From IMG/VR virus record IMGVR_UViG_3300033153_014157: a stretch of DNA of 64,000 nucleotides. One strand, 5' to 3'. Position numbers and translations under genes: made by a program. A model generated the notes under the pieces. That model worked only from the letters and a program-made list of their open reading frames with translations, was not told the DNA's origin and searched no databases. The first letter of the stretch is position 1; each line of letters begins with the position of its first letter. Shown one piece after another: positions 1 through 64,000 of this stretch. This stretch comes from an uncultured virus (IMG/VR IMGVR_UViG_3300033153_014157) (lineage: Duplodnaviria > Heunggongvirae > Uroviricota > Caudoviricetes).

Positions 1-1
1 A

Positions 2-850
2 GGCAGCCCTCCGTGCCAGGCGTTTTCAACGGCTGGGTATAGGAATGCGCTTGATGACAGGTTATTTCTCGTTGAAGAATTCATTCATGTCGTTTCGAAA
101 ATAAAGCCTATATTATTCGTCATGGAAAACGTGACTGGCATGTTAAACGCGCGTAGAATAAAGAGTTCGTTGTCAAAGGCAGAACTAAAACGCGCGCTAT
201 TGTTAGCCCGCGAAGTTTATTTATATCGCAAGTTAAAACGAATTTCTGCACAACGAAAGCTTTCTGACGAAGAACTACACGCGTTCAATAATGCGCGCGA
301 ACATTATTCTGATAACACGTCAGAGTTAAAATCGCTACAGGAATCATTGATGGACCACGTGATAAAAATGTTTAACGACATCGGGTATAGAACGTGGCAA
401 CACGTATTTAATGCTGCGAATTACGGCAAAATTTCAAACACGGCATCCTGCAGGGGCGCGCTACAAGACTTGGAGTGCCTTCCTGGCAATGCATTACCAA
501 ACCACGTGTTCACTAAACATTCTGACAGTTTTATCAAAAAAATAAAAAACACTAAAAATGGAGAAAGCGTCATCAAGACGTATGGAGAGGGATTTTACAG
601 GTTGAAACCAGACGAACCATCACCAACAGTTAAAGAAAACCACGGTAGTGTATTCATCCACTATTCTTTGGACAGATGCTTGACTCCGCGAGAGCTTGCA
701 AGACTCCAATCATTTCCAGACGATTTCAAGTTCATTGGTAGTAAAAGTGCGGTTCTGAAACAAATTGGAAATGCAGTTCCACCACTACTTGCATTTAACA
801 TAGCAAAGCATTTAAAAAATTCCGTGCTTAACGTGATCAAGATGGCGTGA
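2..850 (+). CDS. C5 cytosine DNA methyltransferase (5' truncated by window edge; motif VIII apparently missing)
   Basis: Frame open from base 2: GSPPCQAFS (motif IV), MENV (VI), LTPRELARLQSFPD (IX), QIGNAVPP (X). NAANYG is not followed by the usual PQxRxR. Confidence 0.9.
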   Translation, partial: GSPPCQAFSTAGYRNALDDRLFLVEEFIHVVSKIKPILFVMENVTGMLNARRIKSSLSKAELKRALLLAREVYLYRKLKRISAQRKLSDEELHAFNNAREHYSDNTSELKSLQESLMDHVIKMFNDIGYRTWQHVFNAANYGKISNTASCRGALQDLECLPGNALPNHVFTKHSDSFIKKIKNTKNGESVIKTYGEGFYRLKPDEPSPTVKENHGSVFIHYSLDRCLTPRELARLQSFPDDFKFIGSKSAVLKQIGNAVPPLLAFNIAKHLKNSVLNVIKMA

Positions 851-864
851 TTGGTGGTTTTTCC

Positions 865-1947
865 ATGCAAGACGAGATAAACACTAACGTTCGTGAATTA
901 CTTGACTACGTCGATTCAAACCCTAGATTGTTTCGCGTCAGCTATAATCACGATTTAATCAAGATAAATTACAGCAAGGAATGCGAGTATAAAAAAAAGT
1001 GGAATGAATTCACGCTCATCACGCGGGGAATCATGATTAATTCGGCAGCGTTAGAAATAGTTGCACTTCCGTTTCTTAAATTCTTTAACGAGTTCGAATA
1101 CGAGCAAATGAACGTAGGCATTCCAACATCTGAGAAGTATTGGATTACCGAGAAATTAGATGGGATACTCATCATTCCTTACACGACCGACAACGACTTG
1201 AAGTTTTCAACTCGTGGGTCTTTTGACAATGAATACGTGCGCAAGGCAAATGAAGTGGCATATTTCGATTACCTGCCGGTTGATAAATACACGTTCATGT
1301 TCGAGCTCGTCAGTCCAGAATATTCAGGACACTTAGTGACGAGGTATGACAATGATGATCTCGTGTTGATAGGAATGCGTGATAATGCGACGTTGAGGTT
1401 GCTGTCTCCGCCAGAAGTTGTTGATTTCGCACGTAAAAATGATTTACATCATTATGCATTGTATGACGATTCACTCGACAAGATAAAGTCCGTGTTGAAC
1501 AATATAGAAGGCAACACGCTTGAAGGATGGGTTGTATTTTTTGAAAGCGGTTTCCTAATGAAATTGAAGCGGTTAGAATACATCAACCTGTTCAGGATAT
1601 ACAAAAAACTGAATGAAAAAACCGTCTTGAAGCTGTTGATAGAAAACAACTTTCACGATTTTTTAGTGATGTCAGATGAAGAGGTTCGTGCCACGTTATT
1701 ATCAATCAAGAATTCATTGGACGACCACGCAGAAAGATTTATTTCATTTATAAAAGATGTATTTTACGCCATTCCGCAAGAAATTCGCGCCGATAGAAAG
1801 AGTTTTTTTCTATATATTGGCAAAAAAAATTATTCTCGCATCATTAAACTGTTTCTAAAAAAATTCTACGTTAATGGAAATGAGTCTGACTTAAAAAAAA
1901 TGTATTACCGTGTCAGGTTGTCAAAAAAGAGCGTTTATATTAAATGA
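865..1947 (+). CDS. T4 Rnl1-like RNA ligase
   Basis: Nucleotidyltransferase motifs TEKLDG, STRGSF, FELVSP, EGWVV, MKLK; ATG 865 follows GGTGG. Confidence 0.85.
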   Translation: MQDEINTNVRELLDYVDSNPRLFRVSYNHDLIKINYSKECEYKKKWNEFTLITRGIMINSAALEIVALPFLKFFNEFEYEQMNVGIPTSEKYWITEKLDGILIIPYTTDNDLKFSTRGSFDNEYVRKANEVAYFDYLPVDKYTFMFELVSPEYSGHLVTRYDNDDLVLIGMRDNATLRLLSPPEVVDFARKNDLHHYALYDDSLDKIKSVLNNIEGNTLEGWVVFFESGFLMKLKRLEYINLFRIYKKLNEKTVLKLLIENNFHDFLVMSDEEVRATLLSIKNSLDDHAERFISFIKDVFYAIPQEIRADRKSFFLYIGKKNYSRIIKLFLKKFYVNGNESDLKKMYYRVRLSKKSVYIK

Positions 1948-1978
1948 CAATCCACGAGTGCTTGATCGAAAATCACGT

Positions 1979-3550
1979 TCACGAGATGAACCTTAGCTGC
2001 ATTTTCTTTTTGAAGTCGTCGTGCTCAATGACGCCTATCGAATTTATTGGAAGCAGGAATTTATTAAAAAAGAACGCTTCATAATGGCGACACAATGTCG
2101 TAAATTTAAGGTTAGATTTTAAATCTCTGACCGTGCAGCCGCATTTTTTTGAAAGTGATGACGGCGTGCCTTGCACGAACTCAGTAAAGTCTGCTTTCCC
2201 CAACAATTCAATCATCAAGTCATTTATTGCGCCAGAATCAATGCCACCTACATGCCTTATATTTTTACGCATGAACTCGCTTACAAATGGTGGGAATGCA
2301 TTTATGAATAATAACATGACTTTTATCAAGTATAACACACATTTATGCCGTTTATACTCTTCTGTATTTGATGGCTCTTCGCCACTTGTTATTATTATAT
2401 CCTTTATGCTCATGTTGTGAAAAATATTTCCGACTTTCATTTTCCGTAGGTCATCGCCACTTGAAAGAAAATACGAGTTTAACAATCCAATGAATGCTAA
2501 CGGCATCAACGACAGCTTTTTCTTTTTTTGTGCCAAGTACTTCGATTCCCCAATAAGTGACAGTTTGGATAAAGAAATGTTCGTGGACAAGTTTGTCATG
2601 AAAAGGTTTAGTAGCAAATTCAACCCGAAATGAAAAACATAACATCCCTTTAAAACATCGTTAGAGCTAACCACTTTTACAAGGTCATCACTGAATATAG
2701 AACGCATCGAATCATTAGGTCTTGAAAATGCGTGGTCACGTAATTCATGTTTTATATATGTTTCAACATCACTCGTGCCAGTAATCCAATATTGGATGCC
2801 TTTTATCAACTCGAAATGTCGTGCCAAGATATTTATTGAAGGAATTCGCTCTATATCTATTATCCACGAGTTTTTATCATTAATTACAGTAAACACGTCA
2901 GCAATTGCATCGAGGCACTCGGCACACCACCTAGATAAATTCGATTCTTTCAAGGCATCTGGAATGGTGCCTCCGCGCTCTGAAGAGCTCAAAGATCTTG
3001 GCACGGAAATTAAACTGTCCAAAAACAATTCTTCACGAATCGTTTTATGTTTCACGAATAACTCTCTAAACATTCCGTATGGAAATCCAATCACTTGTGG
3101 TGGAATGTTTAGCACCTTCTTAACGTGTTTTTTAACGGCTAACACTCTCTCAGCCGTCACAAGTATTGTAGCTGTAAATGACCGCGCCGTTAAAGCGTCT
3201 ATCACGAAATCAGGTTCTAGAACCAATGTATTGTTGTATATCAAGTGTCTATATACATCACTGACATTTTCATCCAAATACGTGCTTGGCAACGGCGTGC
3301 CATTCACCCGTGCCGGCATCACGTGAAATAGTATCTCTTGATTCGTGGTGACGATTTTCTCATCGTTTTCACGGATCATCACGACCTTTTCAAGTTCGTT
3401 CCCTTTTTCATTAATTAACATGCGACCATCATATTTTATACCAGATCTTGCGAGCTCTCTAAACAATATTAATAATTCTGGCTCGATCGACACGCCAGAA
3501 ATGCTATTTTTTCTATCATTTTTACGAAAAACCATCAATGCAATCAACAC
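1979..3550 (-). CDS. Paralog of 3560..5092 with degenerate (MPN-minus-like) N-terminal domain
   Basis: Shares GxYVFHFxLNL, GxDxxxxKxG and YxAFFFNxxLLPINS with the neighbour; FHVMP replaces FHTHS. Confidence 0.65.
   Translation of the reverse strand: MLIALMVFRKNDRKNSISGVSIEPELLILFRELARSGIKYDGRMLINEKGNELEKVVMIRENDEKIVTTNQEILFHVMPARVNGTPLPSTYLDENVSDVYRHLIYNNTLVLEPDFVIDALTARSFTATILVTAERVLAVKKHVKKVLNIPPQVIGFPYGMFRELFVKHKTIREELFLDSLISVPRSLSSSERGGTIPDALKESNLSRWCAECLDAIADVFTVINDKNSWIIDIERIPSINILARHFELIKGIQYWITGTSDVETYIKHELRDHAFSRPNDSMRSIFSDDLVKVVSSNDVLKGCYVFHFGLNLLLNLFMTNLSTNISLSKLSLIGESKYLAQKKKKLSLMPLAFIGLLNSYFLSSGDDLRKMKVGNIFHNMSIKDIIITSGEEPSNTEEYKRHKCVLYLIKVMLLFINAFPPFVSEFMRKNIRHVGGIDSGAINDLMIELLGKADFTEFVQGTPSSLSKKCGCTVRDLKSNLKFTTLCRHYEAFFFNKFLLPINSIGVIEHDDFKKKMQLRFIS
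2660..2671 (+). repeat. Dispersed motif GTTAGAGCTAAC (copy 1, full 12-mer)
   Basis: Exact match read from sequence; antisense in gene, encodes VSSN. Confidence 0.9.
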
Positions 3551-3559
3551 CTGCGCGCG

Positions 3560-5092
3560 TCACGTCAAATCAAGTATCAAGTCGGATTTTTTAACATTCT
3601 TTATTTCCATGTAACTAAAACTATTTATCGGTAATAGATAATTATTAAAAAAAAACGCGGAATATTGGGACGATAACACGTAGGTTATTATTTCTTCTTT
3701 TATTTGTTCTCGGCTTAAGTTGAAGCGTGTGGCTACTTTACTAATATCTTCCGCATTGAACCGTTTTTGGAAGTCCAGCCCCAAAATTTGATTTACTGGT
3801 TCTATTATCGTGTCTGAATCGATTCCCTTTTCAGAAATCATCAACATTACTAGCGAAATGATGAACTTATCGAATGCCATAAGGAATGAGTAGCTGATCA
3901 TGATGTCATTCATTAATAACGACCATTCTGGATCCTTCCTTAATTTTTCTGCCGAATCTGGAATGTGTTTAAAGTCAGCCATTTTACGTAATCCAGTAGT
4001 GCGGGCGTGCATCCAACCTATCTTTAACGTCTTAATATCATTTCCGTCGCGGAATATTGGATTCGTCATTGTTAGCAAGAACATGTTCATAAATGGTTCT
4101 ATTGACGGAGGCATAACACTATTCTCGCCATGAATATATACTATAAATGAAAGCAACGATGAAATCAAATTTAACACGAAGTGGAACACGTATGAACCAG
4201 CAATGGATTCATCGTTCATTGCGACACGTAAATGTTCATTGCTGAATATTGATAACTTGTTATCTAACGGATTCGCACGTTTTAGGTATTTATAAGTCTC
4301 GAAAATCTCGTCATTACCAGACTCGTCATCATATTTATCAATAAAATCATGAAACTCTTTCACGTCATCCATGTATGATGCCAACCTTGCTACGCCATCA
4401 ATTTCATCTAGCCTGACGACGAATTTGTTTTCTACCTCCACTTTTTTCAAGATGCCCAATATCGCTCCGTATATGTCTGACATGACAACACTTAACTTGG
4501 CGCGCCTAAGCAATTTTGGAAGCATCTCGTCACCTCCTGGAAAAAGGATTCTCGTGATCGCGATGTAAATGTTTAGCTGGAATATCGTGATTGGTATTTC
4601 ATTCTCAATGATGGCGCGCCTAAAAGAGCTATAGGGAAAAATTACCGAACGCGCATCCACATTATTTGCCGACCTGTTCTTTGACTTCACTGCCGCGATT
4701 ATCTTTACTGGCGTGAATAGCATTGTAGCATCAATCTGTGGAGTGGATAATAGCGTTATGATGTCTTGCGTGCTAAACATTGTCGTGTATTTATATATCA
4801 ATTCTTTTAATAATAACGGCATCTCAAGCAACTCTTCTTTATGCAATAATCGCTCATTAAATACGAATGAATGCGTGTGGAACGTCACGTGAACGTCTTT
4901 CTCTAGATTGAATAGAACGCTGTCAACAGCTCCCGGATGTATCGAGATCTGTTTCAGTTTACCGTCATCATCGAACCTGATTCCTCCACCATATTCACGG
5001 CGCGTAGAAAGGCTAATTTGCCACAACGCACGCAATACTTCAGATGGAATGATCAACATTTTATTGTTCATTGAGCTCGTCATCCAAATCAC
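3560..5092 (-). CDS. JAB/MPN (JAMM)-like metalloprotease domain plus large helical domain
   Basis: N-terminal REYGG ... TFHTHS ... FSTQD matches E-HxH-SxxD JAMM signature, with a longer than usual H-to-S spacer. Confidence 0.65.
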   Translation of the reverse strand: MIWMTSSMNNKMLIIPSEVLRALWQISLSTRREYGGGIRFDDDGKLKQISIHPGAVDSVLFNLEKDVHVTFHTHSFVFNERLLHKEELLEMPLLLKELIYKYTTMFSTQDIITLLSTPQIDATMLFTPVKIIAAVKSKNRSANNVDARSVIFPYSSFRRAIIENEIPITIFQLNIYIAITRILFPGGDEMLPKLLRRAKLSVVMSDIYGAILGILKKVEVENKFVVRLDEIDGVARLASYMDDVKEFHDFIDKYDDESGNDEIFETYKYLKRANPLDNKLSIFSNEHLRVAMNDESIAGSYVFHFVLNLISSLLSFIVYIHGENSVMPPSIEPFMNMFLLTMTNPIFRDGNDIKTLKIGWMHARTTGLRKMADFKHIPDSAEKLRKDPEWSLLMNDIMISYSFLMAFDKFIISLVMLMISEKGIDSDTIIEPVNQILGLDFQKRFNAEDISKVATRFNLSREQIKEEIITYVLSSQYSAFFFNNYLLPINSFSYMEIKNVKKSDLILDLT

Positions 5093-5482
5093 CTTGAAAA
5101 TAACACGAACATCAAGATCGCCTTATTTGGAGTCTTTTCTTTTTCGTGCCATCCGATGATACTTTAATACAATGTCTTTACTTCATTATTTTTATATAAT
5201 TCATTAAGTAGTTTTTGTAGTTTTAAATGCCAAAAGTTAAAAAATAGGTTGATGAAAGAGCCAGCTGAAAAGGTTTGCAGGGAAATCCCTCAAAAAAAGT
5301 GGTAAATTAATTTGTGATAGGTGATGCGATGCATTCAACCATTAAATAACTTCCAACGTGGTGAGTATGGGCGCGGGTAAACGAAATGCCCTGTTTTTTC
5401 TAAAAAATCAATTGTAATCACGAGGTCAAGCAACTCGTGAAGTTTTTTAACGAATGTTTTCAGCATTAAAAACGCCCTCTCA

Positions 5483-6256
5483 TTACAGGAATTCCACGAT
5501 TTTTTTTGACGCTTTAACGTTTTTAACTCTTTTCAAGGACTCGAGGTGATATTTTTCATTTATTTCGATCCCGATGTAATTACGTCTCAGTTTTTTTGCC
5601 ATTGCGGGAACGACTCCGCTACCACAAAATCCATCCAACACTAATTCTCCCACGTTAGAGGAGATTTCTATTAATTTCTCTATCAGGTAAGGGTTTTTCT
5701 CATCAGGATGAGACCCGCTTCGTTCCTCAACAGTCGCTTTTATGTAGGGGGGAATGAATGAGGGATAATTATAAACGTATCTCTGGGGATTTTTGTTTCG
5801 AGAGTCATTGTACCACGAATCAGAAGTTAGAATCCAATTTACCACGTTAAAATTTCGCGGCTTCCCCTTGCTACCATATAATATCATCTGGTAATTATTC
5901 CTGAACTTGTTTTCGTATGACTGAGCCGTTTTCATGTTCTGGCAGACCAAAATGTTATTAAAATTAAAGAGTTTCTTGAATGGAATGATCCAATTTTCAA
6001 CGTATTTTGTTGGCACGAACACGTAGACATGCCTGCTTGGCTTCAAGAGCCGATGCATTTCGCCAAGCCATTTTGGAATCAGCCCCTTTATGAATGATTC
6101 GTCATCATCGTATTCTCCTTTTCGCCACGCATTACAACCAAATGGAGGGTCTGTAATGATGAGATCGATGCATTCATTCGGAAAATTCTTTGCGACTTCT
6201 AAAAAATTCCCGCGATATATTTTACCGATAAAATTCATGTTTTTCGCGCTCGTCAA
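5483..6256 (-). CDS. Beta-class N6A/N4C DNA methyltransferase
   Basis: DLIITDPPF (motif IV) precedes HPDEK and VLDGFCGSG (motif I). Confidence 0.9.
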   Translation of the reverse strand: MTSAKNMNFIGKIYRGNFLEVAKNFPNECIDLIITDPPFGCNAWRKGEYDDDESFIKGLIPKWLGEMHRLLKPSRHVYVFVPTKYVENWIIPFKKLFNFNNILVCQNMKTAQSYENKFRNNYQMILYGSKGKPRNFNVVNWILTSDSWYNDSRNKNPQRYVYNYPSFIPPYIKATVEERSGSHPDEKNPYLIEKLIEISSNVGELVLDGFCGSGVVPAMAKKLRRNYIGIEINEKYHLESLKRVKNVKASKKIVEFL

Positions 6257-6326
6257 TGTTAAATTACGTGGAAGTCCTGATTATTATTTAGGAACAAAAA
6301 TCTAATAAAAATGACTATTAATAATT

Positions 6327-6851
6327 ATGTTGGAGGAAATTCGCGTGTCAAAAAGACCTAGAAGACGCAGTTTACCTAAAGTACCGTATTATGGATTGGA
6401 AAAGGGGCACGAATTGCGGGAAGAGGTCAATGCATTCGAAGAAATGATCATGCAGGGCATAGGGCAAATATTGTTTAATTCTGGATTGATGATAAATGAA
6501 CTAGGCACGTTTAGATTTCAAGGTTTTAAGAAAAAATACAAGTTTCTTCACTATTTAGTCGCAACGCTATTCGAGTATTACAAGGGATTTGTTAGCAAGA
6601 AAGAAACCGAAAAGCGATTAAAGACATTGTTGTTCAAGATAGTCATGCATAAAAAGTCGTTAATGAATTCAAGCGCAAGGAAGCGCGACTCGATGGAATT
6701 ATTGAATTTCATCGCGGAGTTTGGTGGTGGTGAAATTCTAGACGATGACCCACGCGTGTATGATATAGTCATTGCAGATATTATTTCTGCCATAGACGAA
6801 ATAAAAGAAGAAAACGAAATAAAACGGCTGATGAACAGTAATGCGCCGTGA
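6327..6851 (+). CDS. Hypothetical protein
   Basis: 174 aa ORF fitting the gene tiling. Confidence 0.6.
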   Translation: MLEEIRVSKRPRRRSLPKVPYYGLEKGHELREEVNAFEEMIMQGIGQILFNSGLMINELGTFRFQGFKKKYKFLHYLVATLFEYYKGFVSKKETEKRLKTLLFKIVMHKKSLMNSSARKRDSMELLNFIAEFGGGEILDDDPRVYDIVIADIISAIDEIKEENEIKRLMNSNAP

Positions 6852-6864
6852 TGTCTGGCGCGTT

Positions 6865-7791
6865 TCATAATAATGGCTTTGATCTACCTTTTTTGATATT
6901 CGCGGGAACGTACGGGACGTTCTTTCGTGGCACCTTTTTTGATTTTTTCTTTTTGCCCTTCTTTTTCTTTTTTCTTTTTGCCGCAGCCTTTTTTGCCTTT
7001 TTTATTTTCTCCATTTTTTCTTGACGCTTTTTCTCGATTTCCTGCATCACTTTCATTATTTTCTCTATTTCTATTATTATCGTGTCTTCGTCTAATGGAG
7101 TAAGCAATCCGTTATTTATCATCCGTTCAACATATTGCGTTATTATGAAAAACGAGTATCCCGTTTCCTTGCTGACGAACGATATCAATTCGGTCGTGAA
7201 ACCAAACCGCACTTTGAAACGCGCGTATTTGAGCACCGACCTAAATATCTTCACGGGGTCTTCTTTTTCTGGTGGAGGACGTAGCTCTAATGTTGTTTGT
7301 TTCTTGGCACGCACGCGTTCATTTAATAACATGTCAAACTCATACGTGAAAAATCTCGGCTTTATCATCACGTCTATATTTTCCGAACGCAAGTAGAAAT
7401 CTTCATTTTTAATTAACGAGTTATAAAAACAATTTATTAGTCGGTCTCCAACGATCCCTGCCCTTGTTAGTTCCATCCACTCGTCGTGTGTTATGCCCAA
7501 TGCTTCCTCTATCAGTTCTCTCGTCAGGTCTTTTTTGAACATTGGTGTCTTTGTTTTGATTAATATCGGATGTTTCCACGTTATGTTGTCCTTTTTTGAG
7601 GTTTCTACTACGACCTGCTTGCTGTTTAATGGATAGTTTTTAAACGTGATGAATCGTTTTATCAAACCGATTAATGCACGGCTCTCCAGCCTTGAGAACA
7701 CGTGCTTGTACGCGTGCCCTTCTTTATCACTGCACTCAAGAAGAAATCCAGATGCGATCCGTATCATTTTCACGCTATCCAATTTTTTCAC
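6865..7791 (-). CDS. Hypothetical protein with possible winged helix and Lys-rich C-terminal tail
   Basis: 308 aa ORF; KKAKKAAAKRKKKKKGKKKKSKK tail. Confidence 0.65.
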   Translation of the reverse strand: MKKLDSVKMIRIASGFLLECSDKEGHAYKHVFSRLESRALIGLIKRFITFKNYPLNSKQVVVETSKKDNITWKHPILIKTKTPMFKKDLTRELIEEALGITHDEWMELTRAGIVGDRLINCFYNSLIKNEDFYLRSENIDVMIKPRFFTYEFDMLLNERVRAKKQTTLELRPPPEKEDPVKIFRSVLKYARFKVRFGFTTELISFVSKETGYSFFIITQYVERMINNGLLTPLDEDTIIIEIEKIMKVMQEIEKKRQEKMEKIKKAKKAAAKRKKKKKGKKKKSKKVPRKNVPYVPANIKKGRSKPLL

Positions 7792-7892
7792 GCCATCATT
7801 TATTTATAGATAACAATCACCAAACGGTCACGTTTAAAATTATCTTTTACAAATTACAAATGCAAGGCAAATGTAATGCACGTGTAATAAAA

Positions 7893-8414
7893 ATGACCGA
7901 CCAGCAAGTTCGTTTTTATCATTTTTCATTGGATCTGATTCCTGTTGGTGAAAGAATCGTCGGCATGAAATATGCTCGGCTGCGGATTCAGCGGTTCGGA
8001 CAGAGAATCATAGATAAATTTTTTGACGAGTATCGTAAAGAAGAGTTTCCAAATCTACCATCTTTATTCACGTCTCTCTGGCTGACCGAAATGCCGGACG
8101 ACAAGATAATCAGAAAGAAATTTATTGACAGTCCAGAAAGCGAGTGCGGGTACCTGCACGAGGTCGTTGTTAATGAATGCGATGTCGTGCCGATCGCGCC
8201 TAGAGCAGAGATACGTGCGTGCCAATTGATCACGTTCGAAAAACCTGTCGGGATCACTAAAGAAAAAAAAGAAACATTAAAAATGCTCGCAAGAGCATTC
8301 TGGACTAATGACATTAAGTATAGAGGACGGATTCAGGATTACCTATCTCCATGTGGAGCGGTCGTTGAAGAAGTATTGAAAATAAATCGCGATGAGGCGT
8401 TTCCAGATGATTAA
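7893..8414 (+). CDS. DUF2441-like / putative ADP-ribosyltransferase-fold protein
   Basis: FYH near N-terminus and DEYRKEEFPNLPSLFTSLWL resemble the ExxRxxxFPxxPSR pattern; start reassigned to ATG 7893. Confidence 0.45.
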   Translation: MTDQQVRFYHFSLDLIPVGERIVGMKYARLRIQRFGQRIIDKFFDEYRKEEFPNLPSLFTSLWLTEMPDDKIIRKKFIDSPESECGYLHEVVVNECDVVPIAPRAEIRACQLITFEKPVGITKEKKETLKMLARAFWTNDIKYRGRIQDYLSPCGAVVEEVLKINRDEAFPDD

Positions 8415-8547
8415 AGAAACGTATTTAGCCGTATTGAAAAAAATAAAGAAAATGCATCCAGAAGCCGTGTTCATAGAAGCTTCCTGTTAAAAATAATAAA
8501 AGGAGAATTGGATCTCAATTGATCGAGTCCGCATCAATGCTATTTTT

Positions 8548-9318
8548 TTAAATTCTTATCTTTACACGCTTGTTGTGCGTGTCACGCGCAAATTTTATCA
8601 TCAACGGGTTCATTATTTTTCTCGTGGCTTTGAATACGGGGATGAACGGAGTTTCTTTGGACAGGTTCTCAGTGCTATATGCAAAGCGGAATATCAGACC
8701 TACGTGATATGCCCTCGTCACGCCGACAAAGATTTTTCCAAACTTTCCATTATCTTTTTCGCGATCATCAGTGAACAGAAATGCGCTTTCAAGCTTTCTG
8801 CTGACTATGTCTTCACCAAAATCAATGTTTATAGTCGGATCGTTTATCTTTACAAATCCCAACACGTGTAACGAATCTAGCGGCACGCAATTATCGACTG
8901 GGCGAACAGTTCTATACATCAACACGTGTTCCACGACTGGTGTAGCCGCGGCGAACAGCGCGTTTACTTCATTTGAATCCATCATCTTGAACTGGTCGTG
9001 CAGCGCGATCGCCTTACTCAAGATTTTATTCACCCTGTCGAAATTACCCTTGATTCGATTTTTGCGCTCTGAATACAATTTTACCCGAAGACGCATTCCC
9101 GTTATTCTTGCTATCAACTTGTCTCCTTTTGCATACATTTCGACGACTTTGTCCGAGTTATGCCCTTTAATTTCCAACTTCTTGTGCAGTATCGTTCGCA
9201 AGTGTTTTCTAATTGTTTTAACGTCAGAGCGTGGTGCGCTTAGTCTATAATTGATACAAATAGACTCGTTCACCTTTTTGTAGAACTGTTTTATTCTAAC
9301 CGCTTCGCGTTTGTCCAT
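8548..9318 (-). CDS. Hypothetical basic protein
   Basis: 256 aa ORF. Confidence 0.6.
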   Translation of the reverse strand: MDKREAVRIKQFYKKVNESICINYRLSAPRSDVKTIRKHLRTILHKKLEIKGHNSDKVVEMYAKGDKLIARITGMRLRVKLYSERKNRIKGNFDRVNKILSKAIALHDQFKMMDSNEVNALFAAATPVVEHVLMYRTVRPVDNCVPLDSLHVLGFVKINDPTINIDFGEDIVSRKLESAFLFTDDREKDNGKFGKIFVGVTRAYHVGLIFRFAYSTENLSKETPFIPVFKATRKIMNPLMIKFARDTHNKRVKIRI

Positions 9319-9365
9319 ATCGCATCACTGTGAAACGTTAAAAATCATGAAGAAACATTCTCGTT

Positions 9366-9872
9366 TCAGGTAATTAAATTCTTAGTATCGACAAATTCAA
9401 GCATGGACGATTGCCTTTTTCCGTATGCCCTGGCTTTTCTGAGGGTAAAAATGAATTTATCGCTATCGACAACATCGAGTTCCATGCTCTTTAGTGCCAT
9501 CAATAATGCCTTTTTGCGACTAATTTTTATCTTTTTGCCCAACACGTTCGCTTTGAAGGTCACGTATTTTTCCGTGATTCTGAATACCTGCTCGTCGAGG
9601 TCTGAAAGAGTAATTCCATTTTTTCCAACGCGGTTTATGCGGTTTTTGTTTCTCTCTATCATCAATACGTCAAGAACTCGTTTGAAAAATCGTGTGCGTT
9701 CGTCATCCTCTGACAAATCAACCGAGATTTTACAATAATGTAGATCTCGATCATCTGCATCTAGCAATGGTGACATCTTTTTTGCAAGTTCTGGATTCGT
9801 TTTTTTAGTATCGAAGTATTCATGGTTCCATGCAACTTCTACTCCGCATGTTTCGCATCTAAAGTGCTTCAT
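9366..9872 (-). CDS. Hypothetical protein with N-terminal Zn-binding motif
   Basis: CETCG ... HYC. Confidence 0.6.
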   Translation of the reverse strand: MKHFRCETCGVEVAWNHEYFDTKKTNPELAKKMSPLLDADDRDLHYCKISVDLSEDDERTRFFKRVLDVLMIERNKNRINRVGKNGITLSDLDEQVFRITEKYVTFKANVLGKKIKISRKKALLMALKSMELDVVDSDKFIFTLRKARAYGKRQSSMLEFVDTKNLIT

Positions 9873-9947
9873 GAATTATATTTATCCTAAAAATAATAAA
9901 AAGTCTTTTGAGAATACCATCACGTTCAGAAACAAATTTTAAGGATC

Positions 9948-10736
9948 GTGCGAAATCATGCATTGGTGACACTAATGCGTTTACTCGTTAACAAGCATAA
10001 AAAGAAGACGCTATATGGATTGCCAAAAACAACAGGGCTCGTTGATTGGGAAGAAGGGGTATCCGAATCATTATTCATGTCATTGACATTCTTTTTCTTT
10101 ATCGGTATATTTCTATTTTTATCAGATTTCGTGGCACTATTATTGAATCCGACCACTATTTTTTACATCATATTATTGTTATTTGGAATCACGATGAACA
10201 TTCCGGCACTGATTGACATTCGAAAAAACATAACCACGTCAAGCGTGTTAAAGGGCATCGGGTTGGGTTTTATATGCCTGATTGTTTTATCCATGATGGG
10301 ACTAATATTTAACATGATTCCCGGTTTCACGTTGTTAGAAACCACGCCAGTCACGCCTGCGCCGCTAACATTCGTGCAACGGGTATCCTACCAAGTCACG
10401 TTCGTTGCGTTTGCCGAAGAGCTGGTGTATAGAAACACGCTTCCACAACTAATATCGACAATGATACTTGAAGGGATTGAAATGGCGAAAAAAACGCCCA
10501 GCAAGAATGTCGAAATCATCATTCTCACGGTATCATTTGAAATTTCAAGCCTTTTATTCGGCTTCACGCATTATTTCGCATACGGGGGTAACATGATGCA
10601 GGTGTTCATTGCATTCATTGCGGGCACCATACTGAGCATGTTTCGCATAATCGGAAACTTGTTCTCAACGACATTTGCACACTTGTTATATAACCTGACA
10701 TCAATAAGCCTGTTCTCATTATCGCCGCAATTATGA
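9948..10736 (+). CDS. CPBP (CAAX/Rce1-like) intramembrane metalloprotease
   Basis: Multiple TM segments; AEELVYR, FGFTH, AHLLYN motifs. Confidence 0.85.
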   Translation: MRNHALVTLMRLLVNKHKKKTLYGLPKTTGLVDWEEGVSESLFMSLTFFFFIGIFLFLSDFVALLLNPTTIFYIILLLFGITMNIPALIDIRKNITTSSVLKGIGLGFICLIVLSMMGLIFNMIPGFTLLETTPVTPAPLTFVQRVSYQVTFVAFAEELVYRNTLPQLISTMILEGIEMAKKTPSKNVEIIILTVSFEISSLLFGFTHYFAYGGNMMQVFIAFIAGTILSMFRIIGNLFSTTFAHLLYNLTSISLFSLSPQL

Positions 10737-10747
10737 TAAAAAAAGAG

Positions 10748-12223
10748 TTAAACAAGCACGTGCTGAATGCGCTCTAAATATTTTAATAAATCTTTTTTCG
10801 TGTTTTTGATTTCGCCCGCAATGACCGCGTCTTCTAGCATTTTTTTTGCCTTGCCTATCACTCGCCCGTATTTTGAGTTCCACGCTTTAGTGACATTTGG
10901 TGGCGGAAAACCTAAATATTCAACCAGCTCGTTTCCAGTTATTACAAGCTTTAATTTTTCCAATTGTTTGCGTTCGCTCTCATCAAAATTCTTGATTTCG
11001 TTGATCACCTTGTCAAAAAGCCTTGTCTTTCCGAGCACGTGGCATTCTCTATCTGCTACCGTTAGCTCTAATAGCCTATCTAATTCGCTACCAGCATCTC
11101 GTATTAGCCTTCTAATTCCCTTTTGACCAATGTTCACGCTAATCCGCATGTGCATTTTAATCAATAATGACACGCGTTTTATCACGTTGTTTGAATATTT
11201 CAGGCGCAACATTTCCGCAATAGGAAGCTCCGATTCTTCGTGCTTCGGCGACCTTATTTCTCCGTTTTCATCGATTATCGTGTGGTCAAGCTTGCCGTAA
11301 TCATGTAATAATGCAGCAAGCCTAGTTATCAGGTCTTTGCTCTTTATTCTTGATAGAACCGCTATGGAATGCCACCCAACAGTGTCGTCGTGGTACTTTT
11401 GATTTTGCCTCACCTTAAACAGCGCGTCTAACGTTGGGAGAACGAATTGTAATATGTTCAGCTCCTTCATTAACTTGAAATACTTGTCAGGGTTATCTTG
11501 TAATAAGATCTTGTTTAATTCGTCCCTTATTCGCTCGACTGGTATCAGCCTGAATTTTTTTAGGCGCGCCTCCAAGCGTGGAAATGTTATTTCTGCATCG
11601 TTAAAATACTGCATCATTGCTGTTCTAGTTTCTGGCTCAATCCCAAATTCATATTTACTTGCAAACCTAACGGCACGGAATATCCGCGTCGGGTCATCAT
11701 AAAACGTCACCAATGGTTCTAAAGGTGTCCTTATTAGACCCGCCTTTAAGTCGCTCACTCCATTGCCAGTTATGTCTATTATTCGCTTGCTGGAACTCGT
11801 GTTAACGCATACCGCTAGCGTGTTAATCGTGAAATCACGGCGTAGAAGGTCGTCTTCTAGCGTCCCCCTAGTCACGTTAGGCTTGAACGACTCCGGGTCG
11901 TAAGATTCTTTTCTTGAACGGACTAACTCCACGTCCACGTCAAGCACTTTAAACTGCACAGTGCCGTATCGCGGAAATCTAGATATTTTTGATATTGAAT
12001 AGCCAAGTTTTTCCCTAATATAGCCCACGAGCTTTTCCGTGAATTCGAACACGTCCCCCTTAGTTATCACTAGATCTACATCCTTACTCTCGCGCCTTAA
12101 TAACAGATCTCTAACATACCCACCAACTACATAGGTTGGCACGTTGACCTGATCTGCAAGCTCGCCTATAGCATTTAGTATTATTCGTTCACGCGCGTGT
12201 AAGATGTCGTTATTATTTACCAA
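10748..12223 (-). CDS. cca: Class II (bacterial-type) CCA-adding tRNA nucleotidyltransferase with HD domain
   Basis: VVGGYVRD, DVDL, EDDLLRRDFTIN, DDPTRIFRAVRFA, ERIRDEL, LLHDYGK. Confidence 0.85.
   Translation of the reverse strand: MVNNNDILHARERIILNAIGELADQVNVPTYVVGGYVRDLLLRRESKDVDLVITKGDVFEFTEKLVGYIREKLGYSISKISRFPRYGTVQFKVLDVDVELVRSRKESYDPESFKPNVTRGTLEDDLLRRDFTINTLAVCVNTSSSKRIIDITGNGVSDLKAGLIRTPLEPLVTFYDDPTRIFRAVRFASKYEFGIEPETRTAMMQYFNDAEITFPRLEARLKKFRLIPVERIRDELNKILLQDNPDKYFKLMKELNILQFVLPTLDALFKVRQNQKYHDDTVGWHSIAVLSRIKSKDLITRLAALLHDYGKLDHTIIDENGEIRSPKHEESELPIAEMLRLKYSNNVIKRVSLLIKMHMRISVNIGQKGIRRLIRDAGSELDRLLELTVADRECHVLGKTRLFDKVINEIKNFDESERKQLEKLKLVITGNELVEYLGFPPPNVTKAWNSKYGRVIGKAKKMLEDAVIAGEIKNTKKDLLKYLERIQHVLV
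11061..11071 (-). repeat. Dispersed motif TTAGAGCTAAC (copy 2)
   Basis: gttagctctaa on + strand; encodes LELT. Confidence 0.9.
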
Positions 12224-12332
12224 TTATTTCACCACTCTTTTGTTAATTATCATTCTTGTATTTTAAAAGATTATAGATTTTAACCCTGCCACGAAAATAT
12301 TATTAAATAGGCGTGAGTGATAAAATGACAAG

Positions 12333-12677
12333 GTGTTTTACATGAAGGTCCATAAAAACGATCTCGGTTTGTTAAATTTTTTCGAGCCGTTAGAACACAA
12401 AGTCGGCTCGCTACTACCTAATCACGAAGTCGAGACGTGCATAAGCACTAAAAAAATTACCGTGACGCTCGCAATACGCGGCAACTTTCTTCAGAAAACA
12501 CGATCTGTAGCAAAGGACTTGGGTTTTGAAATTGCTGACGATGGAATAATGATTTCCGACAGTGGTAATGACCCTCAGAAAATACGCAAGAAACTCGCAA
12601 AAAAAGTCGAGGAGTTCATGAATAGCACGTTCAAGCGGAGCGGTAGTGATAGGCGCGTTCGATTAGCAAAGTCTTAA
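12333..12677 (+). CDS. Hypothetical protein
   Basis: 114 aa ORF divergent from cca. Confidence 0.55.
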   Translation: MFYMKVHKNDLGLLNFFEPLEHKVGSLLPNHEVETCISTKKITVTLAIRGNFLQKTRSVAKDLGFEIADDGIMISDSGNDPQKIRKKLAKKVEEFMNSTFKRSGSDRRVRLAKS

Positions 12678-12693
12678 TTTTGAAACGCTCGTT

Positions 12694-12740
12694 GTTAGCT
12701 CTATCTTACTTGTTGAAAATTATAACGTATTAGAGCTAAC
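12694..12740. repeat. Inverted pair of the dispersed motif (10 bp perfect arms, 27 nt spacer) between convergent genes; includes copy 3 at 12730..12740
   Basis: gttagctcta 12694..12703 and tagagctaac 12731..12740. Confidence 0.85.
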
Positions 12741-12785
12741 CATTAAAAAATAAGGGTTTAAAAAAAGGATTGATTCTTTCTCGGT

Positions 12786-14252
12786 TTATATCGGGACGAC
12801 TTTCTTTATTCTAGATTTCACTACTTTATATAGAACGTATAACACGATTCCAACAACCACTATTATGACAGCGATTATCGCAATCATGATGAATATTGCC
12901 TGAATGTCACTAACTATTCCTGGCGCAGCAACGTGCCCTTCACTTGCGCCAGACGTGAATACCGCTAACGCCCTGTCACCAACAATCTCGTTTGGGTCGC
13001 CAAGAAACCCTTCGTCAGGCACGTATGGCGTGTAATCATAATAACTCTTGACCGATAAGGTGACTTCTACTAATTGCTTTCTATAAATGTTTGTTGAAGT
13101 CACGCCGACGCTACAGGTTTCAGATTTTACACTCATAGCCATCTGGTTTATCACGTCCCACGCCTGAGTTAAAAAGTTATATGACAGCTGATAGTCACCT
13201 CGAATCCAATGGTGCGTCACGAGGTAGTCCTTTATTATTGGCGATGCCCTTACAAAAAACTTTGACTTCACGTCTAATAACGTGTCACCAAGCCTATAGT
13301 CATAAAATGCCAAATCAGTCACGTTAACTCCAGTGTTTGTTTCCCGTTCCAAAGGGGCACCTGCCGTTGATGTTTCAAGGCTCCCCCCATTTACTACTTC
13401 CACGTCCTTCGTATAACCATTATACACTCCATATAGGTCACCAAATTCTTCTATCATGTATTCAGATAGTGCGCCATTTTCACCAACTGCCGAACTTTCA
13501 TAATCGGGAACTATTATGTCGTGCTGCCCTGACGTTCCATTAAGGACCGTCACGTTACTGGCTTTCACGTTTGTTATTCCTATCCAATACTTGAACAAGG
13601 GATCGAACGTGTAAACACCAGACGTGCCATTTAATACTTCTGCAGGGACGTGCGTGTAGCTGGGATTTATTCTAAATCGCAATAACAGGTTTCCAACTGC
13701 CTCGCTTAATGCATGATTTTCAAAATCAGAACCATATTCGTAATTTCGCATTTCAAATGGAACCACTGCATCTTGCATGTATACGGTACCAATTAGGTGA
13801 GCTGTATTTATCAGTAATCCAGTCTTGTCGCTTCGACTAATCTGAAAGTAATTTTGTAACGCCTCAGTTTTTATCAATAGTTCAAACACCAATTTTATGT
13901 CACGTGAGAAAACTACTTTTTGCGTCCACGTGCCATTAGGATATTGAATTTGTGCAAGTTCTTCACCATAGTCTATCATGTCATAGGTGTTTGGTCCACT
14001 CAATTCGGCGCGTATTGATGGCATTCCAAGAGAAGTCAGGTCAAAATATCCGTTAACTCCATCCACAACTGCGCCACTACCTAATACGAATCCATCAACA
14101 TTTGCACTTATCAAGTTTGGATATAATTCATTCCAATCTTCGCCGCCATCCTGCGCGATTACGGGAACCATTATCACGTGAAACATCGCAAAATAACTAC
14201 TAAGCATTACCAAGAGAACCACGATTACTGATGCCATTCTATTCCGATTCAC
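12786..14252 (-). CDS. Secreted type I membrane (glyco)protein
   Basis: N-terminal signal-like helix, several NxS/T sequons, C-terminal TM helix plus basic tail. Confidence 0.75.
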   Translation of the reverse strand: MNRNRMASVIVVLLVMLSSYFAMFHVIMVPVIAQDGGEDWNELYPNLISANVDGFVLGSGAVVDGVNGYFDLTSLGMPSIRAELSGPNTYDMIDYGEELAQIQYPNGTWTQKVVFSRDIKLVFELLIKTEALQNYFQISRSDKTGLLINTAHLIGTVYMQDAVVPFEMRNYEYGSDFENHALSEAVGNLLLRFRINPSYTHVPAEVLNGTSGVYTFDPLFKYWIGITNVKASNVTVLNGTSGQHDIIVPDYESSAVGENGALSEYMIEEFGDLYGVYNGYTKDVEVVNGGSLETSTAGAPLERETNTGVNVTDLAFYDYRLGDTLLDVKSKFFVRASPIIKDYLVTHHWIRGDYQLSYNFLTQAWDVINQMAMSVKSETCSVGVTSTNIYRKQLVEVTLSVKSYYDYTPYVPDEGFLGDPNEIVGDRALAVFTSGASEGHVAAPGIVSDIQAIFIMIAIIAVIIVVVGIVLYVLYKVVKSRIKKVVPI

Positions 14253-14268
14253 TCAGACCATCTCTCCT

Positions 14269-15405
14269 TCATATCGCGAATATTGGATTGTAATAGTTAT
14301 CTATTTGATCCACAAAGAACGCAATGCTCGACACGTTACTAATAACGTCCAGTTCTATGTATAAAACTACTGAAGTAGAAACGGCAAGCGTGACCGTTGC
14401 ATTGTAACTCGGTAGTGAATATACAGTTGTATTTATGCCGAATACCGTGACGTTTTCTACAGCCCCTGCGAATCCAATGTATAATCCACCCGTAGAACAA
14501 TTGTTTGCAAGACCTAACGTGCCTCTGAACGATTTTGGCACGTAATACCCGTATCCGAGATAACTAGTACCGTAACTATCGCCTGTCAACGACAATTCCA
14601 TGTATAACTCGTGATGACCGACCGTCAGGTCAGAAGCATTAAAATTACCATAGCTGCCGTCAAGCTTGTAAAAACTTGCGTTGAAATCGGAAGTATTTGC
14701 GAGCTTCCATAAGAATACCGTATTCACGAATGGGTCTGACACGTTATCCCGCGCATATATTGTAAACGTCAGGTTATTATAACCAGAAACGTATATGAAC
14801 CCTAGCGATGCATTATCGACGTGGAACATTTCCCCGTTATACACTGTAGTAGTCACGTTCTCCGTTTCATAGTCGAGCACGCTAACTTGGATCGTCCCTG
14901 AAGGCAACTCACTACCATTAAACGCGTCTTTTACCATGACTTTGACCCACCCACTTTGGAAACCCTCTGGCGCAGCGGGTGGTCTGCCTGTCTGTGAATA
15001 GTATTCTGGCGACATCGTCAGCTTGTTATTCACGCCTAGCCACAACGTGATCGGCGTGCTGACGATTAACAACACAATGGCAAGCACGACCAGTGGTCTT
15101 TGAAGGTAACGCTTCCACGTGGTCGTCAATGACAACTTGTAATAATATAGCGTCCAAGCGAGCAGCCCTAAGCCTAGCACCGCGACAGGTATTGCCAATA
15201 GGTTTAGTACGGCAAGCATTTCGTTACTAACGGGTATCTGCATTCCAGCAATTCCATACAACGTCTGGTAAGGATCACCACTTAGTGAAAACCTGAAATA
15301 TGCAAATACAGGAAGGACTATCATCAACACGATACTCACGGCAACTATCAAGATTAGCAAGATGTTGCGAGTCGTAAAAAAGCTTGATTTATACCTTCTT
15401 TTCAT
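14269..15405 (-). CDS. Membrane protein, 3 N-terminal TM helices and extracellular beta-rich glycosylated domain
   Basis: Hydrophobicity pattern and many NxS/T sequons. Confidence 0.7.
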   Translation of the reverse strand: MKRRYKSSFFTTRNILLILIVAVSIVLMIVLPVFAYFRFSLSGDPYQTLYGIAGMQIPVSNEMLAVLNLLAIPVAVLGLGLLAWTLYYYKLSLTTTWKRYLQRPLVVLAIVLLIVSTPITLWLGVNNKLTMSPEYYSQTGRPPAAPEGFQSGWVKVMVKDAFNGSELPSGTIQVSVLDYETENVTTTVYNGEMFHVDNASLGFIYVSGYNNLTFTIYARDNVSDPFVNTVFLWKLANTSDFNASFYKLDGSYGNFNASDLTVGHHELYMELSLTGDSYGTSYLGYGYYVPKSFRGTLGLANNCSTGGLYIGFAGAVENVTVFGINTTVYSLPSYNATVTLAVSTSVVLYIELDVISNVSSIAFFVDQIDNYYNPIFAI

Positions 15406-15715
15406 GATGACAACCTCTACTAAAAAATCGTCAATTAATACGAATCTACCACGCCTTGTTATTAAATGTTTTTTAACTTTGAAAAAGATCGAATCATTGA
15501 AATCGTGTAATCAAAGGTCAATCAGGGCGCAAGATCCACGACCACTAAAAATAATTCGTCATCACGTGAAAGCGCAAGCCAGCCCGATCACGAACATTGC
15601 AACCATTACACGTGCCCGCCCGTGATTTTTGTCGAGAACGCGAAAAACGGAATCATTTATATATGTCGAGAGAGGTAATGAAATATTAGAAACTTCAACG
15701 AGGTGATGTTGAAAA

Positions 15716-16000
15716 ATGGCAAGATACAAAATTGCGTGGTCAAACGTGATAAAAATCATTGTAGGAATCTTGTTACTCCTGATATTTGCACCGCTATTTA
15801 CTTCACTTACACTTAATCAATTTGGTATTCTTAATTGTTTATTTTCTGACATGGTACACTCGTTAGCAAGTGGGTATAATGGTTTTCCAGATTTATCATT
15901 TCATCTAGGTTTAGATATAATCTATTTTGTAATGGTCATGATTGGGTGCATGTTGATCATATCAGGAACTCCGCCTATAAAACGCGTGATTGATTATTAA
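15716..16000 (+). CDS. Small 2-TM membrane protein
   Basis: GAGGTGA upstream; two hydrophobic helices. Confidence 0.65.
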   Translation: MARYKIAWSNVIKIIVGILLLLIFAPLFTSLTLNQFGILNCLFSDMVHSLASGYNGFPDLSFHLGLDIIYFVMVMIGCMLIISGTPPIKRVIDY

Positions 16001-16180
16001 CACGTGCTGGCGTTTGAGAATACACAACTTATTTTTTTCTATTCTATTTTTATTACAAATCACAAGATATCTTGTAAACAGATAATTTTTTGATTGCATT
16101 TTAAATTAATGACGAAAAGATATTAATCTTAGATTCACAAATTTATTACCAACTTGATTATCGGGTTAAAGTGATATAGA

Positions 16181-17188
16181 ATGAAAAAACGCAATATTGT
16201 ATTCACGGCAATCATTATTTCTGTATTCATCATCTCTATCGTGTTAGGATTATCTGTCTTTATGAACAATGCAATTCAAAACACAAACGACTACAATATA
16301 TCTCTAATTAATTCATCGGTAAGTAACTATTCTTTGAGCTGGACGACTTCAAACTTCACGACGAACTTTACTGATGCTTACGGAAACCTTGAAACGACAA
16401 ATAACAACTTTAGAATCCGTGAACAAAGCTACACTGAAACGTTTTATGATAGTCTAATCGGGTACACGTTTAGTGGCACAGGCGCACATGCTGGCGACTG
16501 GTGTATAGAAGATTATCCCATCGAACCTGGGGACTACTATAGACATCTTGTAACATCATATAATGCATTAATAAAGGGGGAGTGGACTTATAGATTCAAG
16601 TCAATATATTACAACTTTACTAACAGATACTTTTCTGTTCACATGCGAACTCATAAAGATACTACTTCTCCAACATTGATAAAAATGAAAAATCTAGATA
16701 GTAGTTACACCACTGTTTTATCTCTGCTAGACAACAGCATTATTTTTGATCCAACAGATGTTTCAAAATATTCTCAACATACGTGGACTATTTCTGATTC
16801 TTATCACCGCGGAAGCGGTAGAGATCAGCTCGTCATGGACGCAGAAACGTGGTGGTCATTAGGAGAATTTCAAGCTCCATCGTTATACATTCACGATTAT
16901 AGTGGACCAGTCGCTTCGTGGTATGAACACGATACCAACACGACATTGTATAGCAATGTCATAGACCTTGACGGCACGAAGCGCGTTAATAACATCACGT
17001 TGCACGGCTTGACCTTGCCTAACGACACCAACCGCGGCTCGACTAATGTTAGCATTGACGTGCAGGTATATTACGGAGGGCAATGGAGTAATTGGGTTAC
17101 CGTGCACTCTGGTCAGAACCTCAGTTATTCGGCACAGAAGTTGCGCATCAATGTCACCGCGTTCCGTTGTTTTCTTATAGCCAGCTAG
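16181..17188 (+). CDS. Surface glycoprotein, N-terminal part (frameshifted relative to 17092..18930)
   Basis: Signal anchor, N/T/S-rich; ends where the overlapping frame becomes plausible. Confidence 0.65.
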   Translation: MKKRNIVFTAIIISVFIISIVLGLSVFMNNAIQNTNDYNISLINSSVSNYSLSWTTSNFTTNFTDAYGNLETTNNNFRIREQSYTETFYDSLIGYTFSGTGAHAGDWCIEDYPIEPGDYYRHLVTSYNALIKGEWTYRFKSIYYNFTNRYFSVHMRTHKDTTSPTLIKMKNLDSSYTTVLSLLDNSIIFDPTDVSKYSQHTWTISDSYHRGSGRDQLVMDAETWWSLGEFQAPSLYIHDYSGPVASWYEHDTNTTLYSNVIDLDGTKRVNNITLHGLTLPNDTNRGSTNVSIDVQVYYGGQWSNWVTVHSGQNLSYSAQKLRINVTAFRCFLIAS

Positions 17189-18930
17189 ATCCGTATCCAG
17201 TCGGGTATAATGATTCTGTTGATGCCTCCATATATATCGAAACATTTGCACTGTTAATGTATTCGAACGGCACGCCTACACCATACATGAATTACACGAC
17301 AGATAATTGGAGCACGTTTCACGTGGTTTCGCTACACGACACGTTCATATCTAGTGGAAGGTATCACGGCACGATACCCGCGCAGCCGATCTACACGTTC
17401 GTCAGGTATTATTATAATGCGACGAGTTACAACGGCACGCACTACTTCACGTCAGTGTCTGACGAGTATAACTACACGGTAATTGATACTTATCCTCCAG
17501 ACATCATTCACGACAACAGCTCGACCAACTCGTTTATAGGAGTGTCCAATCCGCATCCATATCCGAGCGTGACATCATTGACCATGAACGTTAGAGCTAA
17601 CGACGAGGTTACCGATGTCGGTCAGGGCGATGTCAAGCTACATTATGACATCAATGGCAGTTTCGCCGTTTCTAACATGACGCGCAACGGCACGTCTGAC
17701 CATTTCTATCACACCATTAATTATAATCCCTCGACCGTGCTTTCTACAAATGGTGGCTACATCAAGTATTTCATCGAGGCGCGTGATAAGAACAGCACGC
17801 CTAACATTGCATATTCGGGGAACTATACCATTCGAATTGACGACCAACATCCTTCCGTATCCGACATTTACATCGACCCTAACAGGAAGGTGCTGCCGAC
17901 CGATCCAGACACGACAGAATATTCCGATTTGGTTGACGTGTATTGTAACATTACTGACGACAACGCGCTCGGCTCGCTATATTTGGTATGGTCTGCAACG
18001 AGTTTTGCAACTAACAGTTCGCACGTTGCGCTAACGCACGTTTCAGGAAACCGATATAAAACCGCAACTAAGATTCCAAAGCAGAATTACGGCACGACCA
18101 TTCATTATGCCATTCACGTCGAAGATAGTTATGGTAACGCTCAGGAAGTCGTTGGTAGTTACTATGTCAGTGATTTTACCGCACCCGACATTTTGAGCAT
18201 CGCGCAAGAACCGCTTGCTGTCGGGATCGACACGCCAGTCACGGTCACAGTCAATGTTTACGAGAGTTCTTTGGGATCGGGAATCGCGGCTGTGTATCTA
18301 CAATACAGGTACACTAATTCAAGCGGACACTATTCCGATGTTTTAACGGTATTAATGGACTCCGTTAATGGAAACACGTATTCTGGAATAATCGAGGGAT
18401 TACCACTCGGCACGCACGTTCAATACCTCACAATAGTGATTGATAGTGCCGGAAATGCAGATATATCCGACCTTTACGAGTATGACGTGATAGACATCGG
18501 AACGTATACCGATTGGGCTGTATTCTTGCTTTATGTCATCATTGGCGCGACGCCTCTTGCTGGACCGATAGTTGCGGAAACAGTGTACTCGTCAAAATCG
18601 CTATCTGGTGCTGCTGGTAAAAAGACGAAGATGCAAAAAATGATCCGGTATGCCGGGTGGGGAATACTTGCTGCCATACCAATAGGTATAGGAATGTTGA
18701 TGGGGCTCGGCATCACTCCAATAAAACTAAGCGGGCTATCACTGTCTGAGTTCCTAGCAGAACCGGTATTGGCAACACAATTCTCTGGAATGATTTCAAT
18801 AATGATAATAATAGCAATCGCGCTGACATCTGTAGGAATCGCATTACTGTTAAAGAATGTCAAGAAAAACGCATCTACAAAACGCATCGTTCTGAAGCCG
18901 TTCAAGAGAAGCACTCGGCACGGGCGCTAA
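17092..18930 (+). CDS. Surface glycoprotein, C-terminal part: repeated Ig-like domains and 3 TM helices
   Basis: Repeated D..PP.I / TIP.Q..GT.V.Y.I...D..GN units; C-terminal TM segments; no own signal peptide. Confidence 0.7.
   Translation: MGYRALWSEPQLFGTEVAHQCHRVPLFSYSQLDPYPVGYNDSVDASIYIETFALLMYSNGTPTPYMNYTTDNWSTFHVVSLHDTFISSGRYHGTIPAQPIYTFVRYYYNATSYNGTHYFTSVSDEYNYTVIDTYPPDIIHDNSSTNSFIGVSNPHPYPSVTSLTMNVRANDEVTDVGQGDVKLHYDINGSFAVSNMTRNGTSDHFYHTINYNPSTVLSTNGGYIKYFIEARDKNSTPNIAYSGNYTIRIDDQHPSVSDIYIDPNRKVLPTDPDTTEYSDLVDVYCNITDDNALGSLYLVWSATSFATNSSHVALTHVSGNRYKTATKIPKQNYGTTIHYAIHVEDSYGNAQEVVGSYYVSDFTAPDILSIAQEPLAVGIDTPVTVTVNVYESSLGSGIAAVYLQYRYTNSSGHYSDVLTVLMDSVNGNTYSGIIEGLPLGTHVQYLTIVIDSAGNADISDLYEYDVIDIGTYTDWAVFLLYVIIGATPLAGPIVAETVYSSKSLSGAAGKKTKMQKMIRYAGWGILAAIPIGIGMLMGLGITPIKLSGLSLSEFLAEPVLATQFSGMISIMIIIAIALTSVGIALLLKNVKKNASTKRIVLKPFKRSTRHGR
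17590..17601 (+). repeat. Dispersed motif GTTAGAGCTAAC (copy 4, full 12-mer)
   Basis: Exact match; encodes VRAN. Confidence 0.9.
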
Positions 18931-18946
18931 TGCGCGAAACGAGCCA

Positions 18947-18966
18947 TTTTTTAATTTTATTTTTTT
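18947..18966 (+). terminator. T-rich archaeal-type terminator candidate
   Basis: T tracts directly after stop at 18930. Confidence 0.4.
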
Positions 18967-19140
18967 AGTCACGGGACGGGTAGTTGCACGCAAATTTTTT
19001 CAAAAATTAATTTCAATAAAAAGCGCGATCTGTAACATCTGACAGAATCATGCACGACTTTTGATGTTTTGCTCGTTTGACCATTTCATTTTAAGAAAAA
19101 ATAAAAAAATAATGCTGTACTTGATGACGGCAAGCTCAAG

Positions 19141-22100
19141 TCACGTTCGCGTTTCACGACACTTAATTTTTCCGCAGGACATGCACGTTATCTCGTCGCA
19201 CAGCTCCGACGTGACCAGCATCTTGCCGCCGCATGAACAACGAAGATTTTTAGAGTTTATCAAGCGCACGCGGCTTATTGTTTCCGTTAATTTCTTTTGA
19301 GTCATCTTTTTGCTACCCTTCGCCGAAATGCGCCTTTTTGCCCGTCTAGTTCTTACATTAGCCTTATCTAGTATTTTCAAGCGCGAATCACTAATTATTT
19401 CGTCCATCAATAGCGTTTCTAACATGTCCAATGAGTCTGAAAACTGTGGAAACTTGTGATACACGTCTTTTTTATTGATCACTGATGCTATTAACGCGAC
19501 AATCTCGTTATGTGACATCTCGTGCGCGATCACGTTATGAAGCAATAATTTCAATTTAAATTGATTTCCAGCCCTTACCGCGCCGACCATTTTCTCGTAA
19601 TACTTGCAATTCTTATTTATTCCGATCATTTTTCTTTTCATATTGTAGAACGCGACCGTATTTTTCGCAGTAGTCACTATTAATATTTTAAATCGGAACG
19701 ACTTCTTCACGAAATCCCGCAAGTTTTTAGCGGTTATTTTAATGCCAAACACCTGTTGCGGTAATTTTACTTTCGTCAGTGCTATTACCACAGCCCTCTC
19801 ATTTGGAACGCTTATTAAATTCTTTAATAATGTCGTCAGTTTATTACACATCGTTCTAGCCATGCGTCGTATGAGTTTGTCTTCTGCCGTTTCCGTTTCT
19901 TTTTTCTCTTCTTCAAACTTTACGAGTTGTTTCACGTCTAAAGGTAAAAACCCCTTGATTTTAATGTCGGCGCGGAAGCCATAATATTCTTTTGCTTCCC
20001 GTATCATCACGATGTCTAGGTGCTTCTTCTCGACATCGTCCTTTAGCTTGCTACGTGATAATATTAGTAATAACAAGTTTCGATTGTCTGATGAGAGCGG
20101 CGTTATTGACGCCATGTTTAATTTTTTAAATTCGCCAGTTTTTTCCAGAGTTTCAATCGTGTGCCTGTCGGAAGATGATGGGTCATCCATTATGAACACG
20201 CGCCACTTGTTTTTCGTGTGTTTTATAAACACGTCATTAAGCGACACCCTATTTCCGGCACCACTCGTGACGAATATCTTCAGTTTCGTGACCTTGTCCA
20301 AGATGTCATCGTGATCAGAAACGTCACGATGTTCGTGTAACGCCTCTAATCTGTTGAATAACAGGGCTGAAAGACCATCAATGTCTTCAATGGGTCTACC
20401 ATTTAACTCGTCATTCATCTCATCTACCTTCACGGCGCGCAACAGTTTTTTTATTTCTTCGACAATTATTGATTTCATGAATTCGACCAATGCATCTTTT
20501 CTCGAATCGTTTAATATCCCGTTCCGCCCCATGTTTACAGTAATCCAATTCGCATTCACTATCATTTTGATGCAAGAATCAACGTAATAAGATTTTACAC
20601 GTATCGTATTTGTCCACGTCATTCCCAAGTCGCGTTCTTTGGTACTCAATTGATTAAATTCGTCTTCGACAACGCCGCTTGACGTGTAATATGGCGTGAA
20701 GTGAATCGGGACTATCGGGATGCCGTTTTGTAGTAGCAATACTTCTGTTTCGCGCCTTTCAAATTTTTCACCTAAAGTGGTATTATCACACGCAATCGCC
20801 TGAACGGTTAATTCCGTTTCAATCTCTTTTATTTCATAATGAACGCCTCCGACAAGATTCCCTATCTTTTCTAACCGCTCGTATTCTTTCACGCCGATTC
20901 CTTTTTTTCTAACACGTACTGGCATTCTTACCTTTTTTGTCATGTTTATTTTATGACCATTCGCATTCACTTCATCATAAATGGAGTTCGTAGTGGCGTC
21001 TACCCCTAACGTATCGTCATCTAAAAATATCCTTATGTCACGTTTTATTCCCATTATTTTCTCGAAACCGGTATAAAAGCGTATTTTTCTGATCACTTCA
21101 TCTGTATCAACTAGGTATCTCCGTGCTTCATCCGTCATGTCAACTCCGTGCACGACCGTGCCGTGCGCCGTTATCGTATTTTTTACTTCTAGTTTATCCA
21201 TGAAAATCGTGAACAGTCGTTCGATCACGTGTTTCACTTCGTCACTCAGTGCCGTGAATGGTATGACCACGTCGTCTATTTTTGAAAATTCGAATGTTTT
21301 AGTGCTGGCGTCGATCACTTTTTTTTGGTATATTTGACAGCTAGATTTTCTTAATTGGTCTATCGTCCCCACTTCTTTTGGAAATGCATACGCATAAAAG
21401 GCACCCTTTTCCGTGGTGTCTGGATTATACCTTGTCAATGTCGTGTTAGTGTTAAATGTAAATGCCCAATCCTTGTTTTTCATCTTTGACAACACGGCGA
21501 CCTTCTTCCACACTGAAAGGAATGCCTGAAAACCTATTCCAAAATATCCCGCAGTTTCAATGTTCACGCGGCTTTCTTCTAATTCAACCGTGTAATATAG
21601 CCCCTTGCGCTTTATTGACTGTGTTATCGTCCATAGGTACTCCCCCATGTCGCCATTGAATTCAAATGGAGGTGTCCTGTTCGGCTCGTGCGTGATGTAC
21701 AAGTCCATTCCAACGCCATCATCTACGAGCGTGCACTCATCGAGCGCGCCGTCATTATTAGTGAATAGCAAGAAGTATATTCTTCTGGCGCCATGCCTTA
21801 GCTCAGGGTCGGAAATATCCCTCGCGCCGAGCGAGTTCTGAAAAATCTCGCGAAATGCAGGGTAGAATTTCATGTTATATATCCTACTTCTGACCATCTT
21901 TAACAGGTTGTCAACCGTTTCAAGCTCGTAATTTGGGTTTATTGTCGAGCTTGAAGCGGGTATTATCATCGTATTATCGTCATCAATCGTAAACACCTTC
22001 TTGTAGTCGCTTATCACCCACGAGTCATTCTTGCTTTTCTTGCACTTCACGAGATAATTCGACAATGGCGTTCGAATGATCAACTTGCAATCGTTCAGGT

Positions 22101-22194
22101 CGTCAAAAAATCTTAGCTTACGATCTGATGCCACCATTCTATTTAATATCTTGTTTAACGTCTTCAATTCAGTATTCTTTACCATGTAACTCAC
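19141..22194 (-). CDS. GHKL (HATPase_c) ATPase with C-terminal HExxH motif and Zn ribbon
   Basis: REIFQNS, DDGVGM, GYFGIGF, HGT Bergerat boxes; AHEMSH; CSCGG...CMSCG. Confidence 0.8.
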   Translation of the reverse strand: MSYMVKNTELKTLNKILNRMVASDRKLRFFDDLNDCKLIIRTPLSNYLVKCKKSKNDSWVISDYKKVFTIDDDNTMIIPASSSTINPNYELETVDNLLKMVRSRIYNMKFYPAFREIFQNSLGARDISDPELRHGARRIYFLLFTNNDGALDECTLVDDGVGMDLYITHEPNRTPPFEFNGDMGEYLWTITQSIKRKGLYYTVELEESRVNIETAGYFGIGFQAFLSVWKKVAVLSKMKNKDWAFTFNTNTTLTRYNPDTTEKGAFYAYAFPKEVGTIDQLRKSSCQIYQKKVIDASTKTFEFSKIDDVVIPFTALSDEVKHVIERLFTIFMDKLEVKNTITAHGTVVHGVDMTDEARRYLVDTDEVIRKIRFYTGFEKIMGIKRDIRIFLDDDTLGVDATTNSIYDEVNANGHKINMTKKVRMPVRVRKKGIGVKEYERLEKIGNLVGGVHYEIKEIETELTVQAIACDNTTLGEKFERRETEVLLLQNGIPIVPIHFTPYYTSSGVVEDEFNQLSTKERDLGMTWTNTIRVKSYYVDSCIKMIVNANWITVNMGRNGILNDSRKDALVEFMKSIIVEEIKKLLRAVKVDEMNDELNGRPIEDIDGLSALLFNRLEALHEHRDVSDHDDILDKVTKLKIFVTSGAGNRVSLNDVFIKHTKNKWRVFIMDDPSSSDRHTIETLEKTGEFKKLNMASITPLSSDNRNLLLLILSRSKLKDDVEKKHLDIVMIREAKEYYGFRADIKIKGFLPLDVKQLVKFEEEKKETETAEDKLIRRMARTMCNKLTTLLKNLISVPNERAVVIALTKVKLPQQVFGIKITAKNLRDFVKKSFRFKILIVTTAKNTVAFYNMKRKMIGINKNCKYYEKMVGAVRAGNQFKLKLLLHNVIAHEMSHNEIVALIASVINKKDVYHKFPQFSDSLDMLETLLMDEIISDSRLKILDKANVRTRRAKRRISAKGSKKMTQKKLTETISRVRLINSKNLRCSCGGKMLVTSELCDEITCMSCGKIKCRETRT

Positions 22195-23324
22195 GATACC
22201 TGTTCATTTTCGAAATTGCGCCTTGCGTTCTCATACTTGACCATGAATTCTTCATCCCATATTTTCTTTACTTTTCGTAATAACTCATATTTATTACCAC
22301 TCCACCCAAACCCGCACACCGAATCATGCCCTTCGCCGCCCATTTTTCGACATATATCCCTGAACGAGATCTTTTTATTTTTTATCAGGGATTTTACAGT
22401 CTTGTTACATATACTATTACCGCTAACCCTGCATTTGTACATTCCGCTCATTTGTGAGTGCGACACGTTTAACACGCCTATTAACTCAGCTCGCTCTAAC
22501 GAATCAAATTCTCCAGCCTTTTTTCTAAGGTTAAATATTGGACCGTAATCCTTATAGAACAAGTTGGCGCGCCTGCCAAACAATTCACTGGCATCTATTA
22601 TTAACAATCCGTTATAAAACTCTGCTGCCCACACGAGTTCCCTTCCAAACTCCCTGCGCCTGCGTATTTCGTTTATCATCAACTTAACTCTTTCGTTTTC
22701 CATGACGTCAACCATTTTATTGTTTGCGACCAAGTCTATGTACCAACGCATGTTAATCACTGTCTTCTCGTAATAGAACACGCCAGATATTTTTTCAAAC
22801 GCCGTCAGTGAATCCAGATCGTCTAACTCACACGTGAAGCCGCGCCCAGAGTCATGTTTAGTGACATTTAATACTGTTTCTTCACTCAATCTTGGAAATA
22901 ACAGGTTGATTATTTGCGTCGCGCTACCAGCCTCGCTGTCATAAAACACGAATTTTGGCATGACCTTTTCCGAAGTAAATTCTTTCGAATTTCCTATGTG
23001 ATGGTCACACCAAAGAATGACATCATTTGTCCGCCTCGCACTCGGAAGCGGAAGATCTAACACGACTAACTTGCCTTCTGGAAGTGTTTCCATGTATTCA
23101 TCACGTTCATTTTGAACGTATGATATCATCATGTCGTCATTAATGATTTGCGGCTGTGAAAAGAACACTCGTGATGCTGGAATGTTAAACTCTCGCATCA
23201 ACGTTATGGCTGAAAACGCGCCGTCCATGTCATCGTGCGTGATGATTGATATTTCTGCAGAATTTATTTTATCACGCAATTCATTAATGTCATCAATGTT
23301 AAAATAAAAATTCACGTTGCCCAT
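22191..23324 (-). CDS. DHH-family phosphoesterase
   Basis: THDDMDG, VLDLP, CDHH, GGEGH...CG motifs. Confidence 0.85.
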   Translation of the reverse strand: MGNVNFYFNIDDINELRDKINSAEISIITHDDMDGAFSAITLMREFNIPASRVFFSQPQIINDDMMISYVQNERDEYMETLPEGKLVVLDLPLPSARRTNDVILWCDHHIGNSKEFTSEKVMPKFVFYDSEAGSATQIINLLFPRLSEETVLNVTKHDSGRGFTCELDDLDSLTAFEKISGVFYYEKTVINMRWYIDLVANNKMVDVMENERVKLMINEIRRRREFGRELVWAAEFYNGLLIIDASELFGRRANLFYKDYGPIFNLRKKAGEFDSLERAELIGVLNVSHSQMSGMYKCRVSGNSICNKTVKSLIKNKKISFRDICRKMGGEGHDSVCGFGWSGNKYELLRKVKKIWDEEFMVKYENARRNFENEQVS

Positions 23325-23400
23325 TTTTATTACCGCGCCTGATGATCGTGATTAATTTTTAGTGTTAATGTTATTAATGGTTATCGTCAATTATTTATTC

Positions 23401-24357
23401 ATGGCAATTGAAGAACGCGTTGCAAGGGAAGCAATATTGCTTACAGCTTTAGACGTCAAGGTGATCCCGTTAGACGAAACGTTGCGAAATTGGGTAGGCG
23501 TGATAGAGTCAGAGTCTGGGCAAGTACCGTACAAAATCGCTTTTCAACTAATTTTAACTAATGGTTTTCCAGATGAGCCACCACGACTCATTTTCCTTAA
23601 CAAGTTCAAGCACTCGTGCATAAAGAATGGCACGTTAGACCTGAACGTGTTGAATTTTTGGCGTTCCAAGTTTCACGCTTCACAATTAATAAATGCGCTA
23701 CGAGGGATTTTTTACAGCGAGCCACCCGTAATGTTGTCTAGCAACAACGATGACCTTGGTGACGGCTCTTCCACGCGCGTTAGTGAAATAATATCGACCA
23801 TAGAAGACATCACGAGTTTGGAGAATAAAGTCAAATCATTCAGGCAAAAACTGATGGAAACCGCGCTAGAAGTGGTTCCGAAATCACCTTTACCAGATAG
23901 GGACGACCCTGATTATCTATCAAAGATGCCAGGGTTTATAGTTGAACATCTATCACGGATTGAAAAAACGCACGGAAACATGATCACGCTACGTGATTTT
24001 TTCTCGTCTTTTCGCGAGTTTTATAACGATAACGAAACCACGCTAAAGACAATGACATTCATCCTTTCAAAATTAGAACGTGAAAAAATAATATCAGGGA
24101 TTGAAACCATGGCTGGACGGGTAAAGATCATTACATTAAAACCAACAGCAATGTCTAATGACGTCAATCTCGTGTTGAAAATTGCAAGCGAGAATGAACA
24201 AAACATGGTAACTGAATTTACATTAATGTCCCAATTGAAGTGGGACTTGGCGCGATGCAAGTCCGTGTTAAAGATGACAGAAAAATTGGGGGTAAGCGTA
24301 TATTTCGAAGATCGAGCTTCTGGTGGTAGATGGTACTTCCCTTCAGTTAAAAAATAA
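23401..24357 (+). CDS. UEV/E2-like domain fused to ESCRT-II Vps22/36 (EAP30)-like tandem winged helix
   Basis: FPDEPPRLIF..HSCI..GTLDLNVL..W (UBC fold, catalytic Cys position = Asp); C-terminus G.MITL...P.AMSND..LVL......VT...L...LKW...R...VL....K.G......RWYFP matches the Vps22 pattern. Confidence 0.75.
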   Translation: MAIEERVAREAILLTALDVKVIPLDETLRNWVGVIESESGQVPYKIAFQLILTNGFPDEPPRLIFLNKFKHSCIKNGTLDLNVLNFWRSKFHASQLINALRGIFYSEPPVMLSSNNDDLGDGSSTRVSEIISTIEDITSLENKVKSFRQKLMETALEVVPKSPLPDRDDPDYLSKMPGFIVEHLSRIEKTHGNMITLRDFFSSFREFYNDNETTLKTMTFILSKLEREKIISGIETMAGRVKIITLKPTAMSNDVNLVLKIASENEQNMVTEFTLMSQLKWDLARCKSVLKMTEKLGVSVYFEDRASGGRWYFPSVKK

Positions 24358-24369
24358 AAAAAGTCAGAG

Positions 24370-26430
24370 TCATTCCAATGATGCGTATAGGTTCGTTCTC
24401 GGCTTATATATCAGGCTGTTAATGACGGCTGTTTCCAATAATCTCTCAACTTCTATTTTATCATTCATGTTTAGCGTCTTTTCAGCTTGTTCTATTATTT
24501 CTTCTAGCGTGATTCCAGTACAACCCTTTTGATTTTCCAAAGTCTTTATCAAGTCTATCAGGTCGTGAATTTTATTCATCTTTGATTTCGGGCGACCGAG
24601 CTCTACTATATCTATGTCAATTTCGCCCGTTTCCTTGTCCACGCCGACTTGCATCAGGCTTTCGCGAAGTATTTCTATGACCTCTAATGCGTCTTTTTTC
24701 GTGATCGTGTCACGTAATTCAACTCTTGCACGTGCTTCCGCAAGCCTTATTATGCCTTCCAAGAACCTATACGTTATCGTCACTGGCGTGTCATTACCAT
24801 CTAACAACGCGGACTTGTTTCGCATGTCGAGGTAAAACTTCTTTATCGTATCACTTGCTTCCTTGCTTAGTTTTGGTCTGTAATGCAACTTTGCATAATG
24901 AATGTACTTCATCATATATTCAGGAGATATGCTAAGTCCTGTTTCCTCTTCGTGTTGTTTTAGTACGTGCATGGTTTTTTCTTCGTCATCTTTTTGGTTT
25001 GGGATGTCACGTAATATGAATATCAAGTCAAACCGCGATAACAATGTCGGCGTTATTTTCTTCAGGTTTTCAGTGATCGAACGCATCGTGTCATACCTCC
25101 CGTATGTAGGGTTTGCGCTTGCTATAATAGTGGTTCTTGCATTTAACGTGGCATTTATACCCGCTTTATGAACGCTTATTGATTGTTGTTCCATTGCTTC
25201 ATGAATTGCAGATGCATCAACGTCCCTCATCTGCGTCAATTCGTCGATACAGACCAACCCAAGATCGCCTATCACCAATGCGCCTGCCTCTAACATTGGT
25301 TCTCCAGTCGTCTTGTCATAAACTACGGTTGCCGTCAAACCAGCCGCGGTATTACCCTTTCCAGTGGTATATACACCTCTAGGTGATATGCTTGATATGA
25401 ACTTCAGCATCTGTGACTTACCTGTCCCAGGGTCACCTATTAGCAGGACGTGTATGTTACCGCGCAACGTGTTGCCGACCTTCTCTTTCGTCACGCCGCC
25501 AAATAACGACAGCAATAACGCCTTTTTTATCGTGTCATGCCCGTGTATGTTAGGCGCGATATTATTGATCAATAGCCTGAATGCGTCTTTTTGTTTAGAA
25601 AAGGTTATTATTTCTTCTTCTTCCTCTATTGTTAGCTCTAATTCTTCTATATCCTGTTCAAATTTCTCGACGCCGCGCACGTCCATGTAGTTAGTGAATG
25701 TCACGAGTTTTCCGCTATGACCGCGATCCTGAACATTCCGCATCACGCCAGTTATGACCACGTGGTCGCCTGGCTTGACTCGGTCTACCAAGTCAAATTT
25801 CAAGATGGCATCCACGTATCTTGGTATCTGCCTTGCAGGCACTTCTGATGGCATCTCTTGAATGCGTATTTTTTGCCAGTCACGATACTTTGATTGCTCT
25901 TTAAGAAACTTGAACGATTTCTTATTATTACATTCTTCTAATGGGCACTCGCTCGGTTTTACCTGATGAAAATCATCCTGCAACATGACGATCTGATTCC
26001 CGCACCGACCGCACTCATAAACACCGACATACAATCCCGACTTTACCATTGTTGCCCTTGTCACGATGCCCTCTATGGCTATTAGTTGCCCTAGATTTTT
26101 AGCCCGTATGTGCCTAAGCCGCACGATTTCATCTAGCCCTACCACGCGCACGAAAAAATCGTCAAATTTTTTCGCATATTCTTCATCTAGTTCTTCAACC
26201 GTGACCTTTAGACCATCATCCATTGCAGAAAACATGTCATCGGGATACGTTATCATCATCTTTGCCATTTCAGGATCATATTTTTTTACGTCATAGAACT
26301 TGATCGTCATGCTGTATTCATTCCGCTCCATCATTTCCTGAATCTTTTCGAAATACAGCCTTATGTTATTATCGTCCTTAAATGACTTCATGAACTTACA
26401 AGCACTCTCAATTGCATCTTGCATCATCAC
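24370..26430 (-). CDS. mcm: Archaeal MCM replicative helicase
   Basis: Zn finger CGRC/CPLEEC, GDPGTGKS, AAGLTA, IDE, HEAMEQQSISVHKAG, SRFDL, C-terminal winged helix; no intein. Confidence 0.97.
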   Translation of the reverse strand: MMMQDAIESACKFMKSFKDDNNIRLYFEKIQEMMERNEYSMTIKFYDVKKYDPEMAKMMITYPDDMFSAMDDGLKVTVEELDEEYAKKFDDFFVRVVGLDEIVRLRHIRAKNLGQLIAIEGIVTRATMVKSGLYVGVYECGRCGNQIVMLQDDFHQVKPSECPLEECNNKKSFKFLKEQSKYRDWQKIRIQEMPSEVPARQIPRYVDAILKFDLVDRVKPGDHVVITGVMRNVQDRGHSGKLVTFTNYMDVRGVEKFEQDIEELELTIEEEEEIITFSKQKDAFRLLINNIAPNIHGHDTIKKALLLSLFGGVTKEKVGNTLRGNIHVLLIGDPGTGKSQMLKFISSISPRGVYTTGKGNTAAGLTATVVYDKTTGEPMLEAGALVIGDLGLVCIDELTQMRDVDASAIHEAMEQQSISVHKAGINATLNARTTIIASANPTYGRYDTMRSITENLKKITPTLLSRFDLIFILRDIPNQKDDEEKTMHVLKQHEEETGLSISPEYMMKYIHYAKLHYRPKLSKEASDTIKKFYLDMRNKSALLDGNDTPVTITYRFLEGIIRLAEARARVELRDTITKKDALEVIEILRESLMQVGVDKETGEIDIDIVELGRPKSKMNKIHDLIDLIKTLENQKGCTGITLEEIIEQAEKTLNMNDKIEVERLLETAVINSLIYKPRTNLYASLE
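25631..25641 (-). repeat. Dispersed motif TTAGAGCTAAC (copy 5)
   Basis: gttagctctaa; encodes LELT in MCM. Confidence 0.9.
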
Positions 26431-26510
26431 ACCTCAACACGAAAATCATTTATTAAAAAAGATAAATAAACAATGTCATTTAGTAGGAATCATAATCACG
26501 AGATGATCTA

Positions 26511-26969
26511 ATGTCCACGCAAAAAATTGATGAAATTGATGATAATGCAAGGTCATTCATAATTCAGTTACTGTTAGAAATATTGTCTGACGGAGAAGTG
26601 TTCACGAAAGCAATTCAATATGCCGACAGCGAAATCTCTATTACCATGAACAATCTACTAACGATAAATGCGCGATCATCATCCATGATGGACAAGGATT
26701 TCCTAACGCTCGAATTTACAATTCGCCATAAAACAAGCGAAGGCGATAAAAAAAGTGGCATGATGATGCCAATCATGACATTGACATTTCCAATCACTGA
26801 TGTGATGAAGCTGCATATCAGAACATTCGAAAAAAACCGTTTTAACGGACAAATATACCTTACTGACGACAGGATCATATCTTTTCTGGTAAACCGTTAT
26901 GATAAATACGAGAAATTAATCGAAAAGGCACTAGATGAGTTTCCAAACGTCATCATGAAAAACGCTTGA
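26511..26969 (+). CDS. Hypothetical protein
   Basis: 152 aa ORF. Confidence 0.6.
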   Translation: MSTQKIDEIDDNARSFIIQLLLEILSDGEVFTKAIQYADSEISITMNNLLTINARSSSMMDKDFLTLEFTIRHKTSEGDKKSGMMMPIMTLTFPITDVMKLHIRTFEKNRFNGQIYLTDDRIISFLVNRYDKYEKLIEKALDEFPNVIMKNA

Positions 26970-26987
26970 TATATAATAACACAAGCT

Positions 26988-27740
26988 CTATTTTTTTTCT
27001 AACATGGCAGTGATTGCTTCCGAGATATACAATTCAACTTCACGCAAATCTAACGTGTCATCGGCAGCCCTCAATTTTCCTTCTGCGTCAATTGAAAACG
27101 CATTCGTCCCTAGATTTGATTTCAAAAAGTTTATTCTTTGTCTAACATTGTTACTTGCAAACCCGCCAGCAAATCCGACACTAATGTCCAATCGTCTTAA
27201 TTGCGAATATATAAGTACTGTTTTTTCTAAATCAATGTCTAACGCCCTACCTAGCGAAGAATCAATCAAAACGTGGTCTAATAATTGCCTATTTTTTCGC
27301 AATAACTCATATTTATTCGAAGAGTAATCGCGAAGTTGGTAAATTATTTTTAAACGTGGAAAATGTTCCTTTACCTTTTTTATTTCATTTATCAGTGGAT
27401 TATTCACGTTTAGCTGTATCCCGTCCACCTTATCGTGAATTTTGCAATACTCCAAAAGTCCAATTATTTCGCCTGCAAAATTAATGTTTCGCGTATTGTA
27501 ATGGAGTGTCACGAAACATTGACCCTTGATCTGACCTAGAATGTCAGGAATCAAATCCAAAGCTGGATATCTTACACTCGTTAGATTTCCAATGATCGTT
27601 TTGCGTGACACTAACACGCCTATCATGAGCTCGTGATTGGGAAGCATTTCGATTTCTGATTCACGAAACATTCTTGTTAATTTCCGCGCATCCGAGATGG
27701 TTGCACATCCTGTTACTCCTATATAATTTTTTGTCCTCAT
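26988..27740 (-). CDS. PRAI (TrpF)-like TIM-barrel protein
   Basis: YIGVTG, IQLN, LIDSSLG, GFAGGF..NV, SIDAEGKLR. Confidence 0.6.
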   Translation of the reverse strand: MRTKNYIGVTGCATISDARKLTRMFRESEIEMLPNHELMIGVLVSRKTIIGNLTSVRYPALDLIPDILGQIKGQCFVTLHYNTRNINFAGEIIGLLEYCKIHDKVDGIQLNVNNPLINEIKKVKEHFPRLKIIYQLRDYSSNKYELLRKNRQLLDHVLIDSSLGRALDIDLEKTVLIYSQLRRLDISVGFAGGFASNNVRQRINFLKSNLGTNAFSIDAEGKLRAADDTLDLREVELYISEAITAMLEKK

Positions 27741-27775
27741 CTTAATTCACTCCATAATTAACGCGCTTTTACCAA

Positions 27776-28471
27776 TTAAAACAATATACTATCTTCAATT
27801 ATTATTTCATTGATTTTTAATGCGAAATCACTATTCTGTTCTAAAAATTTAATCATCAGGTTGTAAAATAAGTAAATTCCATGATTTTGTGGAATTAGTG
27901 ATTTTATCTTCATCACGTATCCCTTGTTTGATAGAAGATATTTTAAAAACGGATCATCACTCGTGACGGGAAATTTTGACGAGCATCGCAATACTAATGA
28001 TTCTTTTCTTAAAATAATGTCAATTTTCGTGAACCCGAACTCAAAAATTCCTATCAATATCCCGTCATCCCGCTTTAATTTAACGCATTTATAATTTCCT
28101 AATTGCGTCAGGCTGTCATTTAAAAACTCATTTAATCCGTTCAGATCTAGGCGTGAACCCGAATGCGCGCATTCTTTTCTGAATATTGTTGCTATCAATA
28201 TCATTGAACTGTTTTGTAAGGCATCTTTTTCGAAATGAGTCATGTTTTCGGTCTTTGTAATATATTCTCCGAACGTGTTATCAAATTTAATGCGTCCACT
28301 TTTACTCAGTCTTTCTAGGATGCGAGAGATCCTGTTTTTTAATGACAATAAATCTTCAAATTTGTAATTGTTTTCAATAAGATATTTTAAAATTTGTATT
28401 TCGTTCCCCTTATGATTGTTTTCTAAGAAATTCGTGATCAAACACTCTAATTTATTCATCAATTGTTTCAT
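27776..28471 (-). CDS. Hypothetical protein, possible N-terminal HTH
   Basis: 231 aa ORF. Confidence 0.5.
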   Translation of the reverse strand: MKQLMNKLECLITNFLENNHKGNEIQILKYLIENNYKFEDLLSLKNRISRILERLSKSGRIKFDNTFGEYITKTENMTHFEKDALQNSSMILIATIFRKECAHSGSRLDLNGLNEFLNDSLTQLGNYKCVKLKRDDGILIGIFEFGFTKIDIILRKESLVLRCSSKFPVTSDDPFLKYLLSNKGYVMKIKSLIPQNHGIYLFYNLMIKFLEQNSDFALKINEIIIEDSILF

Positions 28472-28530
28472 CCTCTACCATTTTCTAAATTTTATATAAA
28501 AAGAGTCAAAAAAAATGATGTTTGGCGTGA

Positions 28531-28977
28531 TTAATTAGGAATGTTTTCTCGTATCTCGTGCCACGCATCATCAATGGCACGGTTAAACTCCTTTTCCGTA
28601 TAATTTTCGGATATTTTTAACACGAAATCCACGAATCTTGCACCACCCAGCTTTGACGTGCCAACGCGTTCTTGACCATCTCTCATTACAACGACTTGTA
28701 TTGATTGCACGACCACGTTGTATATTAATCTATATTGTAATATCAACGGTTTTAATGATATTGTCATCTGCTCATCGGCATTTTCGGTATTAATGACAAT
28801 TCTTATGCCCTCATCGGTATCATACATGTCAAGTAATAATTCGTTTAACTTTATGTCACGTTCCATGTTGTACATTAACCTGTTTATTATCAGTCGCCTT
28901 AAATACAAGACGTTCTCTTTAAATTGTATTGCCCTCGTCACGTAATTTGATAGAAAACCCACTTTATCACTTACCAC
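28531..28977 (-). CDS. Hypothetical protein
   Basis: 148 aa ORF coupled to upstream gene. Confidence 0.6.
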   Translation of the reverse strand: MVSDKVGFLSNYVTRAIQFKENVLYLRRLIINRLMYNMERDIKLNELLLDMYDTDEGIRIVINTENADEQMTISLKPLILQYRLIYNVVVQSIQVVVMRDGQERVGTSKLGGARFVDFVLKISENYTEKEFNRAIDDAWHEIRENIPN

Positions 28978-30779
28978 GTCGTGTCTTCAATTGATATATC
29001 TTCATCATTAATGGATTTTTCGTGTGCGGCACTCGTCACCCAAGCCGTTCTTCTCGTGCCCTCGCCATAAACGCTATTTCCTTCAGGGCAGACTTCCTTG
29101 CCGTCGATTTTCATGTCGAGTAATGGGCACCAATTACACCACACTTTCACTTCTGGATCTCTCGGCGTGGTAGCCATTACCATTCTCTTTTTTATGGCTT
29201 CGATGACATTTTTCGTCAGTTCGGAGTCCTTGTCTTCGTTTAACCTAAACACGCGAATGTGTGCTTCATGAATTCCCGTTTCTCTTCTATGTCTTTGTGG
29301 CGTGCGTGTTGGAAAGTATATTATTTGCGGGTCTACATTCAACATGAACTTTATCAAGATGAGTTCTTGAACGTGCGTTTCGTATGGTATTCGCGGGTCG
29401 GATGTTTCGGTCACGGGAATTATCAATGTCGGCACGTCATCAATTATCGTTATCGGCATGTCATACGCAATTTCTTCCGGGTCATTGTCTGGATCTGGCA
29501 TTCCAGTTCCCGTCAATGCTTTATACAATAAGACCTTGTTTATTTCGTTCACTTGCACGTTTATATTGTCGTTATTTTCTTCAGTAAGGCATTTTTTTAC
29601 GTGTTCTACCAAAGCGTGCCTGATCGTGCTATATGCTATCAGTCGCCTTGACCTATCGTGCGATAGCAACATTTCATCAAAATTTTCAGTATTAGCATAG
29701 AATGTCAGCCTGGGGCATCCCAACAGCAACCTGTAATTATATGGCTTGAAAATTGTCTTCGTTGCCTCCATGGCAAGTTTTTTTTGTACTTTCTTTACGA
29801 GCGAGTGGTCAAAAACGAATCCATCGCTAGGGATTTCTCCGTCATATTTCACGCGCGGTAATTGAAATATCATTTTCTTATACGATTTTCTATCTGTTAT
29901 TGACACGTCGCAGCCCTGTTCAAAGAAGAATTTTTCAAGTTGATTGGGATTCTTTTTCCTTCCACGCTTGCGCGAATTGCTTGCATATCCACCAAACATG
30001 CAAAACGAACACAGTCCAGACGGTTCTGCCGGTAGCGCGTTCACCAATTTCACGATTTCTTTCACGTTTTTCTTATCAATATTTTTTACCTCATCCAATC
30101 CCCTATTCATCGTGACCATTCGCGCACGCGTGATGTTAAAGTTCTTTTTCCACGCGTTTAGATCGAACTCATCTTTTGGATCATACTTGATACGATATGC
30201 CGCTATTCCCTGCGCCTGTTTCTTTGAAAAATATATTATGTTGCCCAATCTTCTATTTCGCAACAACAGGTATAAAAATAATTGATCTAAGTGATTATAA
30301 ATTGGCATTTTATGTCTGGTTCTTCCGTACGATATTGAAAAGTCAAAGTTTTCATATTCATCGGTCGTCACCAGTGCCTCGAATTGTTTAACAGATTTTA
30401 ATTCATATATGCCTCTAGAGCTGACCAGATCGATGCTTCCAATCAATTTTCTTCTAATCGGTCGCCTATGGATTTTGAATTTGTGTTCGCACGTGACTTC
30501 TGGAGAACCGGGAAGTACCTCCAACTCACCAAAATATTCGTGCAGCCCTTTTCCAACGAGCATCGCCAAGTATTCATCAACCGTAAAAAACGCAGCACGG
30601 TATATTCTATCTATGATCGCTTTTCTAGGGCATTGTATGAGTTCCGTCACGTGAATGGTTTTATCATCAAACTTTCTTGCGGAAGTATTCATGTAAGAGG
30701 TAATTATTGCTTCTAAGAAATCCGCCGTTCTTTTTATTTCATCCATATCTGCATTTATAATGTCTGGCATTAACGTCAT
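28971..30779 (-). CDS. Tandem Cas4-like (PD-(D/E)xK, Fe-S) nuclease; second domain degenerate
   Basis: Domain 1: CPRK, GKGLH, GSIDL, YELKS, QLFLY, CSFC..C. Domain 2: CPRL, QEL, CNWCP..C without D/ExK. Confidence 0.75.
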   Translation of the reverse strand: MTLMPDIINADMDEIKRTADFLEAIITSYMNTSARKFDDKTIHVTELIQCPRKAIIDRIYRAAFFTVDEYLAMLVGKGLHEYFGELEVLPGSPEVTCEHKFKIHRRPIRRKLIGSIDLVSSRGIYELKSVKQFEALVTTDEYENFDFSISYGRTRHKMPIYNHLDQLFLYLLLRNRRLGNIIYFSKKQAQGIAAYRIKYDPKDEFDLNAWKKNFNITRARMVTMNRGLDEVKNIDKKNVKEIVKLVNALPAEPSGLCSFCMFGGYASNSRKRGRKKNPNQLEKFFFEQGCDVSITDRKSYKKMIFQLPRVKYDGEIPSDGFVFDHSLVKKVQKKLAMEATKTIFKPYNYRLLLGCPRLTFYANTENFDEMLLSHDRSRRLIAYSTIRHALVEHVKKCLTEENNDNINVQVNEINKVLLYKALTGTGMPDPDNDPEEIAYDMPITIIDDVPTLIIPVTETSDPRIPYETHVQELILIKFMLNVDPQIIYFPTRTPQRHRRETGIHEAHIRVFRLNEDKDSELTKNVIEAIKKRMVMATTPRDPEVKVWCNWCPLLDMKIDGKEVCPEGNSVYGEGTRRTAWVTSAAHEKSINDEDISIEDTTW

Positions 30780-30891
30780 TTACATCACATTAATAATAAA
30801 TTAATTAAAGATCAATGCACCATGATTAAAAAGCTATTTGTTCGAGAATTAAACTTAATTACGTGAATGCCTTTTACGTTTTCATAATCTG

Positions 30892-33294
30892 GTGATTTTT
30901 TTGAACATTGAAGATCTTGACATTCCGGACGTGGTAAAGAACGTATTGCGCACTAATAAGATAACAAAATTATACCCGCCACAAGAAGAAGTGTTTAGAA
31001 AAACGGGCATATTGAAGAATAAAAGTGCTTTAATCTCCATCCCGACCGCGTCTGGTAAGACGTTAATAGCCGAGATAGTAATGTTAAAAAGGATAATAGA
31101 GGAACATTGCAAGGCATTATATCTCGTGCCATTAAAAGCACTTGCGAGCCAAAAATACTCTGAATTTGACAAGAAGTGGGGATCGAAAGCCGTGACTGGA
31201 GAGGTCGTCAGTGTTGCCCAGTCATCGTCTGATTTTGATACCGACGACCAATGGCTAAATGAGCGCGATATCATTCTAGCCACCAACGAGAAAGCGGACT
31301 CGCTGTACAGGCACAAGCCCAAGTGGATGTCTTCCGTGAAAGTGTTGGTAGTTGATGAAATACACCTAATTGACGACAAGACGCGCGGTCCGACGCTAGA
31401 AATATTCATCGCAAAGATGTTGAAACAATACCCGTGGCTACAGGTGATAGGATTGTCAGCCACGATTCCAAATGCAATTGACCTTGCAAAATGGTTAAAA
31501 GCCGACCTTGTCACGAGCGACTGGCGACCGGTAAAACTACGTAAAGGCGTGTATTATAACGATTACATTTATTACGATGATAAAAAAGTCGAGAAGGTAA
31601 AGTCCAATCTTCCCACCGCGCTATTGAGCGTTATAAATGACACCTTACAGGACGAAGGTCAGGTTCTTGCGTTTCTTCCAACGCGCCGCGATACCGTGTC
31701 AAAGGCGAAGTCCGTATCAAAAATCACGCGACCGTATGTTCGAAAAGTCGAGAAAATGAAAGACTACATTAACAGTAATATATGTTCTACCAGATTGACG
31801 CAGACGTTACTCGGAGAGACATTATGCGATGTCATGAAGAAGGGAACGGCATTTCATAATGCAGGACTTAGTTCGGAACAACGATCACTTGTCGAGCTCG
31901 GTTTCACGACAAGATATATAAAATGCGTTGTTGCAACACCCACGCTTGCGATAGGCGTTAATCTTCCTGCACGCAGGGTTTGCATAATTCACAAGCGATA
32001 CAATGCAGAGATGCGGCGCGCCGTTAATATAAAAGTATCTGAGTATAACCAGATGAGCGGTCGCGCAGGTAGACCTGGGCTTGATGAAGTCGGGGAAGCA
32101 TTATTGTTTGCAAGAACCGAATTCGAACTTAGAGAGCTGTTCGATTTGTACATAAACGGCGAATCAGAACCGATCACGTCAAAGCTAAACAACATGGACA
32201 TCCTGACATTTCACGTGCTTGCATTCATCGCGCAATCAGAGAACGCGTTCTTGCATCATAATGAAGTCTTAGACCTTCTTAACAACACGTTCTTCGGTTA
32301 TCAGAATTCAGGTAGTCAGCTCATAAACAACGTCATAAAAGTATTTGCGTTTTTGGATAAAAACGACTTTATCGAAAAAGTCGGGGATTCCGTGACCGCT
32401 ACTGATTTCGGAACTAAAACATCACAATTATACATTTTCCCAAACACCGCGCTATTGATCAAGCACGCGTTGAAAAAGGCACTCGAACGCGCTAATGATA
32501 CTGGAATTTCAAAAAGCATCGAATCGCTAAAAGAAGAAATGAAGGAGCTGAAGAAAAAATACGCCGAATTAAAGACCGATGCTGAAGGTAATAAAATCGA
32601 GATAAAAGAGATAAAGAGGCGTGCTAGGGAAATCAAGCAAATCATTCGCGTGTTAAAAAACATATCATTTTCACTTGTCGGATGGGTACACGCGCTGACA
32701 CTAACACCTAACTTCAAGCGTAGGTTCGTGCGAGTGTATCCAAAAAGAGGGGAAGAAACGAGTGAATTGGAAGAATTGATTGATTTTTATGATCGACACG
32801 TTCACGAGTTCTACATTCAGCCACCAATAGGGTTTCATGAGATAAACGTGAACGTGCCAGTAATTGATGAGGACTCCATGATATATCTTGAAGCCCTAAA
32901 ATCAACGTACGTGATTTACATGTGGGCTGAAGAATATAGCGAACGCGTGATAACAGAACATTTTAAAATCGGACCGGGAGACCTGTCTGGTTCAATCGAA
33001 ACGTTAAAGTGGTTACTATACAGCACGCAAGAGCTTGCAAGGCTGTTAGACATGAATGAATTCCTGAAGCCGTTATCCGTGATCGAGTGGAGAGTATCAC
33101 AAGGCGTTAAAGAAGAAATATTAGAGCTAACAAAATTGCGCGGAATCGGTAGAATATTGGCACGCAGGTTATACAAAAAAGGAATAAAGAGCATAGACGA
33201 CTTAAAAAAGATAACGCCGGCACAGCTAGTAAAGATGAATATAAAAGGAATCGGACCCGAAACCGCGAAGAAGGTATTCGAACAAATAGAATGA
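30892..33294 (+). CDS. hel308: Hel308/Hjm Ski2-like SF2 helicase
   Basis: PTASGKT, DEIH, SAT, FHNAGL, TPTLAIGVNLPA, QMSGRAGRPG, C-terminal HhH. Confidence 0.93.
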   Translation: MIFLNIEDLDIPDVVKNVLRTNKITKLYPPQEEVFRKTGILKNKSALISIPTASGKTLIAEIVMLKRIIEEHCKALYLVPLKALASQKYSEFDKKWGSKAVTGEVVSVAQSSSDFDTDDQWLNERDIILATNEKADSLYRHKPKWMSSVKVLVVDEIHLIDDKTRGPTLEIFIAKMLKQYPWLQVIGLSATIPNAIDLAKWLKADLVTSDWRPVKLRKGVYYNDYIYYDDKKVEKVKSNLPTALLSVINDTLQDEGQVLAFLPTRRDTVSKAKSVSKITRPYVRKVEKMKDYINSNICSTRLTQTLLGETLCDVMKKGTAFHNAGLSSEQRSLVELGFTTRYIKCVVATPTLAIGVNLPARRVCIIHKRYNAEMRRAVNIKVSEYNQMSGRAGRPGLDEVGEALLFARTEFELRELFDLYINGESEPITSKLNNMDILTFHVLAFIAQSENAFLHHNEVLDLLNNTFFGYQNSGSQLINNVIKVFAFLDKNDFIEKVGDSVTATDFGTKTSQLYIFPNTALLIKHALKKALERANDTGISKSIESLKEEMKELKKKYAELKTDAEGNKIEIKEIKRRAREIKQIIRVLKNISFSLVGWVHALTLTPNFKRRFVRVYPKRGEETSELEELIDFYDRHVHEFYIQPPIGFHEINVNVPVIDEDSMIYLEALKSTYVIYMWAEEYSERVITEHFKIGPGDLSGSIETLKWLLYSTQELARLLDMNEFLKPLSVIEWRVSQGVKEEILELTKLRGIGRILARRLYKKGIKSIDDLKKITPAQLVKMNIKGIGPETAKKVFEQIE
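33121..33131 (+). repeat. Dispersed motif TTAGAGCTAAC (copy 6)
   Basis: Exact 11-mer; encodes LELT. Confidence 0.9.
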
Positions 33295-33310
33295 TAAAAA
33301 CAACTTTTTG

Positions 33311-33829
33311 CTACATTTTTTTAATTAAAGCTTTTATCGTTTTCATCACCAATGATATATATTTTGATGTGTATTTTGGATCGCATTGCCCGATACAGTC
33401 TTTGCCGAGCGCGTCTTCGGCAATTCGCTCTAACGCGCCATCATAATCATCATCACGTGATAGAAACGAGTTTATGTTTTCAAGCATCATTCGCATTATT
33501 TTTATCTTAACTATGTATTCATCAATTTCTGATAACGAATATTGGTCTATTCTTTTTTTTACAATTGACGACAGGTTATCCAATAACTTGTTTTCTTTAT
33601 CCATGCTGTCGCTCAACTTTTTGGCATCATAGACCCTGCGTTTTGACGCGTCACTCAGGATTTCGTATGCGACATTTACCGTCGCCATTAATTTTTCGTA
33701 TTCGTCTTTTGCACGAGTGATCTTTTGAACGTCTGGATGTAGTTTTCGCACCAATTTTCTGTATGCCTTCTTTATTTCGTCAGTACTTGCGTCACTATCA
33801 ACGCCCAAGATTTCATAGTAATTGAGCAT
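33311..33829 (-). CDS. J-domain (DnaJ-like) protein
   Basis: NYYEILGV..A...IKKAYRKL...HPD...[16 protein letters not shown]. Confidence 0.9.
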
Positions 33830-33900
33830 TTCACGTCATCCTTTTAAATGAATACACATAAATACACATTAAGGTGTATAAAAAACATTCTGGTGATTTC

Positions 33901-34185
33901 ATGGTAAAAAAGAAGCGGTTTAACATCACGCTCAGCAATAAGCACGCAAGAATAATTGAAAAAATCATCGAGCAGAAAGATGGCATTAATACTAAAAGTG
34001 GCGCTATAGAATGGGCATTAAAAAAATCGTTAATATTCATGTTATTGACAGAAGCAGAAGTGTATCACGCATTGAAAATGACGCTACCAGCCGAAGACTT
34101 AAACCACTTATTGCCCAGAAACACAGCCGGTAACGATTTTGAGTGTATTGACATCAATGATTTTTTTCATTCCGATGGTGATTAG
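33901..34185 (+). CDS. Ribbon-helix-helix DNA-binding protein
   Basis: KRFNITLS..HARIIE.......KSGAIEWAL; GGTGA upstream of ATG 33901. Confidence 0.6.
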   Translation: MVKKKRFNITLSNKHARIIEKIIEQKDGINTKSGAIEWALKKSLIFMLLTEAEVYHALKMTLPAEDLNHLLPRNTAGNDFECIDINDFFHSDGD

Positions 34186-35168
34186 TGAGAATGTCATATA
34201 GAACATCAGAGTTTAGAAAGCTGACAAATGAATTGTTAGAGAAACGCTTTAATGACATGATGAATGGCAAGGAAACGAGAGTTGTCAGCATGAAAATGTT
34301 ATTCTACGAGTTCCGAAACGAGTTCATGAAGCGGCATGGAAAAAGAGATCTTGATATAAAACCGATCAATAACACTAACAAGCAACTAAAATATTTCGCA
34401 AAAATGGTGGCATCGTGGATAAACGCAAAAATACAACGCCTCATGGATCAAGGCGTGACTGACTCCGAACTCACGAGTAAGGGGTTCAACCCAGGGGCAC
34501 TCCACTTTTGGTCTGTATTCCGTGATAGCATCAACATTACTGTCATGCAAAAGGCACTCGTCTATGGTAGCATTGGTGAGGTCGCGCTCGCGTCTAACAT
34601 TTATAACGTGATTAACAATTCTGACATCATCATCCTGACTGAAAAAGAGCTACTAGGGTATAAGCTATGTGACGCAATAATTCGTAGCGACTTCAACGTG
34701 AACATTATCAGCACGCAGGGAAGCGATATATCAAAAGTGATAGAAATCGTTGCATTATTAACAATCATTAGTACCATCAATGATTGCCGCCAGCCGCGCG
34801 TGTATTTTTTACACGACATGGACGTGTTCAGCATGAAAAAACTATTGATACTCAAGTCGTGTTTTCCGGCGCTCAAATCTGCTGGCGTGAATCAATACAT
34901 GCTTCGTTCGTGCAAGATCAATCCAAACGAATTAGTCGAGCCGTGCCACGTCCGTAATGTTACAAATGACAACTCGGTAAACGACACGTTAAACTCGCTC
35001 ATTAGAACGCAATCATTATCGTTCAAACCAAACGTTAAATTACTTTCAAAAAATAGGATTGATGCCGAAGCGTTGTATGTCGCACGCGGAATCAAGCCGT
35101 TTGTAAAATACTTGAAAAAAATAGACGGACTACAACGAATCAGATCTAGCCCACTTTGGAACGACTAA
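34185..35168 (+). CDS. Topo VI subunit A/Spo11-like TOPRIM protein (divergent)
   Basis: MKMLFY (candidate catalytic Tyr), ILTEK, STQG, HDMD, RIDAEAL. Confidence 0.6.
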   Translation: MRMSYRTSEFRKLTNELLEKRFNDMMNGKETRVVSMKMLFYEFRNEFMKRHGKRDLDIKPINNTNKQLKYFAKMVASWINAKIQRLMDQGVTDSELTSKGFNPGALHFWSVFRDSINITVMQKALVYGSIGEVALASNIYNVINNSDIIILTEKELLGYKLCDAIIRSDFNVNIISTQGSDISKVIEIVALLTIISTINDCRQPRVYFLHDMDVFSMKKLLILKSCFPALKSAGVNQYMLRSCKINPNELVEPCHVRNVTNDNSVNDTLNSLIRTQSLSFKPNVKLLSKNRIDAEALYVARGIKPFVKYLKKIDGLQRIRSSPLWND

Positions 35169-35462
35169 TGCAAACAAAGGACAAGCATTCGGTTTTAAAC
35201 CATTTTTCAAGCGCGCGTCACTACTTTTTATAAAACAAAATGATGAAGCGCATTTACATTTAAACGTTCTAACGTGTTTTCTATTTTTTGCGCGCCTAGA
35301 CATCTCGCGCCAATCACATTCTTGAGAATCAAACGGACATATTATTGGCATTAAAAGTCCTCTTTGTACCGTCACGAGGTCACACGAAATCGTGGTCTTG
35401 CCTTTCTCGCACCTGCACGTGAACACGTGTTCTTTCATCCTTATTGCATTCATTCTTATCAA
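35130..35462 (-). CDS. Small Cys-rich protein with duplicated Zn-binding unit
   Basis: FTCRC...C...GL.P.ICPF and FKCKC...C...GL.PNACPL. Confidence 0.55.
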   Translation of the reverse strand: MIRMNAIRMKEHVFTCRCEKGKTTISCDLVTVQRGLLMPIICPFDSQECDWREMSRRAKNRKHVRTFKCKCASSFCFIKSSDARLKNGLKPNACPLFALVVPKWARSDSL

Positions 35463-36007
35463 CTAAACAAAACATCAATGTCGAAATCGGGAATGAACAC
35501 GTCATCCGTAGATAAATACTTCACGTCCCAGTGGTATAGCCCGCGAGAAATCCTTGAATATATGGCATCATTAATCGCGAATGCATCTACACGTGTCATC
35601 CACTCGCGCTCCTGCATTGAATTTATCCGATCAACTAACACGCTCTTAGGCGTTGATATGTATATTCGCACGGTATCAAACTCGCTTAACACGAAGTTGA
35701 TCATTCCGTTGAACCCGAAATACTCGATAACCAATACGCCATTTGTCATTGAGGCTTCACTTAATAATTCTAAGAATCTTTCGCGCAATCTCGTTTCAAT
35801 GTTTTGATTGAGAATCAATGTTCTGTCATAACCATGCATGTCCAAATTAATGAAAAAATTCTTCATGTCAAAAACAACAGCGCGATCCTTGATATACCGT
35901 TCTATGAATGTAGTCTTTCCGGCTTTCACGGCGCCCATCACGACTATTACTAATGGCTCACTTGGTAGATCCATTTTATCATCACCTTCAATAATGTCTA
36001 TCATCAA
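35459..36007 (-). CDS. P-loop nucleotide/polynucleotide kinase-like protein
   Basis: VIVVMGAVKAGKTT; lid-like L.DRI. Confidence 0.65.
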   Translation of the reverse strand: MMIDIIEGDDKMDLPSEPLVIVVMGAVKAGKTTFIERYIKDRAVVFDMKNFFINLDMHGYDRTLILNQNIETRLRERFLELLSEASMTNGVLVIEYFGFNGMINFVLSEFDTVRIYISTPKSVLVDRINSMQEREWMTRVDAFAINDAIYSRISRGLYHWDVKYLSTDDVFIPDFDIDVLFS

Positions 36008-36134
36008 CGAGATATATTAAATATACCAATTCAGTTTTTTATCACGTGTCCAGAAAACGTTTTTATTCATGACATTCAATGTAAGACCAATTGAATTATG
36101 AGCATGTCCATCACAAATCGTTGGCGAGCACAAA

Positions 36135-36677
36135 ATGTCCGATGTTGAATTTTCATTCAAGATCGTCGTAATGGGTAACAGCGGCGTTGGAAAGACTTCA
36201 TTAATAAGAAGATACGTTGATAATAAATTCGAAAACTCGTTTGTCAATACATTGGGCGTTGATTTTCTTTCGAAAATCGTTCACGTTGACGGAATAAAAA
36301 CTAGGCTACTTATATGGGATATTAGCGGTCAGTCAAAGTTTGCCAGTTTTCTTCATCTGTTTTTTAAAAAAACCGATTTTTATGTAGTCGCATTTTCAGT
36401 TGACGATGAAATCAGCTTTAGAGATATCGGGCATTGGATAAACATCGTGTTCGACCACGCGCGTGATGGGGAAATCATGATGTATCAGGGGCGAAAGCCA
36501 ATGGGAATCATACGTACAAAGACAGATCTAGTGCCGTCATATTCAAATAATGATGATGCGTTTAATGACATCTCTGACTCGCTATTGTTCAGGCTCGACA
36601 CCTCTGCTAAAACAGGGAAAAACGTGAATGAAATGTTCGGGATGATCGCGCGGCATCTATTATCGTTTCACGCGTGA
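36135..36677 (+). CDS. Rab-like small GTPase
   Basis: GNSGVGKT, TLGVDF, WDISGQ, TKTD, TSAKTG; no C-terminal prenylation motif. Confidence 0.92.
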   Translation: MSDVEFSFKIVVMGNSGVGKTSLIRRYVDNKFENSFVNTLGVDFLSKIVHVDGIKTRLLIWDISGQSKFASFLHLFFKKTDFYVVAFSVDDEISFRDIGHWINIVFDHARDGEIMMYQGRKPMGIIRTKTDLVPSYSNNDDAFNDISDSLLFRLDTSAKTGKNVNEMFGMIARHLLSFHA

Positions 36678-36689
36678 GTTAGAGCTAAC
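36678..36689 (+). repeat. Dispersed motif GTTAGAGCTAAC (copy 7, full 12-mer, intergenic)
   Basis: Begins immediately after the GTPase stop codon, between convergent genes. Confidence 0.9.
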
Positions 36690-36808
36690 ACTTTTAAACG
36701 CGTTTAATATCTTGGCTCGACTTTTGATTAAAAGCTTGACAAAAAAAAATAAATGTTTTGTAGCGAATACGTTATTCTCGCTAATACCGTTGACAAATGT
36801 TTTCCGCT

Positions 36809-38032
36809 TCACAGCCTAGCCAATAGTATCTTCTTCTTCTTTAACAGATACATCGTTGCGCTAACCCCGCCCCCGACTGCAGCTGCAATCACGATCAGCA
36901 ACGTGACTCCGATTCCTATCGTGGCATAATACAGTAGTGACGGAAATGGTATTGTTTCTTCTCCACCTATTACGTATTCTCCTCCGTATTTGAACTCGCA
37001 CGCATAGATTGACGATGTAATAATGCCGGGTCTAGGCAACTCGTTTATTATATTCACGATGAAGAGATACAGATCCTCGTGCGTCGCGTCGTGAAGAACC
37101 GAGAACACCTCTTGTAGATTATCCAAGATGTTCGTCATGTTAATTGAGAGTACAGCCTCTAATAACGCCCCTGATTCTACGTGAGAATACGTGTCTATTG
37201 TAAGATTTTCCCAGCTGGATAGCCACGCCTCATATCTGGTTTCATTGTCGAACATGTAAAATAGCGTGTCGTTGAAATTTATTAATAGCTCTGACACGTT
37301 TATGTCTATCCTTACATGAAACGAATTTAGTGATGTTCGCCCGTGTTTTGTAAACTCGCTGCCGATGTTAATTAATGGGGAAATCAAGTCATTGAACTCA
37401 GCTAACGCAGCGCCCCAATATGACCAATTATTATTTATGAAAATTGGCATGGGAACATAATTCATGCTTCCAGACGTGATGTCTTGTAATACCGTCAGTA
37501 CTGAGAAGTTTGCGGGAACGTCAGTCATATTTGATGCGAAATCAGCTTGAAATTCCTCAAATGTTAATTCGGTTTCATTTATGAAATATAAAGCGGTTAG
37601 TAATGAGTATAATGCTTCGTAGTTAAAGTTTAGCGTGGATATTGTTCCAGACACTTCTCCAACAAACGTGGCGTTTGGTTGCGTGACATCATTAATGACT
37701 GAGTGTATCTTAATGTCTTCTATCGAGTCAAGAAAACACGTTGCAGATGTAAGCACGTTGCGAGCCATTGTCGTGTTTCCATTCATTGCAACCAATAAAA
37801 GCAGATACAACACGTCTTGCGTGTTTTGGTCGTGGTACCACGATTTTGAAGCATCATTAAATGATATTGCATGAACTATCTCATCTCCGCTTTGTAATTG
37901 TCCAAAGTCGCCTATCTGATCTGGGCAGGAATACGGGTCTGGCACGGCTGATACCATTCCAATTGACAGCATGGCGTAAAGCAAAAATATCGAGATAACC
38001 GAACAACTAACAATTCTTGTGCGCATTGACAT
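36809..38032 (-). CDS. Secreted type I membrane glycoprotein
   Basis: Signal peptide, NxT/S sequons, C-terminal TM helix plus KKKK. Confidence 0.75.
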   Translation of the reverse strand: MSMRTRIVSCSVISIFLLYAMLSIGMVSAVPDPYSCPDQIGDFGQLQSGDEIVHAISFNDASKSWYHDQNTQDVLYLLLLVAMNGNTTMARNVLTSATCFLDSIEDIKIHSVINDVTQPNATFVGEVSGTISTLNFNYEALYSLLTALYFINETELTFEEFQADFASNMTDVPANFSVLTVLQDITSGSMNYVPMPIFINNNWSYWGAALAEFNDLISPLINIGSEFTKHGRTSLNSFHVRIDINVSELLINFNDTLFYMFDNETRYEAWLSSWENLTIDTYSHVESGALLEAVLSINMTNILDNLQEVFSVLHDATHEDLYLFIVNIINELPRPGIITSSIYACEFKYGGEYVIGGEETIPFPSLLYYATIGIGVTLLIVIAAAVGGGVSATMYLLKKKKILLARL

Positions 38033-38072
38033 TGTGGTTCAACTTTAAATAACATCTTTTAATTTTTTAAAT

Positions 38073-38345
38073 GTGATTATCATGCCAGATAGATCATGCA
38101 TCACGATCAATGACATAACGCCGAACATGATATATAATGCTGAATGCCTCTTGGAACGCAAGATACATGAATGCGACGTAGAGCGCGTGTTTGCAATGTT
38201 ATTGCCCGATTTCAAGCCGGAACACGTGCCACTGCTAGAACACCTTAATAAGCTAGAAAGTTTTCTAGAAACGGGAACTCCGTGCGAGGAGTTTATCATT
38301 CAGATATTTGACGACTTCGAGCCAGACCCATCTGAGTGGTATTAG
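38073..38345 (+). CDS. Small acidic hypothetical protein
   Basis: 90 aa ORF. Confidence 0.45.
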   Translation: MIIMPDRSCITINDITPNMIYNAECLLERKIHECDVERVFAMLLPDFKPEHVPLLEHLNKLESFLETGTPCEEFIIQIFDDFEPDPSEWY

Positions 38346-38656
38346 TCATCGTATTTCGTGAATTTTATGCTTCCGTCTTTTTGCCTAACGGCTGTGACAT
38401 AAACCAATCCCGCTTTTTCCGCAAGCATTAATTGTTTTTCGCGCTGTTTTTTAGACACGCGCCCAGAGTATTTTGCTTCTATTGCCAAATTTTGCTTTTT
38501 AGATAAACAGATAAGGTCGAACGGTTCTGATCCGCTAGGTCTTATCACTACATATCCCTTATCTTCAAAGCAACGTTTTAAAAATCGTTCAAATGACATG
38601 CCCTTCTTGTATGATGATACGAATGAGTTCATGTCATCATTTATCTCTCTTGGCAT
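38342..38656 (-). CDS. hjc: Archaeal Holliday junction resolvase Hjc-like
   Basis: KGMSFER......KGYVVIR..GS..FDLI.......AIEAK. Confidence 0.8.
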   Translation of the reverse strand: MPREINDDMNSFVSSYKKGMSFERFLKRCFEDKGYVVIRPSGSEPFDLICLSKKQNLAIEAKYSGRVSKKQREKQLMLAEKAGLVYVTAVRQKDGSIKFTKYDD

Positions 38657-38665
38657 GTCAATTCA

Positions 38666-39601
38666 TCATTTATCCTCGAATTCAATCGTTCCGTTCTCCA
38701 GCTGTTGCATGAACGAGTTCATTTCTTCCTGACCTATGTTCCTCAATGACCTCACGCTTTCAACGTCATCAGTAGCACCTGATTGACTAGATTCAGGGCT
38801 GGCAGATGGAGGAGGTAGCGCAACAGAATTAGTCACATCGACTGGTGTCATCGTGTTTTGCGGCAATGCACTAAATAAATCCTCATCAGCAATCACGTCC
38901 CGTCTATTTTGCCTTCTCGCCCTTCGGCGCGGGGCGAGGTCGCCATCATCATCATTCACGCCGAACCCTTCTATATTGAGCCTTCTAGATACATCACGCG
39001 TGCTGAGTTGTTCGGCTTTTATCTTTAGCTTGTTTATCTCGTCCTGAAAATCCACTAACAATTTATTTCTCACGCGCTCTTTAAGGCGAGAAACATCTGA
39101 CTCTTTTATCTCTATACCTAAATGCGTGAATAATGCCTTGTATTGATTATCTGTTGCATCAACAACCATCCTCACCAAGTGCGTTAATTCATCCCGCATT
39201 TGCAATACGTAATTCGTGAGGCTCAATAGTTCTTCTTCTTCTCGTTTTATCAACATGTTTATCGTGTTCTGATAAAACTTCTTCGTCCTATTGGGTATTC
39301 TCGTTGCCTTTTCTATTATCGCTTCCAAGTCATCGTTTTCTTGTAGTGGAATTAGTTCTTTATCGTCTCCGACTTCTAACATTCGTAAGAACATTGTATT
39401 TTTGTCCAATCTAAACAAGAACGGAGCTATCTCGACTTTACTTTTGAATATATAGTGCTTTTTCCAGAACAGCACGCCGCGATGACCGTGTATTTCCTTA
39501 CCTGATATCAACTGAACTTTCGTTTCTTCTATGTAACGAAATCCGTCTTCGTGTTGTACTATCCAATATAGCGTTAATGGCATGTTATCTTCTCGCGGCA
39601 C
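38666..39601 (-). CDS. Hypothetical coiled-coil protein with disordered C-terminus
   Basis: 311 aa ORF. Confidence 0.6.
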   Translation of the reverse strand: MPREDNMPLTLYWIVQHEDGFRYIEETKVQLISGKEIHGHRGVLFWKKHYIFKSKVEIAPFLFRLDKNTMFLRMLEVGDDKELIPLQENDDLEAIIEKATRIPNRTKKFYQNTINMLIKREEEELLSLTNYVLQMRDELTHLVRMVVDATDNQYKALFTHLGIEIKESDVSRLKERVRNKLLVDFQDEINKLKIKAEQLSTRDVSRRLNIEGFGVNDDDGDLAPRRRARRQNRRDVIADEDLFSALPQNTMTPVDVTNSVALPPPSASPESSQSGATDDVESVRSLRNIGQEEMNSFMQQLENGTIEFEDK

Positions 39602-39612
39602 GTTTTTTTAAA

Positions 39613-39957
39613 TTAAAATATGATGTCATCACCGAGGTCGTCAAGCGATATTATATCGTCTTGTTGTTTCTCGGCATCATCAGTGACATCAAACTTGAAG
39701 TCATCAAAATCAATGTCATCAATCACGACTTCTGTCTTATTATTCCTTTTACGTTTTGGAGAACTTCGCGGATAACTCGATGACGACTTCAGAGCCTTAC
39801 TAGCCTTTATCGCGAGTTCTGGATCTGCTATCGGAATCGTGTCTATTATTGCGACATTATCATCAAATATCGGCTCTATGAAAAAATCGTCGTCTGAAAA
39901 CCGCTCTTTCTTCAGCTTTTTTTTGTACTCACTAGTTCCAAAAACGCGTTTTTGCAT
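39613..39957 (-). CDS. Acidic low-complexity hypothetical protein
   Basis: Asp-rich 114 aa ORF. Confidence 0.55.
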   Translation of the reverse strand: MQKRVFGTSEYKKKLKKERFSDDDFFIEPIFDDNVAIIDTIPIADPELAIKASKALKSSSSYPRSSPKRKRNNKTEVVIDDIDFDDFKFDVTDDAEKQQDDIISLDDLGDDIIF

Positions 39958-40008
39958 GACAAGATCATCTCTTGCCTCATATTTAAATGATTTCTGAAAT
40001 GATTTAAT

Positions 40009-40518
40009 TTAATAAATTGGGTTCAACCCTAACTTCATTAATACCCTGTGATCGACATCATTCGTCACGGGGCTCCATAGACCAAAATCGACAAACTTGT
40101 CCATGAGTTGAGGTCTAGGTTTTATGCCATCTATACATCTGACAAGGTCTGTCAGTACTTCTACCATGCTAGATTCCTTCGGTCTTTTTAACTCTAAATC
40201 GTCAAACAGCCATCCCAGACGCTTTAACGCGTCCCTACCCTGATAAATGTTAATCTTGAAACGTGATGACAGGAACACGGCAATCCAAGGCATCTGAACT
40301 CGGTACAGGTGCGTGTCTAATTCATTGTAAACGTCATCACCTAGGACAAATGCGCGCCCAAGATATTCTAACACGCGTGCCGGTAACCTGTTATATGGAA
40401 ACTCTATGTCACGCTTCATTATCAATCCATTCTTTAATGATTTCAGCACGCGTTCTGCCGTCCTGCCGAACAACACGTGCGGCTCTACACTTTTTACTAC
40501 CATTATTATCACATGCAC
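40009..40518 (-). CDS. Hypothetical protein
   Basis: 169 aa ORF. Confidence 0.55.
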   Translation of the reverse strand: MHVIIMVVKSVEPHVLFGRTAERVLKSLKNGLIMKRDIEFPYNRLPARVLEYLGRAFVLGDDVYNELDTHLYRVQMPWIAVFLSSRFKINIYQGRDALKRLGWLFDDLELKRPKESSMVEVLTDLVRCIDGIKPRPQLMDKFVDFGLWSPVTNDVDHRVLMKLGLNPIY

Positions 40519-40530
40519 TTTATAATAAAC

Positions 40531-41016
40531 TCATATTGATTTCCACGCCTCTAACAAAACTCTATTCGACACCTTTCGCCGCGAGTCTTTGTCTTCATTG
40601 ATGGCGAATGGTGACGAGGCATTAAACCATTTCATGAATTTCTTGAAGTATATCTTTCTACGGTCTTCGTTTTTGTCAAATTCGAAGAATTCGTGATTCT
40701 TCTTGAATGCAGAAAATGTCATGTTGCCAGAGCCTGAGTACAACTCGAATTCCGTGATTATGCACTTCCCGTGCAAGTTTGGGTCGCGCCTGATTTCTAT
40801 CAACGGATTATTTTGTAATATCTTGACGCTATTGATCTCGCGCTCCGTATCATCACGTAACAATATCTTTATGTCGCCTGCGCCACAGAACTTAGCGATC
40901 ATTTCTGCCTCTTCTTCACTTATCCAAGGAGTAGCAATCAAGCAGAAGGAACTGGCATCAGCAATCATTTTAACGATTTTCATTCTCGCTTCTTTTCCTT
41001 CTAACAATTCCGTCAC
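40531..41016 (-). CDS. Phospholipase D-family (Nuc-like) single HKD protein
   Basis: IATPWI, LHGKCIITE, SGSGNMT, NHE. Confidence 0.8.
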   Translation of the reverse strand: MTELLEGKEARMKIVKMIADASSFCLIATPWISEEEAEMIAKFCGAGDIKILLRDDTEREINSVKILQNNPLIEIRRDPNLHGKCIITEFELYSGSGNMTFSAFKKNHEFFEFDKNEDRRKIYFKKFMKWFNASSPFAINEDKDSRRKVSNRVLLEAWKSI

Positions 41017-41027
41017 GTCGAGTCATC

Positions 41028-41843
41028 TCAGGTATTTAACAGGTCATGACTTACCACGCGCTTTTCGAATATTTCGTCAAGCACCGATGATTCTATGCGA
41101 ATCTTTGCGATCGGGAATAGGTTGCCATCTCTAATCATACATTGTGCCCCGTTCACGTTTTCGTCGATCTTGACGCGTGAAAATACATTATTTACTTCTA
41201 GTATATTTAGTTCGATATCCGTTATTAGTATGTTACCTTTCCCACTTGAACGCGATCTGATCAGGTTTTCTGTAACATCCATCTTATCGGCGTCACGCGC
41301 CGTTTTATAACGTTCTCTTATTTTTTTTCGCAACTCTTGTACCATCGTGTTCAGTGCCATGTATTTACTCGTCACTGAATAAATTATCTTTGACAATTCA
41401 TTAATGCGTGAATTTATTTCGTTAATGTGCTTTCCTATTTCATCATTTACGTTAAACAGGAATGACACGTTATGTTCCAATTCCGCTATTCCAACGCGCA
41501 GTGTGGTCTTATACCCGTTCTCTCGCTCAAGTTTGAACACGGAGTTCATCATACCGAGTCGCATTATCACGTTTTCGTCGAGGTAATTAAGCGTTCCGCG
41601 AAGCTCGCTTTCGAGCATGAAATCGACCATCTCAAAATATAATTTTTTCAGTCCGTTTATCACGCATTTGTCGTTAGTGCAATATATCATGTCCACGTAA
41701 ACAGGTGTATATTTCTTTCGGCACTTATTGCAACATTTATCATCTATCAGATGTAATATTTTATATTTTTCTATATTTTTGCCTAATTCCATCAGTCGCG
41801 ACTGAAAAAACTCTTTTAACATGCTCATTGTTACCAACATCAC
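41028..41843 (-). CDS. Zn-finger plus coiled-coil hypothetical protein
   Basis: CNKC...CTNDKC; heptad region. Confidence 0.55.
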   Translation of the reverse strand: MMLVTMSMLKEFFQSRLMELGKNIEKYKILHLIDDKCCNKCRKKYTPVYVDMIYCTNDKCVINGLKKLYFEMVDFMLESELRGTLNYLDENVIMRLGMMNSVFKLERENGYKTTLRVGIAELEHNVSFLFNVNDEIGKHINEINSRINELSKIIYSVTSKYMALNTMVQELRKKIRERYKTARDADKMDVTENLIRSRSSGKGNILITDIELNILEVNNVFSRVKIDENVNGAQCMIRDGNLFPIAKIRIESSVLDEIFEKRVVSHDLLNT

Positions 41844-41935
41844 TAAACCATTACTTTATTTCTAACATTTGATGTTTTTTATTTTTTTCTTCGTGCCTAA
41901 GTAGTTTAAATATTGCTTTTTCAGTAAAGATTTAC

Positions 41936-43039
41936 ATGCCAAAAAAGAAAATAAAACCAAAAAAGAAAAAAAAGACAAAAACGGATGCGAAAAAAGTGGA
42001 ACAAGAACCATCCTTTGACGAAGTAATTGATGAAATCGAAAATGATGACGCAGAAGACAGCGACACTATTAGTCTAGAGATGGAGAATGCCATCAACTTA
42101 TTTAAAGAACTCGATGGTGTCGGACCTAGCACGGCGCGAATATTATGCGAAAACGGAAAATATACGTTAGAATCACTCATCGTCTTAACGGCGAAAGAGT
42201 TATCAGCAGATACCGGGATTGGTGAAAACACCTGTTCAAAGATAATCACGTCAGCGAGAAAATTTCTCAACGTTGATTTCAAATTGGCGATAGACATACT
42301 AAATGAACGCAGCAAAATTAAACGTTTTACAACTGGTTCTAGTGAACTCGATGCGCTTATAGGTGGAGGTATCGAGCCAAAAGTAATATACGAATTTTAT
42401 GGTGAATTCAGAACTGGTAAAACACAAATTTGCCATCAGGCGTGCATTACAGTACAGCTACCTGAAGAACACGGAGGAATAAATGGTAGCGCGTTGTATA
42501 TAGATGCCGAGGGTACCTTTCGACCAGAGCGGCTCGTACAGATAGTAAAGAATAGGTATGCAGAAATATTAGATCCAGATGATGTCCTAAAACGCATAGT
42601 TTATGCACGTGCATATAGTTCAGATCATCAATACTTCATAATCGAAAAGATTCCGGAACTGATAAAAAGTAATAAAGACCTAAAGCTCGTGGTGATTGAC
42701 TCAATCATCTCGCATTTCAGGGCAGAATATCTTGGAAGGGGAACTTTATCAGATAGACAGCAAAAATTGAATAGGCAAATACACCTGCTACAAAAGGTCG
42801 CGGACTCCAACAATCTGACTATATTCATGACTAATCAAGTGATGAGCTCGCCCGGGATCATGTTTGGAGATCCGACGCGCCCTATTGGAGGACATGTCAT
42901 AGCACATGCTTCCGCATATAGATTATACCTCAGAAAATCAAAGTCAAATCTTCGTGTCGTGAAGCTCATAGACTCTCCATCACTTCCAGAAGGAGAAGTA
43001 GCACTAAAAATTACAGATAGTGGAGTAGAAGATTCTTAA
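41936..43039 (+). CDS. radA: Archaeal RadA recombinase with charged N-terminal extension
   Basis: HhH N-domain, GEFRTGKTQ, IDAEGTFRPER, VIDS, YLGRGTLSDRQQ, PIGGHVIAH. Confidence 0.96.
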   Translation: MPKKKIKPKKKKKTKTDAKKVEQEPSFDEVIDEIENDDAEDSDTISLEMENAINLFKELDGVGPSTARILCENGKYTLESLIVLTAKELSADTGIGENTCSKIITSARKFLNVDFKLAIDILNERSKIKRFTTGSSELDALIGGGIEPKVIYEFYGEFRTGKTQICHQACITVQLPEEHGGINGSALYIDAEGTFRPERLVQIVKNRYAEILDPDDVLKRIVYARAYSSDHQYFIIEKIPELIKSNKDLKLVVIDSIISHFRAEYLGRGTLSDRQQKLNRQIHLLQKVADSNNLTIFMTNQVMSSPGIMFGDPTRPIGGHVIAHASAYRLYLRKSKSNLRVVKLIDSPSLPEGEVALKITDSGVEDS

Positions 43040-43875
43040 AATATTGGCTTACCATAATCGGTTTCTGGAGAATAAGTCCTAGATGGAACGCGCCTTCTAT
43101 TTTTTTTCTTCTTTCTAAACTTCGGTTCACGAGTAGAATCGAAATATTGTTCTAATGCTTCACTTGGTATTTCCGTGCCCAATGATTTCATCATTCCCGT
43201 GATGAATTGCGTGCGCTCTAAATCTTCAATCATTTTATCAGTGGGATTTTTCAGCTTTATCTTGCGTTCAACTACCTTCTCGTTGCCTTCCATGTCTTCT
43301 ACGATTTTTCTGTATATTACCACCACGTCATTAGATATGCGTTCCGTTTTTTTTCGCATCACGTCAAATGAGTATTGCAGATCATCGACTTCGGCACGAC
43401 CGATTCCCTCAACATCAAACGTGAACGTCGCAGAAAAGACTCCCTTAACGAATAATTTTATTCCATATACCTCGCTTTGTTCTAATGGATCTTCTGAAAG
43501 AATTATGACCTTCATGAAGGACATTTCTAGCATCTTGCTACCTACATCACCTAGCTGTATCACTATCGGTTTGATGTCCGTCTTTTTTGATTCGGTTGCT
43601 GATTCTTCTTCAGGAATGCTAAAAAAATGACGCGTTTCGTTTTCCAATATATCGCGCGGCACGACATCTGAAACGTGTACCTCTAAGGCATGTTTTCCTT
43701 CATCATAAAACACGTTAATATTACCATCATGCTGTATTGTCACTTTTGGGAATTCAACTTCCATCTCGAAGTTCGCTATGGGGACTTCCATGTTCACGAA
43801 CAAGCGTTCTATCGTGTGCCGAATGAATTGTATTGCCGATATATCTTTTTTATCACTACCTAATACCCAACTCAA
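43036..43875 (-). CDS. Hypothetical protein
   Basis: 279 aa ORF in minus-strand operon. Confidence 0.6.
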   Translation of the reverse strand: MSWVLGSDKKDISAIQFIRHTIERLFVNMEVPIANFEMEVEFPKVTIQHDGNINVFYDEGKHALEVHVSDVVPRDILENETRHFFSIPEEESATESKKTDIKPIVIQLGDVGSKMLEMSFMKVIILSEDPLEQSEVYGIKLFVKGVFSATFTFDVEGIGRAEVDDLQYSFDVMRKKTERISNDVVVIYRKIVEDMEGNEKVVERKIKLKNPTDKMIEDLERTQFITGMMKSLGTEIPSEALEQYFDSTREPKFRKKKKNRRRVPSRTYSPETDYGKPIF

Positions 43876-43892
43876 ATGACCGCGTCCCCTAA

Positions 43893-44438
43893 TTAGATTT
43901 CGTTCTCGAATTCTTCTTTACCAGCTTCTTCAGGTGTCAATTCAACATTTTGTTCAATGGATATTTCACTAAACGTCTTGCTGATTTTATTTGCCATCGC
44001 CATTATCCTTTTTGGAACGTTTATCAGGCGCAATATTATCGTGGCGACAGTATTTGTCATTATTATCCCGCTTTCCTTGTCGAAGACGCCGTAATTTAAC
44101 ACGAGTGATATCGGTAGGATTTCCGAGTATTCTTGTTCTTCCCTTATTGAGAATAGAATTATCCGCAATGATTGGAAAAAACCAAGCGGTATGAGTAGGA
44201 AACCATCATTAAAGTCCAATGATAATTTCTTTATTTTTGCATCTTTAAACTCGTACTCCATTACCGTGGCGCGTGCTGATTTCTTTTTTATCGCGTGTAC
44301 AGCCCCACCTAATACGACATGTTCATAATTAACCAATTTTGACGCATTTATCGCGCTTACGAGAAAACGCGTGATGACAATCTGAAAATCCTTCGGTTCT
44401 TTTAATAACTTTTTTTGGTAGCCAAGTTGTTTTGCCAT
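43893..44438 (-). CDS. Hypothetical protein
   Basis: 181 aa ORF. Confidence 0.6.
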   Translation of the reverse strand: MAKQLGYQKKLLKEPKDFQIVITRFLVSAINASKLVNYEHVVLGGAVHAIKKKSARATVMEYEFKDAKIKKLSLDFNDGFLLIPLGFFQSLRIILFSIREEQEYSEILPISLVLNYGVFDKESGIIMTNTVATIILRLINVPKRIMAMANKISKTFSEISIEQNVELTPEEAGKEEFENEI

Positions 44439-44455
44439 TTATTTCACGTTCCTAA

Positions 44456-45121
44456 TCAATCAAACACGTATAAATAAACGCTAATTCCAAACTGTAATAA
44501 TTCTAACACGAATAAATAGTTCGCGTAGATCGTTCCGTATAAAACCGCAATCGATATCACGTCTGGAATAAATGCCTTCAAGTAGATATAATCAACGTTA
44601 TAATACATTAATGCCGTGATGATCAAGTATCCAACGAATGCCATCATGACCCACGGAACGAAGCTGAAATAATAAACGATTCTTATTACTGTCCATGCCA
44701 GATGATCCCACATTAACCACTTCGTGTTTTTAACATATCGTATGAATTTAGTAGAGAATATGTCCAAAAATGACAATAACGTGAAAAAAACGACTGATGG
44801 CACGTCAAACAATATTACCAAGAATGTAACAATGACTTTCGTGACTATGATTAGAGCTATCACGATATTCTTATTATTTCTCAAGTTTATCTTAAAGCTA
44901 TATTTATTCAAATCTCTTTGTAATGACAACTTTATTCCAAAGCCGCGGAACGCGAGTGCTATCAATATGAAAATGCCGAATAGTGATAAATACATCAATA
45001 GCACGTTAAAAAAACTAACGAAGTTTAGATTTATGTAAGTTAGCATCATTGCTAATGTCAATATCAAGACTGATATTATTTCTGGTGTATGTGATGACCT
45101 TCTTGAAACCTTTTTTATCAT
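44456..45121 (-). CDS. Polytopic membrane protein
   Basis: Six or more hydrophobic segments. Confidence 0.65.
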   Translation of the reverse strand: MIKKVSRRSSHTPEIISVLILTLAMMLTYINLNFVSFFNVLLMYLSLFGIFILIALAFRGFGIKLSLQRDLNKYSFKINLRNNKNIVIALIIVTKVIVTFLVILFDVPSVVFFTLLSFLDIFSTKFIRYVKNTKWLMWDHLAWTVIRIVYYFSFVPWVMMAFVGYLIITALMYYNVDYIYLKAFIPDVISIAVLYGTIYANYLFVLELLQFGISVYLYVFD

Positions 45122-45447
45122 GCTACTCGTCTCAACACGCGATTTTTCCAGTCTTCATATTTTTTCTTTACCGAGTTTAATATTTCGTCCAAGTCATTGC
45201 CGCGCTCCTCGATCGACACGCCAGAACGCGTTATTCCCAAACCAACGTAACAAGCATTGTCAAGCGAGTTCTTGCTGAATTTACCATTTATGATGAACTC
45301 GATCTCGACTTCTGGTATTTTCATGTATATTGAAACCTCCCGCTTGTTGTTATCGTTTGATAACTCGTTTTCTATCTGTTCCGCAATCGAATTTATTTTC
45401 GTGATGAATTCAGAAAAATCTAACATGTTAATCTCTTTGTCAGGCAT
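45118..45447 (-). CDS. Hypothetical protein
   Basis: AGGAGG upstream; 109 aa. Confidence 0.65.
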   Translation of the reverse strand: MPDKEINMLDFSEFITKINSIAEQIENELSNDNNKREVSIYMKIPEVEIEFIINGKFSKNSLDNACYVGLGITRSGVSIEERGNDLDEILNSVKKKYEDWKNRVLRRVA

Positions 45448-45465
45448 TTGACATCCTCCTTAGCA

Positions 45466-45858
45466 TTAATAACCTAAGATTAAAACGTGCGACATCGCAA
45501 ATCCTAACGTTGTCTGCGCGACTGCCGCTGCCCATCCAGATGCTAACCCTAGGCACGCGTATAACACGACCGACAATATTATCTTGTCATAAACTAATGA
45601 TCTATCAATGGCTGAAAACACGAGCAAGAGAATCACGGTCGTGAATAACAACACGACATCCGATACTAACAATCCAAACATCACCACTTGTGGTAGCATT
45701 AGCAATACCGCAACTACTTCTAGCATCTGACCAGAAACAAATCCCAATAACACGCTTGCCACTATTACCAGCAGCTTAAACATTTTGGAATTCCCTTGCG
45801 CCTTTTCAACATGTTTTATTCCCGTTCTACTAGATAATGACACGTCCCGTTCACCCAA
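45466..45858 (-). CDS. Membrane protein (3-4 TM)
   Basis: Hydrophobic helices. Confidence 0.6.
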   Translation of the reverse strand: MGERDVSLSSRTGIKHVEKAQGNSKMFKLLVIVASVLLGFVSGQMLEVVAVLLMLPQVVMFGLLVSDVVLLFTTVILLLVFSAIDRSLVYDKIILSVVLYACLGLASGWAAAVAQTTLGFAMSHVLILGY

Positions 45859-46426
45859 ACCTGATAACGCTTAATAACGTTATTATTATCAACAATATTG
45901 TCAATAGCATGTAAAAAATGTTAAATAATATTATGGCGAAGGCATTGCTCATTCCTTCGGAATACAATACTAATGCAAACACGCCAAGCCACGAGAACAA
46001 AATTGCGAACACGAATAACACTATTATCACGAGTGTCCTGCTTGATAAAACAAAGCTAACACGTAATACCATGTCGTCCCGATTTGCAATTTTCATCGAG
46101 CGCGTTTGGACGCGCCTTACTATCGGGTCGCGACCGCGCACTGCGTGAAATAACGTCCACGCAAATGCCGACAACAATATGAAGCCCTCCAATAGCGCAA
46201 TGCCGATCATCACCAATAACAGCTCGATAGACGATGATAGCGGGACGAAGACCATGATTCTCGGCATGTTTGATAGCGCATTCGACATTATTAATACCGA
46301 TATTGATATTAGTAGTGCTATTATCGTCACGGTTATTATCGTCACGATTTCCCATTTACGTTTAGAGCTAACAGAATTCTTGTTAATATTTACCCTGCTT
46401 GCCAATGATGAATGTGATGGCGACAT
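45851..46426 (-). CDS. Membrane protein (4 TM)
   Basis: Hydrophobic helices. Confidence 0.6.
   Translation of the reverse strand: MSPSHSSLASRVNINKNSVSSKRKWEIVTIITVTIIALLISISVLIMSNALSNMPRIMVFVPLSSSIELLLVMIGIALLEGFILLSAFAWTLFHAVRGRDPIVRRVQTRSMKIANRDDMVLRVSFVLSSRTLVIIVLFVFAILFSWLGVFALVLYSEGMSNAFAIILFNIFYMLLTILLIIITLLSVIRFG
46362..46372 (+). repeat. Dispersed motif TTAGAGCTAAC (copy 8)
   Basis: Exact 11-mer; antisense, encodes VSSK. Confidence 0.9.
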
Positions 46427-46477
46427 TTATATCACGACCAAATTAACTAAAACGCGACGTATTATTTATCATTTTTG

Positions 46478-47599
46478 TTAGAGCGCATTGCGGATCTTGC
46501 GTGCTATCTTGTCCGCAAGATTTTCTAGCATCAGGTCTTCTTCTTTTTTCAGTTTCTTTTCCAATTTATCGAGCTTGTCGGACTGTAGCCGGAGTTCCAA
46601 CCTTATATCATCTTTTAACTCTTTTAGCTCAATCGTTTGCCGCTTTAAATTCCCTAAACAAACGCGACCTTTTATGTCGTCATATAGTTCCATGAAACGA
46701 GGGATGTAGTCCTTTATGTAATTAGACCTCAAGACACCGAGCTTGTGCTGAGTCCACAACGCATACAGATCTGGATCGTTTTTAAACACGGGGCGTAATT
46801 CCGTGAAACATAATTGCCGAATCCATTTAGGCATGACCTTTGGATTCAGCGCGCTCTCATTACGCTTCAAGTAATACTTGTACAGCTTCGAGATCGCGGG
46901 AGACGTGACGGGGAAGATTCGTTCGTTAGGTCCTATGTCATACCTATTACAATACCGCTCTAACTCGAAGTGAAAGTTAGAGTCGAATACGTTCAAATAC
47001 GCTACCCGCTTCCTAATGGTTTTAACGCGAGTTTTTGCAACGTATAAAAAATTATTATCGTGCGTTGATTTGAAATCGTTCAGGCGCAAGTCTATTAAAT
47101 CCACGTTATTCCAACCAGTAAACAATTGAAGCTTAAGCCGCCGCCTGCCGCGGTCAGGCAGTATTTCATACAAGTCATACACGTCAAGCACGGTTATCTT
47201 CGCCACAAAACTCGGTAGTGGCGTGAAACTCTCTATCCATCGACTATTAGCTCGTAGGTCTTTGTCGCTCGAAATCAGTCCCATGAAACCCTGAACGCGC
47301 CACACGACCTGTAACAACCTGTTCTTGACGAGGTCGCGGTCTTTTTCTGGATTCTTCTTTAGCCTTCGTTCTAATTCACGATTCACGAAATCAATAAAGA
47401 CGCGCGCCTTGTGATTGCGATCTAGGTTTAGAAATTGCTCGAAACCACCACAACGCTCTTCTAGAAACGGATATATGGTTGCGACTTCGAGCAGGTATCT
47501 CCTGACTCTTTTATCATCAATGATAACATTCTCTTTCAAGAAGTCTGCAATTATAGGTATCCGTTCGATATATGATAGGTCTTTTCTCGGTCTTCCCAT
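46478..47599 (-). CDS. Divergent tyrosine recombinase/integrase with C-terminal coiled coil
   Basis: LQLFTGWNNVDLIDL (box I, Arg to Asn), RVKT, PKWIR, QH......NY. Confidence 0.7.
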   Translation of the reverse strand: MGRPRKDLSYIERIPIIADFLKENVIIDDKRVRRYLLEVATIYPFLEERCGGFEQFLNLDRNHKARVFIDFVNRELERRLKKNPEKDRDLVKNRLLQVVWRVQGFMGLISSDKDLRANSRWIESFTPLPSFVAKITVLDVYDLYEILPDRGRRRLKLQLFTGWNNVDLIDLRLNDFKSTHDNNFLYVAKTRVKTIRKRVAYLNVFDSNFHFELERYCNRYDIGPNERIFPVTSPAISKLYKYYLKRNESALNPKVMPKWIRQLCFTELRPVFKNDPDLYALWTQHKLGVLRSNYIKDYIPRFMELYDDIKGRVCLGNLKRQTIELKELKDDIRLELRLQSDKLDKLEKKLKKEEDLMLENLADKIARKIRNAL

Positions 47600-48470
47600 T
47601 TAAATCACGAAGCTCAATATTATCACAATTGTATTATCGCGTGCCAATTAATTAAAACCAATCCATTCGTGGAATCTCATGAAAATCATTCCATCCGCAT
47701 GAATGCCCGTGAACCTAGATCACGGACTTGATCGAAATTTTTTGCAACCAAATGAGATCGAAATCTGATTATCGCGGGCTCACACGGCTTCAGGAATTCG
47801 ATCCCGACTTTTTGCCGTTTCAATTAACGTCACGCAAAAGGTCAAGAATGAGATGCGGTGCACGCGTGTTTAGGCACGCTTCTATAAGGACGCACGCAAG
47901 TGTGTAGGCACACGGGCGCGGCATTGTTGCCGATAGTGTTCACGCGCGCTAACGTTACTGTTACCCATATTAGACTCGTATGCGCCGAGTCACGAACGAT
48001 GTCGCCAATCGTCACTATCCTGCCGCACTTCAAGCGAACCGACTCGGCTCATGACAATCCGTGACAAAAAAACGTCAGAAGCCCGCACCCAACATCAATC
48101 GGGGCGCAAGAATAGCGTCCCACCTATTGCTTCAATATTTCCGCTACTTAGGGGTTGTCAGGCGCGCAGTACCCGAAAACTCGTCACTGATGAAAAAAAC
48201 AACAAAAACATCGCGTGCAAGAAGTGCGGATTTCACGGGGAACGGGCACGGGCGCGCACCGACCCAATGCCCCGATCTTCTCTACCGAGATATTCGTGCC
48301 GTGGTATATCGCTCGCGCCGAAGCACGCTCCAAATCTTGTAACCATCGCGGCTTCATTCAGAAATATTTGTGATGCGTCTAGAGGACAATTCAGTTCCCC
48401 ACTAGTAGAAAAAAACATTTATTAAAGCGGTAAAACAACACCTTAATATCGCATATTGCGGGGACAAAAA

Positions 48471-49196
48471 ATGGTAATATTTAAAAATGAATTGTTAGGG
48501 GACATTCTAGTCTCCAAAAAAGCATTTGGCACGGGTTTTATTTTGAAGAACCCGCCAACACATCACTTCGACAAGTCTGCCGCTTCAGCGAACCAAAAGG
48601 CAATGTGGCAAGCATTGACCAAGGTCATGCTCACTGCAAAGGCAACAACGGTTCTTGACGGCAAGGTGATCTACGAGAATCCAGTCACTAGAAAAAAGAA
48701 AAAAGTTCCAACAGCTGCCGTGTGGTTAGCATTCAATCTTTCTGCAAATACTAACGATCTCGGGATCGAAGGTGGAAGAGTCGTTGGCGATAAGATGAAG
48801 ATCGCGGCATTTCACCTTTTGAAAAGCAGGTACCGGGCAAAATATTCTGCTGGCGTGATCGGCAAGATGCCAGACGATGCGACAATAATTAAAATTGTCA
48901 AGATGGCTGGTATCCGACCTCCATTCGAGAAAAAGCCGCTACTCTTGGAAGAAGAATTGGAGGCAATGGGCAAAGAAAACGTTGATTATCTTGACGTGAT
49001 TACAAATGCCTTGACAAAGGCTGTAAATGCGCACAAGGAAGTATTCGAACAAACATACGGAAAAGCAGAAGCAGAAGCATTTGCTAAAAATATCCTAGGC
49101 GGCAAGGGAGCTAGCAAGGAAAAAGTGAAACAAACACGCGGTGGAAAGGTTTCACGTGCTTGGTATGAAGAAGACGACTTAGGCAGCTTCTTTTAA
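48471..49196 (+). CDS. Basic Ala/Lys-rich hypothetical protein
   Basis: ATG 48471; followed by long T tract. Confidence 0.7.
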   Translation: MVIFKNELLGDILVSKKAFGTGFILKNPPTHHFDKSAASANQKAMWQALTKVMLTAKATTVLDGKVIYENPVTRKKKKVPTAAVWLAFNLSANTNDLGIEGGRVVGDKMKIAAFHLLKSRYRAKYSAGVIGKMPDDATIIKIVKMAGIRPPFEKKPLLLEEELEAMGKENVDYLDVITNALTKAVNAHKEVFEQTYGKAEAEAFAKNILGGKGASKEKVKQTRGGKVSRAWYEEDDLGSFF

Positions 49197-49217
49197 ACCG
49201 TGCCGATAACACCTTGA

Positions 49218-49234
49218 TTTTTTTTTATTTTTTT
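49218..49234 (+). terminator. Oligo-T terminator candidate
   Basis: T9-A-T7 just after stop 49196. Confidence 0.5.
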
Positions 49235-49289
49235 AAAAGCTTTAAATTATTTCAAGATCATTTTTATTTACCATTCGCTAATTTTAATA

Positions 49290-49811
49290 TTGGTGATGAC
49301 AGTGGACATTTCATTAGTCATACAAAACATTCAATCGTGCATACGCGGTAGAAAAACGTTTTGCGGCGTAGCGCATTTATCAGAGAATGACATATACAAG
49401 ATCACGAGAAAACTTAATAGAATAAATTCAATATTAACGTTCACTGAGATAGACAAGGAACAGTTACTTAACAAGAAGAAAAGCTTCAAGATCATCTTTG
49501 CACTCGCGCGAAAATCGCTCAATAACTGTCGCCGAAGTATTGATTCACACGATTGCACTGTCAACACGGACATTTTCAGGCATTTGGATGAATTGCACGG
49601 CTACATGGCTGAAATATTGGGAACATTAATGGAGCGCGAGGACGTGCTTGAAATGTTACAACACGAAGAAGCATCTGCTGCTGACGGCACGGTAGCTGAG
49701 AATTCAGCTAACAATAACAATATCGCGGATGACGATGAGTGGGGATTACCAGCTAGCGATTCGGGTGAGGCGATAACGCCAGATGATCTCGATGCTGATG
49801 AATGGAGTTGA
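49290..49811 (+). CDS. Hypothetical protein with acidic tail
   Basis: Tail with repeated DDEW/ADEW. Confidence 0.6.
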   Translation: MVMTVDISLVIQNIQSCIRGRKTFCGVAHLSENDIYKITRKLNRINSILTFTEIDKEQLLNKKKSFKIIFALARKSLNNCRRSIDSHDCTVNTDIFRHLDELHGYMAEILGTLMEREDVLEMLQHEEASAADGTVAENSANNNNIADDDEWGLPASDSGEAITPDDLDADEWS

Positions 49812-49817
49812 TTTTGA

Positions 49818-50267
49818 ATGAAGGATATAGATAGGATCATAAAAGAGGCATTTTCAAAAGGGCGCACTGGTAATGATGCCAGTGTTCGCGCGATAATATT
49901 AGAGAGTGATTCGGACAAATTCGTGTCAAAGGGAATCGTGTCTGGAATGAAGGGCGCAAAAAAGATCCAAGTATTCATAGATACGGGAGCTACTGACAGC
50001 CTAATTGACACGAGTTTAGCTGGTGAGATAGGCGCGTGTACAACGGGTAACGTGAAGCGGATATATGGCGTTACCTCTGACTACATGGTATTGACAGAAG
50101 TGGAAATCCATCTTCGACTTATAAAGAATAAAGGCGAAGTGTCTGGAGAAGTTCGCCTGTCAATGCTTGACGGCGTTTCAAAAATCACTGGTGGCTCGCC
50201 ATTGTTATTAGGCATGGATTTTCTAACATTCGAGCGCGGTAGAAAGGCAAAGCTGATGATAGAGTGA
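49818..50267 (+). CDS. Retropepsin-like (clan AA) aspartic protease
   Basis: VFIDTGATDSLI ... LLLGMDFL. Confidence 0.85.
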   Translation: MKDIDRIIKEAFSKGRTGNDASVRAIILESDSDKFVSKGIVSGMKGAKKIQVFIDTGATDSLIDTSLAGEIGACTTGNVKRIYGVTSDYMVLTEVEIHLRLIKNKGEVSGEVRLSMLDGVSKITGGSPLLLGMDFLTFERGRKAKLMIE

Positions 50268-50875
50268 GCTTAGAGTTCAGACTAAGGAAAAAAAGGCGCG
50301 TGTTGTCAGCAATAAACGCGATCATTTTCGTCGTGACATTCACGCTACTTGAGGGCGCGACGTTGTTGGGCGCGATGCTCGGGTTGTTAGCTCTAAATTT
50401 AATTTTGTTTGTCGGTTATTCTACATTATTCGTATTAGTATTGGCGTGCTTGATCGTGATAGCCATGTCAAAAAAAGTAGTTTTCATGCACGACCGAAGA
50501 AAAATCACTGATGACGAGTTAGACCTGTTGAGATTTAAGGTGGCGTTATCAGCATTACTCGTGTTGATAATGTTTTCAATTGTATTGTTATCACTGTCAT
50601 TGTTTAGATTGCCGGCGACGGCATCAATCAATCCATTGCTGTTTTTCTCGTGCGTGTTGGTCGTGATATTGGTGATGGCATCGTCAATCGCGTGCGTGGT
50701 GAAGTTAATAATTCATTTTAAAATACGGCTCTGTTTATTAGACATCGCGATTGCGTGTTCATATTTCGTGTTAATGACTCTTTCAATTGTATTGTTGTCG
50801 ATCATTGTTCCACCATTATTCATGGTCGTGCCGTTTATAATATCTGTCGTGTCAGTCTTCGTTTTCGTGTATTAA
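50264..50875 (+). CDS. Polytopic membrane protein (about 6 TM)
   Basis: Hydrophobic; overlaps the protease stop. Confidence 0.6.
   Translation: MSLEFRLRKKRRVLSAINAIIFVVTFTLLEGATLLGAMLGLLALNLILFVGYSTLFVLVLACLIVIAMSKKVVFMHDRRKITDDELDLLRFKVALSALLVLIMFSIVLLSLSLFRLPATASINPLLFFSCVLVVILVMASSIACVVKLIIHFKIRLCLLDIAIACSYFVLMTLSIVLLSIIVPPLFMVVPFIISVVSVFVFVY
50386..50396 (-). repeat. Dispersed motif TTAGAGCTAAC (copy 9)
   Basis: gttagctctaa; encodes LALN. Confidence 0.9.
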
Positions 50876-51125
50876 TTTCTTACATGATTTTGATCGGCAT
50901 CACGTCACGTCATCGTTCAAAACGTTTCGTGAAGTGATGGCATAGATTAATGTATGGTTCATGGGGTTGAACTGAACAACATTACTGCACGGTCCAAAGC
51001 CGCGCCAATTAGTGAAAATATCACGTGACCAGCAATTCATTCGTGCTAAAAAAAAATAGAAGAAAAAAAGTGCAAAAGATAGGTTAAAACGTTGTGGCAC
51101 CTTTTTTAACGACCGTGCCAGGCAT

Positions 51126-52877
51126 TCAGAAATCTGTTTTAATTCCTAGTAACATCCTTCTCTTCTCATTATACAATTCGATGTCGTGTAACGAATTTAG
51201 GTTAAGATCTATAATGATTTCGTTATTTGTCGCCTTTTTTCTCGTGATCAACCCAGCCCTCTCCAATAATACTGATGCCTTACTGATTGATGTCTTATCT
51301 TTGTATCCGAATGCCTGTTGAACCTCTTTGTATGAAACGGGGGATTCTTTTTCTACTAAATGCATAATTATCTTCTCGATCAAGTTCTTGCTAGGCGATC
51401 CATTTTTCACGTTAGCGATGGCTTCCCTGACAGCCGGGTGCTTGTAGAAGTCAATACGTTTCTTGAATTCAACCATTTCTAATGGTTTGGATTTGTGTTG
51501 TTTCAGTTCTTTTATCTCATTTTTCAACTTCTCTATTTCTTCGTTGTTATCGTCAATAATGTCTTCATCTATTCCAAGGATAGAGTTGATCTTTCTAACA
51601 TGTTTAAGGATTTCTTCTCTATCCTTTCCGAACCTTGACACGTCTTCAAGGCTATTACTCAATTCTTCGATCGCATTATCTCTTTCTACTAGCTGTTCTT
51701 CTAATTTCCTGATCTTTATTTCGCCGTTTCTCACTGCGTTTTTTAATTCCGTGATGTAGCGATCCTTCTGCTGAATTTCAAGCGTTAATTTTTTTATCTT
51801 CATTGAGTCAGCAACAATCACCTTTGGACCGTCCTGTTGAATGACTTTAATGGTACCTATTAGCTCTAAGTCGTGTTTGGCTCTCGATAATTCGTTTTTA
51901 GTATCATCTAAAACTCGGTTTAGGTTTTCTAGCTCGTCTTTTAAAGAATCTCTCTCTTTTTCTAACTCCTTTATTTTGTCAATTTCTTTTCTTTTCTCGT
52001 TTTTTCTTTTTTCTAGATTCTCTTTTAATAACTCGATGATGGAAGCCAGTTCTTCTGTTCTTTTACTCATTAAAGACACTTCACTATTGAATAATGGCGT
52101 GTCTGCAAGGTCGGTCATCTTTGCCTTACGGAATTTGACCTTGTACCCGACATCATTTAATACTAAAAAGAACTCTTGATTTAACTCCCTAATTTCCCGA
52201 TAGTCGATTTCAACTCTTTTCAGAGTATCTTTAATCCTGTCAATATCGTTAGGTATTAGCGATTTTCCGAAGAAACGCATGTTGCACTCGCTAAGCACGT
52301 TTTTATTTATTTTAGCAGTCCTTTGAGTGACCCAGATTTGATGGATGCCGAATTTTCTCCCTTCAGACGCAATCTCGATTGCTATTTCAGACGAATCGGC
52401 TTTGCCATCCTGAGGGGCTATATGTTTACATTCTTCTACAACGAGAAAAATGGGTTTTCTATACCTTGGGGCTGAAACATAAAGTGTTTCCAATATTTCT
52501 TCCGCAAGTAAGGATTTCTGCTTTCTCCTGACTTCACTAAGATCGAATACTAAAATGAGTCCGTCTTTATACACGTGTTCTACTAACTCATAGAACATTG
52601 AATTATCTAGCGGCAAGTCGGCATATTTGCCACCAATAACCAAAACCTTATTAGATATTTCGTTTAATGAGGCATATTCACCTGAGATGTCAATTACTAT
52701 TGACGCAAATCCGATGCGAATCAGTTCTTCCAAGAAGACCTTTGCGGCATTACTTTTCCCGCTACCAGACATTCCTCCAAAAAAGATCCGTATCCCTTCT
52801 CTCTCCAATGATTTTAGGTCGACATGGAAGTCGTCTGATAGGTTGACGATATAATCATGGCTAATTGAAGCTTGCAA
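51126..52877 (-). CDS. HerA/FtsK-superfamily (DUF87-like) ATPase with long coiled coil and C-terminal winged helix
   Basis: GMSGSGKS, IDISGEY, VVEECK, EGRKFG, TQR; heptads; YKEV..AFG....ISKA...LERAGLI. Confidence 0.8.
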   Translation of the reverse strand: MQASISHDYIVNLSDDFHVDLKSLEREGIRIFFGGMSGSGKSNAAKVFLEELIRIGFASIVIDISGEYASLNEISNKVLVIGGKYADLPLDNSMFYELVEHVYKDGLILVFDLSEVRRKQKSLLAEEILETLYVSAPRYRKPIFLVVEECKHIAPQDGKADSSEIAIEIASEGRKFGIHQIWVTQRTAKINKNVLSECNMRFFGKSLIPNDIDRIKDTLKRVEIDYREIRELNQEFFLVLNDVGYKVKFRKAKMTDLADTPLFNSEVSLMSKRTEELASIIELLKENLEKRKNEKRKEIDKIKELEKERDSLKDELENLNRVLDDTKNELSRAKHDLELIGTIKVIQQDGPKVIVADSMKIKKLTLEIQQKDRYITELKNAVRNGEIKIRKLEEQLVERDNAIEELSNSLEDVSRFGKDREEILKHVRKINSILGIDEDIIDDNNEEIEKLKNEIKELKQHKSKPLEMVEFKKRIDFYKHPAVREAIANVKNGSPSKNLIEKIIMHLVEKESPVSYKEVQQAFGYKDKTSISKASVLLERAGLITRKKATNNEIIIDLNLNSLHDIELYNEKRRMLLGIKTDF

Positions 52878-53014
52878 CGTCCTTCACCATTAAAATTTTA
52901 GATCATTTCTATATAAATAGTATTTTTAATGGAAATGTTCAATGTCTTCAAGCGTTACATTAAAGAATGCATGGAGCACGGCAACACGTTGAAAAAAGAA
53001 AAGGTTATCGCGAG

Positions 53015-54556
53015 TTAATATGGCTGTATGGAATACTTGTCGCCAAGCTTATCGTGTATGTGGTCATATACAACGTGCAATTTTTTATTCAGACATTCTA
53101 ACACGCTGTCGCCATGGTTGATAGTCATTATTTTAAATGACGTGGCAAGCTTCATTTTTTTTGAGTTTAACATGTAATATATTCGGTATTTAATTCCATT
53201 TATAACGCCATTCTCGTACGCGTGTGCCACGTCAGGTCTTGACTTTTCAAGCAGGCTACAAAAATAATCTTTATCTAAAGAGTCATAGAAAATGTTGAAT
53301 ATCGTGTTATAGGTTAGAACCACGCTATTTAGTTTTTTTTCTGGTAAACATGACTTGAGCGCGTCCAAAACATCGCACAGTGTATTGTCAATATCATTAA
53401 CCAATTCTTTATCAAATGATTTTTCTATTAATGTTGCAAACTCAATTTTATTTTTCATTGATAACACGGATAACATGTAATTTAAGTTATGAATGATTGT
53501 AAAATTATTATTGATTTCAATCGCCGTTCTTATTGGTTCAATTCGCCCAATGCGAATAGAATATTGAGTTCCGTTCGTGCCATCTTTCGCATTACCGAGG
53601 CTAGCCAAATATTTGAACACGCATTCTAACTCATCGGTTGTCATTTTTTTCACGATAATTGTAATGTATTTTTTACGATTGTTATATATGATCCCTCCAT
53701 TTTTCACGCGCGCTCTACTTAGCGTGTCCAAAAATAGTTTTTTCTTATATTCAGTGACGTTGGACATCATTCGCTTGCGGAATTTTTTAACAACGTCAAA
53801 AAATATTTTCTCCCGCGTGACTAAGTATAATGTCTTTGACATGTAATATGAAACTGATTCAAAATTAGTTAATAATGTTGAAGGTCTGGCTTTTGTAAAT
53901 TTTTCTGGAATGCGATGCCTACAATCCTCCTTGTGCAACTCGTTTAATTCAAGGTCTTCGGTAAATTTTTCTTCTGTCAAATCAAGATACACGTCTTTAA
54001 ACGTGAATGACATGGATAACGTGCCGCCGCGTGCCCTTACTGTAGAGTTGTACTCAAGCATGTCAGTTCTTATATTCATGGTAGCATTGTATTCATCGTC
54101 ACTAATGACGTTAAAATCCGTGCAGTTAAAGTTATCAATAAAACGCGTCAATGGAACTGAAACATTGTCAAGCGCGAACGTGATCGTGTAGTGGCTACCC
54201 GACCTTTTATTTCTGATGAATTCACAAATTGTGTTTTCAGCATCCAATAAAATATCTCTTATTAACGGATCACTTGTTACGGTTACCTTGTATATTTTTA
54301 GCGTGTTTAATAACACCTCGCCAGGCGCAATGCTAACTTCGATCCTAAAAACTTCATTTCCGCCATCATCTTTAATTATAAATGGTGCCCTATATTGTTC
54401 ATATATGGCTTCGCGTAGTTTCGTGTTGTCCGAAATATCATCGGTCGTGCGCAACACGCCTTGAAATCGTGCCTTGTTTTTTAATTTTGCGAGGATGTAG
54501 TTAAGCAAGTGGCTTGCAAAACCAAAATCACACTCAATAAATGACATCCTTACCAT
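53015..54556 (-). CDS. Hypothetical protein, paralog family X
   Basis: FIDNFNCTDFNVISD shared with 59264..60988. Confidence 0.65.
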   Translation of the reverse strand: MVRMSFIECDFGFASHLLNYILAKLKNKARFQGVLRTTDDISDNTKLREAIYEQYRAPFIIKDDGGNEVFRIEVSIAPGEVLLNTLKIYKVTVTSDPLIRDILLDAENTICEFIRNKRSGSHYTITFALDNVSVPLTRFIDNFNCTDFNVISDDEYNATMNIRTDMLEYNSTVRARGGTLSMSFTFKDVYLDLTEEKFTEDLELNELHKEDCRHRIPEKFTKARPSTLLTNFESVSYYMSKTLYLVTREKIFFDVVKKFRKRMMSNVTEYKKKLFLDTLSRARVKNGGIIYNNRKKYITIIVKKMTTDELECVFKYLASLGNAKDGTNGTQYSIRIGRIEPIRTAIEINNNFTIIHNLNYMLSVLSMKNKIEFATLIEKSFDKELVNDIDNTLCDVLDALKSCLPEKKLNSVVLTYNTIFNIFYDSLDKDYFCSLLEKSRPDVAHAYENGVINGIKYRIYYMLNSKKMKLATSFKIMTINHGDSVLECLNKKLHVVYDHIHDKLGDKYSIQPY

Positions 54557-54562
54557 GTGATT

Positions 54563-56158
54563 TCATCTCTTTGATAACGCGTAGTATTCAAAAATGCTTG
54601 GGTATTCCTTCATTACTGCCGAGCGTTTCTCAAGAAGAAGTGCGGATGCGTCCCGAATTTTATTGTTAATTATAACTGACAATGGCATCTGTACCTGAAC
54701 GGATAAAAATGGATATATATCTCTAACCACGTATATACGCCATTTAGTCTTGTTCTTGTCATTAAGTTCTCCGCTTTTCTTAAACAAAACAAGTGCGTTG
54801 TCGTCGGCTGAAACTTTAAATAACTTGAAATCGGCATTTAAAAATTCATTAATATATGCGGTTATGGAAAAAGTCAATTCCGGAACGGTAGTGAATTTAA
54901 GCAGGGTGTTAAAGTAAATGTTGATGCCTTCTGTCATTTTTTTTGTGAACGCTCCTTCACGTATCATTGAACGCAATACCAAAGTTGAATAATTGAAAAA
55001 GTTAGATCCATGGCAAAACTCGTCATCATCGTAAGGGCGCGGCACTTCATAAATAACATGTCCCGTGTTATTATCTTTTTTTATAGAAATATAGAATAGA
55101 TATTTATCTTCTGGTTGCTTAGAGATGCGAATCAGTTTGTAGACTAATTCGGCACCACCAGTGATTGACGTGCCAGTGTAATTTTTTATATTTTGGGGAG
55201 TGAAAGAATATGATGGTAAGTACTCGCCGTCATCGGATTTGGCTAATATCCGATCGACAAGCTCGTCTATAACGCTTACTTGCGGGCTACTAATTTCGAA
55301 TGCGCCAGTATTATATTCCAATAGCGGCTTTCCGGTCATGAAACACGTGACCTTTCTATATCCAATGATCAGGTCATCAACGGCATTTTTAATATCAACC
55401 CTTGCACTGCCCGTGATGTCGGATAACACGTTATCAAATAACGGGTTTTCGATAAAGCGTTTTAAAACGGACATGTCTCGAAACACGTTCGATTTGGCAG
55501 GTGGTAGTACTGGTTTTGATAAGAGCCTAATGAGGTGCCTAAAATACGGATGTATTTTCGCTGGCAAGATTGGATGGTAAAAATGATATTTCAATAACGT
55601 TATTACGCCAATATAATGCGTTGAAATAATGTCAATTTCCGAACCAGAAACTTTAATTACAAGTGCCGTGTCGTCAATTAATGCTTGTCTTGCATGTGAA
55701 ATTTCGTCTGCAAGGGCAAAAAGACCGTGACTAAATACGATGTAAACGCTAAACTTGTCACTATCACGATATTCGTGTAGTAATACACGTGCGCCGCTAT
55801 GATAAATAGATTTCATGAATTCGCCGATGGTGCCCGCGAGGCGAAATCTGTAAATGCGCCTCCTTTGGTTACCAATCTTGTCAATATCGTTCAAGTATTG
55901 TTCTATGATCCTTGCGTCATTAAAAGAAAAAACAATTATTGGACCGCGTTTATAACGTCTAATATTCGAGGCTATTCCACTTTTATTGGAATACGTCACG
56001 TTTACATCGAACTTTCTTTTTGACTTGAACAAATAGGATAGTTCTTCATCACAATCAAGCTCCAAATCATCATATTTTTCCACGATCCCGGAAATAAAGT
56101 CACAAATGGCGTTAAAATCGGCACTTGAGCTTGAAAATGATGTTAGCTCTAACTTCAT
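54563..56158 (-). CDS. Hypothetical protein (similar size, possibly family X)
   Basis: 531 aa ORF. Confidence 0.6.
   Translation of the reverse strand: MKLELTSFSSSSADFNAICDFISGIVEKYDDLELDCDEELSYLFKSKRKFDVNVTYSNKSGIASNIRRYKRGPIIVFSFNDARIIEQYLNDIDKIGNQRRRIYRFRLAGTIGEFMKSIYHSGARVLLHEYRDSDKFSVYIVFSHGLFALADEISHARQALIDDTALVIKVSGSEIDIISTHYIGVITLLKYHFYHPILPAKIHPYFRHLIRLLSKPVLPPAKSNVFRDMSVLKRFIENPLFDNVLSDITGSARVDIKNAVDDLIIGYRKVTCFMTGKPLLEYNTGAFEISSPQVSVIDELVDRILAKSDDGEYLPSYSFTPQNIKNYTGTSITGGAELVYKLIRISKQPEDKYLFYISIKKDNNTGHVIYEVPRPYDDDEFCHGSNFFNYSTLVLRSMIREGAFTKKMTEGINIYFNTLLKFTTVPELTFSITAYINEFLNADFKLFKVSADDNALVLFKKSGELNDKNKTKWRIYVVRDIYPFLSVQVQMPLSVIINNKIRDASALLLEKRSAVMKEYPSIFEYYALSKR
56142..56153 (-). 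repeat. Dispersed motif GTTAGAGCTAAC (copy 10, full 12-mer)
   Basis: gttagctctaac; encodes LELT near the gene start. Confidence 0.9.
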
Positions 56159-56269
56159 TGATTTACACCGCTACTATAAACATCTTACTTCATTCACGAG
56201 TTTTCGTGCAAGTATTGTGACATCACGCGCTCGCGTTAAATAAACTTTGGTATAATTGGTAAATGGCGT

Positions 56270-57058
56270 TTAATCATTTGTATCGACTTTTAAGAAATCG
56301 ATCAAATTCACGAGCCTTTTTTTAGATTCGATAAAATATTCATGTTTTTTTTCAATTCCTATAAAAAACCGTTTCAGCCGGGAACACGCGATGCCAGTCG
56401 TGCCAACGCCCATGAATAAGTCTAAGACCACGTCATCGACATAGCTAAACATTTTTATGCATCGCTTAGCTAATGCCAATGGAAACGAACATGGATGAAC
56501 TCTATCCTTACATGGCGTGATGTTCCACACGTCTAACGTAGAGTGTTCGAATTCTTTATCTCCAAACTTATTGCTAACACCGCGACTAATTCGCCTTCTG
56601 GTGTTCTTTACGAATAATAAGACGCGTTCAGTTTTATGCCTTATGAATGGGGCAGATGCCGATTGCCAGCTACCCCAAGCCGTGTGTGCTTCGCTATGTC
56701 CTTGATCCCACACGATGCTTTCCCAAAACTTGATTCCCGAATTGCATGCCGCTTTGATAGTGATGTATTCTAATGGAAATGGAAACTCGCGGTTCTTTCT
56801 AGAAATAGTCGGTGCTACAATCCAGCAAATCCTTGCATCAGGCTTTAACACGCGTGAAATCCGAGTAAATACATTAGTGATGAATTCTTCATATTCTTCT
56901 TCGCTTAGATCGTCTTCATATTCTTGGAGCGCGTTATACGGAGGGCTCGTAACGACAAGGTTGACGCTTTCACTTTTAAGTAATGGAAGTACATCTAGAC
57001 AGTCCCCTTTATATATAGAATAATTATTCCCATCCACCCTCTTGATGTGACGTTTCAC
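56270..57058 (-). CDS. Beta-class DNA methyltransferase (SPPY, likely N4C)
   Basis: VVTSPPYN, HPCSFP, VLDLFMGVGTT. Confidence 0.9.
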   Translation of the reverse strand: MKRHIKRVDGNNYSIYKGDCLDVLPLLKSESVNLVVTSPPYNALQEYEDDLSEEEYEEFITNVFTRISRVLKPDARICWIVAPTISRKNREFPFPLEYITIKAACNSGIKFWESIVWDQGHSEAHTAWGSWQSASAPFIRHKTERVLLFVKNTRRRISRGVSNKFGDKEFEHSTLDVWNITPCKDRVHPCSFPLALAKRCIKMFSYVDDVVLDLFMGVGTTGIACSRLKRFFIGIEKKHEYFIESKKRLVNLIDFLKVDTND

Positions 57059-57112
57059 GTACTAGGTAATAAAAAAAAATATTTAAACTCGTGTTTTTTG
57101 ATGCCTTGCAAG

Positions 57113-59230
57113 TCAAACTATTTTTCCGATGTATTTTATTGCGTGTTCTAGTGTCTCTATATTATAAAACTCAAATACTGGTACTTTTGCAACCCTTATG
57201 TATGCCTTTGCCGATGGACTATCACCTCCGACTCCCCACTCTTCTTCACGTTCTGGATTTAATACGATGACGTGTTTTAATAATTTATTCATGCGGGCAA
57301 GCGACTCGTATGATTTTGGAATTGCCATTGTTTTATCGCGATCGGCATCATTTGTTCTGCAATCTGTCAATATCAGTAGCACGTAACTGTTTGGAATTTT
57401 TAACTTCAATAACTCGTGATAGGCTGTTCGCATGTCGGATATCCGATGTTGAGATGCATATTTTCGCATGTCTGCTATCGAATTCACGCGCACGATGTGC
57501 TTTACAAATGCATAAACGATTAAATTCTTGAACGCTTTTCTTGCGGCATTTAGAAACACGTAAAATAACTCGGAAATGTGTTGCACGCTTCCACTTATAT
57601 CACAAAGAACAAACAAGTTCGCTTTTTTACGTTTGAAAGTCTTGTATTTCATGTCGGCAATCACGCCGCCATATCTAGGGATGTTGTATGAGAACGTCCT
57701 AGTTATGTCTAACTGCCCGCCGCGCGTTTCTTTATATCTTCGTGCTTTCTTTAGCTTGAAAAGGTCTGCCAATTTTCTTATATTTCGCTTTAACCTGTTC
57801 ATTACCTCGTTGTACAAGCGTTGGTCGTATTTTGATAACATTTTTAGGTCTTTTTTGAAATCAAGTTTTTTAATATCTATTCCGTGACGCATTCCGAGCT
57901 TTTGCAGTATTACCTGCCTTCTGTAATCATAATTCTTCAATTTATTTAGTCGCCTCAAGATCTCGCGGAATAATTCTCGCATTTCTATCTCATCGACTTT
58001 TTGCTTTGAAATGGCATCCTTGATTCTCTTTTTGAGATTATCTATGTACTTGTGTATGGCTTTATCATCTGTAAGGAGCTTTTCTCCGAGTTCGTGCTCG
58101 ATCATTTTCTTTAATAATTCAATATTGCCGTCTAACAATTCCTTCATTTCTAGGCTAGAGATCTCCTTCAACAGATTGCGAAATAATTTATTATTACCAA
58201 TGGAAGCATTACTTCGGTCACGGAGTCCAGTTCGCGGCTCAATATTTCCAATTCTTTCCTTGTCAGGTGGACGTTCGTTATTGAGTATCTCATGTAACAC
58301 GCTTCTCATTTCTTCTTCTTCCTGCTCTATTAGGTATCTATACTCTGCTTCACCAATCTCTTCCGCATGCTTGTGTTTTCCAGAAATATATTTTCGACCA
58401 CCCATGAGCTTGCGTCCACTACCGCTAGGCTGCCTTCTAGGCTTGCCGCTCACGCCACTACCGCTAGGCTCGCCTCCGCGATGTCTCCAAGACCTAGACT
58501 CTCGCCCTTCACCACCTAACTCCTGCTCCGGCTCTCCGGCACCGCTAATTTCTGGAGATTCCACCATGCCACTGCCTTTCGGCTTTTCTGTTTTACTATC
58601 GAGGTCTTTTTTAAATTGTTCTTCCTCGCTATCTAGAATGGATTCTCCACCACGAATGTGCCGCAAGTATTCGTTGAAATCTCTTCTCATTTCCTCAGCC
58701 ATTTGAACGATATTATTTATGCGGCGACGCTTTTCTATTAATTCGCGTTGCTTGATTGATAAATCTTTTAGTTTTCGTTCGATTTCCTTTTGCCTCTTTT
58801 TTAACACTTCTAGTTGTTTCATGTATTTTTTATATTCTTTATCATTTGGATCTAGGCTGCTAATTTCATCCTCGATATCACTAATGATAAAAACATTATT
58901 CTCGCTTTCAGCACGTAACTCGTCCTTTCTTCTGCGCGTCCGCTCGATCTCCTTCTTTACTTCTTCTGGATCATATCTTCCCCCATAAAATTCGGGAAAA
59001 TATTTTCTAAACATGACTTCGAATATGTTAAAGTCGTTACTGTTTTTTATGAGTGACGCGCGCAGCACGAGCTTGAAATCTCTTAATGAGAACACGTTTT
59101 CCTGTACGATTATATCTAATGCATCTGCGATTGCTTTAGAGCTAATGTTTAATCCGCTCTCTCGTAGCTCGGCAACGATTAGTTGTATGCGTTCGGTTAA
59201 TGCCTTCATGACACTCACTTCAGAAATCAA
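57113..59230 (-). CDS. CoxE-like VWA domain protein with coiled-coil/disordered insert
   Basis: N-terminal ELRESGL...LRASLIK...F...F..YF; MIDAS LCDISGSV; LTDCRTN; LNPE. Confidence 0.85.
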   Translation of the reverse strand: MISEVSVMKALTERIQLIVAELRESGLNISSKAIADALDIIVQENVFSLRDFKLVLRASLIKNSNDFNIFEVMFRKYFPEFYGGRYDPEEVKKEIERTRRRKDELRAESENNVFIISDIEDEISSLDPNDKEYKKYMKQLEVLKKRQKEIERKLKDLSIKQRELIEKRRRINNIVQMAEEMRRDFNEYLRHIRGGESILDSEEEQFKKDLDSKTEKPKGSGMVESPEISGAGEPEQELGGEGRESRSWRHRGGEPSGSGVSGKPRRQPSGSGRKLMGGRKYISGKHKHAEEIGEAEYRYLIEQEEEEMRSVLHEILNNERPPDKERIGNIEPRTGLRDRSNASIGNNKLFRNLLKEISSLEMKELLDGNIELLKKMIEHELGEKLLTDDKAIHKYIDNLKKRIKDAISKQKVDEIEMRELFREILRRLNKLKNYDYRRQVILQKLGMRHGIDIKKLDFKKDLKMLSKYDQRLYNEVMNRLKRNIRKLADLFKLKKARRYKETRGGQLDITRTFSYNIPRYGGVIADMKYKTFKRKKANLFVLCDISGSVQHISELFYVFLNAARKAFKNLIVYAFVKHIVRVNSIADMRKYASQHRISDMRTAYHELLKLKIPNSYVLLILTDCRTNDADRDKTMAIPKSYESLARMNKLLKHVIVLNPEREEEWGVGGDSPSAKAYIRVAKVPVFEFYNIETLEHAIKYIGKIV

Positions 59231-59263
59231 TTAAATAAAACATCTTGATGACACCATTTTAAA

Positions 59264-60988
59264 TTAACGATCAGTCGTGCCAACAAATGGTTTTCCGAGT
59301 AATCTTGTCGATAAGTGTTTTGTTTCATGTGCTTCCAAAAAACGTTTTAATATAACAATTGATTCTTTACGAATTGACTCTAATGGTTTGTCGTGCTTTA
59401 TAATGTAGTCTATATCGTGCGCACACTCAATATAAAGGTCGCATTCACAAAATGTTGATACCTTACACGAGCTGTTATCAAACGTGTCGGATAATATCAG
59501 TCGTTTCCTACCACGAACATTTCTTGTGACGAATCCATTTTTTAAGAATTCAGAAAAAAGCTTTTTACGCACTGAAATATCGTCCACGTCGATGTTATAA
59601 GTTAGGATGTACCGTAATAACGAGTGGTGGCGACTTTTATCAGGCGTGATATTATCTAAAACGTGCTTGATATCATTTAATGCTTCTAACCCGTCTTGAA
59701 AACCGTGCACTTCGTTTGGTCTTAATAAAAATGCCATGATAATGTCATCGAATTCGCTAAATTCATCTTTGAATGAAATAATATCAATTTTTGGTAATTT
59801 TTCATTAAATGCGGTTAATCCAATATTATGGATATATTTATTGGTTAATTTTGGAGGATCATAAAAAAATGCAGCAACGCCAAATAGAAGCTCATTTAAA
59901 AAAAAACGCTCGCGATAAATATTCTTGTCTTTGAATATGGGTTGTTTGATGTAGATCTTGTATTTGCTTTCACGCTTGTTGCGGTCATTAATCGAGGAAA
60001 AATACTTGACAATTTTATTTGCCGTGCTTCCATTAATGATTCCAGTTGTTACTAAAGGAAATATTTCACATGATTTTGAGTATCCGACTCTTAATGGATT
60101 ACTAAGGTAATATTTTATGGCGTTTTTTACGCTAGATATCCTCGCATTGACTCGCTCTATCAATATCTCTAACAACTTTTTTATCATCTTGTTTTTGGTC
60201 ACGAAGAAAATTTGTCTTAACATTAAATAATAAAAGGTTTCACTTATAGTCATGATTAATCCGTTAATATCGACCTCTATAGTAGGGATATTCTTAATGT
60301 ACTTTTTCAATCTCGTGAACTCTTGGTCGCCATCATATCTATAGAGCGGCATTCCGCACTTGGTGTCAATGTCGCTGACATTAATTACCAGCAGATCATC
60401 AATCATTCTTAATGAAGTGTTAAAAGTATTGAATTTTGAAACAAATTTAAAATCAACGTGGTATTTAGAATCACTAATGACATCGAAATCGGTACAATTA
60501 AAGTTATCTATGAAAAAGTCAATTGGCTTATACTCGAATGAGCGAATCTTAAAGGTGAAAGACAGTCCGTAAGAATCAAATACGTGTAAACTTTCTATTT
60601 CGTAATACTTACTGCCAGTCATGTCTATGAACACGTTTTTGAACACATCGAAATCTAGCATTAATATCTTATATTTTGGCTCGCACGTGGCTCTATCACG
60701 TGTATCAATTGATGATATCATTGGTAACTCAAATATCCGCAATAATTCATGGTCGCCACGCGCGATCGATGCCCGTGATATAGCGAGCGTAACGTCGTCA
60801 TTCTTGCCAATAATAGACTTCAAATGATCCACGGCACTGCGTATTACCAATTTTTCGAAATTGATATCTCCATTGATTCGAATGTTTCGTGCATTAGAAT
60901 TAAGGATGTGGTCAATAACGTCGCGCACTAATTTATTATTAAGCGTGGTCATCTCAATTACCAAGCTGCGAACGTTATTATTTACCAT
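59264..60988 (-). CDS. Hypothetical protein, paralog family X
   Basis: FIDNFNCTDFDVISD. Confidence 0.65.
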   Translation of the reverse strand: MVNNNVRSLVIEMTTLNNKLVRDVIDHILNSNARNIRINGDINFEKLVIRSAVDHLKSIIGKNDDVTLAISRASIARGDHELLRIFELPMISSIDTRDRATCEPKYKILMLDFDVFKNVFIDMTGSKYYEIESLHVFDSYGLSFTFKIRSFEYKPIDFFIDNFNCTDFDVISDSKYHVDFKFVSKFNTFNTSLRMIDDLLVINVSDIDTKCGMPLYRYDGDQEFTRLKKYIKNIPTIEVDINGLIMTISETFYYLMLRQIFFVTKNKMIKKLLEILIERVNARISSVKNAIKYYLSNPLRVGYSKSCEIFPLVTTGIINGSTANKIVKYFSSINDRNKRESKYKIYIKQPIFKDKNIYRERFFLNELLFGVAAFFYDPPKLTNKYIHNIGLTAFNEKLPKIDIISFKDEFSEFDDIIMAFLLRPNEVHGFQDGLEALNDIKHVLDNITPDKSRHHSLLRYILTYNIDVDDISVRKKLFSEFLKNGFVTRNVRGRKRLILSDTFDNSSCKVSTFCECDLYIECAHDIDYIIKHDKPLESIRKESIVILKRFLEAHETKHLSTRLLGKPFVGTTDR

Positions 60989-61006
60989 TTTTAGATTTCA
61001 CCAGTA

Positions 61007-62449
61007 CTACTTTACGTCCCAAACCATTATGTTTTTTCTATCGAACATGTCAAGATTAATTTTTTTCTTAATTCGATTTTTAACGGCAGAAAAATAGTTG
61101 TCATTGTCAAAAGACAACAATTTATCAAGCGTGACTGCGTATTTATAAACAAATTCTCCTAATACGTAAGGTACTGTTTTTTCAAGTTTAGTAAAGTAAA
61201 GTTCGTGTTGTTCTTTAAATTCGTTGTCAAAAGCAAGTAAATTTATGATTTTGTATTTCGAAACGAAATTTATTCTGCCATTGGCACGAAGAATATCATT
61301 TAACAATAACGCTTTGCGAAACTGCGTGACAGTTCGTTTACATTTGAGTGTGAATAAAACATTTTCGAGCTGTTCATCTGGTAATATTCGGGCTATCAAC
61401 TTGATCAAAATGTTTATTGGCGTGCCGAACGATTCAATGTCTAACACGTCATTATTGCCGAGAGTTATGGAGTGTTTTTTGACATTGACTTTTTTCAACG
61501 TGAAAACATCAAATCCTTGACCTGATAATGCTTTTCGTGTCACTGTCGGAACTATAAGATTTGGGAAATCGACATTTTTTGCGAATTTAAACAAAAATGT
61601 ATTGTAATCCACTACGGCACACGCATTCTTCACACAGCCAAACATTGTATTTCGTTCATTTCTAATTTTATTGATGGCACTTTTGACATTATGTGTGACG
61701 TGCGTGTTGGTCATCTGCCTGATCGCAGAATCAATATTATTTAACAAATTCATGAAGAATCTGTCTTTATAGAGCCGCGTGATTATTTCTGGAACGATTC
61801 GTAACATTCCGTGATTATTGATGGGCAGGTTTTCTATGTCGCTGATACAGTAAGCAGTTGGAATCGTAAGATAAGGTGTCTTGATTATCTCGTGGTGTAA
61901 TTCATTGATTCGCTTGTGCGCTGTGTTAGAAATGATGCCAAAAGATTTTATTTTCAGATCATGGCGGTTTATAATTTCAAAGTTAAAGAAATAATCGTCA
62001 CCATTCCTAACGGCATTGATTATCGCGTCGTCTGGTTTATTTTTGTATGGGCGAAAATATAATGAGAACGAGTTTTCGGATTGGTATCTCACGAGCCGGC
62101 AATTAAATGTATCAAAAAATTGGTTCAGCGTTAATTCTCCTCGTGTTAGTGAGAAATAAACAACTATATAAGTGAGTGTCACGTACGTGAGAAGATTCAT
62201 GTTTGTGAAAAACAGTGACGCGGCACGTGCATCAAAAAAAGTAATCGTGTTCAAAGTGCCGTGTTTTGATATCCTGATTAACAATTTGCCATTGGCACCA
62301 ATGGCTTCATATTCGTTTTTGTCGTTCATTCGCGTGGTCGGCGTGGTTGAAAGGTAGATGAAAATTAGGTTCGCGGCTTTCTCAATAAGTTCTTGAGGTG
62401 ACAGGGTTGAATATAACGTTATCCACGTTGCCAAATTTACTACCAACAA
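61007..62449 (-). CDS. Hypothetical protein, probable family X
   Basis: FFDTFNC. Confidence 0.55.
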   Translation of the reverse strand: MLVVNLATWITLYSTLSPQELIEKAANLIFIYLSTTPTTRMNDKNEYEAIGANGKLLIRISKHGTLNTITFFDARAASLFFTNMNLLTYVTLTYIVVYFSLTRGELTLNQFFDTFNCRLVRYQSENSFSLYFRPYKNKPDDAIINAVRNGDDYFFNFEIINRHDLKIKSFGIISNTAHKRINELHHEIIKTPYLTIPTAYCISDIENLPINNHGMLRIVPEIITRLYKDRFFMNLLNNIDSAIRQMTNTHVTHNVKSAINKIRNERNTMFGCVKNACAVVDYNTFLFKFAKNVDFPNLIVPTVTRKALSGQGFDVFTLKKVNVKKHSITLGNNDVLDIESFGTPINILIKLIARILPDEQLENVLFTLKCKRTVTQFRKALLLNDILRANGRINFVSKYKIINLLAFDNEFKEQHELYFTKLEKTVPYVLGEFVYKYAVTLDKLLSFDNDNYFSAVKNRIKKKINLDMFDRKNIMVWDVK

Positions 62450-62490
62450 TAATTAGAATTGATTCATATTTAGGAGATGTAGGTGTGTTA

Positions 62491-63552
62491 TTAGAATGGT
62501 GTTTTTTTAGATTTTGACCTCTTTCTTGTTTTTTGTTTAGGAGGTGCTCCTATTTCTTCTGGTATTTCTTCTTCTTCTGACCTCATTGTTTGGACTATTT
62601 CGTCAATATCTGAGCGCACGGAGTCTAGATCTTGTTTTTTCTTAATCAAAATTGTCAGTAGCCGATCGAGCGTGTCTTTACTAACATCATATTCATGAAT
62701 TTGTAACATGGCGCGAACGAATTCTATTGCTTCTGCGGGCGTTGGTGGTTTCTCTAGATTCATTTCTTTACGCATGTAATTGACTAGCGACACGACTTGC
62801 CGAACCAATAAATCTGGCGCGTCTTTTACGTTAGCTTTTATTATGTTGAATTCTACTTCCCTGCTAGGATAATCAATGTATAGGTAAAATACCCTTCGCA
62901 ATAACGGCTCAGTTAGATCGCGTATTTTGTTAGATGTCATGAATATGTACACTTTTCGTTGTTCAGTGATGGTACCTATGATAGGTATTGTCAGCTCCCG
63001 CTCGTCAAAATATTGCAACAAATAATGCTCGAATTCTTCGTCAGCCTTGTCGACCTCGTCCAATAATAGCACTACTTCATTGTGTTTCTCGGACTTTTCG
63101 CTCATTGCTTTAAGCATTGCCCCCTTTACGTAGAAGTCAAGTGTATATACATCTCTTTTTTCTTCTCCGCTTTGTATTGCAAGTAGCTGTTGCTGAAAGT
63201 TCCAATGTCCAACTAAGTCTTCAAAATGCAATCCTTCGAAACATTGAATCCTGTATAGCGGCATTCCTAGCGCATTCGCAAATGCCCTCACTAAGAATGT
63301 CTTTCCTGATCCAGGGGGACCTTCAAGCAGTAATGGTCTATAACCTTTATACGCTAGATATACGAGGGTTGCGATTTCATAGCTTGAGATGTACCCCTCG
63401 CGTTCTAAGAATGTTTTTACTTCTGTTATGGTATCTGGAAAATCCATGATGGAATATACCTTCCCCGTGGTCGCAATCACCACGTTTCGTAATACTCTTT
63501 TAAAGTCATCTGAAGCTCTCAATATTTTTGATTTTGACATTGCATTCACCAT
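62491..63552 (-). CDS. MoxR AAA+ ATPase (CoxD-like)
   Basis: LLLEGPPGSGKT, RIQCFEGL, LLLDEVDKADEEFE, TSN..R.L.EPLLRR. Confidence 0.92.
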   Translation of the reverse strand: MVNAMSKSKILRASDDFKRVLRNVVIATTGKVYSIMDFPDTITEVKTFLEREGYISSYEIATLVYLAYKGYRPLLLEGPPGSGKTFLVRAFANALGMPLYRIQCFEGLHFEDLVGHWNFQQQLLAIQSGEEKRDVYTLDFYVKGAMLKAMSEKSEKHNEVVLLLDEVDKADEEFEHYLLQYFDERELTIPIIGTITEQRKVYIFMTSNKIRDLTEPLLRRVFYLYIDYPSREVEFNIIKANVKDAPDLLVRQVVSLVNYMRKEMNLEKPPTPAEAIEFVRAMLQIHEYDVSKDTLDRLLTILIKKKQDLDSVRSDIDEIVQTMRSEEEEIPEEIGAPPKQKTRKRSKSKKTPF

Positions 63553-63655
63553 TAAAGATTTATTTACTATTTATTTTTGCACGCCATTATTAAAATTTTT
63601 CAAGGATAAAGAATAAAAAACGTTGCGTGTAAAGATAATCGTGTGGTGATGAATA

Positions 63656-63991
63656 ATGAAATGGGAAACGTTGAGATCGAGAGTAAACATGCAACCAAAA
63701 AAAATCGCCCGAAACCGAAAATATTTGGTATTATCGAAGATATTCAAGATCATTTCAATCATATCGGCTGTAATATCAATGATAGTATTATTCATGAACG
63801 GCTTCCAGTTATTCGGCGCATTGATCAACGTTGACTTTTCTACATCATTGCCAGCCGATGTAAATAATCAGATAAATCAATTCGTGCTGCTGTTAATAGT
63901 AATAATAGTGATAATAGGGATATTGATAACGGCATATTATGTATTTGACATGTTATCATACCAACAAGTAGAAACAAAAAAAGTTGGTTAA
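63656..63991 (+). CDS. Small 2-TM membrane protein
   Basis: Two hydrophobic helices. Confidence 0.55.
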   Translation: MKWETLRSRVNMQPKKIARNRKYLVLSKIFKIISIISAVISMIVLFMNGFQLFGALINVDFSTSLPADVNNQINQFVLLLIVIIVIIGILITAYYVFDMLSYQQVETKKVG

Positions 63992-64000
63992 TATTTTTTA

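Follow-up and report, generated by a model that had tools for sequence, protein, structure and literature searches.

The window, the whole 64-kb stretch of DNA analysed here, looks like part of a mobile element or virus, at least 124 kb long, that is related to Loki/Helarchaeota. It encodes the recombination and replication proteins RadA, Hjc, a Hel308-like helicase, MCM and a DHH/RecJ-like protein, together with a 602-aa protein carrying a Cas4-like nuclease domain (E 1e-10 in PHROG, 4e-5 in NCBIfam), and replication of the element seems to rely on an MCM and a RadA of its own. The RadA shares 60% identity with that of Loki/Helarchaeota; MCM is at most 45–50% identical to any match in three collections and, in one of them, equally far from all archaea (≤45%). 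The window further encodes an Rnl1 ligase, a class II CCA enzyme and three DNA methylases, GGCC sites are absent (0 observed versus 78.6 ± 8 expected) and eukaryote-like genes specify a Ras-type GTPase and a Vps36/E2-like protein. There is a weak signal of a UDG-like glycosylase, and a Pfam family is missing for 39 of the 60 ORFs. We found no tRNA genes or Rfam matches in the 64-kb window, no rRNA, ribosomal-protein or metabolic genes, and no capsid, portal or integrase (the window being one half of the contig); its Pfam and NCBIfam matches include no competence family. Dispersed among these genes is an 11-bp word, TTAGAGCTAAC, with the following copies and near copies:

2661..2671, plus strand: exact copy, full 12-mer from 2660; antisense in ORF 1979-3550 (minus), read VSSN
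7280..7290, minus strand: two-mismatch copy with the core TAGAGCTA (TTAGAGCTA) retained; sense in ORF 6865-7791 (minus)
11061..11071, minus strand: exact copy; sense, L385-E-L-T of a class II CCA/poly(A)-polymerase-type enzyme (10748-12223, minus)
12694..12704, minus strand: one-mismatch copy (first base); intergenic, in a convergent gap of 108 bp where it and the 12730 copy form an inverted pair
12730..12740, plus strand: exact copy; intergenic, at the convergent junction of 12333-12677 (plus) and 12786-14252 (minus)
17591..17601, plus strand: exact copy, full 12-mer from 17590; sense in ORF 17092-18930 (plus), read VRAN
25631..25641, minus strand: exact copy; sense, L264-E-L-T of MCM (24370-26430, minus), in the linker that joins its OB and P-loop domains
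33121..33131, plus strand: exact copy; sense, L744-E-L-T of the Hel308-like helicase (30892-33294, plus), where its C-terminal HhH domain begins
36679..36689, plus strand: exact copy, full 12-mer from 36678; 2 nt past the stop codon of the Ras-family GTPase, at a convergent junction
44851..44861, plus strand: one-mismatch copy (position 10); antisense in ORF 44456-45121 (minus)
46362..46372, plus strand: exact copy; antisense in ORF 45851-46426 (minus), read VSSK
50386..50396, minus strand: exact copy; antisense in ORF 50264-50875 (plus), read LALN
51859..51869, minus strand: one-mismatch copy (last base); sense, within the HerA-like ATPase gene
56142..56152, minus strand: exact copy, full 12-mer to 56153; sense, codons 3-6 (LELT) of ORF 54563-56158 (minus), if the listed ATG is the true start
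59136..59146, plus strand: one-mismatch copy (last base); antisense in the VWA/CoxE-like gene 57113-59230 (minus)

Genes for two candidate readers of the word lie in the same window:

51126..52877, minus strand: 583-aa ATPase, putative reader, with its architecture taken from a structure model
33874..34185, plus strand: 103-aa protein, a second and weak candidate, with an RHH-like pattern seen by eye in the sequence

An earlier note on this DNA had reported the ten exact copies, and its coordinates and strands all proved correct, as did the four copies (4/10) extended to the full 12-mer GTTAGAGCTAAC, the four near matches (12694, minus; 44851, plus; 51859, minus; 59136, plus) and the peptide readings (LELT four times, VSSN, VSSK, VRAN and LALN). 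The ORF list likewise places both intergenic exact copies (12730 and 36679) at convergent gene junctions. TTAGAGCTAAC thus occurs about once per 6.4 kb, a frequency far beyond chance. In 100 dinucleotide shuffles the expectation was 0.03 copies and none reached 10. Under the Markov null that the note had proposed, the ten observed copies compare with an expectation of between 0.02 (analytic order-3 model) and 0.3, simulations giving 0.1 at order 3 and 0.3 at order 5. The TTAGAGCTAAC word family is the sole strong outlier among the 8- to 11-mers of the window, whose top 11-mer scores 50.4, compared with 8.7–13.2 in four other Asgard regions (32–80 kb) put through the same scan. The word is also sharply defined: the ten exact copies are accompanied by four with one mismatch, all at outer positions (a ratio of about 2.5:1), and two-mismatch copies are at background level. 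The base A often comes next, and no flanking similarity was found between the copies.

Six copies lie on the plus strand and four on the minus strand, in the order + - + + - + + + - -, and we saw no strand polarity or switch point among these ten copies over the 64 kb. The GC skew of the window is monotonic. Spacing is more even than random by two statistics picked after the data had been seen and calculated from ten points only (20,000 simulations): the coefficient of variation of the gaps (0.44, P = 0.008) and the largest gap (9,683 bp, P = 0.0045). To place the word relative to possible hosts, we counted it in 400 Asgard genomes from the phylum of a Helarchaeota MAG. It was not enriched in any of them, with 0–10 copies per genome (maximum 10 per 4.9 Mb), as for the reversed-word control; copies in the richest genomes were scattered, and the sampled host-type chromosomes carry about one per Mb or less. 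The word belongs to the element and not to any sampled Asgard chromosome.

Selection on TTAGAGCTAAC acts at the level of DNA, not protein, as the earlier note had argued. When codons were shuffled synonymously (1,000 shuffles), a control that the note had also put forward, coding copies dropped from 8 to about 0.07, so that the enrichment holds; the total averaged 2.07, including the two intergenic copies left untouched. All four LELT peptides in the window are spelled TTA-GAG-CTA-ACN, each with a codon-usage probability of 0.0135, and both VSS[KN] peptides and the single LAL[NTSI] peptide are likewise spelled with the word. Alignments agree with this and also bear on origin. The MCM copy (25631) lines up, without any indel, with (V/I/L)-E-(I)-T in 12 MCM homologues, and the 2661 copy aligns ungapped to the tandem paralogue (3560-5092) of its ORF. 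Ungapped alignment in both alignable genes indicates that the word arose by substitution, not insertion. New copies would arise by point substitution at sites whose encoded protein can accommodate L-E-L-T, V-S-S-K/N, x-R-A-N or L-A-L-x.

The arrangement of bases within the site limits what might bind it. The earlier note had described a pseudo-palindrome, and inverted arms are indeed present (4-bp TTAG/CTAA arms in 10/10 copies, 5-bp arms in the four full 12-mers), but the symmetry does not extend to the site as a whole. GTTAGNNCTAAC was found only with the centre AG/CT, and the reverse complement of TTAGAGCTAAC differs from it at the centre and the ends, so the word is not a perfect palindrome. 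Of the 12 sites with TTAGAGCTAA, 10 have the 3′ C and 4 have the 5′ G that would mirror it; a perfect match confined to the right side occurs at six sites, and one confined to the left side at none (exact McNemar P 0.03, hand-computed). The 11 bp of TTAGAGCTAAC form an oriented, asymmetric word whose likeness to a palindrome is superficial.

Given this consistent asymmetry, the note's proposal of a dimeric protein on a palindrome is not supported. We consider it unlikely that a symmetric dimer, such as the RHH-like protein, binds a 12-bp pseudo-palindrome with a centromere or nucleoid-organising role like that of parS, matS or Noc/SlmA sites. Organiser sites (matS/MatP, SBS/SlmA, NBS/Noc, parS/ParB) do share a duplex-read, (pseudo)palindromic 12–14-bp format with the TTAGAGCTAAC site and often lie inside genes, and local genes specify a small RHH-like protein and one with a coiled coil and a winged helix. 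Those sites are, however, symmetric, degenerate, regional and bound by dimers of known families, whereas TTAGAGCTAAC is asymmetric, exact and evenly spread, and lacks the two-fold symmetry of matS, SBS and NBS. Two winged helices would be a tight fit on arms whose centres lie only 7 bp from each other, and the RHH-like protein has no Pfam or PDB match. The parS analogy fits poorly since the copies spread evenly, with no cluster beside a partition operon within the window, and since no ParB, MatP, SlmA or TetR-type family was found among the 60 ORFs scanned at E ≤ 0.001 (24 of them again at E ≤ 0.5).

Orientation and asymmetry are also features of Chi, the signal read by RecBCD/AddAB, and a Chi-like role would have one strand of the word read by a helicase-nuclease that switches from degradation to RadA loading, protecting ends and promoting recombination in recombination-dependent replication. 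The density of about one per 6 kb is that of Chi in E. coli (one per 5–6 kb), exact Chi words are similarly tolerated in coding sequence, and the element encodes its own recombination kit, including the Cas4-like protein; with copies spread evenly in the two orientations, either end of any break would be protected. We nonetheless judge this reading quite unlikely. No RecBCD, AddAB or AdnAB family was found among the 60 ORFs, the copies show no clear orientation bias or visible polarity switch, and we know of no Chi in archaea and of no Chi word as long as 11 bp. Nor is TTAGAGCTAAC mimicry of a host Chi, since the 400 Asgard genomes are not enriched in it.

If the window were chromosomal DNA of an unsampled Asgard-like lineage, the word could be genome-wide there, as an uptake-sequence-like or architecture word, and its description as a self label of the element would fail. 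The profile is that of an uptake sequence (2.5:1 exact excess, both strands, all open frames, even spacing, one inverted pair at a convergent junction) and RadA is of the ordinary Loki/Hel type. Against this stand 64 kb with none of the tRNA, rRNA, ribosomal-protein or metabolic genes sought, an MCM equidistant from all archaea, three methylases with total GGCC avoidance, phage-type tRNA-repair genes and a word enriched in no sampled Asgard genome; competence is not known in Asgard archaea. A chromosomal origin is accordingly doubtful, and we give it a small probability.

Drive by an enzyme, with no binding function, is very unlikely. A methylase, nicking or repair enzyme would bias repair towards its own site, as has been proposed for cyanobacterial highly iterated palindromes; the window encodes three DNA methylases, the word contains AGCT, its exactness is typical of enzyme recognition and the UDG-like signal, weak as it is, would fit. 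Eleven specified asymmetric bases nevertheless far exceed usual methylase sites, and no Vsr-type family was found in the scanned ORFs. AGCT itself is not enriched (159 observed versus 141 expected), so the excess is confined to the full word.

Dispersed operators through which a repressor silences transcription across the element are more improbable still. The stoperators of Cluster A mycobacteriophages offer a precedent, being asymmetric ~13-bp sites present in tens of copies along a single mobile genome and served by one element-encoded reader, but they are intergenic and co-oriented with transcription. TTAGAGCTAAC is neither: 8/10 copies are coding, in a window with a coding share of 92%, and the intergenic share (2/10 versus 7.7% non-coding) shows no excess (binomial P about 0.18). 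Only 2 of 13 convergent junctions bear a copy, and relative to transcription six copies are sense or downstream-sense, three antisense and one intergenic. Chance, an artefact of assembly and the trace of a 12-bp insertion or excision, the last of which would be frame-neutral, are effectively refuted by the shuffles, the ORFs that remain open, the ungapped alignments in 2/2 testable genes and the dissimilar flanks. An operator, an RNA signal, an insertion scar and a host-wide signal were each rejected as the identity of TTAGAGCTAAC.

From the statistics of this one 64-kb window we infer that TTAGAGCTAAC probably lets a protein recognise the element's own DNA. The form of this that we favour, at slightly less than even confidence, is that the word is the duplex recognition site of an element-encoded protein, for self-recognition across the element. 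A sequence-specific protein of this kind would find its own DNA anywhere along the length through a word present at least once per 10 kb on either strand. At that density any long fragment of the element carries the word, and its rarity in the sampled host-type chromosomes would make it usable as a self label. Binding could serve self-recognition by a DNA motor (packaging, translocation or transfer), or compaction or segregation.

The most concrete candidate reader is the winged helix of the 583-aa ATPase. The earlier note's HerA-coiled-coil-winged-helix architecture is borne out by the structure model (pLDDT 72), in which a domain of the HerA/STIV2-B204 packaging-NTPase type (residues 10-250) is followed by a coiled coil (275-460) and an ArsR/MarR-like winged helix (497-558). 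The ATPase domain matches STIV2 B204 (TMt 0.77–0.80) and HerA (E 4e-12), and for the C-terminal domain the matches are winged helices of ArsR/MarR/HlyU (E about 2e-3, TM 0.58–0.68). Homologues occur in integrated elements of Asgard MAGs, beside an integrase in one; the homologue P0124 is 63% identical. Distant relatives (31–36% identity) keep the putative recognition-helix core, with an invariant D-K-T..S-K in three aligned sequences, and their contigs carry no copies of TTAGAGCTAAC in 65.8, 9.7, 8.8 and 9.0 kb. This counts against the helix as the specific reader, unless those contigs are not its substrate. We know of no packaging ATPase of the HerA/B204 class that reads dispersed words.

A bolder version of self-recognition, which we think rather unlikely as it stands, is that a giant Asgard element or virus labels itself every ~6 kb and that a domain on its own packaging or translocation ATPase reads the word, so that any fragment of the element, but next to no host DNA, would be picked out for encapsidation or cell-to-cell transfer. 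If a packaging-type ATPase is the reader, the system would show how a large archaeal element separates its own from host DNA. The 11-bp duplex is a precise and cheap handle, usable as bait for the reader protein, and as a sequence tag the word could spot related elements in metagenomes and separate them from host DNA.

Genome-wide recognition words, among them uptake sequences, Chi, KOPS and organiser sites, are rare cases of a short sequence selected across a whole replicon, and all the well-studied ones are, to our knowledge, bacterial and chromosomal. HIP1 of cyanobacteria resembles TTAGAGCTAAC as a short exact word in huge excess in coding and non-coding DNA, with an unsettled function and a possible methylase link; it differs as a perfect 8-bp palindrome that is chromosome-wide, whereas TTAGAGCTAAC is an asymmetric 11-bp word seen so far in one element.

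KOPS, SRS and the 8-bp repeats of Streptomyces are dispersed short exact duplex words read by FtsK (through its gamma domain), SpoIIIE and TraB, respectively, each through a winged helix on an FtsK/HerA-superfamily ATPase, and the 583-aa ATPase of the window, with its C-terminal winged helix, belongs to that superfamily too. KOPS and SRS are 8-mers with strong strand polarity, whereas TTAGAGCTAAC is 11 bp long and its order of orientations shows no polarity converging on a terminus. The winged helix of the 583-aa ATPase resembles ArsR/MarR regulators, and the viral packaging NTPase STIV2 B204, the closest in size, has no winged helix.

A parallel in distribution is offered by the uptake sequences DUS (Neisseria) and USS (Pasteurellaceae), exact 9- to 12-mers in vast excess on both strands, mostly in genes and in any open frame, with exact copies outnumbering one-mismatch copies by about 2 to 1, even spacing and occasional inverted pairs at convergent gene ends. 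TTAGAGCTAAC shares both orientations, all open frames, exact excess and even spacing. In competent bacteria, DUS and USS are spread over the entire chromosome, roughly one in every kb, and their reader is a competence pilin or receptor, whereas TTAGAGCTAAC occurs at 1 per 6.4 kb on an apparent mobile element, with no chromosome-wide excess in the 400 Asgard genomes, which stay at the level of the reversed control. The literature that we searched contained no archaeal genome-wide recognition word and mentioned TTAGAGCTAAC only in guide-RNA scaffolds. Under the bolder version, in which the element's own ATPase reads its self label, archaea would gain their first uptake-sequence- or KOPS-like system, and no earlier one would have been carried by a mobile element rather than a chromosome.

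The exact 11-mer TTAGAGCTAAC occurs ten times in the 64-kb window, and a direct count reproduced every position and strand listed in the earlier note (2661+, 11061-, 12730+, 17591+, 25631-, 33121+, 36679+, 46362+, 50386- and 56142-). Dinucleotide-preserving shuffles gave an expectation of 0.03 copies, with none of 100 shuffles yielding 10, and order-3 and order-5 Markov simulations gave 0.1 and 0.3, respectively; the analytic order-3 model gave 0.02. Four copies extend to the 12-mer GTTAGAGCTAAC. The four near matches previously proposed are genuine, each with a single mismatch (12694-, 44851+, 51859- and 59136+), and the TTAGAGCTA core is retained in a fifth relative, at 7280-. Two-mismatch neighbours, at ~16 compared with 13–20 expected once 12-mer self-overlaps are removed, represent background. 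The flanks of the ten copies are dissimilar, except for an A directly 3' of the word in six of them. Scanning all 8- to 11-mers, we found this word family to be the sole strong outlier in the window, where the top 11-mer score was 50.4, compared with 8.7–13.2 in four other Asgard regions of 32–80 kb.

Other repeated words were recorded in the same window. A second dispersed exact word, the 14-mer GATCGACACGCCAG, is present three times, always on the plus strand (3485-3498, 18225-18238 and 45211-45224). Two of these copies lengthen to one identical 19-mer. The copies lie in unrelated genes on both coding strands; no further copies lie within two mismatches, a range in which shuffles expect 0.29. 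TGATAAAA and TGATAAAAA occur 34 and 17 times, respectively, and about 9 of the 34 TGATAAAA sites lie within 130 bp, on either side, of the start of a same-strand ORF; TGATAAAA may form part of a promoter element.

We next asked at which level the word is maintained, permuting synonymous codons within each gene 1,000 times while leaving proteins and gene codon usage unchanged. The enrichment persisted under this codon-preserving null, the ten copies falling to a mean of 2.07; with the two intergenic copies left untouched, the eight coding copies compare with ~0.07 expected, and shuffling codon order gave the same outcome. Peptide spelling points the same way. All four LELT occurrences among the window proteins are spelled TTA-GAG-CTA-ACN, a spelling with a probability of 0.0135 per LELT from codon usage, and the word is likewise used in both VSS[KN] peptides and the single LAL[NTSI] peptide. 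Only one of six xRAN peptides is spelled with it, showing that the amino acids alone do not dictate its use. Together, the shuffles and the spelling test bear out the proposal that selection acts on the DNA rather than the protein. The two reading frames that the word does not use are both frames in which it holds a stop codon, consistent with the standard code and with a word that is placed wherever the encoded protein can accommodate it.

As a 12-bp unit would keep the frame, we also looked for signs of insertion. When MCM is aligned with 12 homologues of other archaea, the word-encoded L264-E-L-T falls opposite (V/I/L)-E-(I)-T without a gap, and V-S-S-N in ORF 1979-3550 aligns ungapped to the tandem paralogue 3560-5092, ruling out an insertion scar in both testable cases. 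On these alignments, the word appears to have arisen via substitution rather than insertion. Two further copies fall outside this test: that in the Hel308-like helicase belongs to an additional domain at the C terminus, and the CCA enzyme has hardly any homologues among the five Asgard genomes tried.

The word is indifferent to gene structure. Eight of the ten copies fall in coding sequence, which makes up 92% of the window, indicating no pull to intergenic DNA; relative to genes, six exact copies are sense or just downstream-sense, three are antisense and one is intergenic. Both intergenic copies do lie at convergent junctions, as had been stated, and such junctions carry the word in only 2 of 13 cases. 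The imperfect copy at 12694 and the perfect one at 12730 are inverted relative to each other and lie 24 nt apart, a pattern with no match in the viral contig collection. Spacing is more even than random in 20,000 simulations, both by gap variation (CV 0.44, P = 0.008) and by the largest gap including the ends (9,683 bp, P = 0.0045), each a post hoc statistic on 10 points.

The earlier note had read the word as a pseudo-palindrome bound by a dimeric protein, with segregating or organising the element among its possible roles. The inverted arms of the 12-mer are in keeping with that reading, whereas the anatomy of the sites disfavours it. GTTAGNNCTAAC is found solely around a central AG (CT when read on the opposite strand), and of the 12 sites with TTAGAGCTAA, 10 carry the 3' C and just 4 the mirror 5' G. 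A perfect match on the right side alone is seen at six sites, and on the left side alone at none (exact McNemar P 0.03, by hand). Changes in the one-mismatch variants are confined to outer positions (1, 10, 11 and 11), and TAGAGCTA is unchanged in all 15 members of the family. The word is no true palindrome, and we consider a symmetric-dimer centromere or organiser unlikely; the 4+4 inverted arms could be incidental or else stem from the way in which one protomer reads the site.

The genes of the window are archaeal and Asgard-flavoured, including MCM, a Hel308-like helicase, RadA, Hjc, a Ras-family GTPase, a Vps36/EAP30 and E2-like protein and DnaJ; 39 of 60 ORFs lack a Pfam family. MCM reaches at best 45% identity among 185,579 species genomes, 36% among viral contigs and 50% among metagenome contigs. 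RadA is 54–62% identical to Lokiarchaeota and Helarchaeota RadA, with the nearest relative in a 5.8-billion-protein set at 60%, and is itself recorded on a 123,783-bp contig. Three DNA methylases are encoded, as are a T4-Rnl1-type RNA ligase (847-1947 +) and a class II CCA/poly(A)-polymerase-type enzyme (10748-12223 -) with a weak match in only one of five Asgard genomes tried. This ligase and CCA enzyme, the latter of bacterial/eukaryotic type, look like a phage-style tRNA-repair kit; neither tRNA genes nor Rfam families were found within the 64 kb. GGCC is absent from the whole window (78.6 ± 8 sites in shuffles, ~95 by the maximal-order model), and several palindromes are strongly depleted relative to expectation: AGCGCT (0 compared with 6), CATATG (0/6.7), CTCGAG (1/9.9), GGCGCC (2/10.6) and GTTAAC (4/17). 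CCAGG and CCTGG number 7–8 compared with ~27 expected, and CACA and TGTG stand at 0.36–0.39 of expectation. The absence of GGCC and the palindrome depletion are the signature of a restriction-evading genome, and this signature could help to identify the host.

The orphan ORFs, methylases, Rnl1 and CCA enzymes, lack of tRNA genes, divergent MCM and absence of GGCC argue that the window is non-chromosomal. It is probably part of a mobile element or virus of at least 124 kb with a Loki/Helarchaeota-like host; the half of the contig covered here showed no capsid, portal or integrase. A Chi-like signal serving the element's own recombination kit is a somewhat weaker candidate than the symmetric dimer. 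RadA and Hjc are present, which favours it, and the word has no orientation bias (six plus, four minus, no switch point), which counts against it.

Further features of the element were noted. Eukaryote-signature-type genes encode the E2-like (UQ_con) and EAP30/Vps36 fusion (23362-24357 +), the Ras-family small GTPase (36135-36677 +), the DnaJ-domain protein (33311-33829 -) and a retropepsin-like aspartyl protease (49818-50267 +). Two pairs of diverged orphan paralogues, one in tandem at 1979-5092 (-; 523 and 510 aa, 25% identical) and one at 53015-54556 and 59264-60988 (-; 513 and 574 aa, paired solely via a 55-nt repeat of 78% identity), have no homologues in Pfam, PHROGs, NCBIfam or PADLOC; a homologue search with ORF 54563-56158 also returned nothing. 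The coding strand changes 26 times across the 64 kb, dividing the genes into 27 same-strand runs, many consisting of one gene, a mosaic unlike typical prokaryotic operons. The genes at 56270-63552 (-) include orphans together with those for an N6/N4 methylase, a 705-aa protein resembling VWA/CoxE and a MadB-like AAA ATPase (NCBIfam E 1e-50, under the curated cut-off), and may form a methylation-associated defence-like module. A known defence system at ~51-63.5 kb was rejected, since the region yielded no PADLOC system and nothing beyond orphan type II methylases and weak matches of HerA and MadB-like type.

Outside the window, at least one copy of the word was found in 256 of 400 genomes from the phylum of a Helarchaeota MAG, with a maximum of 10 per genome. 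These counts equal those of a reversed-word control, copies in the five richest genomes are dispersed over separate contigs, and density reaches at most ~2 per Mb, compared with 156 per Mb in the window. The word is thus not host-wide among these genomes. We consider it improbable that it runs chromosome-wide through an unsampled lineage. The word was absent from 80 MCM-homologue loci on species-genome contigs. CRISPR-repeat likeness was rejected because counts in Asgard genomes are far below a repeat array, as was an RNA-level role, given no Rfam or tRNA match and the word's occurrence in both orientations relative to genes.

The evidence base for the word is one 64-kb window. The word is exact and asymmetric, lies on both strands irrespective of gene structure, covers the element evenly, is confined to it in the material searched and arose by substitution. 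Together these features suggest a duplex recognition site deployed element-wide, and point away from gene regulation, RNA function, scars and host-signal mimicry. We tentatively favour, at a little under an even chance, a self-recognition site for an element-encoded reader with a genome-wide task, be it packaging or translocation, segregation, or compaction; such a protein would recognise the word as duplex all along the element. Enzymatic drive without binding is more doubtful than the chromosome-wide explanation. Stoperator-like silencing is very improbable, as the features listed above lead away from gene regulation. Chance or artefact is negligible, given the shuffles and simulations.

For the favoured self-recognition site, we examined candidate readers. 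The 583-aa ATPase (51126-52877 -) was folded together with five relatives (mean pLDDT 72), and all three parts of the HerA-coiled-coil-wHTH architecture ascribed to it are present in the predicted structure. Residues 10-250 form a P-loop domain with best matches to HerA translocases (E 4e-12) and fullest target coverage for the packaging NTPase B204 of Sulfolobus turreted icosahedral virus 2 (TMt 0.77–0.80, rmsd 3.3–3.6 Å). Residues 275-460 form a coiled coil, and residues 497-558 a winged helix (pLDDT 77 when folded alone) matching ArsR, MarR and HlyU-type DNA-binding domains (E ~2e-3, TM 0.58–0.68). KOPS, SRS and the Streptomyces TraB repeats are all read by an FtsK/HerA-superfamily motor joined to a winged helix that recognises sequence, and by this analogy the ATPase is the most concrete candidate reader. 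The other candidate, a 103-aa protein at 33874-34185, is RHH-like by eye, with no family or PDB match.

The ATPase family is rare: a search of 5.8 billion proteins gave four relatives at E <= 1e-20. The closest, P0124, is 63% identical and encoded on a 31.9-kb contig; P0125 (38%) comes from a 154-kb contig and was not found in the viral contig collection. Full-length members at 34–44% identity are present in 3 of 400 Asgard genomes, and homologues on Asgard contigs include:
G092:C17, 17711-19342, ATPase homologue (locus L196)
G086:C6, 3607-5244, ATPase homologue (locus L194)

One Asgard homologue has a tyrosine integrase and a NikA-like gene as neighbours and borders chromosomal DNA with FtsZ and ribophorin I. 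The family usually lies near an N6/N4 methylase and is likely a marker gene for a class of Asgard mobile elements. Four homologue-bearing contigs (G092:C17, G086:C6, G087:C10 and C176) have only the ATPase homologue and a methylase in common with the window, and contain no copy of the word. The putative recognition-helix core, an invariant D-K-T..S-K, is nevertheless kept in two aligned relatives (31–36% identity) whose contigs lack the word, which counts against the ATPase as reader; within the self-recognition reading, its winged helix is a possible, though not a probable, reader.

No comparable word was found around further ATPase homologues (in genomes G304, G301 and G216). A mild ATAGCTAA excess in G092:C17 (20 compared with 6.3 expected) was dropped as a comparable word, as it resembles I-A-K codon bias. 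Separately, 80 kb of Asgard chromosome surrounding an ATPase homologue (G304:C1:1132000-1212000, loci L208-L211) shows a moderate local excess of GCTGAGAAA, with 16 copies compared with 1.7 expected.

Among the papers listed in literature searches, the word appeared only in those on guide-RNA scaffolds and on unrelated subjects, its 9-mer core being present in published guide-RNA scaffolds. These searches gave no archaeal uptake-like or packaging-word system, and the searched passages of Asgard mobile-element and virome papers contain no such motif; a preprint on large archaeal ECEs, in the passages available, concerns Methanoperedens and Bathyarchaeota elements. In tests of membership, the word could be placed in none of the known families of dispersed words. 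Uptake sequences come closest in statistical behaviour, and winged-helix-guided FtsK/HerA motors come closest in encoded machinery.
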